A stretch of 64,000 nt of DNA from a virus: positions 92,596-156,595 of the IMG/VR virus record IMGVR_UViG_3300035210_000132. One strand, written 5' to 3'. The notes beneath the pieces are model-generated. The model did not search any database. It saw only the letters and a list, made by a program, of their open reading frames with translations, and was not told where the DNA came from. Within the stretch, counting starts at the first letter, position 1. Each line of letters begins with the position of its first letter. Both the position numbers and the translations under genes were made by a program. Positions 1-64,000 of this stretch are shown piece after piece.

Positions 1-41
1 GCGGCCATCCCATAGACGCCAGTACGTTCGCTGCCTGGAAG

Positions 42-722
42 ATGGAAGAGGCTGAGGGGGGTTCTGGCTGTGCCGACGTCAGTGGCAACACCCGGAACCT
101 GACCCTGGTAGCGGGAACATTTGCTCCTACAGATGGGATCATCTTCGACAAAGGTAGATCTCGCTACTTCGATGGCCTGACCCGTTACGAAGGTGCAGGA
201 GACAGCAACTGGGTGGCGTTCTGGAAGGGAGTCTGGACCGCCGAGCTCTGGGTGATGATCGGAGACAACAACACTGCTTCTGTAGATCTGCTCAGCTACC
301 AGGCCGACAACAACCTGGTAACCCTGAGCCTGGTTTACACTGCCGGAGATTACTATGGCAAAGTTCTCTGGCAGCATGGCGCTGGCGTGAGCTCTTCTTT
401 CACGACCACCAAGCCGATCATCAAGGCCGACCTCGCGCGGGATCGCTACCACCTGAGCTTCCGCAAGTACGAGGTCTCCGGCTCCTATTATGTGAACATC
501 TTTTGCAACGGCCAAGTGAAAGAGAGCTCTGGAGTTCTGGTCAATGCCGATGGTGCAGGTACGGGGACCTTCTCTCTGGGAGGCGTGACCCACCCGTACT
601 TCGGTAGGATCGATGACGTCAGGCTCTCAAGTATCCCCAGAACCGACGAAGAGATCTACGCCTCCTACGCCCGGGGCCTCGGGGGCGCAGCCATCACCTT
701 TGTTACCGTAGAGGGCATCTAG
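42..722 (+). CDS. LamG (concanavalin A-like lectin/Laminin_G_3) domain protein. The ORF may extend upstream of the window (no in-frame stop before position 42).
   Basis: C-terminal signature 'FGRIDDVRLSSIPRTDEEIYASY' matches the Laminin_G_3 consensus (xGxIDDVRIYNRALSAxEI). It is a paralog of the next ORF. Confidence 0.6.
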   Translation: MEEAEGGSGCADVSGNTRNLTLVAGTFAPTDGIIFDKGRSRYFDGLTRYEGAGDSNWVAFWKGVWTAELWVMIGDNNTASVDLLSYQADNNLVTLSLVYTAGDYYGKVLWQHGAGVSSSFTTTKPIIKADLARDRYHLSFRKYEVSGSYYVNIFCNGQVKESSGVLVNADGAGTGTFSLGGVTHPYFGRIDDVRLSSIPRTDEEIYASYARGLGGAAITFVTVEGI

Positions 723-724
723 TT

Positions 725-1444
725 ATGGGTAGAGGTCACGCACTCGATGCAAACACCCTAGCGCTGTACCGATTCGATGAGAACTACCTCGAGGCCAAGG
801 ACTCGAGCAGCCACGGCTACGACTTGCTCCCTACGAACAGTGCAGGTCAGTGCGTGGCCTCTTTGGTCAGGGACCGAGGTAAGTCCAAGTTCTTCGATGG
901 TACCTTCGGTCTGAGTGGTGGTGGCGGGAATTCCTGGGCAGCTTTCTTTGCTGGAGAGCACACGGTAGAACTCTGGTCCCGTCTGGGGGATACAGGTAGT
1001 ACCAGCAGGAGGTTCTTTGAGTTCTACAGCCCTGGGGGTACCGCGGTATCAAACCGCTTCTACTTTGGCTTGAAGAGTGACCCCTGGAAGCTGATGGTGG
1101 GCTGGGATCATGGTACTCGGGTGACCGTCGAAGACAACAGCTTCCCCTTGGGCTTCAACCCAGTGCTCTATGCCCGGCACTACGCCTATCGCAAGCGCCA
1201 AAGCGGAGGCAGCTGGGTTATAGACTACTTCGTCAACGGGACATTGATCGACAGCTCGGGGGAGCTTCCAGACAACTACTCCGGGGGGTCTTTGTGCACT
1301 CTCTATGTCGGAGGGGCAGTAACAGAGGCCTTCTTCGGTAGAATCGACGACGTTCGCTTCTCTACCATCGCTAGAACCGAAGCTGAGATCCAGGCCTCGT
1401 ATACCAGAGGCGTGCTCGAGCCTGTACTCATCATCGAGAGCTAA
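725..1444 (+). CDS. LamG-domain protein, tandem paralog of the preceding ORF
   Basis: It shares 'FDG..G....W.AF..GE.T.ELW' and 'FFGRIDDVRFSTIARTEAEIQASY' with ORF 42-722. An RBS lies immediately upstream. Confidence 0.6.
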   Translation: MGRGHALDANTLALYRFDENYLEAKDSSSHGYDLLPTNSAGQCVASLVRDRGKSKFFDGTFGLSGGGGNSWAAFFAGEHTVELWSRLGDTGSTSRRFFEFYSPGGTAVSNRFYFGLKSDPWKLMVGWDHGTRVTVEDNSFPLGFNPVLYARHYAYRKRQSGGSWVIDYFVNGTLIDSSGELPDNYSGGSLCTLYVGGAVTEAFFGRIDDVRFSTIARTEAEIQASYTRGVLEPVLIIES

Positions 1445-2563
1445 CTACTTCTGTAGCCCGTACGTGTACGTGTACGGGATCCGATCTTCGATGCCCTCGA
1501 ACCACACATGCCCGATGTCCGGGAAGTGGATGTTCTTGGCGATGCTAGAAAAGCCTGAGAACAGGTCGAAGTGAGCTCCGAAGATACCTCCTCCCGTATC
1601 GTTCACGGAGAACCAGCCGTCGTGATCATGCGCCTGGGACAGCCAACCTCCTAGAGACTGGCCCCAGATCTCAGCAATCCGGACTCTCGTTCCTACGGGT
1701 ACCAGGCCACCCTTGTTGCGGAAGGCTGGAGCGCTGGTAGCGTACTTGCCCAGATCGGCTGCTACGGTCTTGTAGAACTGGTACGAGATCTTATTCTGTC
1801 CAATGCCAAAGCCCTCGGTCCCGAGCTCCGTGACTTCAGAGAACGCCAGCGCCCCGGTGACTTTGTACTTAGCCCCTTCTGGAATAATACGGATACCTGC
1901 GTAGCCCGCTCGATCTGGGATGAACTTGTTGTTGATCGCGTAGTCCAAGACAGGGGCGTACATCTCTGCCGATACAGGAACACTCTTGCCTGTGACATTC
2001 AACAAACGCCCATCACCCAGCTTCCCCGTGCCTTCAAGGGACATCTCAGCAAAGAAGTAGGGCTCTACTTTTGCGAGGACTTTGTGGTTGTTGTCATAGA
2101 CTTCTACTGAAGCAGGTTGTCTGCCTTTCCAGCGAGCTTGATCGGCCAGATAGTAGTTGGTCAGGCGCCAGCGCCGCATGGCTGTGAAGCTACGAGGCAT
2201 ATCCTCAAGGAACAGACGGTACTTGGCCAACGCAGGCACCGTCTGCTTCTCTCCGGCAATGCCATCGACATCAAGATGGCTGTCTCCTTGAAACGTCCGG
2301 ATGGCCCTGACACTGAGCTCACTATGCAGGTTGCCATCGAACTGCCCCTCTTCTGGGTAGTACCCCAAGGCAGCCAGGATCTTTTGTATCCCCGCTGCAC
2401 TGGCGACATCGTATGCTGGGTTAACTGCTTTGAGCGGAAGAGTAGCTTTGCGCTTCAGGCCATCGGCCAACTCTCTTCTAGCGGACTGCAGGAGGTCGTA
2501 ACGATTCTTGAAGCTGGACATATAAGGATAGTCCCATGAAGCTGGTTCTTCAGCAAATGCCAA
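1445..2563 (-). CDS. Peptidoglycan-binding domain + MltA/3D-domain lytic transglycosylase-like cell-wall hydrolase
   Basis: N-terminal PG_binding_1-like 'IQKILAALGYYPEEGQFDGNLHSELSVRAIRTFQ'. C-terminal 3D-domain motif 'GTRVRIAEIWG...DTGGGIFGAHFDLFSG'. Confidence 0.55.
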   Translation of the reverse strand: MAFAEEPASWDYPYMSSFKNRYDLLQSARRELADGLKRKATLPLKAVNPAYDVASAAGIQKILAALGYYPEEGQFDGNLHSELSVRAIRTFQGDSHLDVDGIAGEKQTVPALAKYRLFLEDMPRSFTAMRRWRLTNYYLADQARWKGRQPASVEVYDNNHKVLAKVEPYFFAEMSLEGTGKLGDGRLLNVTGKSVPVSAEMYAPVLDYAINNKFIPDRAGYAGIRIIPEGAKYKVTGALAFSEVTELGTEGFGIGQNKISYQFYKTVAADLGKYATSAPAFRNKGGLVPVGTRVRIAEIWGQSLGGWLSQAHDHDGWFSVNDTGGGIFGAHFDLFSGFSSIAKNIHFPDIGHVWFEGIEDRIPYTYTYGLQK

Positions 2564-3192
2564 ACGCCAAAGGCCCTCTGCGACACCCGTACTTGATCCC
2601 AGAGGCCGTCGAAGCCCTCCAAGAAGTAGAAAAAGAGGCCGGGCAGCTGATCTACGCGGACATGTGGAGAGACCCGGTAACCCAGCTGCTCACAAAACGC
2701 CTTCGTCCCGAGAGCCCAGGACTTGGCTACAATGGCCATAGTTTTGGCATCGGTGTGGATGTCGTCTTGGGGGCCCTACAGTTTCCCTACGACAAACTGA
2801 CCAAGCTCATGAGCCGCCAAGGTTGGTACAGTTACCAAAAAGATGGGGGTGTGCCCAAAGCAGGACACGGGCACTTCGATTTCTTTGGAGAGAAAGCCAC
2901 CCGCTACCTCATGAAGAGCTCGTATGACCCGAACACATGGAACCTCCCTGTAGAAGAGTACATCCAGGAGAAGTTCGGGGAAAAGTTCCAGGTTGACCTT
3001 CCTGAGGTACAGAGCCTGTTGGTCCGGATTGGCTACTGTCGTGGTCCGATTACCAAGGAGCTGGATCTCTACACACGAGAGGCGCTTCTGGCCTTCCAGC
3101 GTACCTGGAGACTTTCTGAAAGCGGCCAAGCAGACCCAGCTACCTGCAGAGCCCTGGTTTTGATCGCATCCTCCGCCGAGTTCAAGCGATAG
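2536..3192 (+). CDS. Peptidase M15 (VanY/L-alanyl-D-glutamate peptidase-like) endolysin with C-terminal peptidoglycan-binding domain
   Basis: 'GHSFGIGVDVV' fits the SxHxxGxAxD motif and 'HGHFDF' is a second His motif. The C-terminus 'LDLYTREALLAFQRTWRLSESGQADPATCRALV' is a PG-binding repeat. Confidence 0.6.
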   Translation: MKLVLQQMPNAKGPLRHPYLIPEAVEALQEVEKEAGQLIYADMWRDPVTQLLTKRLRPESPGLGYNGHSFGIGVDVVLGALQFPYDKLTKLMSRQGWYSYQKDGGVPKAGHGHFDFFGEKATRYLMKSSYDPNTWNLPVEEYIQEKFGEKFQVDLPEVQSLLVRIGYCRGPITKELDLYTREALLAFQRTWRLSESGQADPATCRALVLIASSAEFKR

Positions 3193-4621
3193 CCTGACCC
3201 CACAAAAAACATAAGGAATACAACTCGGCTGAGGCCATCTTTATCGAACTCAGCTGGAGTTCGTCGTTCTTGTCTAGATGCCAGCCCTGGAAAGCGGGAG
3301 ATCGAAGCGCCCCTGATGGGTACTTGGCCTGAGCTTCGACCCTAGCTACCATCCCCAGATACTTCTTTGGCTCGTCGTGCATGTCTTTGCGGAGCTCGTC
3401 CGACAGGCCAGTCCCGACGCGGCCCACGATCGGTCCATCGGGGGTGTGTGAGTACAAGAACCCGCCAACCCCCTTCCCCTTGTACTTGCCCTCTCCGGGG
3501 AAGAACTCCTTGAGATAAACGTCGTGGTCCTGCTTGAACTTGACCTTGACGGCTGGGCGGCTTTCCTTCAGGTGCCACGCTACTACCCCCTCCTCCGTCT
3601 CGGGAATGTTGCCCGCCCGAATATCTTCCAGGAGCTGCTTCTTGGCTTCTGGGGTCGTAGCCATCCGGGGTAGATGAAAGATGTCGGGGAGCTTGCTCTC
3701 TACCTCGCGAAGGACTTTGAGCTTCTGTTCATAGGGAGCCTTGTCTAGATCCTTGCCTCGGTAACGCACGACGTCATAGAGCACGGGAAGGAGCTCACCA
3801 TGCTGCTTCTGCTTCTCCCGGCTCTTCCAGACATCCGTGTTGAGCATGCCTGCTAAGATATGCGCCGGGGTCGCTTTGCCGGTTTCCGGGCTGATCGCGT
3901 AGAGCCCTCCTCTGAGGATCGTGTTGCCAAGGCCAGTGGGGGTCGGGATCCCGTGGATACTCGGAACCTTGTGCGTGTGTTCGATAAGTCCCGTGGCCCC
4001 TTTTTTAGAGGGACGATACGAGACGACACGGATTTGCTGGCCAGCCTCCGGGAAGTAGAAGAGGTTATGAGCGTCATCGATCTTCGCCGAGAAGATGATG
4101 TCAGGGTCTTGGATGGGAGCTTTCTCAACCGTAGTCTCTTTGTAAGTAGGCTTGGAGTCGGGAAGATCAGGGTGCTGAGTTCGGTGGGTCGTGCGGTTAT
4201 AGAGAACCCAGTTCTTATCGTGCACTCGGTGAAGGGTGTACTCCTCTGGACCTGTTCCTTTGTAGATGTTAAAAGACACGTGACCAGGACGAGACGAGAC
4301 GATCTCGGTCTTGTCACGAGCATGAAGAGAGACTTCACCCTTGCCGTAGCCTTCGATCGTACCTTCGAAGTCCAGGTACTTCAGGGTATGAGTGGGTTGC
4401 TGGATCGCCCAGGTCTTCTCCCCAGGACTTGGCCAGCTGGCGTGCATCGCCCAAGAATGGGCATGTCCGGTGTCCGGATCACCCAGACGCAGATCAAAGT
4501 GGCGGCCTCTACGCTCGGCGTTGTGATCATGCACGGCAAACTCGAACGTCTTAGGGGCCGTGACGGTAGGAAGCTCATAGGAGCGGCTTTTGCTGGGTAG
4601 CCCTTTTGCAAAGTCAGCCAT
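3182..4621 (-). CDS. LigD-like 3'-phosphoesterase domain fused to an ATP-dependent DNA ligase
   Basis: N-terminus 'FAVHDHNAERRGRHFDLRLG...SWAM...LKYLDFEGTIEGYGKGEV' resembles the LigD PE domain (HYDLRLE...WAVPKG...DFEGTIP). C-terminus has 'AKIDDAHN' (KxDG-like), 'EGVVAWH', 'KVKFK' and an OB-fold-like tail. Confidence 0.6.
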   Translation of the reverse strand: MADFAKGLPSKSRSYELPTVTAPKTFEFAVHDHNAERRGRHFDLRLGDPDTGHAHSWAMHASWPSPGEKTWAIQQPTHTLKYLDFEGTIEGYGKGEVSLHARDKTEIVSSRPGHVSFNIYKGTGPEEYTLHRVHDKNWVLYNRTTHRTQHPDLPDSKPTYKETTVEKAPIQDPDIIFSAKIDDAHNLFYFPEAGQQIRVVSYRPSKKGATGLIEHTHKVPSIHGIPTPTGLGNTILRGGLYAISPETGKATPAHILAGMLNTDVWKSREKQKQHGELLPVLYDVVRYRGKDLDKAPYEQKLKVLREVESKLPDIFHLPRMATTPEAKKQLLEDIRAGNIPETEEGVVAWHLKESRPAVKVKFKQDHDVYLKEFFPGEGKYKGKGVGGFLYSHTPDGPIVGRVGTGLSDELRKDMHDEPKKYLGMVARVEAQAKYPSGALRSPAFQGWHLDKNDELQLSSIKMASAELYSLCFLWGQAIA

Positions 4622-4731
4622 GCGCTTAGCCTACCACCGCAAGCGTAGGGGTCACGGTGCAATATGGTCAAGATCTGTATTTCCTCGGAGATAAGTTGGC
4701 TGAGTGAAGCTCATAGCTATGGAGAGGTGCC

Positions 4732-5064
4732 ATGTCGATACACAATTTTCGCGCTCTACATGCGAAGATGATCAGACTCCAGAAGCTCTTGGATAAGGTG
4801 CTTCCGGAAGCCATCGAAGCTGCTGAGCAACTGGCCTATCTTGAAGGGCGGCTCAAGCCTGCCAAGACAAAGACCGTATCAGAAGCGAAGGCCTTGGCTG
4901 CGAAGATCAAGGCCTTCAGAAAGAAGCATCACAAGTCGCGATCCTGGGCTGCACAGCGTCTTGGGATCACGGAGGTTGATCTAGAGCAGCTGGAGCTAGG
5001 ACGGGAGGTCCCCATCAATGAAGAGAAGCTACAAGAAGTCTTTCCCAATCTCAAAAGCGCCTAG
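4732..5064 (+). CDS. hypothetical Lys-rich protein
   Basis: ORF with RBS 'ggagag' upstream. A GATAAG promoter-like motif lies at ~4690. Confidence 0.4.
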   Translation: MSIHNFRALHAKMIRLQKLLDKVLPEAIEAAEQLAYLEGRLKPAKTKTVSEAKALAAKIKAFRKKHHKSRSWAAQRLGITEVDLEQLELGREVPINEEKLQEVFPNLKSA

Positions 5065-5072
5065 GAGTTAGC

Positions 5073-5888
5073 ATGTTGGATCGACTGTCAGTTTCCCCGG
5101 TCCTAAAGTGGGCTGGGGGTAAAAGGCACCTTGCCCCCAAGATCAAAGAGGTGTTCGATGCCTACCTGGTCTCGGTACCAGAGGCCCGCCTGGTAGACCC
5201 TTTCTGCGGTGGCTTCTCAGTACCGTTTGGTGTCAAGCCTGAAAAGTGCTTGGCCTCTGATGCCAACCCACATCTCATGAACCTCTACCGCTGGCTACAA
5301 GCAGGGCTGACTTGGGACGAGGACACCGGGATCAGGTTCGAGAATAGCTCCGAGGCGTTCTACGAGAACCGTACCAAGTTCAACACCCTCTGTGCTTCCA
5401 GAGAGTTCTGGACCAGAGAAGGCGCCCTTCTTTTTTACTACTTGAACAAAACCGGGTTTAATGGGTTGTGCCGGTTCAATAAGTCGGGCTACTTCAACGT
5501 CCCCTTCGGGAGCTACAAGAATATCAACTACTGTAAAGACCTCACGGTTTACCGAGACTCTCTAGAAGGCTGGGATCTGTTCTACGGAGACTTCGCGACT
5601 CTGCCATTGAAACCTACCGACTTCATCTATGCCGATCCTCCCTACGACGTAGAGTTCACCCAGTTCCACTCCCGTGACTTCACCTGGAGTGACCAAGAAA
5701 GACTCGCCGCTTTCTTGGCCAACCATCCAGGACCAGTGCTGGCTTCGAACTCGTCTACCGTCAGGATCATAGAGCTCTACAGCAAGCAGGGCTTCCAGGT
5801 GCTTAAGCTAGATGCCCCCAGGAGAATCTCCTGCACAGGAGACCGGACTCCCGCTGAGGAAATCTTGGCCTACAAAGCCCCTCTATAG
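5073..5888 (+). CDS. dam: DNA N6-adenine methyltransferase (Dam/D12 class)
   Basis: 'LKWAGGKRHLAPKI' motif I and 'IYADPPYDVEF' DPPY catalytic motif. Confidence 0.85.
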   Translation: MLDRLSVSPVLKWAGGKRHLAPKIKEVFDAYLVSVPEARLVDPFCGGFSVPFGVKPEKCLASDANPHLMNLYRWLQAGLTWDEDTGIRFENSSEAFYENRTKFNTLCASREFWTREGALLFYYLNKTGFNGLCRFNKSGYFNVPFGSYKNINYCKDLTVYRDSLEGWDLFYGDFATLPLKPTDFIYADPPYDVEFTQFHSRDFTWSDQERLAAFLANHPGPVLASNSSTVRIIELYSKQGFQVLKLDAPRRISCTGDRTPAEEILAYKAPL

Positions 5889-5916
5889 GAGCCAACAAGC
5901 AGAAAGGGAAAAGCTC

Positions 5917-6210
5917 ATGGGGAAGCTTGTCTGGAAAGATGTGTCCTCTTGGAGCAAGGGTGAAGTGGATAGAACGCCAAAGTCCTGGCAACTTGATCTC
6001 ATCCCCAAGCTCTTCATCACTAGACACAGGGACCACGCCCCCGAGGCTTGGGTGCTCTTTTTCGATCCATACGTCAGCTCCCGTGGCTATGAGCTCTCCG
6101 CCAGAGACATCACGCTTGCCAAGAAAGAGGCGGTCGATTTCGCCAAGAAGGCCATCAAGTGGTCCCTAGCCAAACTGGAATCAGTAGAAGACGACGAGGT
6201 TACGATCTAG
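5917..6210 (+). CDS. hypothetical protein
   Basis: Internal ATG with RBS 'aagggaaaag'. The longer ORF 5812-6210 overlaps dam. Confidence 0.4.
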   Translation: MGKLVWKDVSSWSKGEVDRTPKSWQLDLIPKLFITRHRDHAPEAWVLFFDPYVSSRGYELSARDITLAKKEAVDFAKKAIKWSLAKLESVEDDEVTI

Positions 6211-6240
6211 AGCTCCTGCGGAGCCAAAGAAGGAGCATCC

Positions 6241-6558
6241 ATGACTATCCCTGAATTGATAGAAGCGCTGATCCAGGCTCACCCAAACGTAAAAGCCACT
6301 CGCGCCTGGGCCAGAGCACTTGTTGAGGCTGCCCGGCTCGAAGAGCGTGAGGCGTGTGCTCTGCTGGCCGAGGACTGGAAGGTGTCTCCTAGCCGTGTTC
6401 CTGCCGCCATTCGTGAGAGGGATACCTCCCTCTGGCAGTACGCCATGAAGAAGGGCCAGAGCCCTGAACAGAGAGAAGGAATCTGCCGATACTGCGGAAA
6501 GCAGATAGCAGAACCATGCACCTGTTGTGCAGGATGTGCCGACGAAAGAGGACCGTAA
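6241..6558 (+). CDS. hypothetical protein with C-terminal Cys cluster (CRYCGKQIAEPCTCCAGC)
   Basis: ORF with RBS 'aaggag'. Confidence 0.45.
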   Translation: MTIPELIEALIQAHPNVKATRAWARALVEAARLEEREACALLAEDWKVSPSRVPAAIRERDTSLWQYAMKKGQSPEQREGICRYCGKQIAEPCTCCAGCADERGP

Positions 6559-6607
6559 CATGAGATATTTCCTCGACACCGAACTCAACCAGAAGTAGAC
6601 AAGTAAC

Positions 6608-6943
6608 ATGACAGAGCGAGAGAAGATCATTTCCCTGATCCATAAAACCCCCTACCCAGATCCAACAGAACACATTCTGATCATCGGACTTCTAGAAGAA
6701 GTAGTCCTCTGTGAGGAAGCCTTGGAGGGCGTTTGGGGGGAGAAGGCCAAGCACGAAGTCTATCTAAAAGGCTTCCACGGAGCTTTTCCACTGCTTCTAG
6801 GATACCCAGCTGTCTACTTTGGCCCCAATTCCGACATAGAACTCAGGGCACTGAGGACGTTAGACAAAGAGACTTTACTAGCAGTGAATATACAGTTACA
6901 GCAAACGATTCGAATTCTACTAGAGCATCAACAAAAACTGTAG
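6608..6943 (+). CDS. hypothetical protein
   Basis: ORF. Confidence 0.4.
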   Translation: MTEREKIISLIHKTPYPDPTEHILIIGLLEEVVLCEEALEGVWGEKAKHEVYLKGFHGAFPLLLGYPAVYFGPNSDIELRALRTLDKETLLAVNIQLQQTIRILLEHQQKL

Positions 6944-6999
6944 TAGAGGGACACTGGCCTTCGAGTACCTGAAGGGAGCCTGAGTCAGGAGGTTCTGTA

Positions 7000-7218
7000 G
7001 TGACCCAAGACGAGATCCGGGATCGCATGGCCGTGCTGCGTAAACGCGTGTCACTGATCTCAAAGAGCATAGAAAAGCTACGCGCTATCTGCCAGCACCC
7101 GAACGCTACTAAGAAGCATGGATCGAATACCGGCAACTACGATCCTTCGGCAGATATCTACTGGATTGATGTTCACTGCCCGGACTGCGGTAAGATCTGG
7201 CAGACAGAACAGGAGTAA
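7000..7218 (+). CDS. hypothetical zinc-ribbon protein (GTG start)
   Basis: RBS 'caggagg'. 'CQHP...HCPDCGKIW' motif. Confidence 0.4.
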   Translation: MTQDEIRDRMAVLRKRVSLISKSIEKLRAICQHPNATKKHGSNTGNYDPSADIYWIDVHCPDCGKIWQTEQE

Positions 7219-7222
7219 GCAA

Positions 7223-7495
7223 ATGTGTTTGTCCTCATTTCTGGCTACCTGTCCAAGATGTGGAAAGGCAGTAGAAACGATAACAGTTAAGGGTCTTGCC
7301 TTGGCTCGTGCCACCAGCCGCCGGGCTGGAATGGAGGAGGCAGCGGTACTGACCGAAGGATGGTGTTTGCCCGATGGTCCTGTCGGCGCCGTGATGAAAG
7401 GACTGGCCGCCGACATCCGCGCCGCTGCTGAGAAAGTCGGCACGGCACCAAAGGCTGCACCATCCGCTTCGAGGACTAGTAAGGAGAGGCTGTGA
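7223..7495 (+). CDS. hypothetical CxxC protein
   Basis: RBS 'aggag' precedes the ATG at 7223. The longer ORF 7118-7495 is in the same frame. Confidence 0.35.
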   Translation: MCLSSFLATCPRCGKAVETITVKGLALARATSRRAGMEEAAVLTEGWCLPDGPVGAVMKGLAADIRAAAEKVGTAPKAAPSASRTSKERL

Positions 7496-7863
7496 ACCAG
7501 AAGAACAAGCCATACAAGAAGCGGTTCTCGTACATCATCGACCTCGAGCAAACGAAGGACAACAACTTCATCCTGACCTCCCCGGACCCACGTATTTCAG
7601 GACGAACAGTACTACTCTGGGAGGATAGGTTCACCCTGGTTGTGGACATCAAGATCGATAACAAGGGTCAGATCATCGAGAAGCCTCCTCAGGTACTGAA
7701 CGACCTGGAACTCCTGAAGCACCAGCTCGAGGAAGAGAAAGAGAGGGCCAAGGACTTCCAACAGAAGTACTGGGACAAGCTCTCGGACGCCACAACACTT
7801 CGCCTCGAACTCAAGGTCACAGAGCTTGAGGAAGAGATCAAGCGCCTATCGGAGAAACCATGA
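7492..7863 (+). CDS. hypothetical coiled-coil protein
   Basis: GTG start overlapping the previous stop. Heptad-rich C-terminus. Confidence 0.4.
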   Translation: MNQKNKPYKKRFSYIIDLEQTKDNNFILTSPDPRISGRTVLLWEDRFTLVVDIKIDNKGQIIEKPPQVLNDLELLKHQLEEEKERAKDFQQKYWDKLSDATTLRLELKVTELEEEIKRLSEKP

Positions 7864-7927
7864 CCATGAGCATGAAAGAGAAGTTCGATCTCACAGAGAA
7901 GATCCCCGTTCTGGACCACGGCTACTC

Positions 7928-8410
7928 ATGAGAAGTGAGGCCCAAGCTAAGTTATTTGCTAAGGGTCGTCGGAGATGCACACGCTGCAAGAAACCTAAAC
8001 CACTTTCGGACTTCGGGACCCACAGAAATAGTTATCACAGTTGGTGCAAATTATGTCAAGCAGAAGACCAAAGGCAACGTAGGGCCAGTGATCCAGGCAA
8101 AGCCAGGGAGATAGCTAAAAGGTATCGAGTAAAGTGGATACGGAAGGTAAAAGAACTAATCGAAGAGGCTAAGAATAAACCATGTGCTGATTGTGGGCAA
8201 AGGTTTCCACCGTGCGTGATGGACTTTGATCATGTGGATCCAAGTCTAAAGAAGATCTGTGTTGGGCGCATGATGCATCAAACCTGGTCAGTAGAGAGCA
8301 TCAAGGCAGAGATGGCAAAATGTGAGGTTGTCTGTTCTAACTGCCATCGAATCCGTACGTGGATCAAGGGACGAAGGAGAAGACCGAATGGACCTAACAC
8401 AAAAGATTAA
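7928..8410 (+). CDS. HNH endonuclease (free-standing homing-endonuclease-like)
   Basis: Zn-finger CxxC pairs plus 'MDFDHVDPSLKK...CSNCHRIRTW' HNH motif. Confidence 0.7.
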   Translation: MRSEAQAKLFAKGRRRCTRCKKPKPLSDFGTHRNSYHSWCKLCQAEDQRQRRASDPGKAREIAKRYRVKWIRKVKELIEEAKNKPCADCGQRFPPCVMDFDHVDPSLKKICVGRMMHQTWSVESIKAEMAKCEVVCSNCHRIRTWIKGRRRRPNGPNTKD

Positions 8411-8828
8411 CGTGCTGAACTCAGGCTACGTCCAGTACATTGGGAGCATGGGCTCTGATGAAGACATCATCAGCGCCGCCCGCATGTCCACCGGCAAGGG
8501 CTTCCTTGGCTGGACCTGGGAGGAAGACACCTGGGCCGATAGTATCTGCTTCGGGTGCCGGACCCAGCACCTCCTCGCAAGTCTGCCGATCGACGAGGAC
8601 AGAGATCTGCCTGTTTGCACCAACTGCTGGTCCTCGGACGTGAAGTGGATCGAAGGAGGATCAGGACTGCACCTAGAGCCTAAGCTCCTCGGCAAGGAGG
8701 GCCAGCCCAGAGACCTGAGCCTCTTGGAGTTTCTATACTCGAACCGCCACAGCACCCCCTTCGAGATGGGTGAGCTGTGCATCGAGGTCAAGGCTCCCAT
8801 CATGGTCTTCCGAGAATGGCATCGTTAG
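8388..8828 (+). CDS. thyX: FAD-dependent thymidylate synthase ThyX, exon 1. The ORF stops at 8826 (TAG) right after the conserved '...VFREWHR'.
   Basis: 'AARMSTGKGF' and 'KAPIMVFREWHR' match ThyX consensus regions up to the first half of the RHR motif. Confidence 0.6.
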   Translation: MDLTQKINVLNSGYVQYIGSMGSDEDIISAARMSTGKGFLGWTWEEDTWADSICFGCRTQHLLASLPIDEDRDLPVCTNCWSSDVKWIEGGSGLHLEPKLLGKEGQPRDLSLLEFLYSNRHSTPFEMGELCIEVKAPIMVFREWHR

Positions 8829-34467: not shown

Positions 34468-34725
34468 TTAGTGAGGAGTGCCTCCGTAGACCCTCCCTCC
34501 AGGGTTCACTTCCTTCTGATGCTGTTCATCCTTCAGACGCTTGTCGAGCTCCTCAGGTGTCTCGTTGTCCGAACTGTTGTTGCTTTTTGCATCGAGGTCA
34601 GGACCGGTAACGGGAGATGCCACTGTCTTTGGGACCTCGAGGTTCTCCTGCGAAGACGCTTCCTTGTGAGCAGGGGGAGCATGGGAAGCATGGGTCTTGT
34701 GGTCGTCGTGCTTGAAGATTGACAT
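34468..34725 (-). CDS. small hydrophilic His/Asp-rich protein, third member of the minus-strand family
   Basis: RBS 'aggagg'. 'TPEELDKRLKDEQHQKEVNPGGRV' resembles 28834-29004. Confidence 0.45.
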   Translation of the reverse strand: MSIFKHDDHKTHASHAPPAHKEASSQENLEVPKTVASPVTGPDLDAKSNNSSDNETPEELDKRLKDEQHQKEVNPGGRVYGGTPH

Positions 34726-34773
34726 GTGGTCGTACCTCCTGCTGTAAGATGAAGCAGGTTTCAGGCCACATCC

Positions 34774-34856
34774 GCGAGAGTGGAGGAATGGCAGTCTCAC
34801 TGGCTTCAGAAGCCAGCGTCCAAAAGGGCATGCGGGTTCGACTCCCGCCTCTCGCA
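34774..34856 (+). tRNA. tRNA-Leu(CAG), type II
   Basis: Acceptor gcgagag/ctctcgc, anticodon loop ttCAGaa, long variable arm, T gcggg-TTCGACT-cccgc. Confidence 0.9.
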
Positions 34857-34870
34857 CCTTGGAGGTCAAG

Positions 34871-35098
34871 ATGACAACGACTGGGAATCACACGGCCCCG
34901 AAAGGTCAGATCTATGTCTGCAGCGCTTGTGGCAAACGTTCTCGGGATCGTTACGGGACTGAAAGGCTTGATCGGTTGTGGGACGCCTCTTGTATGATGT
35001 ACGCGGTGCTTTGTTACGACGACAATCCCCAGAATGAGATGGGCAAGTGGAGAGTAGTTCCCAAAGAGACAGAGGATGCCGGAGTGGCGAAAGGGTAG
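34871..35098 (+). CDS. hypothetical CxxC protein
   Basis: RBS 'ggagg'. ATG at 34871 (the ORF track starts at TTG 34859). Confidence 0.4.
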   Translation: MTTTGNHTAPKGQIYVCSACGKRSRDRYGTERLDRLWDASCMMYAVLCYDDNPQNEMGKWRVVPKETEDAGVAKG

Positions 35099-35160
35099 AA
35101 CGCACCTGACTTAAAATCAGGCGAGCCTAGCTCATGGGGGTTCGAGTCCCCCCTTCGGCA
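35078..35160 (+). tRNA. tRNA-Leu(TAA), type II
   Basis: Acceptor gccggag/cttcggc, anticodon loop ctTAAaa, long variable arm, T ggggg-TTCGAGT-ccccc. Confidence 0.9.
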
Positions 35161-35175
35161 CGGTAGAGGTGCACT

Positions 35176-35364
35176 GTGAGACTAGCTTACTGGCTCGGAA
35201 GACTGAACACACTTCTTTGTAGAATCTTCGGACACAAGAAACCCTACAAGCGAACCATTCGAGCTACCTTCTGTTCTCGATGTCAGACCGTTATCAAATT
35301 ACACGACCCCTACTACCGCCTCACAATCCTCAAGGAAAGGAGGGGCAAGATTCGACGCAGATGA
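35176..35364 (+). CDS. hypothetical small basic protein (GTG start)
   Basis: RBS 'agagg'. 'FGHKKPYKRTIRATFCSRCQ'. Confidence 0.35.
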   Translation: MRLAYWLGRLNTLLCRIFGHKKPYKRTIRATFCSRCQTVIKLHDPYYRLTILKERRGKIRRR

Positions 35365-35365
35365 T

Positions 35366-35449
35366 GCCGGAGTGGTGAAACGGTAGCCACAGCAGATTCA
35401 AAATCTGCCGCCTCGCAAGGGCGTGGGGGTTCGACTCCCCCCTTCGGCA
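35366..35449 (+). tRNA. tRNA-Leu(CAA), type II
   Basis: Same acceptor as Leu(TAA), gccggag/cttcggc. Anticodon loop ttCAAaa, T ggggg-TTCGACT-ccccc. Confidence 0.9.
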
Positions 35450-35489
35450 CTGGAGTAGACCATGATCGAAAATAAGAAAGGAGACCGTT

Positions 35490-36032
35490 GTGGAGACCCT
35501 AGTTCTTGATCCAGGGTACCAACCCGTTGCGCGAGTGCACTGGCAGCGCGCCATCACCCTGCTCTTCATGGGTAAGGTGGAGATTGTCTCCGAGTACGAG
35601 GACAAGGAAATCCACTCGGTAACTTTCTCGATAAAGATGCCTTCTGTCGTCAGGTTCCTGAAGGCCATCCGCTCCAAGAAGAAGGCCGTCAAGTTCTCTC
35701 GCGAGAACGTCTACATGCGGGACAGTGGCAAGTGCCAGTACTGTGGTACACGGATGTCACGCGCTGAAGTAACCTACGATCACGTCGTTCCTCGCGCCCA
35801 GGGAGGAAAGACGGACTGGGACAACATCGTCAGTGCCTGCGTATCCTGCAACCAGAAGAAGGGTGGCCGGACTCCAGAGCAGGCCAAGATGCACCTTCGC
35901 AGCAAGCCGGTGCGGCCCAAGAAGCTGCCCGAGATGACCGTAACCATCATGTGGCGGAAGGGCGACCCCGACGCCTGGAAGACTTGGCTACGGGACTTCC
36001 AGTACTGGAATGGTGCGCTAGAGGAGGGCTGA
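35490..36032 (+). CDS. HNH endonuclease (McrA-like)
   Basis: 'CQYCGTRMSRAEVTYDHVVPRAQGGKTDWDNIVSACVSCNQKK'. Confidence 0.75.
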   Translation: METLVLDPGYQPVARVHWQRAITLLFMGKVEIVSEYEDKEIHSVTFSIKMPSVVRFLKAIRSKKKAVKFSRENVYMRDSGKCQYCGTRMSRAEVTYDHVVPRAQGGKTDWDNIVSACVSCNQKKGGRTPEQAKMHLRSKPVRPKKLPEMTVTIMWRKGDPDAWKTWLRDFQYWNGALEEG

Positions 36033-36190
36033 TGGTCCCGTACCCAGACGACTTTCCACCGCCCGCAGCGACCGTCTTCTACTGTCGTTGCGGTCGTAAG
36101 CTGGGAGCGCAGGATCCTGGCTACCGGTGCTCGACCTGCAAGTGGCTGGGCCTAGCGCTCCAACAGTTGGGCGTGGAAACGGCTTGGTAA
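36032..36190 (+). CDS. small Cys-rich protein (ATGA overlap with the HNH gene)
   Basis: 'CRCGRKLGAQDPGYRCSTCKW'. Confidence 0.35.
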   Translation: MVPYPDDFPPPAATVFYCRCGRKLGAQDPGYRCSTCKWLGLALQQLGVETAW

Positions 36191-36197
36191 GGAGGAG

Positions 36198-36467
36198 TTG
36201 ATGCTGGTACCCGCACACTTGGTCCCCAAGATCATGGAGAAGGTAAGGAACCACCGTTCGGGAGTGCACGCAAAGCGCCTGCGCGCGATCATCGAGGCAG
36301 CGAAGATCAGGTCGCAGGCAGAGGAACCAGGCATTCTGCTGCCCCTCACGGTGCCGAACGATGGCTTTCCAGTACTCGGGTTCTTGAACGAGATCGTCTG
36401 CGCCCTGGAGGACCACGCGATCATGGACGTCCTGGATAAGGCCCTCACCCTTGAGCTGGATACGTAA
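36198..36467 (+). CDS. hypothetical protein
   Basis: ORF with RBS 'aaggagg'. Confidence 0.4.
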   Translation: MMLVPAHLVPKIMEKVRNHRSGVHAKRLRAIIEAAKIRSQAEEPGILLPLTVPNDGFPVLGFLNEIVCALEDHAIMDVLDKALTLELDT

Positions 36468-36476
36468 GCATGCCTC

Positions 36477-36674
36477 GTGAACATCAAGGAATACCTTAGG
36501 ATGAAGAAGCGCAAGCCTCAGAAGGGTGTCTGCGGCCACTGCGGGAGAGCAGTTCCCTTCGATGAGAGGCACCAGTATGCTCCTGATGGCCAGCTCATGA
36601 AGGTCCGGTGCGATGAGCATCGAGAGAAATGGGGTTGGAACCTCGAGCAGAAAGAGAGCCCAGGAAACCCATGA
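36477..36674 (+). CDS. hypothetical zinc-ribbon protein
   Basis: 'CGHCGRAVPFDERHQYAPDGQLMKVRCDEH'. Confidence 0.35.
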   Translation: MNIKEYLRMKKRKPQKGVCGHCGRAVPFDERHQYAPDGQLMKVRCDEHREKWGWNLEQKESPGNP

Positions 36675-37090
36675 CACCTGAACAGAAACTTGAGTACTAC
36701 GGCATCTCCCCGCAGGAGCTCAAGGAGCTCAAGGAGATCGAGCTCGATCACAGTGCCTCGCGTCCCATGGGGATAACCTTCGATCTCCCTGATGGGGTAA
36801 CCTTCGATCTTCGTGAGACGTTCGTGTTGCCACAGACCCCAGAAGAAGAGGCTGCTGATCCAGAAACGCCTCCGGTAAAGATGGTGAAGTCCGAGGCGCC
36901 TGCTATCAACTCCGCAGCCATGGAGAAGTTCACCCGCCTGTGGACAGAGAGCGCTTTCAAGGATGACGACTGTCCGCAGTTCAAGAAAGAGGCCATCGAG
37001 CTCTGTCCGTACCCCATGCCAGACTTCTCTGACGAAACCTGGGGAGAGTCTCCGATCTGGGATGAAGAGGTGCATCTCTTGGAAGGTTAG
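36671..37090 (+). CDS. hypothetical acidic protein
   Basis: ATGA overlap with the previous gene. Confidence 0.4.
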   Translation: MTPEQKLEYYGISPQELKELKEIELDHSASRPMGITFDLPDGVTFDLRETFVLPQTPEEEAADPETPPVKMVKSEAPAINSAAMEKFTRLWTESAFKDDDCPQFKKEAIELCPYPMPDFSDETWGESPIWDEEVHLLEG

Positions 37091-37181
37091 TAAGTTTGGG
37101 CTTGCTCAGGCTGTGGTACGTAGGGAGATCCTGCGTCGCGTTTGATTAGTTGCGTCATGAATCACCTGAGCAAGTTCATCT

Positions 37182-37268
37182 GGAAGATAGCGCCAGTGGT
37201 GGCGAAGCGGCTTTGAACACCGTGCTGCCGGTAAAACGGTAGAGGTTCGACTCCTCTGTCTTCCGCCA
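37182..37268 (+). tRNA. tRNA-Ser(TGA), type II, with encoded CCA overlapping the next ATG
   Basis: Acceptor ggaagat/gtcttcc, D cgcc/ggcg, anticodon loop ttTGAac, long variable arm, T agagg-TTCGACT-cctct, then 'g cca|tg'. Confidence 0.8.
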
Positions 37269-37456
37269 TGGACACCCGATGTCACGACGGTCCGGAACAT
37301 GAGCCCCCGGAAGACCATGGCTGCTACGGATGGCTCTGTCACAAGTGCTGGGTTGCGGTTCAGAAACTGCTTCGCAAGAGGTCGCTATCTACTGATACCA
37401 TCTCGACTCTTCAGTCAGTCATCAAGAAGGGTGACTTCGAGATCGCGTTCCGGTGA
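37268..37456 (+). CDS. hypothetical Cys/His protein. Its ATG overlaps the CCA of tRNA-Ser(TGA).
   Basis: 'MDTRCHDGPEHEPPEDHGCYGWLCHKCW'. Confidence 0.4.
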   Translation: MDTRCHDGPEHEPPEDHGCYGWLCHKCWVAVQKLLRKRSLSTDTISTLQSVIKKGDFEIAFR

Positions 37457-37471
37457 GAAAGGAAGCACGCT

Positions 37472-37717
37472 ATGAAAGCTCTGGCCCTCTTACTGGCGTC
37501 GGCTCTCGCAGCCTGTACCTCGGAAACTGAGTACGGGAGCTGCATTGGGGCCTTCGATGACCCCAACCCGGACCTGATCTACGAGGCGAGCACCAAGAAC
37601 ATCGTTCTGGCTGCCATCTTCGTAGAGATGATCTTTCCTCCCTTCCTTGTCATCCTCAAGGAGACGAAATGCCCAGTAGACGTCAAGCCTGCTTCCATGA
37701 GGAAGAAGACCTCATGA
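37472..37717 (+). CDS. putative lipoprotein
   Basis: Signal peptide + lipobox 'LLLASALAAC'. RBS 'aggaag'. Confidence 0.5.
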   Translation: MKALALLLASALAACTSETEYGSCIGAFDDPNPDLIYEASTKNIVLAAIFVEMIFPPFLVILKETKCPVDVKPASMRKKTS

Positions 37718-37952
37718 CAGCCGTGCCCCGGGAGGGGGCGGCCTCATGGAGGTCACATGTGGAACGGAAGGAAAAGGCAGAGCAGGCACCGTTGTAGCAA
37801 GAAGACTAAGGGAAAGCCTCACTGCGGTAACGGAGTCTGTTACGGATTCAGGGAAGCAGTGAGGGAACGGTACGAAGGTAGGAAGCTAGTGCATCTCTGG
37901 AAGCAGGAGAAGGATCCAGAGGCCTCTGATTTGTAAGCAAGTTCGATCTGGG

Positions 37953-38050
37953 GTTGGGTATGGACGGTTCCATCTGGCGATATCCAGAAAACCCGGTTCG
38001 ATTCCGGGGAGCACTTGGTAGTGTGTTCGGTTCGACTCCGAAACTCAACC
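37953..38050 (+). ncRNA. 98-nt tRNA-like element with a tRNA-type acceptor/D/T framework, a 6-nt 'anticodon' loop, and an extra internal T-arm-like hairpin (cccgg-TTCGATT-ccggg) in the variable region
   Basis: Acceptor gttgggt/actcaac, D atgg/ccat, T ttcgg-TTCGACT-ccgaa. Does not fit a standard cloverleaf. Confidence 0.35.
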
Positions 38051-38055
38051 CCTCT

Positions 38056-38139
38056 GGAGAGTGAATTGGCTGTGGAGCCAGACCCGCTTGGAAGGCGGTG
38101 GGAGCTGCAAGGCTTAGTGTTCGACTCACTCGCTCTCCG
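38056..38139 (+). tRNA. tRNA-Ser(GGA), type II
   Basis: Acceptor ggagagt/gctctcc, D tggc/gcca, anticodon loop ttGGAag, long variable arm, T tagtg-TTCGACT-cactc. Confidence 0.75.
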
Positions 38140-38153
38140 CTTAGGAGTAAGCT

Positions 38154-38354
38154 ATGCCTACCCTGACCCTAGAAGAGATCATGAAGATAGATAAGTGCCG
38201 TATGATCATAACCATCAACCCGGATAAGAAGTGTACCAACGTAGCTGCGTACCGACACAAAAAGTACGAAAACCACGTTATCTGCCGGGAGTGCTACCAG
38301 CAGCTAGAGGAGGGTATAGAAGACCACTTCGAGCCTATTCCTCCTGTTAAGTAG
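38154..38354 (+). CDS. hypothetical small protein
   Basis: RBS 'taggag'. Confidence 0.4.
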   Translation: MPTLTLEEIMKIDKCRMIITINPDKKCTNVAAYRHKKYENHVICRECYQQLEEGIEDHFEPIPPVK

Positions 38355-38361
38355 TTGCCTA

Positions 38362-38445
38362 GGAAGATAAAGTCGCCATGGGGCGGCCGCTGCTTCGAAA
38401 GCAGATGGGGCTGAGAGGCCTGGGGTTCGAACCCTCTGTCTTCCG
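38362..38445 (+). tRNA. tRNA-Ser(CGA), type II, with an irregular D-arm and T-stem. Its acceptor is identical to Ser(TGA).
   Basis: Acceptor ggaagat/gtcttcc, anticodon stem ctgc/gcag, anticodon loop ttCGAaa, T tgggg-TTCGAAC-cctct. Confidence 0.6.
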
Positions 38446-38450
38446 CTTCT

Positions 38451-38534
38451 GGAGAGTGATGTAGCTGTGGAGCTACCGCCGCCTGCTAAGCGGATGGACC
38501 GTCACGGGTTACAGTTCGACTCTGTCTCTCTCCG
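38451..38534 (+). tRNA. tRNA-Ser(GCT), type II. Its acceptor is shared with Ser(GGA).
   Basis: Acceptor ggagagt/tctctcc (1 mismatch), anticodon loop ctGCTaa, long variable arm, T-loop TTCGACT. Confidence 0.65.
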
Positions 38535-38536
38535 CT

Positions 38537-38950
38537 ATGAAAATCCTCATCCTTGATGACATGGAGAATCGCCATGCGATCTTTCGCGCCCAACTCAAAG
38601 ACCATGACCTCTGGCATGCCTACAATGGGGAGCTGGCCCAGAAGCTCATCGAAGAGCACACCTTCGACTTGATGTTCCTGGATCATGACCTTTCCGAGGA
38701 GCACTACCCCGGTGCGCCTCCTCCTCCAAGGGGGCGCAAGCGGGCGATGGATGGTCGTGATGTCGCCCAGCTGGTGGCCGCGCTCCCCAAAGAGCGCCAA
38801 CCCAAGCAGGTGGTCGTGCACTCCTGGAACTCCGTAGCGGCTCCCCAGATGCTGAAGATCCTGCAAGAGGGTGGAGTAAGAGCGGTGCGGAGGATGGCGG
38901 GCTGGTACGACGAGAACTACCTGCTCTCGCTGACCAACTTCTCTAGCTAA
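38537..38950 (+). CDS. Stand-alone response-regulator receiver (CheY-like REC) domain protein
   Basis: 'MKILILDD' beta1 with acidic pocket, 'DLMFLDHDL' (phospho-acceptor Asp region), 'VVVHSWNS' (conserved S/T position) and a Lys region. Confidence 0.6.
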   Translation: MKILILDDMENRHAIFRAQLKDHDLWHAYNGELAQKLIEEHTFDLMFLDHDLSEEHYPGAPPPPRGRKRAMDGRDVAQLVAALPKERQPKQVVVHSWNSVAAPQMLKILQEGGVRAVRRMAGWYDENYLLSLTNFSS

Positions 38951-39001
38951 CGAGGTACGTGATGGCCAACCTGACAGATCTCGAGCTAAGGGAGGCACGC
39001 C

Positions 39002-39550
39002 GTGAGCGGTGAGTGCAAAGGCTGCGGTGGGTGCGGCGAGTGCTACTGCGACCCAGTGACCGCCGACATCGCCACCCTAGGCCGTGTCGTGAGCGCAATG
39101 CTACCGACGGACGCGGCCGATGAGAGGCTGATCGACGATCTCTTCGCGAGGCGACCCAGCGTACGGGTGTCCGTGAATGCCAAAATCGCCGCCGCTCGCG
39201 CTGAGGAGCGGGAGGCGTGCGCAGCGTTCTTAATCGCCAAGCTCGATGAATGGCACGCGACCGACCACGTGAGGTCGTTCGTGCTGGATCTTGCCGCCGC
39301 CATTCGCGCGAAGGGAGGCGACGATGAGTACAACCCTGAGGCCGTCGCAGCGGTGCGTGTGACTTACGCCGATGACATCGCCTCCGCTCGCACCGAGGGC
39401 CGTCGGGCTGGGCTGGAGGAGGCAGCGAAGATCCTCGAAGAAGAGATCGAGATCAAGAAGGACAGCAACGTTACACCTAGGCATGCTCTGCAGGACGCGC
39501 TGAACGAGATCCAGGAATTGCTCCACGCTGCCGAGAAGGAGCCGACGTGA
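39002..39550 (+). CDS. hypothetical Ala-rich protein with N-terminal Cys cluster
   Basis: 'CKGCGGCGECYC'. Confidence 0.4.
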   Translation: MSGECKGCGGCGECYCDPVTADIATLGRVVSAMLPTDAADERLIDDLFARRPSVRVSVNAKIAAARAEEREACAAFLIAKLDEWHATDHVRSFVLDLAAAIRAKGGDDEYNPEAVAAVRVTYADDIASARTEGRRAGLEEAAKILEEEIEIKKDSNVTPRHALQDALNEIQELLHAAEKEPT

Positions 39551-39812
39551 GTTTCGAAACGAGGGTCTGGGGGCTGATCTTACTTGTAGTAGTGATGGTT
39601 GTCCTTTGCTATCTGGCTCTTACGGAGAAGAAATGAGCACCGGCTCGTAACTCGTCAAGACGGCTTTCAACTTTATAGCCTGGGTCGCGCTATTCCCGAT
39701 CGATGACAAAGATGATCGCTTGATCGAGGCCATGTTTGCTCGGCGCGCAACACGGGCAGAAAGACCTCGAATCACGCGTCGACGTGGCTGATGGTGGCTA
39801 CGCTTTACCATT

Positions 39813-39886
39813 GCTCCTGTAGCTCAGTTGGATAGAGCATCGGCCTTCTAAGCCGGTTGTCGCAGGTCCGAGTCCTGCCAGGGGCG
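39813..39886 (+). tRNA. tRNA-Arg(TCT)
   Basis: Acceptor gctcctg/caggggc, D gctc-agttggatag-agc, anticodon loop ctTCTaa, T gcagg-TCCGAGT-cctgc. Confidence 0.85.
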
Positions 39887-39988
39887 CCCTCTCTTCACGA
39901 AGTTCCTATTCAGCCCTTCCTGCATTTTTCTCAACGCAAACAGGTATAAGAAACCTGTAGGCACAGCCTTGTCCTACAAAGGAGCTAC

Positions 39989-40237
39989 ATGGAAACTGAG
40001 ACCTTTACCAAGGGTGAGATGGCTATTATGGGTCGCTTCGGCGACATCAAGACCATCTGGGACAGCCGCAACCCAGATGAGGTTGCGAACGCCAGGGAGC
40101 AGTTCGACAAGCTCAAGGCCAAGAAGTTCGTCCCCTTCTCCGTCTCGAAGGACGGGTCGAAAGGGGAGCAGATCGTCGGGGACTTCGACCCGAAGATCGA
40201 GCGCATCATCTTTGTCCCGCCCATGGCTGGGGGCTAG
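39989..40237 (+). CDS. hypothetical protein
   Basis: RBS 'aaggag'. Confidence 0.45.
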   Translation: METETFTKGEMAIMGRFGDIKTIWDSRNPDEVANAREQFDKLKAKKFVPFSVSKDGSKGEQIVGDFDPKIERIIFVPPMAGG

Positions 40238-40240
40238 GAC

Positions 40241-40906
40241 ATGACGGTCTACTGCAACGTGACGACCAACGGATCGGACCTCTACCGGCACTGGGTCACC
40301 AGCAGCACGAGCACCGTACTTCTACGTGACCTGCAGTGGGATACCTGGTGCCGGCTGAGCCAGGCGACTACGACGACCAACTCCATGACCTGGAATGCCT
40401 GGGTTCACGACGACCGGTACCGCGCAGCACTCCATCAGCTGGCTCACATGTGCGATCAGGCCAACCAGCAGGCCTGGCAACAGCAGGTGGCCCAGCAGAA
40501 GGAGACGCCTGCCGAGAAGAAGGAGCGTCTGGAGAAGGAAGAACAGCGCCGGAAGTGGCAGGACTTCTGGATCTGCCTGGCGAACGTCTTTGCCAGAGCC
40601 TTCGAGGACGAGGCCAAGAAGAAGGCCCACAAGCTCTTGATCGAGTGCCTCACGCCCGAGCAGAAGGCCACCTACGAGAAGGACCGCTACTTCACGGTCG
40701 AAGCCGCCGGTCGGGTCTTCAGGATCGAGCACGGAACCCACGGCAACGTGAAGGAGCTCGGGAAGGACGGCCGTCCAGCCTTCAGCTGGTGCATCCAGCC
40801 AGGAGGAGTGCCCACGGAAGACGCCATGCTGGCGCAGAAGCTCTGGCTGGAGGCCAACCCCGAGGAGTTCATGCGTGTTGGTAACAAGACCCCGTTCTAC
40901 CGATAG
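40241..40906 (+). CDS. hypothetical protein
   Basis: ORF. Alternate-frame ORFs in this region were rejected as GC artefacts. Confidence 0.45.
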   Translation: MTVYCNVTTNGSDLYRHWVTSSTSTVLLRDLQWDTWCRLSQATTTTNSMTWNAWVHDDRYRAALHQLAHMCDQANQQAWQQQVAQQKETPAEKKERLEKEEQRRKWQDFWICLANVFARAFEDEAKKKAHKLLIECLTPEQKATYEKDRYFTVEAAGRVFRIEHGTHGNVKELGKDGRPAFSWCIQPGGVPTEDAMLAQKLWLEANPEEFMRVGNKTPFYR

Positions 40907-40913
40907 GAGATCC

Positions 40914-41582
40914 ATGCAACTGGTCAGATGGCAAGCCCCGGGTATCGACGCACCCATGATGGAGGGAGCCGATGGCGCCCTCTACACCACCAACGCGATC
41001 GTCTGTGCGATCTTCGGATGGGAGGCGAGCGTTCCTCTGCAGTTATATCGCCGGCACAAGGAGCAGTTCGATAGCCGTAGCATGACAGTCATACATGCTA
41101 AGGAGTTCGATCCCCTTAGCGTTAGCGTGAGTGACACTAACGCTAAGGAGGTCGATCCCCTTAGCCGGAATGATTCTGACGCTAAGGAGTTCCTGGCCCA
41201 GAACAAGGCCATCTTCGGGATCAAGAGGCTGCGGAAGGACATGCATCTCTGGACCGAGGACGACATTCTCACGTTCGCCTTCCTGGCCCAGTCCCAACGT
41301 GGTCTGGAGGTCAAGCGAGAGCTGAAGAAGTTCCTGAAGGAGCAGGCACTCAAGAACTACGTCCCACGCCAAGACTGGGATCAGCTCCTAGCCAGCTACG
41401 CAGCCCTCTACGCCCAGAACCAGAGCTACGAAGCTGCCCTGCAAGCCCTCCAGGCCCAATTCCAGGAGCTCAGTGCTCGTCTCTCCGACCTCGAACAAGC
41501 CAAGCCTGCTCTCCAGGCAACCGCTTCGGCTGCTGGCACCGCCCTGGCAGCACAGCGCTTCACCAAGAACCTGCGCAACTAG
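40914..41582 (+). CDS. hypothetical protein with internal tandem repeats and a C-terminal coiled coil
   Basis: RBS 'taggag'. About 3 copies of a ~40-bp DNA repeat 'acgctaaggag(t/g)tcgatccccttagc' at 41095-41200 (peptide DAKE[FV]DPLS). Confidence 0.45.
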   Translation: MQLVRWQAPGIDAPMMEGADGALYTTNAIVCAIFGWEASVPLQLYRRHKEQFDSRSMTVIHAKEFDPLSVSVSDTNAKEVDPLSRNDSDAKEFLAQNKAIFGIKRLRKDMHLWTEDDILTFAFLAQSQRGLEVKRELKKFLKEQALKNYVPRQDWDQLLASYAALYAQNQSYEAALQALQAQFQELSARLSDLEQAKPALQATASAAGTALAAQRFTKNLRN

Positions 41583-41630
41583 AGACCCACGAGCTCAGAA
41601 GCAGGGCATACTCCTTAACAAGGAGGCCCC

Positions 41631-41804
41631 ATGAGTCTGAGCTATCTTCTCTGGGTCATCGTCGTGATCTTGTTTCTTGCTTGGGCTCTAGGACTAGGGG
41701 GAGTCTACCGCTTCCCGGGGGGCAGTCCTCAGCTCGTTCACATTCTGCTGGTTCTGGTCGTCCTGATCGTAGTCGTGAATCTTCTCCGTGGTAGATCCTT
41801 GTAA
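41631..41804 (+). CDS. small two-TM membrane protein (57 aa), holin-like
   Basis: RBS 'aaggagg'. Followed by an intrinsic terminator. Confidence 0.45.
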   Translation: MSLSYLLWVIVVILFLAWALGLGGVYRFPGGSPQLVHILLVLVVLIVVVNLLRGRSL

Positions 41805-41832
41805 CTCCCGCCTTGGGTCGTTCTGACCACTA

Positions 41833-41866
41833 AGATGCCGACACTCCTCGGCATCTTTATTTAAGA
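41833..41866 (+). terminator. Rho-independent terminator
   Basis: 'gatgccgacactcctcggcatc' hairpin + 'tttattt'. Confidence 0.7.
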
Positions 41867-42252
41867 CTGAACCGGTAAGCTCTGGTAAACTGGGCCCCGC
41901 CGTAAGAGAAGCGGGTACTCAGTAGGCTCGTGGCTGTGGGCTACACTGGACAGTCCGGTCAAGCACAGCCCGTTCACCAACAGGCCCATTCTTTTTAGGC
42001 ACTACCTGGATCTCTGACAAAGGCTAGTACGGACGGGCCACGGTTCACTCCCAGGGCGTGGGAGACCTACTTAGGCAGTATGCTAAGGTCAACAGCCGCA
42101 GAGCGGCGACGTCTAGGGCATTACTGCAAGCGTCCGTAGTTGGCCTGAAGCAGACGGCTCAGGTAAACACGGTCGCCTCATGTTAGAGCTCACGAAGCTC
42201 CTGAGAGGCAAGAGGGTGAGAGCTTGCCCGCAGGGTGTAGAAAGGTCCTTCC

Positions 42253-42480
42253 ATGATCAAAGAAGTCCATCGTATCTATGACCGATCCCTCTTCCGCGAC
42301 CCTTACGGTCGCCTCTACTTCGACAAGTGCGCCACCCCGCAAGAACACCTGTTGGCCCCTCTCCAGGAAGGGGAGGAACGGCGGAGCTGCCGGGTGTACC
42401 TGGAAGACCTCTTCACCAACTTCATCGGGCCCCAGCACGCCGTCTACATCACCATCGTCGCGGAGGAGCCTGGAAAATGA
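42253..42480 (+). CDS. hypothetical protein
   Basis: ORF. Confidence 0.4.
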   Translation: MIKEVHRIYDRSLFRDPYGRLYFDKCATPQEHLLAPLQEGEERRSCRVYLEDLFTNFIGPQHAVYITIVAEEPGK

Positions 42481-42932
42481 GTAGGGTTTCCTGGCATGAA
42501 TACTTCATGAATATTGCCACGCAAGTGGCAACTCGAGCCACTTGTTCGAGAAAGCACGTCGGGGCTGTCATCGTACGGAACAAGACCATCATCTCGACTG
42601 GGTATAACGGCTCTCCCCGAGGTCTTCCCCATTGCGATGACGTCGGCCATGAGCTGAAAGATCTAGGCGGAAGACAGTCTTGTGTGCGAACAGTGCACGC
42701 CGAAGCAAACGCTATTGCACAGGCAGCTAGGTATGGCTCGGGCACTGAGGGGGCCTCGATTTACACAACAGCTTCGCCCTGTTACGACTGTGCCAAGATC
42801 ATCATCAATGCTGGAATCGTAGCGATCTACTGCAAAGAGTTCTACAGCTCCCGCTATGGAATGAGTGATGAGATGGAACAGCTGGTAAAGCCGGCTGGGG
42901 TGGAGATGATCTTTTTGCAAGAAAAAGTCTAG
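42477..42932 (+). CDS. dCMP deaminase (cytidine/deoxycytidylate deaminase family, ComEB-like)
   Basis: 'HAEANAI' and 'PCYDCAKIII' zinc-binding motifs. ATGA start overlap. Confidence 0.8.
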   Translation: MSRVSWHEYFMNIATQVATRATCSRKHVGAVIVRNKTIISTGYNGSPRGLPHCDDVGHELKDLGGRQSCVRTVHAEANAIAQAARYGSGTEGASIYTTASPCYDCAKIIINAGIVAIYCKEFYSSRYGMSDEMEQLVKPAGVEMIFLQEKV

Positions 42933-43001
42933 CCATTGGTTAATTGCTCTTGACTGTCGATCCATCTGCATTCAGATTGAACTCCAGAAAAGGAGATACT
43001 G

Positions 43002-43508
43002 ATGCCCCGTGGAATCTACGACCGTTCGAAGGCCAAGAAGCGCACCAAGACCGCTGCTCCTACCGAAGGTGCACCTGTCAAGAGGAAGCCTGGCCGTCCC
43101 CCGAAGAACCTCGCGGCCGTGACGGCTGCTGCTCCCAAGGCCAAGGCCAAGGGCAAGATCGGCCGTCCTCGTAAGACGGTCGAGACGGTGGTGTCGCGTC
43201 AGCAGGTCGATGCGCGGGACCAGTTCGCTATCGTGCGTGAGAACCTGATCGCCCTGTCTCAGGTGCGCGCGCACGTCAAGGAGAACGAGTCCACCGAGAC
43301 CGTCGATGCCGAGATGGCCAAGCAGCTAGGCATCATGACAGCTCTTCGCCAGCAGCATTTCGGTCATCTGAGCCCTGAGCTGGCAGAAGTGCAGTCTCCT
43401 GAGGAGACTCCTGCAGAAGTCCAAGCCGTCCCGCAGGCGGCTTCGGTGCCGCTGCCCCCCCTTCCTCCTCCGCCCAGCCTGCCTCTCCCTCAGCAGGTTC
43501 GCCAGTAG
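43002..43508 (+). CDS. AT-hook DNA-binding protein
   Basis: 'KRKPGRPPKN' and 'GRPRK' AT-hooks. Lys/Ala-rich N-terminus and Pro-rich C-terminus. Confidence 0.5.
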   Translation: MPRGIYDRSKAKKRTKTAAPTEGAPVKRKPGRPPKNLAAVTAAAPKAKAKGKIGRPRKTVETVVSRQQVDARDQFAIVRENLIALSQVRAHVKENESTETVDAEMAKQLGIMTALRQQHFGHLSPELAEVQSPEETPAEVQAVPQAASVPLPPLPPPPSLPLPQQVRQ

Positions 43509-43610
43509 GCGTAGCAATTCACCAAGCATACGAGGTATAAGCCTTCTGGAGAGGAAACTTTCCAGGAGGTTTTTTTATGCCTCAGGAATCGGTCATCTCA
43601 AGGAGGATGC

Positions 43611-43826
43611 ATGCCGTTCGACGCTGTGTGCCGGGGCAACCGCTTCGATTTCAAGCTCGACGAAGAAACCTCTAAAGGCCTGTATGCGGTTATGGCAGGC
43701 CACCCCGAGTGGGTCACTCCCGAGATGTTTGCCGAAGGGCAGTACATCTGGTCGTGGTTCTTCTCCACGGTCCAGGGGCTCGCTATGGACTACAACAAAG
43801 CTCTAGGGATAAAGAAAGCTGGGTAA
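43611..43826 (+). CDS. hypothetical protein
   Basis: RBS 'aaggagg'. A GATAAG-type motif 'gtataagcc' lies at ~43537. Confidence 0.4.
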   Translation: MPFDAVCRGNRFDFKLDEETSKGLYAVMAGHPEWVTPEMFAEGQYIWSWFFSTVQGLAMDYNKALGIKKAG

Positions 43827-43828
43827 CC

Positions 43829-44320
43829 ATGACCACCAAGAAGGTCCCCACCAAGAAAGCCAAGCCCGCTACCAAGAAGAAGACCACTACCAAAAAGGAG
43901 AAGCGTGTACCTCCTCTCTCCCGTAAATGGGTGAACATGGCCATTGAGCAGGGGCTACAGGCCTCCTGTGTGGCCTCGGACGAGCTGATCGATGACATCG
44001 TATCTTGGTCACAGAAAGATGTCCGCAAAGTCCTGGCGTTTATGCTTGGCATGCTCCGAGGTACAGCCATGCAACTTGGGCGGCTGTCTTCGATCATGGT
44101 GCACTTAGGAAAAGTTCCGGCTCAGGTGATCCAGGAGATGGCCATGGTCCCTGGCCAGGAAGCTTTCTCGGCAGTACACGACTACACGAAAAAAGTGGAG
44201 ACGGTAGACTTCGACGTCCTTTTTGAGGTTCTCACCGCCACCATGTCATCCAAGAAGAGAGAAGAGACCCCCAACAAAGACCTGAAGAACGTGATCAAGC
44301 TGCCGGTGCGCAGCAAGTAA
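43829..44320 (+). CDS. protein with histone H1-like Lys-rich N-terminal tail
   Basis: 'MTTKKVPTKKAKPATKKKTTTKKEKR'. Confidence 0.45.
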   Translation: MTTKKVPTKKAKPATKKKTTTKKEKRVPPLSRKWVNMAIEQGLQASCVASDELIDDIVSWSQKDVRKVLAFMLGMLRGTAMQLGRLSSIMVHLGKVPAQVIQEMAMVPGQEAFSAVHDYTKKVETVDFDVLFEVLTATMSSKKREETPNKDLKNVIKLPVRSK

Positions 44321-44338
44321 CGCTCCTAGGAGAGATTC

Positions 44339-44539
44339 ATGGACCCAGACGCCAATCTGGCAGAGCAACTACGGCTCTCGGGTCGCATCGAACGTGCCCA
44401 AGAGCTCTGTCTTCCTCCTAATCTTCAGGACGTCTACCGTCTGACCGAGCTGATCAAAGCCCTCGACGAGTGGATCCGTCATGGGGGCTTCTTGCCCCAA
44501 AGCTGGGAGCGTCGCAGAGTCGCGACACGCTCTCAGTAA
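44339..44539 (+). CDS. hypothetical protein
   Basis: ORF. Confidence 0.35.
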   Translation: MDPDANLAEQLRLSGRIERAQELCLPPNLQDVYRLTELIKALDEWIRHGGFLPQSWERRRVATRSQ

Positions 44540-44559
44540 GCCCTTCTCCGTGCAGCACC

Positions 44560-44592
44560 GTGAGGCCCCACCAGGGGCCTTCGTTTAGCCCT
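44560..44592 (+). terminator. Rho-independent terminator
   Basis: 'gaggccccaccaggggcctt' hairpin + 'cgtttagcc'. Confidence 0.55.
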
Positions 44593-44613
44593 CAAAATAG
44601 AGGTTTCCAGAGA

Positions 44614-44623
44614 GATAAGAATA
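44614..44623 (+). promoter_or_regulatory. Conserved promoter-like box GATAAGAATA
   Basis: First of at least 17 copies of (G/T)ATAAG(A/C)(A/G)TA found 30-60 nt upstream of start codons in the right half of the window. Confidence 0.5.
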
Positions 44624-44664
44624 GTGAGGCTAACAACCCATTTAATCTCTCGGAGGACTTCTCT

Positions 44665-45453
44665 ATGCCGAAGAACGATGTCTCCAAAGATCTGCGCTAC
44701 CAGAAGGCCAAGTGCCTTTTGGCGTCCGCCCTGTTCCTCCTAAAGGAAGCGCTGGGGGAATTTGACGAGTATGGGGCACTGGAGCCCCTGGTGAAGGCGG
44801 GTGAGCACCTTCGTAATGCCCAGCTGCGCGAGAAGAAGGAAGGAGATCGAGAAATTATGCAGGTCCTCTCTGAGGACGAAGAGGGTGCGCCCCTTGAGCC
44901 CCTCGCCAGGACCATGAATCTCGTTGCGCCAAAGGTCAGGCGCAAAGCCCTCTCGCCGGCACGGCAGGCGGCCCTTGAGGAAAGGGAGCACCTCGAGGCC
45001 TTATTCAAGGCCAACCCAAACCGCCAGTTCAAGGCCGAAGAGCTGCTCAGGAAGCTCGGGAGGGAGAATCTTGTCACCCTCAAGCAGCAGCTGGGATATC
45101 TCTTTTACGCCGGGATCCTTGAGAAGAGCGGGAAGTGCTACTTCCTGAAGAAGCCCAAGGAAGTGGTGGCCCCCAGCCCCTTGGCCAAGAAGCCGCGCAG
45201 AACCTTTTCCCGGAAACGGAAATTCTCCAAGGTGGATGGGGTGACCAGCCAGCTGGAGGAAGCTATCCTCCGCTGCGCTACGAAGGAGGTAGGGACAAAC
45301 CAGGTCAGGGACAAACTAAAGTCCGACTTCTACCTGGTCAGGGATGCGATTAACGGCCTCTTGAAAAAGGGCCTACTGAAAAAGGTCGACGTCGAGGTCA
45401 TAGATGCCAGGGGCCACCACCGATCCTTCTCGAAGTACATGAAGGTCGGCTAG
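44665..45453 (+). CDS. hypothetical protein
   Basis: RBS 'ggagg'. The ORF-track 5' extension is unlikely. Confidence 0.45.
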   Translation: MPKNDVSKDLRYQKAKCLLASALFLLKEALGEFDEYGALEPLVKAGEHLRNAQLREKKEGDREIMQVLSEDEEGAPLEPLARTMNLVAPKVRRKALSPARQAALEEREHLEALFKANPNRQFKAEELLRKLGRENLVTLKQQLGYLFYAGILEKSGKCYFLKKPKEVVAPSPLAKKPRRTFSRKRKFSKVDGVTSQLEEAILRCATKEVGTNQVRDKLKSDFYLVRDAINGLLKKGLLKKVDVEVIDARGHHRSFSKYMKVG

Positions 45454-45455
45454 CT

Positions 45456-46361
45456 GTGGGCTGCCCTCCTGACACCGACGAGAAGAGGTTGGCTCGCTTC
45501 TACCTGTACAGGAAAGTGCGTCACCTCTGGGAGGTGGGGGATCCCCTGACTGGATGTGCTGTGGTCTTGGCCGGAGACGAAGCGTCGGAGATCGGGTGCC
45601 TACGGTACTACCTAAAAAGGGAGCCCGAGACGACCTACTTTGTTGATGTAGACAAGGCGGGTCTTGACCTAGCCACGAGTCTGTGGAAGGGCGTGCGCAC
45701 TTTCCATGGCTCGATCTCCGACGCGATTCCCCAGATCGAAGACTCCTTCGCGTTCGTGAATCTGGACTTCTGCGGGTTCATGCGGGAAGAGATCATTCAG
45801 AGCCTTGCGGGCCTTGCTGGGAAGATACCCGTCTACGGGGTTGTCTCCTACACATTCCTCCGGAGTCGCGAAGGGGCTTATACCCCAGGATGGGAGGTGG
45901 CCCAGGATCTGGCCACAGACATCATGGAGAAAGACCCTCGCTTCAAGAAGTTCGAGAAAAACTCACCAGAGTGGCTGGACGCTGTCCGCTTTCTTGGGTA
46001 TACCGAGATCCTGAGAAGGCAGTTGGGCAAGACCTTCGAGCCTGTGTTCCGGCTCAGGTACACAGGGGGTCGTAGGTCCAACATGGGCATGGTCGCCCTA
46101 CAGAACGTCCCGCCCTTTGCCAAGACCCCGGCTTGGAGAAAGGAGGTCAGCACCGCCAGGTCGTTCGAGGAGAAGTCGGGGGTAATTCTGGGGGACGACC
46201 TAGCCCTCAAGATCAGAGACCTGGCCCTCACCCTGACGGATGTGTTCCCCACCAAAGAGGTGGCGCAGATCCTCCACATACCTCGGGGCACGATGGCCGC
46301 CTATCAGGCCAACAAGACCCGGGGTACCTACCGAAAGGTGGAAGAGCCCGAGGAGCCCTAA
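45456..46361 (+). CDS. hypothetical protein
   Basis: 301-aa ORF. 'FVDVDKAGLD'/'FVNLDFCGF' motifs have no confident assignment. Confidence 0.45.
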   Translation: MGCPPDTDEKRLARFYLYRKVRHLWEVGDPLTGCAVVLAGDEASEIGCLRYYLKREPETTYFVDVDKAGLDLATSLWKGVRTFHGSISDAIPQIEDSFAFVNLDFCGFMREEIIQSLAGLAGKIPVYGVVSYTFLRSREGAYTPGWEVAQDLATDIMEKDPRFKKFEKNSPEWLDAVRFLGYTEILRRQLGKTFEPVFRLRYTGGRRSNMGMVALQNVPPFAKTPAWRKEVSTARSFEEKSGVILGDDLALKIRDLALTLTDVFPTKEVAQILHIPRGTMAAYQANKTRGTYRKVEEPEEP

Positions 46362-46362
46362 G

Positions 46363-47298
46363 ATGGCCATGGCCCAGAGAAAGATCACGCAGGTCTCCGA
46401 GATCCTGCATGTTCTCCGGCTTAGAGCGATGCTGTCGATATTCGACGTGGCATTCTCTACCGGAGTGGATATTCACACCGTGAGGAAGTGGGAGAAGGGA
46501 GAGGCGACCCCTACTGAGCTTTCGCTGAAGCGGCTCTACGAGCTCTTCCCGGAGCTCAAGCACGCAACGGATTGCCTACCTAGGATCTTGATCGATCAGA
46601 TCAAGTCCAGGGCCCTGGCCGTAGGCAATCGGGGCCAAGAGCTCTGGGTACCTCCGTCTGCGCTTCCAGGGGAGGATCCTCCTGAGTTCGTCTTGAGCTT
46701 CCACCAGGTCCTAGCCAGTATCATGGCAGACGAGAGCCTGGAAATCGAAGACGTGCGTTCTATGTTTGACCTCCCGAAAGGCCTGGTCGAGAGGTGGTGC
46801 ACGGGCGAGGTTCTTCCGACTAGGGAGCACTACCAGCAACTCGTGGACGTATGGCCACAGCTGCTACAAGAGCCCAAGCCAGGAGAGCCAGAGTCTTGGG
46901 TGCGCGTAATCAAGCCCTTCTTGCAGGCCGTACCGATGCCTGCTCCAACTCTCCCCACACCCCCAGTGCTTCCAAAGCAGGATCTCACGGCTACCGTAGT
47001 GGTGCCGGTGGTAGCCCCGACCTCTCCGCTGCCTCCTGCTTTACCACCACTAACGCCCCCGCCCATTCCCAAGATCGAGGCCTTCGTTCCTCCCGACCGG
47101 CAGAAGAAGAAAGTCGACCATGCAGCTGTAGAGTACGGGCAGGCCATGGTCGCCCTGGAGCACGCCAGGAAGTACCGGGAAGAGCTTGTGGCTCAGCTGG
47201 TACAGCTAGATGCAGAGCTTAAGGACCTAGAAAACCAGGCCCAGGAGGCGGAAAAGGCCTTCTGGGTGTCTGTCAGAAAAGCGGCAGACGAGATGTGA
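46363..47298 (+). CDS. Tandem helix-turn-helix (XRE/Cro-like) domain protein with Pro-rich linker and C-terminal coiled coil
   Basis: 'LRLRAMLSIFDVAFSTGVDIHTVRKWEKGEATPT' and a second 'IEDVRSMFDLPKGLVERWCTGEVLPT'. RBS 'gaggag'. Confidence 0.5.
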   Translation: MAMAQRKITQVSEILHVLRLRAMLSIFDVAFSTGVDIHTVRKWEKGEATPTELSLKRLYELFPELKHATDCLPRILIDQIKSRALAVGNRGQELWVPPSALPGEDPPEFVLSFHQVLASIMADESLEIEDVRSMFDLPKGLVERWCTGEVLPTREHYQQLVDVWPQLLQEPKPGEPESWVRVIKPFLQAVPMPAPTLPTPPVLPKQDLTATVVVPVVAPTSPLPPALPPLTPPPIPKIEAFVPPDRQKKKVDHAAVEYGQAMVALEHARKYREELVAQLVQLDAELKDLENQAQEAEKAFWVSVRKAADEM

Positions 47299-47303
47299 TA
47301 GAA

Positions 47304-47346
47304 GGAGGGCCAGATGTCTGTAAGAGACCCTGGTCCCTCCTTTTAC
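47304..47346 (+). terminator. Rho-independent terminator
   Basis: 'ggagggccagatgtctgtaagagaccctggtccctcc' + 'ttttacc'. Confidence 0.6.
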
Positions 47347-47444
47347 CTCCTAGATAGCAAAAATAGCAGATTTCCTGAGATAAGCCTTATGAAGAAAGGC
47401 CTAGTTTCTAGGTACTCTTCTAAACCAGTAACCAGGAGTCCACC

Positions 47445-47861
47445 ATGTCGCTCGTGAAGACCATTACCAAGGTTATCGCCACCGAAATCAAGCTCAACCT
47501 CCTCGCCCTCAAGGCCGGCTATCGCGCCGGCTTCCAGTTCGGGGCGGGCAACCTCACCGGCCAGAAGGCCTTCGAGATGTACACCCGCCAGATGTACAGC
47601 GAGGGCCGGGAGGACATGAAGTTCATGCTCTCCCTGGCGTCGAAGCCTCTCAAGGCCCTTGCGGCCTTCTCGAAGGGGGTCAAGGAGAGCATCAAGGCCG
47701 TCGGCAAGATCGAGGCGGCCTTGGAAACCAAGGAGGAGACGGAGAAGCTGATGAACCTCATCTTCTCGGACCACAAGGTCACCATCTCCAAGGAAGACCT
47801 GAGCCGGATGTCCCAGGGCTGGGCGGACCAGGGCCGGGTCAAGATCGACTGGCAGGCCTAG
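47445..47861 (+). CDS. hypothetical protein
   Basis: Variant promoter 'gataagcctt' at 47379. RBS 'caggag'. Confidence 0.45.
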   Translation: MSLVKTITKVIATEIKLNLLALKAGYRAGFQFGAGNLTGQKAFEMYTRQMYSEGREDMKFMLSLASKPLKALAAFSKGVKESIKAVGKIEAALETKEETEKLMNLIFSDHKVTISKEDLSRMSQGWADQGRVKIDWQA

Positions 47862-47879
47862 TCTTCCCTCTCCTAATGC

Positions 47880-47915
47880 CCCCGGATGCAAGAACCCGGG
47901 GGCGCGTTTCTTAGC
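47880..47915 (+). terminator. Rho-independent terminator
   Basis: 'ccccggatgcaagaacccggggg' + 'cgcgtttctt'. Confidence 0.65.
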
Positions 47916-47946
47916 TATCAAAGTGCAAAGCAGCCCCTCTTGCTGG

Positions 47947-47956
47947 GATAAGAAAG
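47947..47956 (+). promoter_or_regulatory. GATAAGAAAG promoter-like box
   Basis: 17 nt upstream of the ATG at 47973. Confidence 0.45.
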
Positions 47957-47972
47957 TAACGGGAGGGCTTTT

Positions 47973-48242
47973 ATGACAGTCTCAGAAGCTATAAAGATAA
48001 TAGAGATTGGAAACACCCTAGAGTTACTCAGGGTGGATACGGAGCTCTGTGCAGACATGCACAGACTCGACCTCATCGCCGAGATTATCGGTGTTGTGAC
48101 GGGGGACATGACGGGGGCCATCCTGGACCCGGGTACCGACCCTCATTTCCGGGAGCACCTGGAGGAGCTCTTCCAGGTCGCCATCAGCTTGTCGATGATG
48201 GCACGGAGCCGGGCTGAAATAGCCCGGTGCCTGAAGAACTAG
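47973..48242 (+). CDS. hypothetical protein
   Basis: ORF. Confidence 0.45.
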   Translation: MTVSEAIKIIEIGNTLELLRVDTELCADMHRLDLIAEIIGVVTGDMTGAILDPGTDPHFREHLEELFQVAISLSMMARSRAEIARCLKN

Positions 48243-48428
48243 TCCCTACTAGAACGGGTCCTGGGGCGCCAAAGCCCTAGGACCCCTATGTTAGCCCCAA
48301 ACTGCAAAAGTCAGAGATTCTCGGGCATAAGCGTCATGAAAGAGAGACATCCCGTCTCTCTGGAGTAGGCAGTCAAACGACTGCTGAAAACCCAAGGCGC
48401 TCAGACGAGCGCAGAATGGATAACGACC

Positions 48429-48803
48429 ATGACCAAGCTGTTCCTCTCGGCCAGGATTCGCGACCTCCTCAACGGCCTCAACGAGCTGGGATGCTCCGGC
48501 ATCCCCATCTCGGTCAAGCTCCAGGACGAGGGCGAGATGCGGGCCTTCACGGTCCGCTTTCCGGGCATCACCGTGAGGGGTGCTCTCCGGGTCTGGCAGA
48601 GCCACTTCGGGGAGCACGGAAATATCCGTGGCATCGTGGTGGCCCGGAAGAGCGTCCCGTCCTACGAGACCTCCTCCGCGTATGCCATGTCGGCCAGGGA
48701 CGTCGCGTATTGCGACGCTGTGGCCTCGTGGCGGAGGAACGAGACTCCGGGGATGTCCTGGTCGGAATTCACCCGGGACTCTGTTCCCAGCTACGTCGAG
48801 TAG
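48429..48803 (+). CDS. hypothetical protein
   Basis: ORF with a 'gcataagcgt' box at 48325. Confidence 0.45.
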   Translation: MTKLFLSARIRDLLNGLNELGCSGIPISVKLQDEGEMRAFTVRFPGITVRGALRVWQSHFGEHGNIRGIVVARKSVPSYETSSAYAMSARDVAYCDAVASWRRNETPGMSWSEFTRDSVPSYVE

Positions 48804-48807
48804 CGCC

Positions 48808-48850
48808 TCCTGACATGAAAGCCTCTGGTGAGTTCCCCAGAGGCTTTCCT
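48808..48850 (+). terminator. Rho-independent terminator
   Basis: 'aagcctctggtgagttccccagaggctt' + 'tcctttagc'. Confidence 0.65.
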
Positions 48851-48885
48851 TTAGCTCTCAGGCGCAAATCCAGGACCTTCTCGGA

Positions 48886-48895
48886 GATAAGCCCA
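48886..48895 (+). promoter_or_regulatory. GATAAGCCCA promoter-like box
   Basis: Upstream of the ATG at 48943 (RBS 'aggag'). Confidence 0.4.
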
Positions 48896-48942
48896 CTAGA
48901 AGGGTCAGCATATCGCTGGCTCAAACTGCTAGGAGTCTCCAA

Positions 48943-49506
48943 ATGTCTATCACCATGACCGCTATCGTTTCCAAGCTCCCCCCCGTCGGCATCTCGGCGA
49001 TCTTCTCCTTCAGCCCGGCCCCGACGCCGGAGCTCCTGAAGGTGATCGAGTCCTCGGTCAAGAGGTCCTCCCCGAAGGGGACGTTCGTCCCCACCCAGAC
49101 GGGGTTCGAGGCGTCGGATCCCCAGATCCCGTTCTCGGAGGTGTCCGGGACGGACTGGAGCACGTGCCCGTTCCCGATCGATGTCGTGGTCGAGGAAGAC
49201 GCCATCCTGGTGACGGCCTTCCTGCCGATGACCACGGACGAGTTCGCCCGGCACATCGCCGGCAGGCCGGTCCTGGCCCAGCCCGAGGGCCGGTATTTCG
49301 TGTGGCACGTTTCCACGACCGTCTCGGGGAGCGTGTCGTCCTCCGGGATCATCGCCGGGCCGATGAGCCGAGAGGACGCCTTCGAGTTCGTGCAGGACAA
49401 GGAGGGTGAGCTGCTCTCCGAGGACGAGGGCATCTCCGAGGACATCTGCACCCGCTACGAGGTCCGGGTTGATGACGGATACCCGGACATGGCGGTGGTG
49501 CGCTAA
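48943..49506 (+). CDS. hypothetical acidic protein
   Basis: ORF. Alternate-frame ORFs were rejected. Confidence 0.45.
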   Translation: MSITMTAIVSKLPPVGISAIFSFSPAPTPELLKVIESSVKRSSPKGTFVPTQTGFEASDPQIPFSEVSGTDWSTCPFPIDVVVEEDAILVTAFLPMTTDEFARHIAGRPVLAQPEGRYFVWHVSTTVSGSVSSSGIIAGPMSREDAFEFVQDKEGELLSEDEGISEDICTRYEVRVDDGYPDMAVVR

Positions 49507-50015
49507 TGAAGCGCCAGGCTGAGCCCTCGCAGTGGCGAGGGAAGAAGATCGCCGAGGTCAAGAGCGAGGACCGGTGCGGTGATCTTTGGGTCCTCTTCGA
49601 GGACGGAACGTTTGCCCTCGTCCCACGTCCCACCAAGATCGTGAAAGTCCCGCTCACCTGCGAGGACATCGAGGACGAAGAGCACGTGAAGCGCGAGGCC
49701 AAGCACGAGATCCTCGTGCAGGTGGGCGTCGCGGAGATCGAGGACTTCCTGGTGGTCTGGCGGGCCCACCGCAAAGCAGAGGCCGACCGCCTCGAGCTGG
49801 AGGAGAGGGCTGAATTGGCCCGCCTCCAGGCCAAGTACGGTAAGGCCAAGGTCGAGGAGGACGAGTACCATCCTCTCCTCGAGCTCCGTGTCTGCGCGTG
49901 CGGGTGCAAGAAGGTGGGCTTCAGCACGCACATGGACGCGTGGTACTGCCCTATGTGCTTCTCGGAGTCCCCCCGGGACTTCGCCAAGGTGCGTCTCGAG
50001 AACCAGCAGGACTAG
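49506..50015 (+). CDS. hypothetical protein with C-terminal zinc ribbon
   Basis: 'CACGCKKVGFSTHMDAWYCPMCF'. Confidence 0.45.
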   Translation: MKRQAEPSQWRGKKIAEVKSEDRCGDLWVLFEDGTFALVPRPTKIVKVPLTCEDIEDEEHVKREAKHEILVQVGVAEIEDFLVVWRAHRKAEADRLELEERAELARLQAKYGKAKVEEDEYHPLLELRVCACGCKKVGFSTHMDAWYCPMCFSESPRDFAKVRLENQQD

Positions 50016-50027
50016 CTACGCTCACCA

Positions 50028-50062
50028 GCCCAGGGGACTTCGCACCTCCCCTGGGCGCCGTT
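50028..50062 (+). terminator. Rho-independent terminator
   Basis: 'cccaggggacttcgcacctcccctggg' + 'cgccgtttctt'. Confidence 0.65.
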
Positions 50063-50299
50063 TCTTAGATCTCTATCTTGAGCCGTACGAACCGCAGCAC
50101 TTCTTTGCGGATCCAGATAGCCCCGAAGTGAGAAGAGCAGTAGTGGGCTTTGTTTCCGGACTTCAGAGTAGCCAGAAAGGCAGCTCTCTTGGCGCACCGG
50201 TCCCCATGGCCACAGATAGCCTCACAACGAGGCAAGGTAGGGCTAGAAAGCTCCATCTGTTCTAAGGCTAGCATAAAGTGCAAAACCAGAGGAGTTTCT

Positions 50300-50309
50300 G
50301 ACATAAGTC
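50300..50309 (+). promoter_or_regulatory. GACATAAGTC promoter-like box
   Basis: Upstream of the ATG at 50357 (RBS 'aggag'). Confidence 0.4.
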
Positions 50310-50356
50310 TAGTAACAGGAAGACATCTTCCTGAAATCCTTGCCTAGGAGTCTACT

Positions 50357-50773
50357 ATGCACACTAGGATCAACGAAGAGATGGACGCCTTGACGCGTAA
50401 GGCGTCAAAGTACACGTCGAGGGACTTAACGTGGAGGATCCGGGACGGTATCTTGCGTCTAGGAGATGGGTCCCGGAATGGGGACCTGTACCTGGTCGAG
50501 CACCCGGCCGGGGTGCTTCACGAGGTCTACATGAATACCCGGAGCTTCGGCTTCGGGATCCACGAGCACCACTGGGTGCTCAAGGCCCTCCAGTTGTACA
50601 GGAGGGGGGCTGAGTTCATCGTAACAAATCTTGACGGCAGCTGCGCTCTCGTCACGATCCGCCAGGTAGCAAGTGGCGTGATCACAGTCCAGTACCCTGA
50701 CGGGGTGCTAGTTGAGGCAGTCCCAGACTACTTCAGTTCTGGGATCTACTCCCAGAGCCTCCAGAACAACTAA
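50357..50773 (+). CDS. hypothetical protein
   Basis: ORF. Confidence 0.45.
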   Translation: MHTRINEEMDALTRKASKYTSRDLTWRIRDGILRLGDGSRNGDLYLVEHPAGVLHEVYMNTRSFGFGIHEHHWVLKALQLYRRGAEFIVTNLDGSCALVTIRQVASGVITVQYPDGVLVEAVPDYFSSGIYSQSLQNN

Positions 50774-50851
50774 GCAAGAATCCCCTCCCCCAGCAACACC
50801 GCCGTTTTTTAGGCCCCAGCTGCGCTCTAAAATACCCCTTCCCCTTAAGGG

Positions 50852-50861
50852 TATAAGAATA
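50852..50861 (+). promoter_or_regulatory. TATAAGAATA promoter-like box
   Basis: 'gggtataagaatagtggaggtagctATG'. Confidence 0.5.
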
Positions 50862-50873
50862 GTGGAGGTAGCT

Positions 50874-51104
50874 ATGAAGAAGATCTTGGTAGTGTTATGG
50901 CTAGTCCTTGAAGTAGAGGGACTGGCTTTGGGCCTCCCTTGGTGGGGAGTAGTCCTAGGCAACCTGGTTATCGGGTCTCCTATCCTAGTAGCCCTGATCA
51001 GGAAGCGCAGGGCGGATAGAAAGCGGGCCGAGGAGATCTGGGACCGTCCCGTGGACCCAGATACCATGTACTTCGTCGATGACGAAGGTAACCGGATCCC
51101 CTGA
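50874..51104 (+). CDS. small membrane protein
   Basis: In-frame ATG after RBS 'ggagg'. TM 'ILVVLWLVLEVEGLALGLPWWGVVLGNLVIGSPILVALI'. Confidence 0.5.
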   Translation: MKKILVVLWLVLEVEGLALGLPWWGVVLGNLVIGSPILVALIRKRRADRKRAEEIWDRPVDPDTMYFVDDEGNRIP

Positions 51105-51125
51105 AGGTACCAACTGGAGGTCTTT

Positions 51126-51590
51126 ATGCCTAGCAAGAGCAACGAAAAGCAAGTCGGGTTACCGGAGCTGCCTTCCCAGTCCTTGGAGCAGATCCTCGGT
51201 TCCGAGGGGTACCTGAAGGGGTGGCTCACTGCCATCCGGAGCAGGGCGATCGCCATCAAGGAGGCCATCGAGACCAGGAAGGATAAGAAGGAGTACTTCG
51301 AGTACCTGGAGACCACCTTGTTCAAAGTGATCGATGAGACCCTGAAGCGCCTCCCGAACAAGCCCAAGATCCCTGAAGAGGAGACCCTGGAATACAAGCT
51401 CCAGAACAACATGTCCCTGTTCCGGGTCAAGTTCGGGGACGGGGAGGAGGAGCCGGGGTCTTGCCATGTAGTGGCAGTTTCCATGGAGGAAGCCACCAAG
51501 CGGGTCCAGCAGGAGGTGATGCAGAAGGGGGAGCGGGTGTTGAACGTCTGGGAGCTGGATAGTTATGCGGTGGTGGCCCTGCCCAAGTAG
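51126..51590 (+). CDS. hypothetical protein
   Basis: RBS 'ggagg'. Confidence 0.45.
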   Translation: MPSKSNEKQVGLPELPSQSLEQILGSEGYLKGWLTAIRSRAIAIKEAIETRKDKKEYFEYLETTLFKVIDETLKRLPNKPKIPEEETLEYKLQNNMSLFRVKFGDGEEEPGSCHVVAVSMEEATKRVQQEVMQKGERVLNVWELDSYAVVALPK

Positions 51591-51599
51591 GGCTACAGG

Positions 51600-52600
51600 G
51601 CACCAAAGGGGGAGCTAACCCTCTTCCCTTAGCTACCTAGCAAAACTCCCCTCTTCCAGGAGATAAGTCTTATGTACCCAGACCAACGCTAGCTACTTGG
51701 GTACGAAAGGCTAGGTGGCCATGAATCTGACCGTGAGCCTAAACAATGGAAGGAGGTGGGAAGTGACCTGGCGACATTAAACCCAGCACACTGGGTGCGC
51801 AGTATAGAAGGGGGCCTGAGTACGCACTACGCCCGCTTCTTAGCCCTCAGCCAGAGCCCCCAAAATCCCCCAAGTAAATTTTCAGGCCCCTGTAGACCCC
51901 CCAAGCGTTTATTCGAGGTACCCACCCCCCTACCCCCTTAAACCCTCCCCAAAAAACAAGGCTCTCACGGGGAGCGATGGGTTCCTGTCCTAGGGGAGCC
52001 TTTAACTCCCCCCAAAAAACACGGGTACCACAGTCCCCCCGGATCGAGCCAAGTAGTACCTGTTCACTAAGCCTAGCAATTAGCGATGCCTTGCTTGCGA
52101 GCGTAGTGCGCTCCCTTGGGTGGGCTACAGGAGGCGCAAAGGGGTGCGGAATATCCGATGTTGGTATTTACCCCCTGGGGGAAACGACACCTTGGAGTTA
52201 TTCGGTGCACTTGATGGGGCTACAGAGGCATGAAGGACGCACTAGTATAGCATGAAGTGAGGAAATCTCGCTTTCTAGCTAGGGGAAGTGTAAGATCGAC
52301 ATAGCACTTTCGAAATACCATTATATTTATCGCAGAAGTAAACTGTAAAACCCGACTCTTTCCGAGTTTTTGAACGCTACATGATCAGCTATCCCTATCT
52401 ACCTAGCTACCTAACTAGTAACTCGTACTCCTTCCTCTTACCTACTCCCCTTACTTCGCTTTACTAAGGATAGACCGAACATCGCCTACCTCCCTTGGGC
52501 GCACTTTTGGGAGAGCTGGCTGTGCTCTCGTGCTTGCGGCTGGGTGTAGGTGAGCTGCGCAATGATACTTGTTGCTTCGGGTATAAGAGAGTTGAGGAGG
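51600..52600. other. ~1-kb non-coding region: GATAAG box (51660), a poly-C tract with repeated 'cccc(c)aaaaaaca(a/c)gg' (51830-52060), then AT-rich and CT-rich blocks (52290-52480). Candidate origin or packaging region.
   Basis: No credible ORF in any frame. Strong compositional skew compared with flanking DNA. Confidence 0.4.
52583..52592 (+). promoter_or_regulatory. GTATAAGAGA promoter-like box
   Basis: Upstream of the ATG at 52606 (RBS 'gaggagg'). Confidence 0.45.
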
Positions 52601-52605
52601 TCACT

Positions 52606-52791
52606 ATGTTCTGGTTGATCTGTGGCAGCTACATGCTGGTGACTGCCAGCTTGTTGTTCTTCGATGCGCTCCCTGCGATCAAGGAAGGCAACGACATCCA
52701 GTGGTGGACGTACTTCTGCTGGCCGCTCTTCCTGGTAGCCTTCGTGCTTCACCTGCCCTTCATGGTCCTGTCGTACATGACGCGTAAATAG
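52606..52791 (+). CDS. small two-TM membrane protein (61 aa)
   Basis: 'MFWLICGSYMLVTASLLFFD...WWTYFCWPLFLVAFVLHLPFMVL'. Confidence 0.5.
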   Translation: MFWLICGSYMLVTASLLFFDALPAIKEGNDIQWWTYFCWPLFLVAFVLHLPFMVLSYMTRK

Positions 52792-52814
52792 CGGTAGTAG
52801 GTTAGGAGGTCATC

Positions 52815-53363
52815 ATGTTCGTAGCCAGTAAGGTCTTCCAAGGCTTCGAAAGGCGTTGCGTGGGCACGCGCGTGGTGGAAGCCGGTCCCTTCATCAAAGC
52901 ACTCAGCCTCCGCATCGAGCACCACTGCTTCGGGAGTAGCCAGCACGCGGTTTTATCCGCTCCTGCGCTCATCCCCTATGTCATGTGGGGTGAGGGACTG
53001 AGATCCCAAGAGCCCTCGGACTACATCCTGAGGAACTGGAGGGGCAAAGTGCACCCCTTCCTGAAGCGCCACTTGTTCTGCACGACGGAGAAGCTCGGGG
53101 TGGTGGTCTACAAGACTGACTACTACCTCAGCGACCCTGAGGTCATGGCCGATGACCGTGAGGTCGATCGCATCAAGAAGATCAACATGCCCTACGTGTT
53201 GGTTGCCATCATCAATCCGGACGCACCCCGGACGGCAGACAGCCTCGTGCACTGCCTGGCCGGGAACAACCAGGACGTGATGTCCTGGGACGTTGCTCGG
53301 ATCCACACCGAAGCAGCCGCCATCCACGCGTACTGGAACAAGTACTGCGTTGTGGCTGACTGA
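52815..53363 (+). CDS. hypothetical protein
   Basis: RBS 'aggagg'. Confidence 0.45.
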   Translation: MFVASKVFQGFERRCVGTRVVEAGPFIKALSLRIEHHCFGSSQHAVLSAPALIPYVMWGEGLRSQEPSDYILRNWRGKVHPFLKRHLFCTTEKLGVVVYKTDYYLSDPEVMADDREVDRIKKINMPYVLVAIINPDAPRTADSLVHCLAGNNQDVMSWDVARIHTEAAAIHAYWNKYCVVAD

Positions 53364-53448
53364 ACCGTCTCTCCCGCCTTCGCCCTGACCTCTGGGCCCC
53401 TCTCCCTTAGTACGTAAGCAGCCCTGCGCAAGTAGTAGCCTTGCTACG

Positions 53449-53458
53449 GGTATAAGAT
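53449..53458 (+). promoter_or_regulatory. GTATAAGATA promoter-like box
   Basis: Upstream of the ATG at 53478 (RBS 'aaggagg'). Confidence 0.45.
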
Positions 53459-53477
53459 ATCTGAAAGGAGGCTACTT

Positions 53478-53999
53478 ATGGGTCTGAAGCCCAACTTGAC
53501 TGATGAGGTTTTGGTGTTGCACAAGCGCTATCTGGGCGCGACCTGGAAGATCTGCAGCATCTGGACATCAGGAGAATCTTGGAAAGATGAGAGCGGCGAG
53601 GACGACAGTGAGATCGTCCCCGAGTTCATGCCCGGATCCATCATCAAGGCGATGGGCTATCTGTACGTCTTCCCTGAGATCCTCGTCTGGATGGTGATCA
53701 AGCACGTGCACCCCTCTGGGAACGATCTCAGGCCCTTTACCTATGGCGAGATATTGGGTCGGGAACCCGAGGGGGTAGTTTCACATACCCCTTGGGGCTC
53801 CACGCTAACTTCGAGCTTCTGCTGTGAGCCCTACCCAGAGATGCTGGCGAGAGTGGTTGACGTGCCCGACCCTAACAAGGGAAAGAAGTTCATCAGTCAC
53901 TTCCCTTCGACGTGTCCGGCGTGCCGTAGCCCTGCCTACCAGGGCTACAGCTCCTTTGTCTGCAGCCGTCCTGGCTGCGATCCCACAAGGAAAGGATGA
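53478..53999 (+). CDS. hypothetical protein with C-terminal zinc ribbon, paralog of the next ORF
   Basis: 'STCPACRSPAYQGYSSFVCSRPGCDPTRKG'. Confidence 0.45.
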   Translation: MGLKPNLTDEVLVLHKRYLGATWKICSIWTSGESWKDESGEDDSEIVPEFMPGSIIKAMGYLYVFPEILVWMVIKHVHPSGNDLRPFTYGEILGREPEGVVSHTPWGSTLTSSFCCEPYPEMLARVVDVPDPNKGKKFISHFPSTCPACRSPAYQGYSSFVCSRPGCDPTRKG

Positions 54000-54682
54000 C
54001 CATGCCGAAACCCAACGCTCTTCAGGAAGTGCTACACGAGAAGTACAAGAGCAAGAACGTAAAGGTCATGTTCGGCATCTGGCTGGACGCGAGCTGCCTT
54101 CCCGCAGGTGTCACGATTGAGTTCGGGGCGGTGCTACAAGCCGTAGGCTATCTCGACAACGACCCCAGCGTCCTCATCTGGCACATCGTCTCCCGGAAGC
54201 TGCCGCCTCCCGGCTTGTCCTGGGCAGAGCCTCCAACTCTTCGATCCCTGATCACCATCCAGCCGTGCGTCATCTTCGGCTCCATACCCAGAGGTAGTTT
54301 CAACGCGGTAATGGATCTGCCGATCTTCTGTAGCCCTGTCTACCCCAACATGGGCCTCGTGGAGGTCGCAGCGGACGTTGTTACAACACCTGTGCCTGTC
54401 CCCAAGCCAAAGCTCACGCCGAGACCCGTTCCCACGTGTCCGAAGTGCGGCAGCACGGACTTCTACCTGGGCTTCTCGTCCATGAAGTGTGGCACTCCTG
54501 GGTGCGACCCGCGCCTGAAGAAGACAGAGGTACAGCCTCCGGAGAAGCGGAGCGGCATGGCTTGGGTCTGTGGCTGTGGTCATACGCTCACTCGGGATGG
54601 CAACTCTCTCAGGATAATGAGAGAGTTGCATGCCCAGCACTGTAACATCAACACAAGCTCCATCAAGAAAGTCGATCCCTGA
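53996..54682 (+). CDS. hypothetical protein with zinc ribbon, tandem paralog
   Basis: 'PTCPKCGSTDFYLGFSSMKCGTPGCDPRLKK'. Confidence 0.45.
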   Translation: MTMPKPNALQEVLHEKYKSKNVKVMFGIWLDASCLPAGVTIEFGAVLQAVGYLDNDPSVLIWHIVSRKLPPPGLSWAEPPTLRSLITIQPCVIFGSIPRGSFNAVMDLPIFCSPVYPNMGLVEVAADVVTTPVPVPKPKLTPRPVPTCPKCGSTDFYLGFSSMKCGTPGCDPRLKKTEVQPPEKRSGMAWVCGCGHTLTRDGNSLRIMRELHAQHCNINTSSIKKVDP

Positions 54683-54704
54683 TACGGGGAGAAAGGCATG
54701 ACAG

Positions 54705-54980
54705 ATGAAGACCCTTTACTCGTTCCACTGGGACTGTCGCCGCCAGGGCCTAGAAGATCTAGATGCAGAAGAACCCCTGAACATACCGAGTGCAGATGTA
54801 CTGCGTCTCCATACGCTACGAGATACCCTTGCGCAGGTAGGAGTTGGCAAGGAGTCCTGGCCGCTCTTGGAGGCCCTGCAGTACATCCATGACGAAGAGG
54901 CCGAGTCGGGCTGGGAGACTTGCTGGAAAGCCGTCGCTAACAGGTTCCAGCTCACCATGCCTGCTCTGCCAAAGCCCTAG
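54705..54980 (+). CDS. hypothetical protein
   Basis: RBS 'ggggagaaagg'. Confidence 0.4.
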   Translation: MKTLYSFHWDCRRQGLEDLDAEEPLNIPSADVLRLHTLRDTLAQVGVGKESWPLLEALQYIHDEEAESGWETCWKAVANRFQLTMPALPKP

Positions 54981-54988
54981 ATAAACAG

Positions 54989-54999
54989 GTATAAGAATA
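54989..54999 (+). promoter_or_regulatory. GTATAAGAATA promoter-like box
   Basis: Upstream of 55059. Confidence 0.45.
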
Positions 55000-55058
55000 A
55001 TAGCAGAGGCTAACGCTCTCTGTAAGGCCCTCCCTAGTTACATAGCGGTGAAGGCATC

Positions 55059-55625
55059 GTGCCGGCGGCACTCAAGGGACAAAGGGCATTCGTAGAAGTG
55101 CTGCAGACTCACGGCGTAGTGGGGACCCGACTACTCGCAGAAACGATGCTATCGGGCCAGGCAGAAACACAGAAAGGCTGTGGCGGGACAACGCTTCCCC
55201 CGAGCGAGGTTCGAATCCTCGATCTGCCTCTAGAAGTATCTGCTACCGGTACTGGAAGTCTCCTCACCCCGTTAGAGGGGATTGGCTTTTCAAGGAGACC
55301 GCATCCCATGAAGACTCTCGTGAACCTCACCCCGCACACCATCAATCTCTTCGGATCCAATGACAGCAACCAGGCTATCCCCTCCACGGGAGTAGCTCGG
55401 TGCGTTGCCATCCCGACAGTCGTCGGGGAGGTGAACGGAGTCCCCGTGCGCCGCACGCAGTTCGGTGCAGTGACCGGGCTGCCCGAGCCCTCGGAAGGGG
55501 TCATCTTCATCGTCTCTATGTTGGTGGCTTCGGCCGCCAAGAGGGACGATGTCGTGTTCCCCGACGACGTCGTGCGCGACCCCGATGGCAAGATCATCGG
55601 GTGCCGCGCCCTCGGCTGTCCGTAG
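55059..55625 (+). CDS. hypothetical protein (GTG start)
   Basis: ORF. Confidence 0.4.
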   Translation: MPAALKGQRAFVEVLQTHGVVGTRLLAETMLSGQAETQKGCGGTTLPPSEVRILDLPLEVSATGTGSLLTPLEGIGFSRRPHPMKTLVNLTPHTINLFGSNDSNQAIPSTGVARCVAIPTVVGEVNGVPVRRTQFGAVTGLPEPSEGVIFIVSMLVASAAKRDDVVFPDDVVRDPDGKIIGCRALGCP

Positions 55626-55697
55626 AGATCCCGCCTACTGCCCGAAGTTCTGGGCCCTTCTCTTAGCCCTGAAACAGCAAAATAGGGATCCTAGCGG

Positions 55698-55709
55698 ATA
55701 TAAGAATAA
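55698..55709 (+). promoter_or_regulatory. GATATAAGAATA promoter-like box
   Basis: Upstream of 55760. Confidence 0.45.
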
Positions 55710-55759
55710 TGAAGGAGAGATGGATAATCTCTCTAACACCCTAAGTAGGAGAGTGTTCT

Positions 55760-56161
55760 ATGGAGACTTCTCTGGATGGCAAGAACCCCGTTCGCCCCAA
55801 CTCGGCGCAGTTTCCGGCCCTGGGCTTCACCCAGGAAGACGCGATCCAGCTCAAGCTGGACGTCAAGAACATGGTGGTAGAGGTTCTCTCGGCCGACCGG
55901 GAGGCCCTCTTCGAGCAGATGAAGAGGGTCTGCTCGGGGGCTATCCTCTCGCGCGAGCAGGAGCTCGCCAAGGAGGAGCGCGAGAGGGTCCGCCGAAAGG
56001 CGGAGCAGGACGAGCTCCTCCACCAGGAGGAGATGCGCCGCAAGGCGCTGAAGAACTCCGAGCTGGCCATTGGCCTCTCGGCCAGCGCGTTCTTCAGCGT
56101 GCTGGCCATCGCCTGGAAGCTCCGGCAGGGGGGCAAGCTCCTCGGCCTCCCGGTCCCGTAG
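55760..56161 (+). CDS. hypothetical coiled-coil protein with C-terminal TM
   Basis: RBS 'aggag'. Preferred over the overlapping Gly/Arg/Pro-rich ORF 55549-56235. Confidence 0.45.
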   Translation: METSLDGKNPVRPNSAQFPALGFTQEDAIQLKLDVKNMVVEVLSADREALFEQMKRVCSGAILSREQELAKEERERVRRKAEQDELLHQEEMRRKALKNSELAIGLSASAFFSVLAIAWKLRQGGKLLGLPVP

Positions 56162-56184
56162 TAGGTTCCACGGTTCGGCCAGCG

Positions 56185-56227
56185 AAGCCCGCTCCCCGAG
56201 AGGGGTTGGGCTTCGTGTTTTTTAGCT
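56185..56227 (+). terminator. Rho-independent terminator
   Basis: 'cgaagcccgctccccgagaggggttgggcttcg' + 'tgtttttt'. Confidence 0.7.
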
Positions 56228-56252
56228 CTGAGTAGGCTTCATATAAAACGGG

Positions 56253-56332
56253 CATAAGAAGTATGAATCCAGGGCACGTTGCCCCATGAGTGTAGCTATG
56301 CAAAAAGCTGCAAAAGCCTGTCATAAGAAGTA
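56253..56332 (+). promoter_or_regulatory. Two tandem CATAAGAAGTATG promoter-like boxes 68 bp apart
   Basis: 'gggcataagaagtatgaa' and 'tgtcataagaagtatgtaagg'. Confidence 0.45.
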
Positions 56333-56371
56333 TGTAAGGACATTGGTGTCCTTTTTTAAGGGAGATGTCCC

Positions 56372-56518
56372 ATGGTAGAGGTGTTGACAACCGCAGTGGT
56401 ATCGACTTCGTCGCTTTCTATCACCACGGTTTCCGGTACCGCCATCGTGATAGCGGGTGGGTTTGTCGTATGCGCCTGCATTGGGGTGGCACTGCTTCTC
56501 TGGGTGTGCTTCTGGTAA
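56372..56518 (+). CDS. small membrane protein (48 aa). Not in the ORF track.
   Basis: RBS 'aagggag'. 'MVEVLTTAVVSTSSLSITTVSGTAIVIAGGFVVCACIGVALLLWVCFW'. Confidence 0.4.
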   Translation: MVEVLTTAVVSTSSLSITTVSGTAIVIAGGFVVCACIGVALLLWVCFW

Positions 56519-56642
56519 CTCCTCTATAACAATTAAGCCATGCAATCGGTGGCTGAGTCTTCTACACATGAAGGCGGGACAGGTTGCCATAAACGTGTGA
56601 CCCCCGTTCTTAGCTCACAGAAGCAAGAGCGGCTCGAATAAG

Positions 56643-56655
56643 GAGATAAGAGTAA
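56643..56655 (+). promoter_or_regulatory. GAGATAAGAGTAA promoter-like box
   Basis: Upstream of 56731. Confidence 0.4.
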
Positions 56656-56730
56656 TGGAGGTGGAGGATCGGTATTTACTGCGACCCTCTGTACCTTCTC
56701 TGCCACTCACATGAGTAGAAAGTGTGACTT

Positions 56731-57204
56731 ATGACTATCTCCATCAAGAGCTTGCTGATCGCAGTCGTCTGCCTCATCGCGGTCCCCGGAACCGCCTGGG
56801 TCCTCGAGAGGTACCATATCGGGAACACCCCGGAGCCGGAAGCTTTGCGTGCACCCCTCGCTCCCCAACATGTCGACTCCCCTGCCTCTGCCTCTGTCTC
56901 TGCTGAGTTCCTAGACCAAAGGGTGATGTACGAAGACTTGGGGATGATCGCGTGCCTCAAGACCCTGAAGTGTAGGGGCATGGACTCAAGCACGGACTCC
57001 GTGCAGAAGTGCGCAGCGGAGTTCGTGAAGAAGGTTTGCGCCGCTACCAATGGGTGCAAAGAGGCCGTCGAGTCCAATCACACCGTGCAGGACATGGTGG
57101 CCTGCGTCGACGTGATAAAAGACATGAGGTGCCCTAGGGGCAAGAGCACCAAAGTCACGGACGTCCTCGACGTCCTGATCGACAAGTGCCCGGCTAGTAG
57201 GTAG
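56731..57204 (+). CDS. secreted/periplasmic Cys-rich protein
   Basis: Signal peptide 'MTISIKSLLIAVVCLIAVPGTAWV'. 10 Cys in the mature part. Confidence 0.5.
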   Translation: MTISIKSLLIAVVCLIAVPGTAWVLERYHIGNTPEPEALRAPLAPQHVDSPASASVSAEFLDQRVMYEDLGMIACLKTLKCRGMDSSTDSVQKCAAEFVKKVCAATNGCKEAVESNHTVQDMVACVDVIKDMRCPRGKSTKVTDVLDVLIDKCPASR

Positions 57205-57213
57205 AGTTAAGGC

Positions 57214-57465
57214 GTGTGTAAAACCGCCAAGGTGTTTGGGCTCTTGGCAGCTGCCGTCTTGGGCTCGTTCTTTCAGCTCAAGCCTTGGCAGCTGCTCGGA
57301 ATGCTGCTCGTCCTGCTTGGAGATCTCGGTGATCTCCTAGTGTTCTGTGACGAGCAGGAGCGGAAGTACCGAGTGAGCGTCATCATCCGAGAGATGACAG
57401 AAATACAGGCAGACGACCCCACGCCCAAGTGGGTTCTGTCCGCTTTCCGTCGGATGCTTCCGTGA
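57214..57465 (+). CDS. small membrane protein
   Basis: Two TM helices. Confidence 0.4.
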   Translation: MCKTAKVFGLLAAAVLGSFFQLKPWQLLGMLLVLLGDLGDLLVFCDEQERKYRVSVIIREMTEIQADDPTPKWVLSAFRRMLP

Positions 57466-57478
57466 AAGGTACCAACTT

Positions 57479-57494
57479 GCCCTCTCCGGAGGGC
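57479..57494. terminator. Bidirectional hairpin terminator
   Basis: 'gccctctccggagggc' between convergent genes. Confidence 0.5.
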
Positions 57495-57499
57495 ATATC

Positions 57500-57736
57500 T
57501 TAGCTCATAGCAATTAGCTTACGCCTGCGCCTACGGGGACGCATGTACCTCTCTAGAATGGCTTGGGGCAGCCCCTCTAGGTGGGTGCCACAGGAGAGGC
57601 AGTAACGCATGGATACCTCTTTGTCTTTGCCTCCCTCGGTCACCACCATGTACCAGCCTTCCTGGGAGCCAAAGATGTAATTTCCTAGGCCTTCCAGGAA
57701 CTCATCACAAGGAGACCGGTCGCAGATCTTACTCAT
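57500..57736 (-). CDS. hypothetical Cys-containing protein
   Basis: ORF on the minus strand. C-terminal Arg-rich. Confidence 0.4.
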   Translation of the reverse strand: MSKICDRSPCDEFLEGLGNYIFGSQEGWYMVVTEGGKDKEVSMRYCLSCGTHLEGLPQAILERYMRPRRRRRKLIAMS

Positions 57737-57791
57737 CTTACCTAGAGACTACTGGGTAGGCCCCTGGAACGCAAGAGGGCCCCCAAAGGGG

Positions 57792-57802
57792 GTATAAGAA
57801 GG
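57792..57802 (+). promoter_or_regulatory. GTATAAGAAGG promoter-like box
   Basis: Upstream of 57834 (RBS 'ggagg'). Confidence 0.45.
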
Positions 57803-57833
57803 GTAGAAGAAACTCAACCTTCTGGAGGACCCT

Positions 57834-58313
57834 ATGCTACCTGTTGTTCTGGCCGCCCTAGTTACGGCGGTCACAGCTCTGGGATTTACGAACGCCCACT
57901 GGCTGGGCTTCTCAGCCCTGGGCTGTAAGTTGGTGGTTGACCACGTCTTGAAGTTCCCCTCCAAGGAGGGGCTCCTCTCTCCGAACCTTGACGAGTTTGT
58001 CAAGGGGACGTACGTCGGCGAGGGGACGAGCACCATTCTCGGAGAGGCGCTCACGCTCATTGCGAGCAACTCGTTTGCTCCCCCCGAGATGAAAAAGTTC
58101 ATGGGGAAGACATTCATGTTCTCCATGAGTGAGGGTAAGTTCGCGAGCTCCTGCGCTAGAGTAGGTTGTTATACGATAGAGCACGCCTTCAAGAGGGTAA
58201 AAGAAGGCGCGTCTCTGGAGCAGGCAGGAGAGTATCTCAGCGAGACCCTGCCCAAGCAGGTGGATTCGTTGGTCCTGCTTCTCGAGTCCATCCCGCCCTC
58301 GCGGGTCTTCTGA
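57834..58313 (+). CDS. hypothetical protein
   Basis: ORF. Confidence 0.45.
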   Translation: MLPVVLAALVTAVTALGFTNAHWLGFSALGCKLVVDHVLKFPSKEGLLSPNLDEFVKGTYVGEGTSTILGEALTLIASNSFAPPEMKKFMGKTFMFSMSEGKFASSCARVGCYTIEHAFKRVKEGASLEQAGEYLSETLPKQVDSLVLLLESIPPSRVF

Positions 58314-58321
58314 GCCCTACT

Positions 58322-58352
58322 AGCCTGGGGAGGGACAAACCTTCCCCAGGCA
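58322..58352 (+). terminator. Rho-independent terminator
   Basis: 'cctggggagggacaaaccttccccagg' + 'cacttgtactt'. Confidence 0.6.
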
Positions 58353-58392
58353 CTTGTACTTAGCTATCAGTGCAAGAAGAGGCCAGCTTACG

Positions 58393-58403
58393 AGATAAGG
58401 GCA
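58393..58403 (+). promoter_or_regulatory. GAGATAAGGGC promoter-like box
   Basis: Upstream of 58442. Confidence 0.4.
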
Positions 58404-58441
58404 AGTACCCACCCTTTTCTTTTAGTCACGAGGAGAACCCC

Positions 58442-59407
58442 ATGGGATCACAGACCGATGCATGGATGTCCTGGCTGGAGAACATTGAAGTCGGGCAGCA
58501 AAGGGCTCTTTACGAAGTACTGACTTCTCGTTTCTCGCAACAAGATGACGACTCCATCAGGGTGATCAGAACGCCTATCGAGGATCTCATGATCGAGGAT
58601 CCTCCTGTCTACGTCGACATCTTCAACCTTCACGAAATCTACAAGCGCTTAGCTTTCAACACCAACATCATCCTCAAGGGCCCCAAGGGAGATGGCAAGA
58701 CCCTGTCGATCTTTGCCTATGCTGCAAGCATCAGTTGTCCCCTGGTCATCCAGGAGTGCAGTGAGGAGACCAAGAAGTACGACCTCATGGGCTCGCAGAT
58801 GTTCATCGGTGACGAGACGGTCTACATGCTCGGCTCGGTACCGACGGCCATCGATATAGCCAACGAGGTTGGACAGTGCATTCTGCTCTTCGAAGAGCTC
58901 AACGCTCTCATGCCTCAGACCCAAAAGCAGCTCAACGCCATCTCCGATTTCCGGAAGATGGTCTCGATGCCCCACATCGGGAAGAGTTACAAGCTTCGGG
59001 AAGATGCCAAGGTCTGGGTGGTCGGTACCCAGAACCCTTCGACCTATGGCGGGTCCTATGACATGAACGAGGACTTGAAATCTCGTTTCGAGGAGATCGA
59101 GCTCACCTACCCAGAGCACGGGCAAGAGAAGGGCATTGTCAAAGCTGTCTGTGGCACGCTGGCCGCCGATGACCTCATAGACAAGGTCTTACGCTTCGCC
59201 AAGGAGACCCGGCAACAAGCTACGGGTTATGCACTCTCTACCCGAGACGTCAATCGCTTCATCCACACGGCGGCCAAGATCGGACTCGACAACGCGCTGC
59301 AGCTGGTCATTGGCAAGTTCGAGGATGCAGACAAGGACACGGTGATGAAGCGTATGGCCTCAGTGTTCGGTCCCAAGGCAGTCAAGAAGTTCTGGGGGGC
59401 TCTATGA
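58442..59407 (+). CDS. MoxR-family AAA+ ATPase (CobS-like)
   Basis: Walker A 'GPKGDGKT', Walker B 'ILLFEELNA', MoxR sensor 'VVGTQNP'. RBS 'gaggag'. Confidence 0.7.
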   Translation: MGSQTDAWMSWLENIEVGQQRALYEVLTSRFSQQDDDSIRVIRTPIEDLMIEDPPVYVDIFNLHEIYKRLAFNTNIILKGPKGDGKTLSIFAYAASISCPLVIQECSEETKKYDLMGSQMFIGDETVYMLGSVPTAIDIANEVGQCILLFEELNALMPQTQKQLNAISDFRKMVSMPHIGKSYKLREDAKVWVVGTQNPSTYGGSYDMNEDLKSRFEEIELTYPEHGQEKGIVKAVCGTLAADDLIDKVLRFAKETRQQATGYALSTRDVNRFIHTAAKIGLDNALQLVIGKFEDADKDTVMKRMASVFGPKAVKKFWGAL

Positions 59408-59736
59408 GGAAAGCTATTGTTTCACTGGAATTGCCTCCAGCCGTGCGTACACTCGTTGTGGAAGTGCAGGATCCTGGGATCGTTCGAGGGTTTCTTACGG
59501 GCATTCGCCAGAAGCCCGTGCTCGTGGGCAACGGGAACCAGGTGGTCGAAGAAGTGCCCACTCTCCTTGTCGAGGTGGACCCCGATGCCCCGAAGAGAAA
59601 ACGGTCCTTCCTCATCGTAGACACCAACGAAGTCATCGAGAACAGTAGCGGCCTTGTCTTCGTGACCTATATCACCTCACGCACCGGAAAGGTGTACCAC
59701 CTCTTCGAGAACACGAACTACCTCCCGGATCTGTAG
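59404..59736 (+). CDS. hypothetical protein
   Basis: ORF overlapping the CobS-like stop. Confidence 0.4.
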   Translation: MRKAIVSLELPPAVRTLVVEVQDPGIVRGFLTGIRQKPVLVGNGNQVVEEVPTLLVEVDPDAPKRKRSFLIVDTNEVIENSSGLVFVTYITSRTGKVYHLFENTNYLPDL

Positions 59737-59744
59737 GAGCGCTC

Positions 59745-62027
59745 ATGAAGAAGCATGGCTACGCCACGCATGGATCCCTAAGACACGGATCATCAGGGTA
59801 CCAGGGCGAGGGCGGGTGGTTTGACAAAGACCCCTTCTATCGCACCACCGATATCTTCAACGGAGTCTTCAAGAAAGCCATTCGTCTTGATCAGGCCTCT
59901 TCCCCCACCAACTCCACGGACCTTAAGAAGATCTACTTGAACTACGGAGAGATCTTCTTCAAGACCATCATTTCCCTGAAGGGCCCGGGGAGAGATGGGT
60001 TTCACTCTGAGTATGTGCTCGAGTGTGGGCACACATGGGAAGGGAAAACCGACCACACACCAGGGAAGGACGTAGGACGTTGTTCCATCTGTTCCGCCAA
60101 TCAGGTGTACTTAGCCTTCGAGCATGAGTGGCAGCACATCATCTTCAAGAGTGATCTCGCCACGCGTCAGCTCTTTGTGCAGGCCTACGTCGATGATCTC
60201 TCCAAGAATACAGCAGGGCTAGACACGCTACAGCTACAGGATTTCATTTCCCTCCTGATCAACGCCTTTGACGACCTGCGCTGCAACTCGCTCTGGGAGA
60301 AAGTTTACCCAGGCTCTGCCCAGCAGATATGGGAGCGCTGGCAACGTCTTACCGCCACCGAGCATGGGGATAAGATCAATACCAACTTCCTGAGCTTCAT
60401 CTTCGCCAAGGCGTTCGATGTCCACACAGACCCTGACGGAGAGTTTGCGACTCTCGAGCCCATCGTCAGATGGGGCATCGAGAAGGTCAAGTACCGTGGC
60501 TTCGCCAACATGCTTGTTGATGTTCGTGTTGTCTTGGACCGTTGCATGGGCGTGCTTCTGCAAAGCATGCGTCAACCCCAACCAGGAGTTCCCAATGCTC
60601 GACCCCAGCAAGGTGCAAAAAGACCTGATGCAGCCCAAGACCCAGGAGGAGGTTCTCCGGGTGGAGATCCAGGCCAGGGAAGTGGAGCCGAACCAGGGGA
60701 TCATAACGATACAGGTGAAGACGGCGACTCCACAGGAACTGGAGCAGATCCTCAACCTACTGATGAGGAACAAGAGTCGGATCCTGGAACAAATCCTGGG
60801 GATGGTGCCACCCCCTCTATAGAACAAGCGCCTTCGGCCAGCACCCTAAACCCTACACCCGAAGAAATGAGCAAAGCTCTTCAGAAGCTTGCTCAGGGGG
60901 CTCAGGCCCTCGACCCCAAGGAGACGCACCGAGACCCTGATACCGAGCAGTTGAGTGACGCTCAGACGTCGCAAGCCGTGAAGGCCACTATCCGTAGAGC
61001 GCTGAATGCAGACCTGGCTGATGCGAAAGCTCTGGATCAGATGCTGGGCAATGAGGTTGACCCGGACATGCAGCAAGCTTTGACCCAGCTCATGAATGGA
61101 GTTGCCCAGAAGTCGGAAACGTCTCAGCTCACCCAGGATGCCAAAGCCCGCATCTTACTCATCGAGGTGCAGCCTAGTGATGTAGCAGATGACCCAGAGA
61201 TCGAGCTCAGTACAGATGAGATAAATCGCGTACGCCACATACGCTCGGCTTTCTTCAGGGCCTTGGGTAGACAGAAAGCTAGCAGAGCTCCTGAAGGTCT
61301 GGTGATCGATGTTCCTGCTTTGATAGCCTACAAGCTGGACCACGAAGACTCGCACGTCTTCGAGGGCGAAGCCATTCAGCAAGGGTTCGCCTACTCGATC
61401 TTGTGCGACATGTCAGGATCGATGCAGGATACTTTCCCCTTGGTGTGCCACGCAGTAGAAATGCTGAAGCAGGCCCTCAAGTTCCCCTTCGTGGTAGGTA
61501 ACCTCTGGGGCTTCCGAGGAGGGGAAGGGTCTGCGGGCAGGCCTGGTCGTGATGGCGAAGTCTGGATCTACCGCTACCATCCCAAGGTCAAGGGCTACCT
61601 CGGAACCGCCCGCTCAGGGAAACACGGAAACTTCTCCGTCCCTGTCACGTGTGGAGGGCTGACTCCCATGAACCCAGCGCTCCGGGTTACAATAAATCAC
61701 TTGTCGCGAAAGATGCCTTCGGGGATGGCGAAGCGTCTGTTCTTGCTGACTGATGGATCGCCTTGCTCTACTCGAGTAGGGGGAGGCCATCAGTCGGCGA
61801 ACACTTTGCGGAGGTTCGTAGCCAAGGAGATTGAAGGGGCAAGGAAACACGGCATCCAGGTGTTCACCTTGGTCATCGGTCGACACGCCATTGCAGAGGA
61901 AGAGTGTCGTGAAATGTTCGGGCAGCCTCGTTTTTGGAAGCGGGTGGATGAGCCTGACCGAGTAGGAGCAGTCCTCGCTAGGCTGGTCCTAGAGAATTTC
62001 CAGCGCTACATCAAGATCCGTGGATGA
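59745..62027 (+). CDS. CobT-like protein with C-terminal von Willebrand factor A (VWA) domain and a central acidic/Gly-Pro-rich low-complexity region
   Basis: MIDAS 'CDMSGSM...LLTDGSP'. Acidic tract 'GDPGQGSGAEPGDHNDTGEDGDSTGTGADPQPTDEEQESDPG'. Paired with the upstream MoxR AAA+ gene. Confidence 0.6.
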   Translation: MKKHGYATHGSLRHGSSGYQGEGGWFDKDPFYRTTDIFNGVFKKAIRLDQASSPTNSTDLKKIYLNYGEIFFKTIISLKGPGRDGFHSEYVLECGHTWEGKTDHTPGKDVGRCSICSANQVYLAFEHEWQHIIFKSDLATRQLFVQAYVDDLSKNTAGLDTLQLQDFISLLINAFDDLRCNSLWEKVYPGSAQQIWERWQRLTATEHGDKINTNFLSFIFAKAFDVHTDPDGEFATLEPIVRWGIEKVKYRGFANMLVDVRVVLDRCMGVLLQSMRQPQPGVPNARPQQGAKRPDAAQDPGGGSPGGDPGQGSGAEPGDHNDTGEDGDSTGTGADPQPTDEEQESDPGTNPGDGATPSIEQAPSASTLNPTPEEMSKALQKLAQGAQALDPKETHRDPDTEQLSDAQTSQAVKATIRRALNADLADAKALDQMLGNEVDPDMQQALTQLMNGVAQKSETSQLTQDAKARILLIEVQPSDVADDPEIELSTDEINRVRHIRSAFFRALGRQKASRAPEGLVIDVPALIAYKLDHEDSHVFEGEAIQQGFAYSILCDMSGSMQDTFPLVCHAVEMLKQALKFPFVVGNLWGFRGGEGSAGRPGRDGEVWIYRYHPKVKGYLGTARSGKHGNFSVPVTCGGLTPMNPALRVTINHLSRKMPSGMAKRLFLLTDGSPCSTRVGGGHQSANTLRRFVAKEIEGARKHGIQVFTLVIGRHAIAEEECREMFGQPRFWKRVDEPDRVGAVLARLVLENFQRYIKIRG

Positions 62028-62034
62028 TCACGAC

Positions 62035-62066
62035 TGCACTCGAGAGATCGGGTGCAGTTCTTTAGC
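62035..62066 (+). terminator. Rho-independent terminator
   Basis: 'ctgcactcgagagatcgggtgcag' + 'ttcttt'. Confidence 0.6.
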
Positions 62067-62099
62067 GCTGAGATGCAGATCAAAGAACAAAAAGATACG

Positions 62100-62111
62100 G
62101 ATATAAGAATA
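62100..62111 (+). promoter_or_regulatory. GATATAAGAATA promoter-like box
   Basis: 'cggatataagaatacatgaaggaggaaattgATG'. Confidence 0.5.
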
Positions 62112-62128
62112 CATGAAGGAGGAAATTG

Positions 62129-63100
62129 ATGATCATGCTTGCTCAGACGATCTCTGTCGAGAAAGCATCAAGTGAACCGTATCTGTTACGGCAGCTGATC
62201 CTGGAAGCGTCTGTGCTAGCTTCCCATATTTACGCGGATCTCGATGGCATAGTGTCGTTGTTGCTGGCCAAACAGATACGCGCCTCAGCTGGAAAGCCAC
62301 CGGCTGAGGTTTTGTTCATCCAGGCCAACACCTCCTTTCTCGAGGAAGGTGTCCTGGCGCTCGATATGGGCGAAGGGAGGGGAGTTCAGAGATTAGGAGA
62401 TGGTTATTCTATAAAAGCATCGGCTCTAGGAGGAAGTGCCACGATGGCGGTCCTCCGCTGCATGGATCCGGAAGACCATCACATCTTCCGTTCCTGGGCC
62501 AAGGCCGTCAGCAACGCTGACGAAGGACGCAACATACACACGCAGACCATGGAGAGACATGGGGATCTCTACGAAGAGGAGAAGAGCCAGATCAAGACTA
62601 CGGTTGACTGGTTCACCCACGGCTCTTTGATGCGGGTGATGGGGGATTATGAGCTCCTGTACTGGTGGGAGCAGAAGTTCCGGGGCATGCTTGTATCGGG
62701 CAGGATCGCCAAGGTAGCCGCAGAGCAGGCACGAATAGCAGAGTTTTTGTATCACAACCTGTTTGCTATTCTTCCTGAGAACGCCTCGAGTGACGCCACG
62801 AAGTTCGTCACCAAAGCTGGGGCAGTAATTGTGACGTTCTCCGCCTCGATGGGAGGGAATCGGTGGAAGCTTGGGCTGACCACCCGGAGCAACTTCATAA
62901 ACTTTGCGACCATCGGCAACCGCATGCTCGAGGAATTCCCCGACATCTTCGTCGACCAGCGGGGGCGCTTGATTGGTTGGACTGCGAAAGGCCCTTTGTG
63001 CTGCACAAGAAAGGAATACGAAGAGCGAAAGGCGGCGTTCCTGTGCGTCGCTAAGGAAGAAGTTCTTGTTTACCTGAAGGCGGAGGGCTTCTTGACATAG
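62129..63100 (+). CDS. hypothetical protein
   Basis: RBS 'gaaggagg'. Confidence 0.5.
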   Translation: MIMLAQTISVEKASSEPYLLRQLILEASVLASHIYADLDGIVSLLLAKQIRASAGKPPAEVLFIQANTSFLEEGVLALDMGEGRGVQRLGDGYSIKASALGGSATMAVLRCMDPEDHHIFRSWAKAVSNADEGRNIHTQTMERHGDLYEEEKSQIKTTVDWFTHGSLMRVMGDYELLYWWEQKFRGMLVSGRIAKVAAEQARIAEFLYHNLFAILPENASSDATKFVTKAGAVIVTFSASMGGNRWKLGLTTRSNFINFATIGNRMLEEFPDIFVDQRGRLIGWTAKGPLCCTRKEYEERKAAFLCVAKEEVLVYLKAEGFLT

Positions 63101-63138
63101 GAGGTCCTCGGGTAAGAAGAGTAGTTATGATATTTTTA

Positions 63139-63172
63139 AGGGGACCTGCACTTATACGGGTTCCCCTTTTTA
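63139..63172. terminator. Bidirectional Rho-independent terminator
   Basis: 'ggggacctgcacttatacgggttcccc' + 'ttttt'. Sits between convergent genes. Confidence 0.6.
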
Positions 63173-63175
63173 GCT

Positions 63176-63808
63176 CTAAGGTTTGACTCGAGCTCGTATG
63201 TCGACGATGTCTTTCTCGGAGGTGTTCACGCGGCGCTCTAACTCTCGGAATTCTTCCCGCTCAGGGTACCTCGACCCATTCCACAACCAGCCTCCGATGG
63301 TGATTCCAGTAGGGATAAGGATAACTGCTATCCAACCCAAGACTCTCCAGATGGTAACGCGAGGGTTAACCTTGTCCTGCAGCGTCATGAAAGAAGACTG
63401 GATCCCAGTGAGCGAGGTCTCTAGCTTCTGCACTATCCCAGATTGACGACCCTCGACCTCCCTGAGCGAGCTGGCAATCTGGCTCTCTAGCTCTCTTCTA
63501 GTAGTACTGATCAAGCCCTCTATGTCATGCCGATTGGTGACGTCCTTGGCCTCTAGTTCACGCCGGATAGTTTCCAGTTTGGTCTCGAGCTGTCGCTGGA
63601 TCCCCAACAACTCCTTGGTGTGAGCCTCATCAGAGTTGCGCAAGTTGGAGAGCTGCCGGTCTCCTTCTTTGAGGCGGCGAACAATGTCGTTAAGCTCTCT
63701 CTGGAGATACCAGGTCCTCGTCCCGATACTTTGCTCCTCACCTACCTCACCTACTGGTGCGGCATCCTCAGAGTCAGAGAGATTACGTGGCGACTCTGAC
63801 ATGGTCAC
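63176..63808 (-). CDS. coiled-coil protein with C-terminal transmembrane anchor
   Basis: Heptad-rich 'ELESQIASSLREVEGRQSGIVQKLETSLTGIQ'. TM 'VLGWIAVILIPTGITIGGWLW'. RBS 'gaggtg' on the minus strand. Confidence 0.5.
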   Translation of the reverse strand: MTMSESPRNLSDSEDAAPVGEVGEEQSIGTRTWYLQRELNDIVRRLKEGDRQLSNLRNSDEAHTKELLGIQRQLETKLETIRRELEAKDVTNRHDIEGLISTTRRELESQIASSLREVEGRQSGIVQKLETSLTGIQSSFMTLQDKVNPRVTIWRVLGWIAVILIPTGITIGGWLWNGSRYPEREEFRELERRVNTSEKDIVDIRARVKP

Positions 63809-64000
63809 CTCCTGATCGTACGAGTATCGCTTGGATGGCCTCTAGTGAAAAGAAAGAGCCCCATCGGGGGGCTGGTCCCGAGGGGCTCGAGGATTCTTTC
63901 TTCTCTTGGGAGGCTTAAAAGAAGAAAGAAAGGTCTAGCGGTAGTGCTGTTGCGCAAGGAAGCGCGCAGCTCGTGCTACCTTCTCAATAGCTTCTTGTCC

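Follow-up and report, generated by a model that had tools for sequence, protein, structure and literature searches.

A repeated, orientation-specific signal marks the intergenic DNA of the window (the whole 64-kb stretch analysed here) of an uncultured phage with a genome of ~199 kb, and it is promoter-like and paired with hairpin terminators. The box that the earlier note described as a lone 10-mer is one part of this signal, the other being a G(C/A)AA(A/G) box 22 nt upstream. Judged on sequence evidence, the two-box sites and the hairpins are very probably promoters and terminators, and they support a partition of the region into short transcription units. We consider it somewhat probable that a phage-specified or alternative sigma factor reads these sites as two-part, class-specific phage promoters, the box serving as the -10 half, and that they form cassettes with the terminators.

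A repeated box on the plus strand

In its strict form, KATAAGMRTA, the box occurs six times (44614, 50852, 54990, 55699, 56645 and 62102), always on the plus strand, against 0.14 expected. The at least 17 copies of the 10-mer reported previously are reached by the relaxed core G-R-(G/T/C)ATAAG, which has 18 sites in 43.5-62.1 kb and five further upstream (Table 1); an (N)ATAAG core lies at most 1-3 nt from each of the 16 coordinates listed at that time, and five copies were absent from that list (47379, 48326, 48886, 50302 and 51662). Counted on both strands, GRKATAAG has 23 matches against 5.2 expected, 22 of them on the plus strand, where 20 are intergenic. A PWM spanning -24..+8, used with a cut-off of 9 bits, gives 23 matches on the plus strand, all of them intergenic, and one weak match on the minus strand; the sites at 48304..48331 and 50280..50307 were outside its training set. 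Among hexamers, ATAAGA shows the strongest non-coding enrichment, with 20 occurrences outside and 4 inside coding sequence (2 and 2 for its reverse complement), and the box is clearly not equally frequent in coding sequence, an outcome that had been set as a refutation test. A direct-repeat search run without prior returned the promoter itself as its two largest families, and the minus-strand structural block, which includes the tail sheath gene, has no match to the motif in any locus. Being enriched, orientation-specific, intergenic and terminator-paired, the repeated box is a real signal, as first proposed.

The hexamer lies 22-66 nt from the ATG at most sites, with Shine-Dalgarno sequences of the GGAGG type in between. 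At a few sites the distance is longer (86, 103 or ~300 nt).

A probable bipartite promoter

The upstream box begins exactly 22 nt 5' of the hexamer, and the combined pattern GMAAR-N15-GRKATAAG has nine matches where 0.02 are expected. The consensus order is (t)G(C/A)AA(A/G), an unconserved spacer of 14-15 nt, G-R, (G/T/C)ATAAG, an A-rich discriminator and T/G at the predicted -1/+1, the T(+11)/G(+12) pair being recurrent both in the window and in relatives. The G two bases before the hexamer is invariant; the last hexamer base is G at 20 of 20 window sites and 16 of 16 sites of the relatives, and the first is G, T or C. In a leave-one-out test the sites scored +3.4 bits for the upstream box, compared with -4.2 for KATAAG occurring elsewhere and -7.1 for random positions. 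Among 16 sites of relatives picked by GRKATAAG only, 10 exceeded the random 95th percentile for this box (Mann-Whitney p = 6e-8), which there often reads (G/T)AAA. The predicted start of transcription lies ~12 nt past the hexamer's first base, in many cases directly at the Shine-Dalgarno sequence.

The description of the element as unlike sigma70 promoters holds for its letters and not for its architecture, which has the spacing of the sigma70 family: 16-17 nt separate the boxes, as between -35 and -10, but the upstream box is GCAA(A/G)A or GAAA, without TT. A canonical sigma70 promoter was ruled out by the -10 element ending in G, by the non-TTGACA box and by the lack of enrichment of TTGACA-N17-TATAAT anywhere in the window.

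Predicted terminators and transcription units

The window has ~16 hairpin terminators with a conserved YTTAGC(Y-N-T-S-A) tail. A search for perfect-stem hairpins found 12 on the plus strand and 3 on the minus strand (2.3 +/- 1.4 in shuffles), and TTAGCYNTSA has nine matches, all on the plus strand, against 1.5 expected, which bears out the observation that a hairpin and a pyrimidine or T tract ending in TTAGC precede the boxes. A generic terminator scan of 44-64 kb returned 32 candidates vs 16.6 expected. The hairpins are strong (dG mostly -12 to -28). Their tails, in place of clean U-tracts, consist of mixed pyrimidines including 2-6 T and end in TTAGC. A hairpin occurs within ~30-45 nt upstream of 12-16 of the 18 promoters in 43.5-62.1 kb.

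Promoters and terminators are predicted to delimit 18 transcription units of one to three genes: ten with one gene (one of these ORF-less), four with two and three with three. The single-gene cassettes proposed earlier account for about half of the units, the rest holding two or three genes, and the predicted insulation of transcription would operate per one to three genes, not strictly gene by gene. Composite cassettes of terminator, promoter, Shine-Dalgarno sequence and ATG would cut the accessory region into 18 autonomous units.

Table 1 Predicted promoters and terminators in the window
Feature	Position	Strand	PWM (bits)	Remarks
Promoter TCAAGA-N16-GATAAG	4668..4695	+	23.3	intergenic; ATG 4732, 42 nt on
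Terminator, hairpin + TTAGCTATCA	17731..17766	+		ends long rIIA/rIIB operon
Promoter GAAAAA-N16-GATAAG	18842..18869	+	26.7	strict bipartite; inside tRNA cluster
Promoter GATAAA-N16-GATAAG	26445..26472	+	20.6	3' of tRNA-Ala terminator/TTAGC at 26435
Promoter	33360..33387	+	26.2	ATG 33404, 22 nt on
Promoter, weak upstream box	39923..39950	+	15.6	ATG 39989, 44 nt on
Promoter GCAATT-N16-TATAAG	43514..43541	+	20.7	
Terminator, 8-bp GC hairpin + cgt + TTAGC	44562..44589	+		
Promoter TCAAAA-N16-GATAAG	44592..44619	+	22.8	3 genes 44665-47298
Terminator, hairpin + TTTT, without TTAGC	47304..47344	+		read from sequence
Promoter GCAAAA-N16-GATAAG	47357..47384	+	26.9	strict bipartite; repeat family; gene 47445-47861
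Terminator, 9-bp hairpin + cgtttc + TTAGC	47877..47915	+		
Promoter GCAAAG-N16-GATAAG	47925..47952	+	26.7	strict bipartite; gene 47973-48242
Terminator, 12-bp hairpin + ctatg + TTAGC	48256..48295	+		
Promoter GCAAAA-N16-CATAAG	48304..48331	+	16.9	repeat family; gene 48429-48803
Terminator, 12-bp hairpin + ct + TTAGC	48817..48855	+		
Promoter GCAAAT-N16-GATAAG	48864..48891	+	26.6	strict bipartite; 2 genes 48943-50015
Terminator, hairpin + cgccgtttc + TTAGA variant	50029..50069	+		read from sequence
Promoter GCAAAA-N16-CATAAG	50280..50307	+	19.2	repeat family; gene 50357-50773
Promoter AAATAC-N16-TATAAG	50830..50857	+	21.1	strict 10-mer; ATG 22 nt on; 2 genes 50874-51590
Terminator, 7-bp hairpin + ccc + TTAGC	51606..51633	+		
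Promoter GCAAAA-N16-GATAAG	51640..51667	+	25.9	strict bipartite; heads ORF-less unit of ~170 nt
Terminator, imperfect hairpin + TTAGCCCTCA	51807..51849	+		
Promoter GCAATG-N17-TATAAG	52559..52587	+	19.7	ATG 52606, 24 nt on; 2 genes
Weak terminator, TTAGT tail	53380..53411	+		dG -7.7
Promoter GCAAGT-N17-TATAAG	53428..53456	+	19.7	ATG 27 nt on; 3 genes 53478-54980
Promoter GCCAAA-N16-TATAAG	54968..54995	+	23.0	strict 10-mer; next called gene 55308-55625
Terminator, hairpin + ccttctc + TTAGCCCTGA	55640..55672	+		
Promoter GCAAAA-N16-TATAAG, best match	55677..55704	+	30.2	strict 10-mer and bipartite; gene 55760-56161
Terminator, long hairpin + gtgtttt + TTAGCTCTGA	56184..56231	+		dG -26.1
-10-only half copy CATAAGAAGTATG, without upstream box	56253..56265	+		13-nt duplicate of next promoter's -10 region
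Promoter GCAAAA-N16-CATAAG	56300..56327	+		read from sequence; small gene 56372-56518
Terminator, imperfect hairpin + TTAGC	56575..56614	+		dG -13.8
Promoter GCAAGA-N16-GATAAG	56623..56650	+	22.6	strict 10-mer and bipartite; 2 genes 56731-57465
Terminator, 7-bp hairpin + tatc + TTAGC	57478..57504	+		
Promoter GCAAGA-N16-TATAAG	57771..57798	+	22.4	strict bipartite; gene 57834-58313
Terminator, 12-bp hairpin + acttgtac + TTAGCTATCA	58323..58369	+		
Promoter GCAAGA-N16-GATAAG	58372..58399	+	16.7	conserved AAA_5 / DUF7352 / 760-aa operon; footprint alignment
Terminator, 11-bp hairpin + tct + TTAGC	62033..62066	+		
Promoter TCAAAG-N16-TATAAG	62080..62107	+	23.7	strict 10-mer; ATG 62129, 27 nt on
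Terminator, hairpin + tttt + TAGC	63140..63174	+		closes plus-strand block

Genomic setting and conservation in relatives

The window is 26% non-coding and gave no megablast match. The phage, a myovirus in our preferred reading, encodes an rIIA/rIIB pair and a tail sheath homolog (window and right flank); the long plus-strand operon headed by the promoter at 4668..4695 includes Dam, ThyX and rIIA/rIIB. The cassette region lies on the plus strand and is accessory, ORFan-rich and hyperplastic, its genes having no match in PHROG or Pfam. Near the terminator at 63140..63174 the plus-strand block meets convergent minus-strand structural genes; the minus strand encodes a ligase, a PG-binding/3D protein and the structural block.

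Five more lineages, from an uncultured family of 130-220 kb phages, carry the same promoter and terminator signals, again only on the plus strand, and YTTAGC at the terminators is conserved across the family as well. All GRKATAAG matches are on the plus strand in loci L003, L005, L006, L008, L009 and L010; L003 has 9 matches where 2.1 are expected, and L010 has 8 where 1.8 are expected. The GC content is 48-53% in these six loci and 48-56% across the relatives, whose conserved ATPase (AAA_5) shows 46-62% identity. In the orthologous promoter upstream of AAA_5, present in the window and in five other lineages, only the two boxes, the Shine-Dalgarno sequence and the ATG are invariant. Around this conserved AAA_5 core, the gene content between cassettes is wholly different among relatives.

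Comparison with known systems

The layout of promoter and terminator cassettes is already known from the PeSLs (promoter-early stem-loops) of the T4-like phages RB49/phi1, T4/PST and KVP40/nt-1 (Arbiol 2010, PMC2839356; Comeau 2014, PMC4122927); it is the consensus that is unusual. In both systems a terminator stem-loop, a two-box promoter, a Shine-Dalgarno sequence and an ATG follow one another in this order. Copies of the element separate the small ORFans of a hyperplastic region that adjoins conserved core genes, and few lie in the structural module; the consensus is lineage-specific, and degraded half copies occur (here at 56253). Two PeSL traits, a stem-loop just upstream of the promoter and a 3' end with the Shine-Dalgarno sequence and start codon of the next ORF, are present here at 12-16 of 18 and at most sites, respectively. 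The boxes differ, being GMAAR and GR-NATAAG here vs TTGACA/TATAAT-like in all published PeSLs; the conserved YTTAGC tail is an addition, and homology between copies is short (~20-30 nt). PeSLs are further characterised by mini-circle formation and by indels or gene replacements that they delimit in closely related genomes; among the relatives compared here, the pairs L003/L004 and L006/L007 are collinear. Whereas PeSL phages are T4-like, this phage is not demonstrably so: its rIIA/rIIB are at most 37% identical to those of any cultured phage, its sheath protein has 1234 aa and its window has no TATAAATA late promoter.

T4 gp55 promoters consist of TATAAATA at -10, have no upstream box and precede late or structural genes. 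A T4 late promoter was rejected as an identity for the motif, which does have such a box and is missing from the structural block, and TATAAATA occurs 0 times in the window and L001-L010. The cascades of SPO1 gp28 and gp33/34 and of T4 gp55 are similar in that a class-specific, phage-wide consensus distinct from that of the host marks a temporal class; the consensus is different, and the sequence searched yielded no homolog of either group of sigmas. T4-type MotA-dependent middle promoters, which work by sigma appropriation through MotA/AsiA, resemble the present ones in having a phage-specific upstream box that replaces the -35 hexamer at ~-30 to -35, plus a -10, but they combine a TGCTT(t/c)A MotA box with a TAnnnT -10, compared with G(C/A)AA(A/G) and a -10 ending in G here, and neither MotA nor AsiA homologs were detected in the window. 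Such middle promoters can also fuse to stem-loops, as do the PmSLs of nt-1 (PMC4122927).

The spacing equals that of sigma28. The sigma28/FliA consensus is TAAA-N15-GCCGATAA, with 22 nt from TAAA to GATAA, and B. subtilis sigmaF and sigmaB likewise belong to group 3. Measured from where the upstream box begins, the distance to GATAA is identical here, about half of the sites have the GATAA core, and the lead-in to the -10 is G-rich. Differences are the absence of GCC before GATAA, an upstream box of G(C/A)AA, or (G/T)AAA in relatives, and not TAAA, the TATAAG or CATAAG of the other half of the sites and the additional G that invariably follows ATAA. The ~72 kb of phage sequence searched revealed no sigma28-like or group-3 sigma protein; reliance of a phage on the host flagellar sigma would be unusual.

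Which polymerase may read the promoter

The two boxes and their sigma70-type spacing suggest that the reader is a multisubunit RNAP with a factor of the sigma70 family. Primary sigmas need T(-7) in a TAnnnT hexamer and leave free the positions that are T-A-A here; since T-A-A and the G at the -7 equivalent are invariant in our sites and the first base is variable, we lean towards a non-primary sigma over the host housekeeping sigma. This sigma could be phage-encoded, or a phage-modified holoenzyme could have group-3 (sigma28/sigmaF)-like specificity. If so, the promoters would form an early-middle class distinct from those of the minus-strand structural genes. The statement that the box implies a phage-specific RNAP, sigma or activator went further than the proteins found confirm, as no homologs of sigma, RNAP subunits, gp55, MotA or AsiA were found among those of the window and right flank (~72 kb of the ~199-kb genome).

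Regions with rIIA/rIIB, tRNA genes and ORFans are usually early and transcribed by unmodified host RNAP, and a region of this type counts against a phage-specified sigma, as do the use of host sigma70 by the analogous T4-like cassettes and the lack of any second promoter class in the 64 kb able to express a phage sigma. The pyrimidine-rich terminator tails, not being clean U-tracts, also weigh against the main reading. The same setting would suit a true PeSL analogue, that is, early promoters read by unmodified host RNAP and primary sigma, with a consensus that is odd owing to an atypical host lineage. We regard this as possible, though doubtful. The architecture is identical, the 16-17 nt spacing and the G at the extended -10 position fit, this is the sole promoter class detectable in the 64 kb, a search of ~72 kb revealed no phage sigma, and the primary-sigma consensus of the host could be unusual. 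PeSL consensus does vary with host lineage (PMC4122927). However, G occupies the -7 equivalent at all of the ~40 sites from the window and six lineages, -12 varies and -10/-9/-8 are invariant, the reverse of TAnnnT conservation in characterised primary sigmas; moreover, the consensus is constant across relatives of differing GC content, possibly infecting different hosts, and is never used by the minus-strand ligase, PG-binding/3D protein or structural block.

The bipartite spacing makes a T7-like or other non-sigma RNAP unlikely. A non-canonical phage enzyme (single-subunit T7/N4-like or phiKZ-like multisubunit), for which hairpin and TTAGC would be a sequence-specific termination signal, is improbable, even though YTTAGC is not needed for bacterial intrinsic termination and is conserved family-wide, canonical host promoters are absent from the 64 kb and TATAAG resembles the promoter of the yeast mitochondrial T7-like RNAP, ATATAAGTA. 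Single-subunit RNAP promoters are contiguous conserved blocks of ~18-23 nt spanning the start site, and phiKZ-type enzymes use short start-proximal motifs; two short boxes at a fixed distance are typical of sigma-type recognition. The unconserved spacer and the lack of an RNAP domain in the scanned proteins speak against a single-subunit promoter, and a search for RNAP-like proteins that covered the window, the flank and the loci of relatives (±10 kb) detected none.

It is most improbable that the motif is not a promoter and serves instead as a site for a phage regulator or a cassette-shuffling recombinase, or as an RNA operator in 5' UTRs. A role as substrates for recombination has been suggested for elements of the PeSL type (PMC2839356, PMC4122927), the 13-nt -10 duplication at 56253/56322 looks like slippage, and inter-cassette gene content differs entirely among relatives. 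But the two boxes at a fixed distance, a purine as the predicted +1 base, the strict co-orientation with downstream genes, the site just after a terminator and before the Shine-Dalgarno sequence and the variable distance to the ATG (12-100 nt) all suit a promoter and are unlike a translational operator; and ~20-30 nt of homology at ~70% identity between cassettes is poor for homologous recombination, a role that would in any case add to the promoter function and not replace it.

A two-part motif, probably a promoter

ATAAGA is the top k-mer in a comparison of non-coding with coding sequence made without a prior (20 non-coding and 4 coding occurrences; 2 and 2 for its reverse complement), and the non-coding to coding counts of GAGATAAG and GGTATAAG are 9:0 and 7:0, respectively, so the motif is far from equally frequent in coding sequence. 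GRKATAAG is matched 23 times where 5.2 matches are expected; 22 of the 23 lie on the + strand, and 20 of these 22 are intergenic, the non-coding share of the window being only 26%. The k-mer bias together with the strand and intergenic counts shows a real motif, one that is specific to a strand and lies between genes. The earlier note had described it as a box, (G/T)ATAAG(A/C)(A/G)TA (KATAAGMRTA), and all 16 coordinates that it listed have a NATAAG core no more than 1-3 nt away. The literal 10-mer is indeed enriched (6 matches, all on the + strand, against 0.14 expected), but with only 6 occurrences it is too narrow to sustain the copy number assigned to it, and a position weight matrix (PWM) and a bipartite pattern were used in its place.

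Alignment of 20 intergenic sites on the NATAAG hexamer (positions relative to its first base) revealed what the earlier note lacked, another box, GCAA(A/G)A, which spans -22 to -17. The spacer after it is not conserved; then come an invariant G (-2), a purine (-1) and the hexamer (G/T)ATAAG, with A preferred at +6. Position +11 is T, and +12 is G or A. A PWM spanning -24..+8, with a threshold of at least 9 bits, found 23 sites on the + strand, all of them (23/23) intergenic, and one weak match on the - strand; the sites outside the training set are 48326 and 50302, both with CATAAG, and the weak 28806. In a leave-one-out test the score of the upstream half was +3.4 bits for the sites, -4.2 for KATAAG occurrences elsewhere and -7.1 for random positions, and the strict pattern GMAAR-N15-GRKATAAG has 9 matches, all on the + strand, against 0.02 expected. 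A repeat finder run without a prior returned the promoter as its two largest families, which suggests two sub-flavours, GCAAAA...TTCTCGG-A-GATAAG-CC and GGG-TATAAG-AATAATG.

With the hexamer as the -10 element, transcription would be expected to start at +12, where the pyrimidine(-1)/purine(+1) step is as usual, and in units with short leaders (22-27 nt to the ATG) the GGAGG Shine-Dalgarno (SD) sequence would form the very start of the predicted transcript. Directly past the predicted +1, small stem-loops follow the promoters at 39945, 47379, 48326, 50302 (for example, caggaagacatcttcctg), 55699, 56322 and 57793; they may stabilise the 5' end of the transcript. Elsewhere, a 13-nt direct duplication of CATAAGAAGTATG, with the copies 69 nt apart, resembles the outcome of slippage or of recombination between copies of the promoter: the first copy is a 'half' promoter devoid of the upstream box, and in the second GCAAAA stands at the proper distance.

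Putative terminators and transcription units

A hairpin with a dG of -12 kcal/mol or lower precedes 17 of the 22 intergenic TTAG(C/T) sites on the + strand. Under a strict definition, which demands a perfect stem of 6 bp or more with its end 0-10 nt ahead of TTAGY, the + strand has 12 putative terminators and the - strand 3, compared to 2.3 +/- 1.4 in shuffles. The tail is conserved as TTAGC-Y-N-T-S-A (9 matches where 1.5 are expected, all of them on the + strand). TTAGC is part of the terminator and not of the promoter, because its distance to the hexamer varies between 29 and 44 nt, which rules out an element at a fixed position (UP element or activator site), and because it is also present at terminators that no promoter follows (17757, 51840, 57500 and 63170). 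The terminator tails are pyrimidine-rich rather than clean T-tracts. The conservation of YTTAGC is not accounted for by the standard model of intrinsic termination, and the tail may mark a termination or RNA-processing determinant.

The unit map combines the gene calls of the source contig with the promoter and terminator signals; a first greedy ORF map contained antisense ORFs that are spurious in DNA of 56% GC (the value for the window) and was superseded by a codon-usage model and these gene calls. It comprises 18 units in 43.5-63.2 kb, among them ten one-gene units (one of which is ORF-less), four two-gene and three three-gene units; an organisation in single-gene cassettes, as put forward previously, thus describes the ten and not the four and three larger ones. 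Long homology between cassettes was ruled out (the shared stretches span only about 20-30 nt, with an identity of about 70%), and Rfam reported only tRNAs and one group I intron, with no known RNA family at the cassettes. The ORF-less unit, with a predicted transcript of about 170 nt, was considered as a structured sRNA and rejected since its fold is unexceptional (z = -0.9). It lies in a gap of about 1 kb without a called gene, which also holds C-rich CCCCCAAAA repeats and an AT-rich island, where the window has its only near-perfect sigma70-like site; the gap is possibly an origin or a regulatory region. Together, the signals provide a transcription map, with predicted +1 and 3' ends, of the accessory region of a widespread uncultured phage family.

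Conservation in related phages

The AAA_5 ATPase has many homologs (46-62% identity) on contigs of 100-220 kb. AAA_5 loci from five further lineages were compared, and the relatives' loci L003-L007, L009 and L010 were scanned by pattern and alignment tools. All loci share a core of AAA_5, a protein of about 700-820 aa and the - strand sheath block; DUF7352 follows AAA_5 in several lineages and a protein of about 325 aa is usually present, while the small genes upstream of AAA_5 differ completely between lineages. GRKATAAG is enriched, on the + strand only, in every relative locus (9 matches against 2.1 expected in L003, 8 against 1.8 in L010) and lies 12-82 nt upstream of + strand starts. The relatives' sites, picked by the -10 half only, show an upstream box whose distance matches that in the window exactly; 10 of 16 sites score above the random 95th percentile (p = 6e-8). 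Six lineages have orthologous promoters ahead of AAA_5. Their alignment reads as a clean phylogenetic footprint: nothing in it is invariant except the AA of the upstream box, G-N-GATAAG, the SD and the ATG. In the relatives, too, YTTAGCY closely follows the ends of + strand genes. The - strand structural block of every relative is free of GRKATAAG matches, therefore the signal marks a single class of genes. Transcription units of the relatives can be annotated with the promoter and terminator signals as well.

The RNA polymerase that may read the promoter

That the motif is something other than a promoter is very improbable. Two short boxes, a fixed spacing of 16-17 nt, a free spacer and the G of an extended -10 point to a sigma70-family factor on a multisubunit RNA polymerase (RNAP), and a phage RNAP that works without sigma is an improbable reader of such an arrangement. 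The element had been called non-sigma70-like, a label that fits the last hexamer base, which is G in 36/36 aligned sites (20 from the window and 16 from relatives; the remaining sites, read individually, likewise end in G), and does not fit the spacing, which is that of the sigma70 family. TAnnnT promoters need a T at the last base of the -10 hexamer. Here the first base is variable and the three middle bases are invariant, a conservation pattern that is the reverse of the usual sigma70 -10 recognition. Canonical sigma70 sites are not enriched in any of the three segments in which the window was scanned (5 against 7.9, 4 against 6.8 and 6 against 6.6 expected). The final G in place of T, the variable first base, the invariant middle and this lack of enrichment disfavour a canonical primary sigma, and that a host primary sigma with an unusual consensus is the reader seems to us doubtful. 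We lean towards a phage-specified or otherwise non-primary sigma. The earlier note had expected a phage-specific RNAP or a sigma/activator; Pfam and PHROGs searches of essentially all window proteins and six flank proteins, covering about 72 kb of the genome of about 199 kb, found no homolog of a sigma, an RNAP subunit, MotA, AsiA or gp55.

The T4 late promoter TATAAATA was ruled out, being absent; sigma28-type promoters (TAAA-N15-GCCGATAA) share the spacing and the GATAA core, and the upstream box is often (G/T)AAA in relatives, but the likeness is only partial. A non-primary sigma as reader can be extended, tentatively, to a phage family with signals of its own, in which a phage-encoded or -reprogrammed group-3-like sigma would read GMAAR-N15-GR-NATAAG, the hairpin with YTTAGC-Y-N-T-S-A would close units as a sequence-specific terminator or processing signal, and an ORF flanked by both would be a portable cassette, expressed autonomously whatever the promoter specificity of the host. 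An invariant G in the -10 element, where primary sigmas need T, would define a new promoter specificity; together with a cognate phage sigma, should there be one, the promoter would constitute an orthogonal promoter/sigma system.

The closest described system is the promoter-early stem-loop (PeSL) of T4-like phages, which consists of a stem-loop, an early promoter, SD and ATG; it recurs between ORFans in hyperplastic regions, its promoter consensus depends on the lineage, and some copies are degraded to halves (PMC2839356; PMC4122927). The present cassettes, although their predicted working is that of PeSLs, lack one defining feature of these, the sigma70-like consensus. Recombination junctions or mini-circles are a further defining feature, and the phage is only possibly T4-like; we therefore term the cassettes PeSL-like rather than PeSLs. 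They extend the idea of portable terminator-promoter-SD cassettes framing ORFans beyond cultured T4-like phages. Phage-specific promoter motifs are routinely found by motif discovery in large-phage genomics, for example in pf16, the motif of which differs from the present one (PMC5587285), and this makes the result less surprising. A literature search for a TATAAG promoter class returned nothing relevant. The feature is real and of moderate interest for its non-canonical -10 element, conserved terminator tail and family-wide conservation in an uncultured lineage.

Gene content of the phage

The window encodes rIIA and rIIB and 32 tRNA genes in about 21 kb. Megablast against 50,697 deposited phages gave no near DNA match, rIIA is at most 37% identical to that of any cultured phage, the AAA_5 protein has essentially no cultured relative, and no relative was found in IMG/VR; the window is contained in a Logan contig (SRR10968280), and an identical AAA_5 protein is encoded on a 199,134-bp JGI contig. 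To the right of the + strand block, genes on the - strand form a block of their own, one of them coding for a tail-sheath homolog of 1234 aa, and the cassette-encoded proteins are almost all ORFans. For these reasons the region is the accessory, hyperplastic part of an uncultured myovirus genome of about 200 kb. As a clue to the host, the GGDEF gene gave generic matches only (at most 45% identity, many phyla).

Individual features are listed in the table. The diguanylate-cyclase-like and receiver-domain proteins are accessory products of a signalling type; in the relatives, Response_reg, RyR and Metallophos genes occur in the same hyperplastic region. The vault-domain protein is unusual for a phage; it has a weak Vault_3 repeat match and no PHROG match.

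Positions of individual features in the window
Feature	Position	Strand	Remark
DNA ligase, ATP-dependent	3182-4621	-	fused to LigD-type 3'-phosphoesterase domain; promoter motif absent
ThyX-like thymidylate synthase gene	8388-8828 + 9725-10294	+	appears to be split by the group I intron
ORF	8886-9542		possibly a homing endonuclease; its end overlaps the intron
Group I intron	9361-9634	+	Rfam RF00028, 60 bits; within 8388-10294
rIIB homolog	16291-17463	+	acidic (D/E-rich) low-complexity insertion of ~90 aa between conserved N-terminal part and C-terminus
tRNA genes	18611-39889		
tRNA with 4-base anticodon (attg)	20264-20336		ARAGORN; not reported by Rfam
Diguanylate-cyclase-like protein	24537-25415	-	among the tRNAs; GGDEF motif read in sequence
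Additional tRNA	30102-30171		Rfam
Vault-domain protein, 873 aa	30740-33361	+	Major Vault Protein shoulder domain, Pfam PF11978, 7e-28
Receiver-domain protein	38537-38950	+	cREC_REC, Pfam PF20274, 6e-10
Gap without called gene	51590-52605		promoter 51662; terminators 51629 and 51840
ORF-less unit	P51662-T51840		promoter and terminator positions
CCCCCAAAA repeats	51850-52030		
Sigma70-like site TTTACA-18-TATAAT	52349-52320	-	
CATAAGAAGTATG duplication	56253-56334		
AAA_5 operon promoter	58372..58399		
AAA_5 ATPase	58442-59407	+	
Late-block hairpin	63803-63934	-	L001 (AAA_5 locus set) 14059-14190

Two genes of the late block on the - strand are separated by an intergenic gap that contains a hairpin kept in six lineages. 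Its loop ACCAGCCCC is invariant, and its stem co-varies with compensatory changes in 11 of 22 pairs. About 25 nt upstream of it stands CCTCCC, likewise invariant and similar to an anti-SD, and a canonical CCCCTCTTTT forms the tail. The element could act as a regulated terminator/attenuator or be an RNA that binds a protein.

Follow-up and report, generated by a model that had tools for sequence, protein, structure and literature searches.

The intergenic region at positions 51591 to 52605 (1,015 nt) is non-coding, and we tentatively interpret it, with rather less than even confidence, as a transcribed regulatory spacer between two gene blocks. The feature itself is real, and its function we infer. 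If this interpretation holds, the region would mark a boundary in transcription within a lineage of giant phages. The DNA analyzed here (a stretch of 64 kb, hereafter the window) comes from an uncultivated giant phage-like genome of ~199 kb, as given by its cluster record. Nearly every gene in the window is carried on the + strand, including 32 tRNA genes, all of them on that strand, and a group I intron is detected with Rfam models.

The gap extends from the TAG stop codon of the open reading frame (ORF) at 51126 to 51590 to the ATG at 52606, the start of the ORF at 52606 to 52791, which is preceded by the ribosome-binding site GAGGAGG. The earlier note described a gene-free region of about 1 kb, and this is borne out, with the 1,015 nt showing no coding signal in any frame. 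All six frames contain 13 to 21 stop codons each, of all three kinds, and the sole ORFs in the gap, of 61 and 92 amino acids (aa), have codon scores of -0.02 and -0.14 compared with +0.35 to +0.49 in the flanking genes, and GC3 values of 0.58 and 0.49 compared with 0.80 to 0.86; there is no PHROG match to the 92-aa ORF. Codon-phase GC periodicity falls from 0.34 to 0.66 in the flanking genes to 0.04 to 0.20 in intervals starting at positions 51750 to 52425, and by a conservative measure of coding signal the core at 51982 to 52482 (501 nt) is the longest stretch in the window that lacks it. A hidden gene, a recoded gene, and a pseudogene are ruled out by the stop codons of all kinds, the codon scores, and the periodicity.

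Aligning the regions upstream of genes reveals a bipartite motif, GCAAAA-N14-G(G/A)NATAAG, which from its sequence and placement we take to be the phage's own promoter. The + strand of the window has 23 copies of the G(G/A)NATAAG element, as against one for the minus strand, and the GCAAAA box is usually ~14 nt upstream of the element. With a weight matrix derived from 21 sites (leaving out P1, described below) and a cutoff of 14 bits, 22 sites are found, every one of them on the + strand. In most cases a ribosome-binding site and start codon follow the promoter site after 24 to 60 nt, and a relative at ~60% protein identity has the same -10-like element.

Promoter boxes had been proposed at both ends of the gap, and this phage-specific family confirms them. 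The first, P1 (GCAAAA-N14-GAGATAAGT; 51640 to 51669, + strand; 24.2 bits), lies 50 nt past the upstream stop codon and is directed into the ORF-free region. The second, P2 (GCAAT-N15-GGTATAAGA; 52559 to 52589, + strand; 20.0 bits), immediately precedes the ribosome-binding site of the gene at 52606, and the stretch in which it lies is similar to the region upstream of the gene at 53478. Both have the fixed-spacing bipartite motif of the family and are on the coding strand. Because the P1 motif is at the left edge of the gap and is directed into it, + strand transcription of the region from P1 is very likely, with a predicted start near 51677. A perfect 7-bp hairpin, GTACCCA/TGGGTAC (51674 to 51704, + strand; inverted repeat I9), sits at the predicted 5' end of this transcript, and the + strand fold of 51600 to 51799 has a z score of -2.6. 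A minus-strand 'terminator' at 51663 to 51647 lies across the P1 spacer and GCAAAA box and was judged to be a by-product of that promoter.

The C-tract cluster at 51857 to 52040 is C-rich and G-poor on the + strand and G-rich on the minus strand. It contains nine runs of at least four C residues, the densest such cluster in the window, together with 4 of the window's 12 runs of at least six, and its fold is no more stable than those of shuffled sequences. The poly-C tract repeats reported in the earlier note are therefore upheld, and they include two exact copies of CCCCAAAAAACA, at 51947 and 52010, which is found nowhere else in the window; allowing one mismatch gives three matches, a count reached in none of 100 shuffles. 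These motifs are contained within the two copies of a 33-nt repeat (family D2; 51936 to 52031), which are 79% identical and 63 bp apart, and the conserved part of this repeat reaches past the U-tract (GGGGRGRGTTWAAGG). The 63-bp spacing, ~six helical turns, would suit a DNA site for protein binding no less than a terminator. The minus strand also carries a canonical G-quadruplex motif at 51921 to 51950 (CCCACCCCCCTACCCCCTTAAACCCTCCCC on the + strand), the only one on that strand in the window. GC skew in the region reaches -0.55, and the C/G ratio over 80 nt is 3.9 at 51880 to 51959 and 3.4 at 52400 to 52479. The compositional asymmetry claimed for the region is thus strong but not unique, with these two 80-nt segments ranking third and fifth for C over G in the whole window.

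Several other repeats are present. There are direct copies of GGGCTACAG on the + strand at 51590 to 51598 (overlapping the stop codon), 52122 to 52130, and 52217 to 52225, plus an inverted copy with one mismatch at 51890 to 51898; the exact 9-mer is present three times in this 1 kb and seven times in the whole window. For TAGCTACCTA, there are two exact copies and one with a single mismatch. Collectively, the direct repeats of the region exceed those in 150 of 150 dinucleotide shuffles, and they are slightly above those of other real 1-kb segments of the window outside the tRNA region. A 26-nt imperfect inverted repeat (I1; 77%) has its left arm at 51880 to 51905 and its right arm at 52115 to 52140, enclosing 209 bp that contain the two terminator-like sites T1 and T2 described below, although the region has no more inverted repeats overall than chance would give (p 0.45).

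An AT-rich block at 52286 to 52385 has a GC content of 0.36, the lowest of any 100 nt in the window. It had been described as the only AT-rich stretch, of which the low GC content stands and the word 'only' is overstated, because other promoter regions of the window have GC contents of 0.37 to 0.40. The CT-rich block that was reported alongside it is a pyrimidine-rich segment of the + strand at 52356 to 52470, which carries the TAGCTACCTA copies; the 100 nt at 52356 to 52455 are 70% pyrimidine, the second highest in the window. The region's sole tandem repeat, three copies of an 8-nt unit at 52394 to 52417, lies within this block, and a second C-rich, G-poor segment is located at 52380 to 52480.

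The AT-rich block contains a minus-strand sigma-70-like promoter, TTTACA-18-TATAAT (52349 to 52320), whose hexamer spacing falls within the 16 to 18 nt of this promoter class, and a leftward transcript is predicted from it with a start near 52312. This is an 11/12 match to sigma-70, the sole one in 128 kb of searched strand, to a consensus that may not be that of the host. We note that an 11/12 match is expected by chance an estimated ~0.2 times per window, and more often in AT-rich DNA. Runs of at least six T residues are infrequent in the 64 kb (six for the + strand, seven for the minus strand), and the region's two A6 motifs, in reverse complement, account for two of those seven. At ~300 and ~360 nt downstream of the leftward promoter, these motifs form parts of T1 and T2, whose hairpins end within 1 to 3 nt of the T run. 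T1 (52014 to 52064, minus strand; hairpin at 52064 to 52020, U6 at 52019 to 52014) has an 8+2-bp stem with a 21-nt apical region and a dG of -15.9, and stops 1 nt short of UUUUUU; in 4.8% of trials a hairpin as good ends close to a randomly chosen position, which is mildly significant. T2 (51951 to 52001, minus strand; hairpin at 52001 to 51957, U6 at 51956 to 51951) is weaker, with a dG of -11.2 and a + strand complement that folds better (-22.2), and a hairpin as good is found near a random position in 21% of trials, which alone is not significant. A stricter intrinsic-terminator scan reported neither site.

The leftward sigma-70-like promoter and the two hairpin-plus-U6 sites together lead us to predict a minus-strand non-coding RNA of about 300 to 360 nt; the fold of a 300-nt version is no better than those of shuffles (z +0.77). 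A long non-coding transcript was among the earlier suggestions for this region, and it gains support from P1, the converging sigma-70-like promoter, and the two hairpin-plus-U6 sites, with all transcript ends being predicted. No + strand intrinsic terminator was found between P1 and P2.

It is plausible that RNA polymerase initiating at P1 (~51677) produces an untranslated + strand RNA, of which the middle part (51830 to 52060) would be C-rich, G-poor, weakly folded, and similar to a Rho-loading site. RNA of this type has the composition for Rho loading, as in lambda tR1 and enterobacterial leader attenuators, and P1 transcripts may thus be terminated or attenuated short of the downstream genes, with a diffuse stop predicted between ~52050 and ~52300. 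The predicted RNA would have a rut-like composition (at least ~80 nt in which C clearly exceeds G and folding is slight) in the two 80-nt segments of high C/G ratio, where fold z scores are 0 or above. Since there is no + strand intrinsic terminator and the C/G ratio is as high as 3.9 in RNA that would be untranslated, Rho is a plausible stop signal if the host encodes it. On the other strand, the host-type (sigma-70-like) promoter in the AT-rich block would fire leftward, and its RNA would end at T1 or T2, near 52013 or 51951, to give products of ~300 or ~360 nt, with the CCCC(C)AAAAAACA repeats presumably acting as the U-tracts and G-rich flanks of the minus-strand terminators. P2 would drive the downstream operon from a predicted start at ~52596, and the converging transcripts could insulate this operon from upstream read-through, or time its expression. 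We note, however, that a 1-kb spacer is long for mere insulation, which counts against this explanation.

In its proposed mode of action, the region probably comes closest to two known kinds of system, the antisense and converging-promoter control regions found in temperate coliphages and the Rho-dependent leaders. The former include lambda OOP/cII, P22 sar/ant, and coliphage 186 pR/pL, and they share with this region a non-coding location between gene blocks with face-to-face promoters, and a short untranslated RNA ending with a hairpin and U-tract, the RNA here being predicted. In contrast, those systems are 0.1 to 0.3 kb long and overlap coding genes, whereas this region is 1 kb with no gene overlap and has no sequence similarity to anything. 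The Rho-dependent terminators and attenuator leaders include the lambda tR1 rut site and the enterobacterial mgtA, corA, and rho leaders, and here the resemblance is in more than 80 nt of untranslated C-rich, G-poor, weakly structured RNA past a promoter, followed by a G-rich segment able to pair with the C-rich segment. Rho-dependent terminators have no defined rutA/rutB consensus for comparison. All features of the region are in keeping with an intergenic control region of a phage.

By the sequence comparisons made, the region appears to be a member of no sequence-defined family. A blastn search of the region against phage and plasmid records gave no match, no isolated phage relatives were found, and Rfam 15 (4,227 models) returned nothing for the region at the gathering threshold; at E<=10 its sole match is a spurious snoRNA (E 8.3) inside the upstream gene and not in the gap, and no tRNA or tmRNA was found in the gap by ARAGORN. 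The doubled CCCCAAAAAACA pattern is, however, present in two unrelated viral contigs among the public collections scanned, where it forms iteron-like arrays in non-coding DNA. The 23-nt repeat core has no match in IMG/VR, and elsewhere is found in one unrelated bacterial contig.

The genes around the gap are similarly isolated. Neither flanking protein has relatives in IMG/VR, and the upstream one has none in JGI metagenomes; a search of 1.84 billion representatives with the 154-aa upstream protein returns that protein alone, a 182-aa protein has zero matches among 5.8 billion sequences, and exact-protein matches are to the same phage only. The predicted structures of both flanking proteins are too poor to use (pLDDT 46 and 33), and nearly all proteins around the gap lack a family assignment (Pfam, PHROG). 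Base-for-base identical copies of the sequence are present in two Logan assemblies. An AAA_5 ATPase module is located 6 kb downstream of the gap, and in relatives identified through AAA_5 (~60% identity) the downstream module is common and none of the genes around the gap are present. Among the relatives compared, the neighborhood of the gap thus appears to be unique to this phage. The lineage has no cultured member and its gene content is almost wholly orphan; the region is specific to this lineage and, as far as the evidence goes, of an ordinary kind.

This isolation bears on the rather unlikely alternative that the region is mostly a functionless spacer, a recombination leftover in a hypervariable accessory region in which P1 has been orphaned and the composition reflects sequence history and not selection. 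The phage-specific neighborhood, the absence of the surrounding genes from the AAA_5 relatives, and the self-match of the upstream protein all favor such an origin, but several window-wide extremes are gathered here (the C-runs, the GC minimum, and the best sigma-70 match), as much as 1 kb of inert DNA is seldom retained in phage genomes, and the lack of residual codon periodicity shows that this is not a recently decayed gene. Another reading is an origin of DNA replication, with unwinding at the AT-rich block and initiator binding at the short phased repeats, and this we regard as unlikely. Transcription-primed or iteron-type origins such as ColE1 RNA II, T4 oriF/oriG, the T7 primary origin, and lambda ori have in common with this region a promoter adjoining an AT-rich block, a G-rich RNA on a C-rich template, and helically phased short repeats. 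In favor of an origin here are the lowest-GC 100 nt of the window, direct repeats at a level that 0 of 150 shuffles reach with spacings of 63 and 95 bp (~6.0 and 9.0 helical turns), and the occurrence of CCCCAAAAAACA in the non-coding iteron-like arrays of two unrelated viral contigs. The best sigma-70-like promoter is also directed into the C-tract block, so its RNA would be G-rich, and the canonical G-quadruplex motif would be on the displaced strand. Leftward RNA might then form an R-loop on the C-tract template, with the G-quadruplex on the displaced strand, and prime synthesis. Transcription priming is the mechanism of ColE1 RNA II, T4 oriF/oriG, and mitochondrial CSBII, but a ColE1- or mitochondrial CSBII-like origin acting through a persistent, G-quadruplex-stabilized R-loop is improbable here. 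Unlike the known origins, the region has only two to three short copies per repeat (9 to 12 exact bases) and no iteron array, and its repeat scores barely exceed those of other real 1-kb segments. There is no DnaA box at one mismatch or fewer in the region, no recognizable replication protein or initiator gene within 5 kb (Pfam, PHROG), and no minimum of cumulative GC skew at 52 kb on the 64-kb scale of a ~199-kb genome. For the replication origin suggested in the earlier note, the region thus offers the AT-rich minimum and a few short repeats, both generic, with no DnaA box, no iteron array, no recognizable initiator gene nearby, and no skew turning point at 52 kb in the 64-kb profile.

It is doubtful that a new functional non-coding RNA of ~0.3 to 0.7 kb, from either strand, is the main product of the region, whether as a C-rich decoy binding Rho or Shine-Dalgarno sequences or as a structured RNA of an undescribed family. 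Promoters on both strands, the absence of an ORF, and long-range complementary segments (51823 to 51836 with 52097 to 52110, and 51880 to 51905 with 52115 to 52140) are consistent with such an RNA, and the folds of ~680-nt versions are a little more stable than those of 20 shuffles each (z -2.3 and -2.7), but most 200-nt segments fold like shuffles, inverted repeats are at chance level, and no Rfam family is matched even at E<=10. GOLLD, ROOL, tmRNA, and group I introns (Rfam) are comparable in size range and in their setting in a tRNA-rich giant phage, yet the region matches none of them at any threshold and has no significant excess of complementary segments. A strongly structured RNA is unsupported, given the chance-level inverted repeats and mostly unremarkable sliding-window z scores. 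A pac/cos site and a nuclease-resistant terminus were also among the earlier suggestions, and we consider it very unlikely that the region is a packaging site or a physical genome end (pac, cos, or a terminal-repeat boundary). It does hold the window's longest stretch without coding signal, and a contig of a second sample, SRR10968272, stops at 52537, inside the region, which may be chance; however, one contig end is weak evidence when the assembly has low coverage, both the window and the other assembly continue through the region without a break, and there is no recognizable terminase gene nearby. Least probable of all, and barely credible, is an invertible DNA switch, in which the I1 arms (51880 to 51905 and 52115 to 52140) flank 209 bp with the one-directional T1 and T2, and a flip moves termination from minus-strand to + strand transcripts. 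The geometry of I1 is suitable, and its 9-mer core also recurs as a direct repeat, but the arms are only 77% complementary, which is at chance level, no recognizable recombinase gene is nearby, and the orientation is the same in both available assemblies.

Apart from the region itself, the promoter family GCAAAA-N14-GNNATAAG provides a means to map operons in this genome, and is the more useful by-product of the analysis.

The non-coding region (51591-52605) has a strong Shine-Dalgarno-like AAGGAGG on the + strand at 51750-51756, followed 6 nt on by a GTG with a five-codon frame. A 19-codon ATG mini-ORF lies in that same frame, about 50 nt downstream of P1, the inward-pointing phage-type promoter copy at the region's left edge. 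Together, the mini-ORF and AAGGAGG (within 51721-51780) could represent a leader peptide or a chance arrangement. We note that L002, the matching contig from a second sample (SRR10968272), ends within the non-coding region at window position 52537, 70 nt upstream of the gene at 52606. The Logan contig of SRR10968280 begins at window position 13616, and the window therefore derives from a longer record.

The GCAAAA-N14-G(G/A)NATAAG(A) promoter family is genome-wide and, counted over the whole window, has 22 sites on the + strand (e.g., 47377, 48324, 48884, 50300, 55697, and 57791) and none on the minus strand. The -10-like part of this motif is likewise found upstream of genes in L004, a relative identified through its AAA_5 ATPase. 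The two genomes have a conserved module in common (window 58370-63100, + strand; L004 10001-14697) coding for this MoxR-like ATPase, DUF7352, and proteins of ∼750 and ∼322 aa. Metagenomic data yield 147 homologues of the ATPase (E ≤ 1e-5), with identities of 42 to 64% among the 120 listed, on contigs of up to 220 kb, which points to a large clade of uncultivated phages.

The sequence CCCCAAAAAACA also occurs, by happenstance, in dense iteron-like tandem arrays of two unrelated viral contigs (L008, 300-1140; L009, 150-420), and these arrays resemble control regions for replication or packaging. Among non-coding gaps outside the tRNA region, the second largest (∼450 nt, 41805-42253) follows a strong terminator at 41835-41860 and has no Rfam match at E ≤ 1.

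The window codes for 32 tRNAs on the + strand between 18611 and 39889, covering nearly every amino acid; the tRNA at 20264-20336 (+) has an 8-nt anticodon loop with the anticodon 'attg'. Three additional tRNA-like elements (37952-38444, +) have tRNA-Sec as their best Rfam model but score 25 to 33 bits, below its gathering score of 47, and ARAGORN calls no tRNA here despite these elements and several + strand T-loop motifs (GGTTCGAnTCC). For an 883-aa ORF (30710-33361, +), Pfam gives a match to the shoulder domain of Major Vault Protein at E = 7e-28 (PF11978) and, at 28.0 bits and so under the 28.8 cut-off, one to a vault repeat (PF17795); such a putative vault-protein-like gene is unusual in a phage-like genome. 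A group I intron (9361-9634, +; Rfam, 60 bits) spans the end of ORF 8886-9542 and lies directly upstream of ORF 9620-10294, a placement suggesting a split gene.
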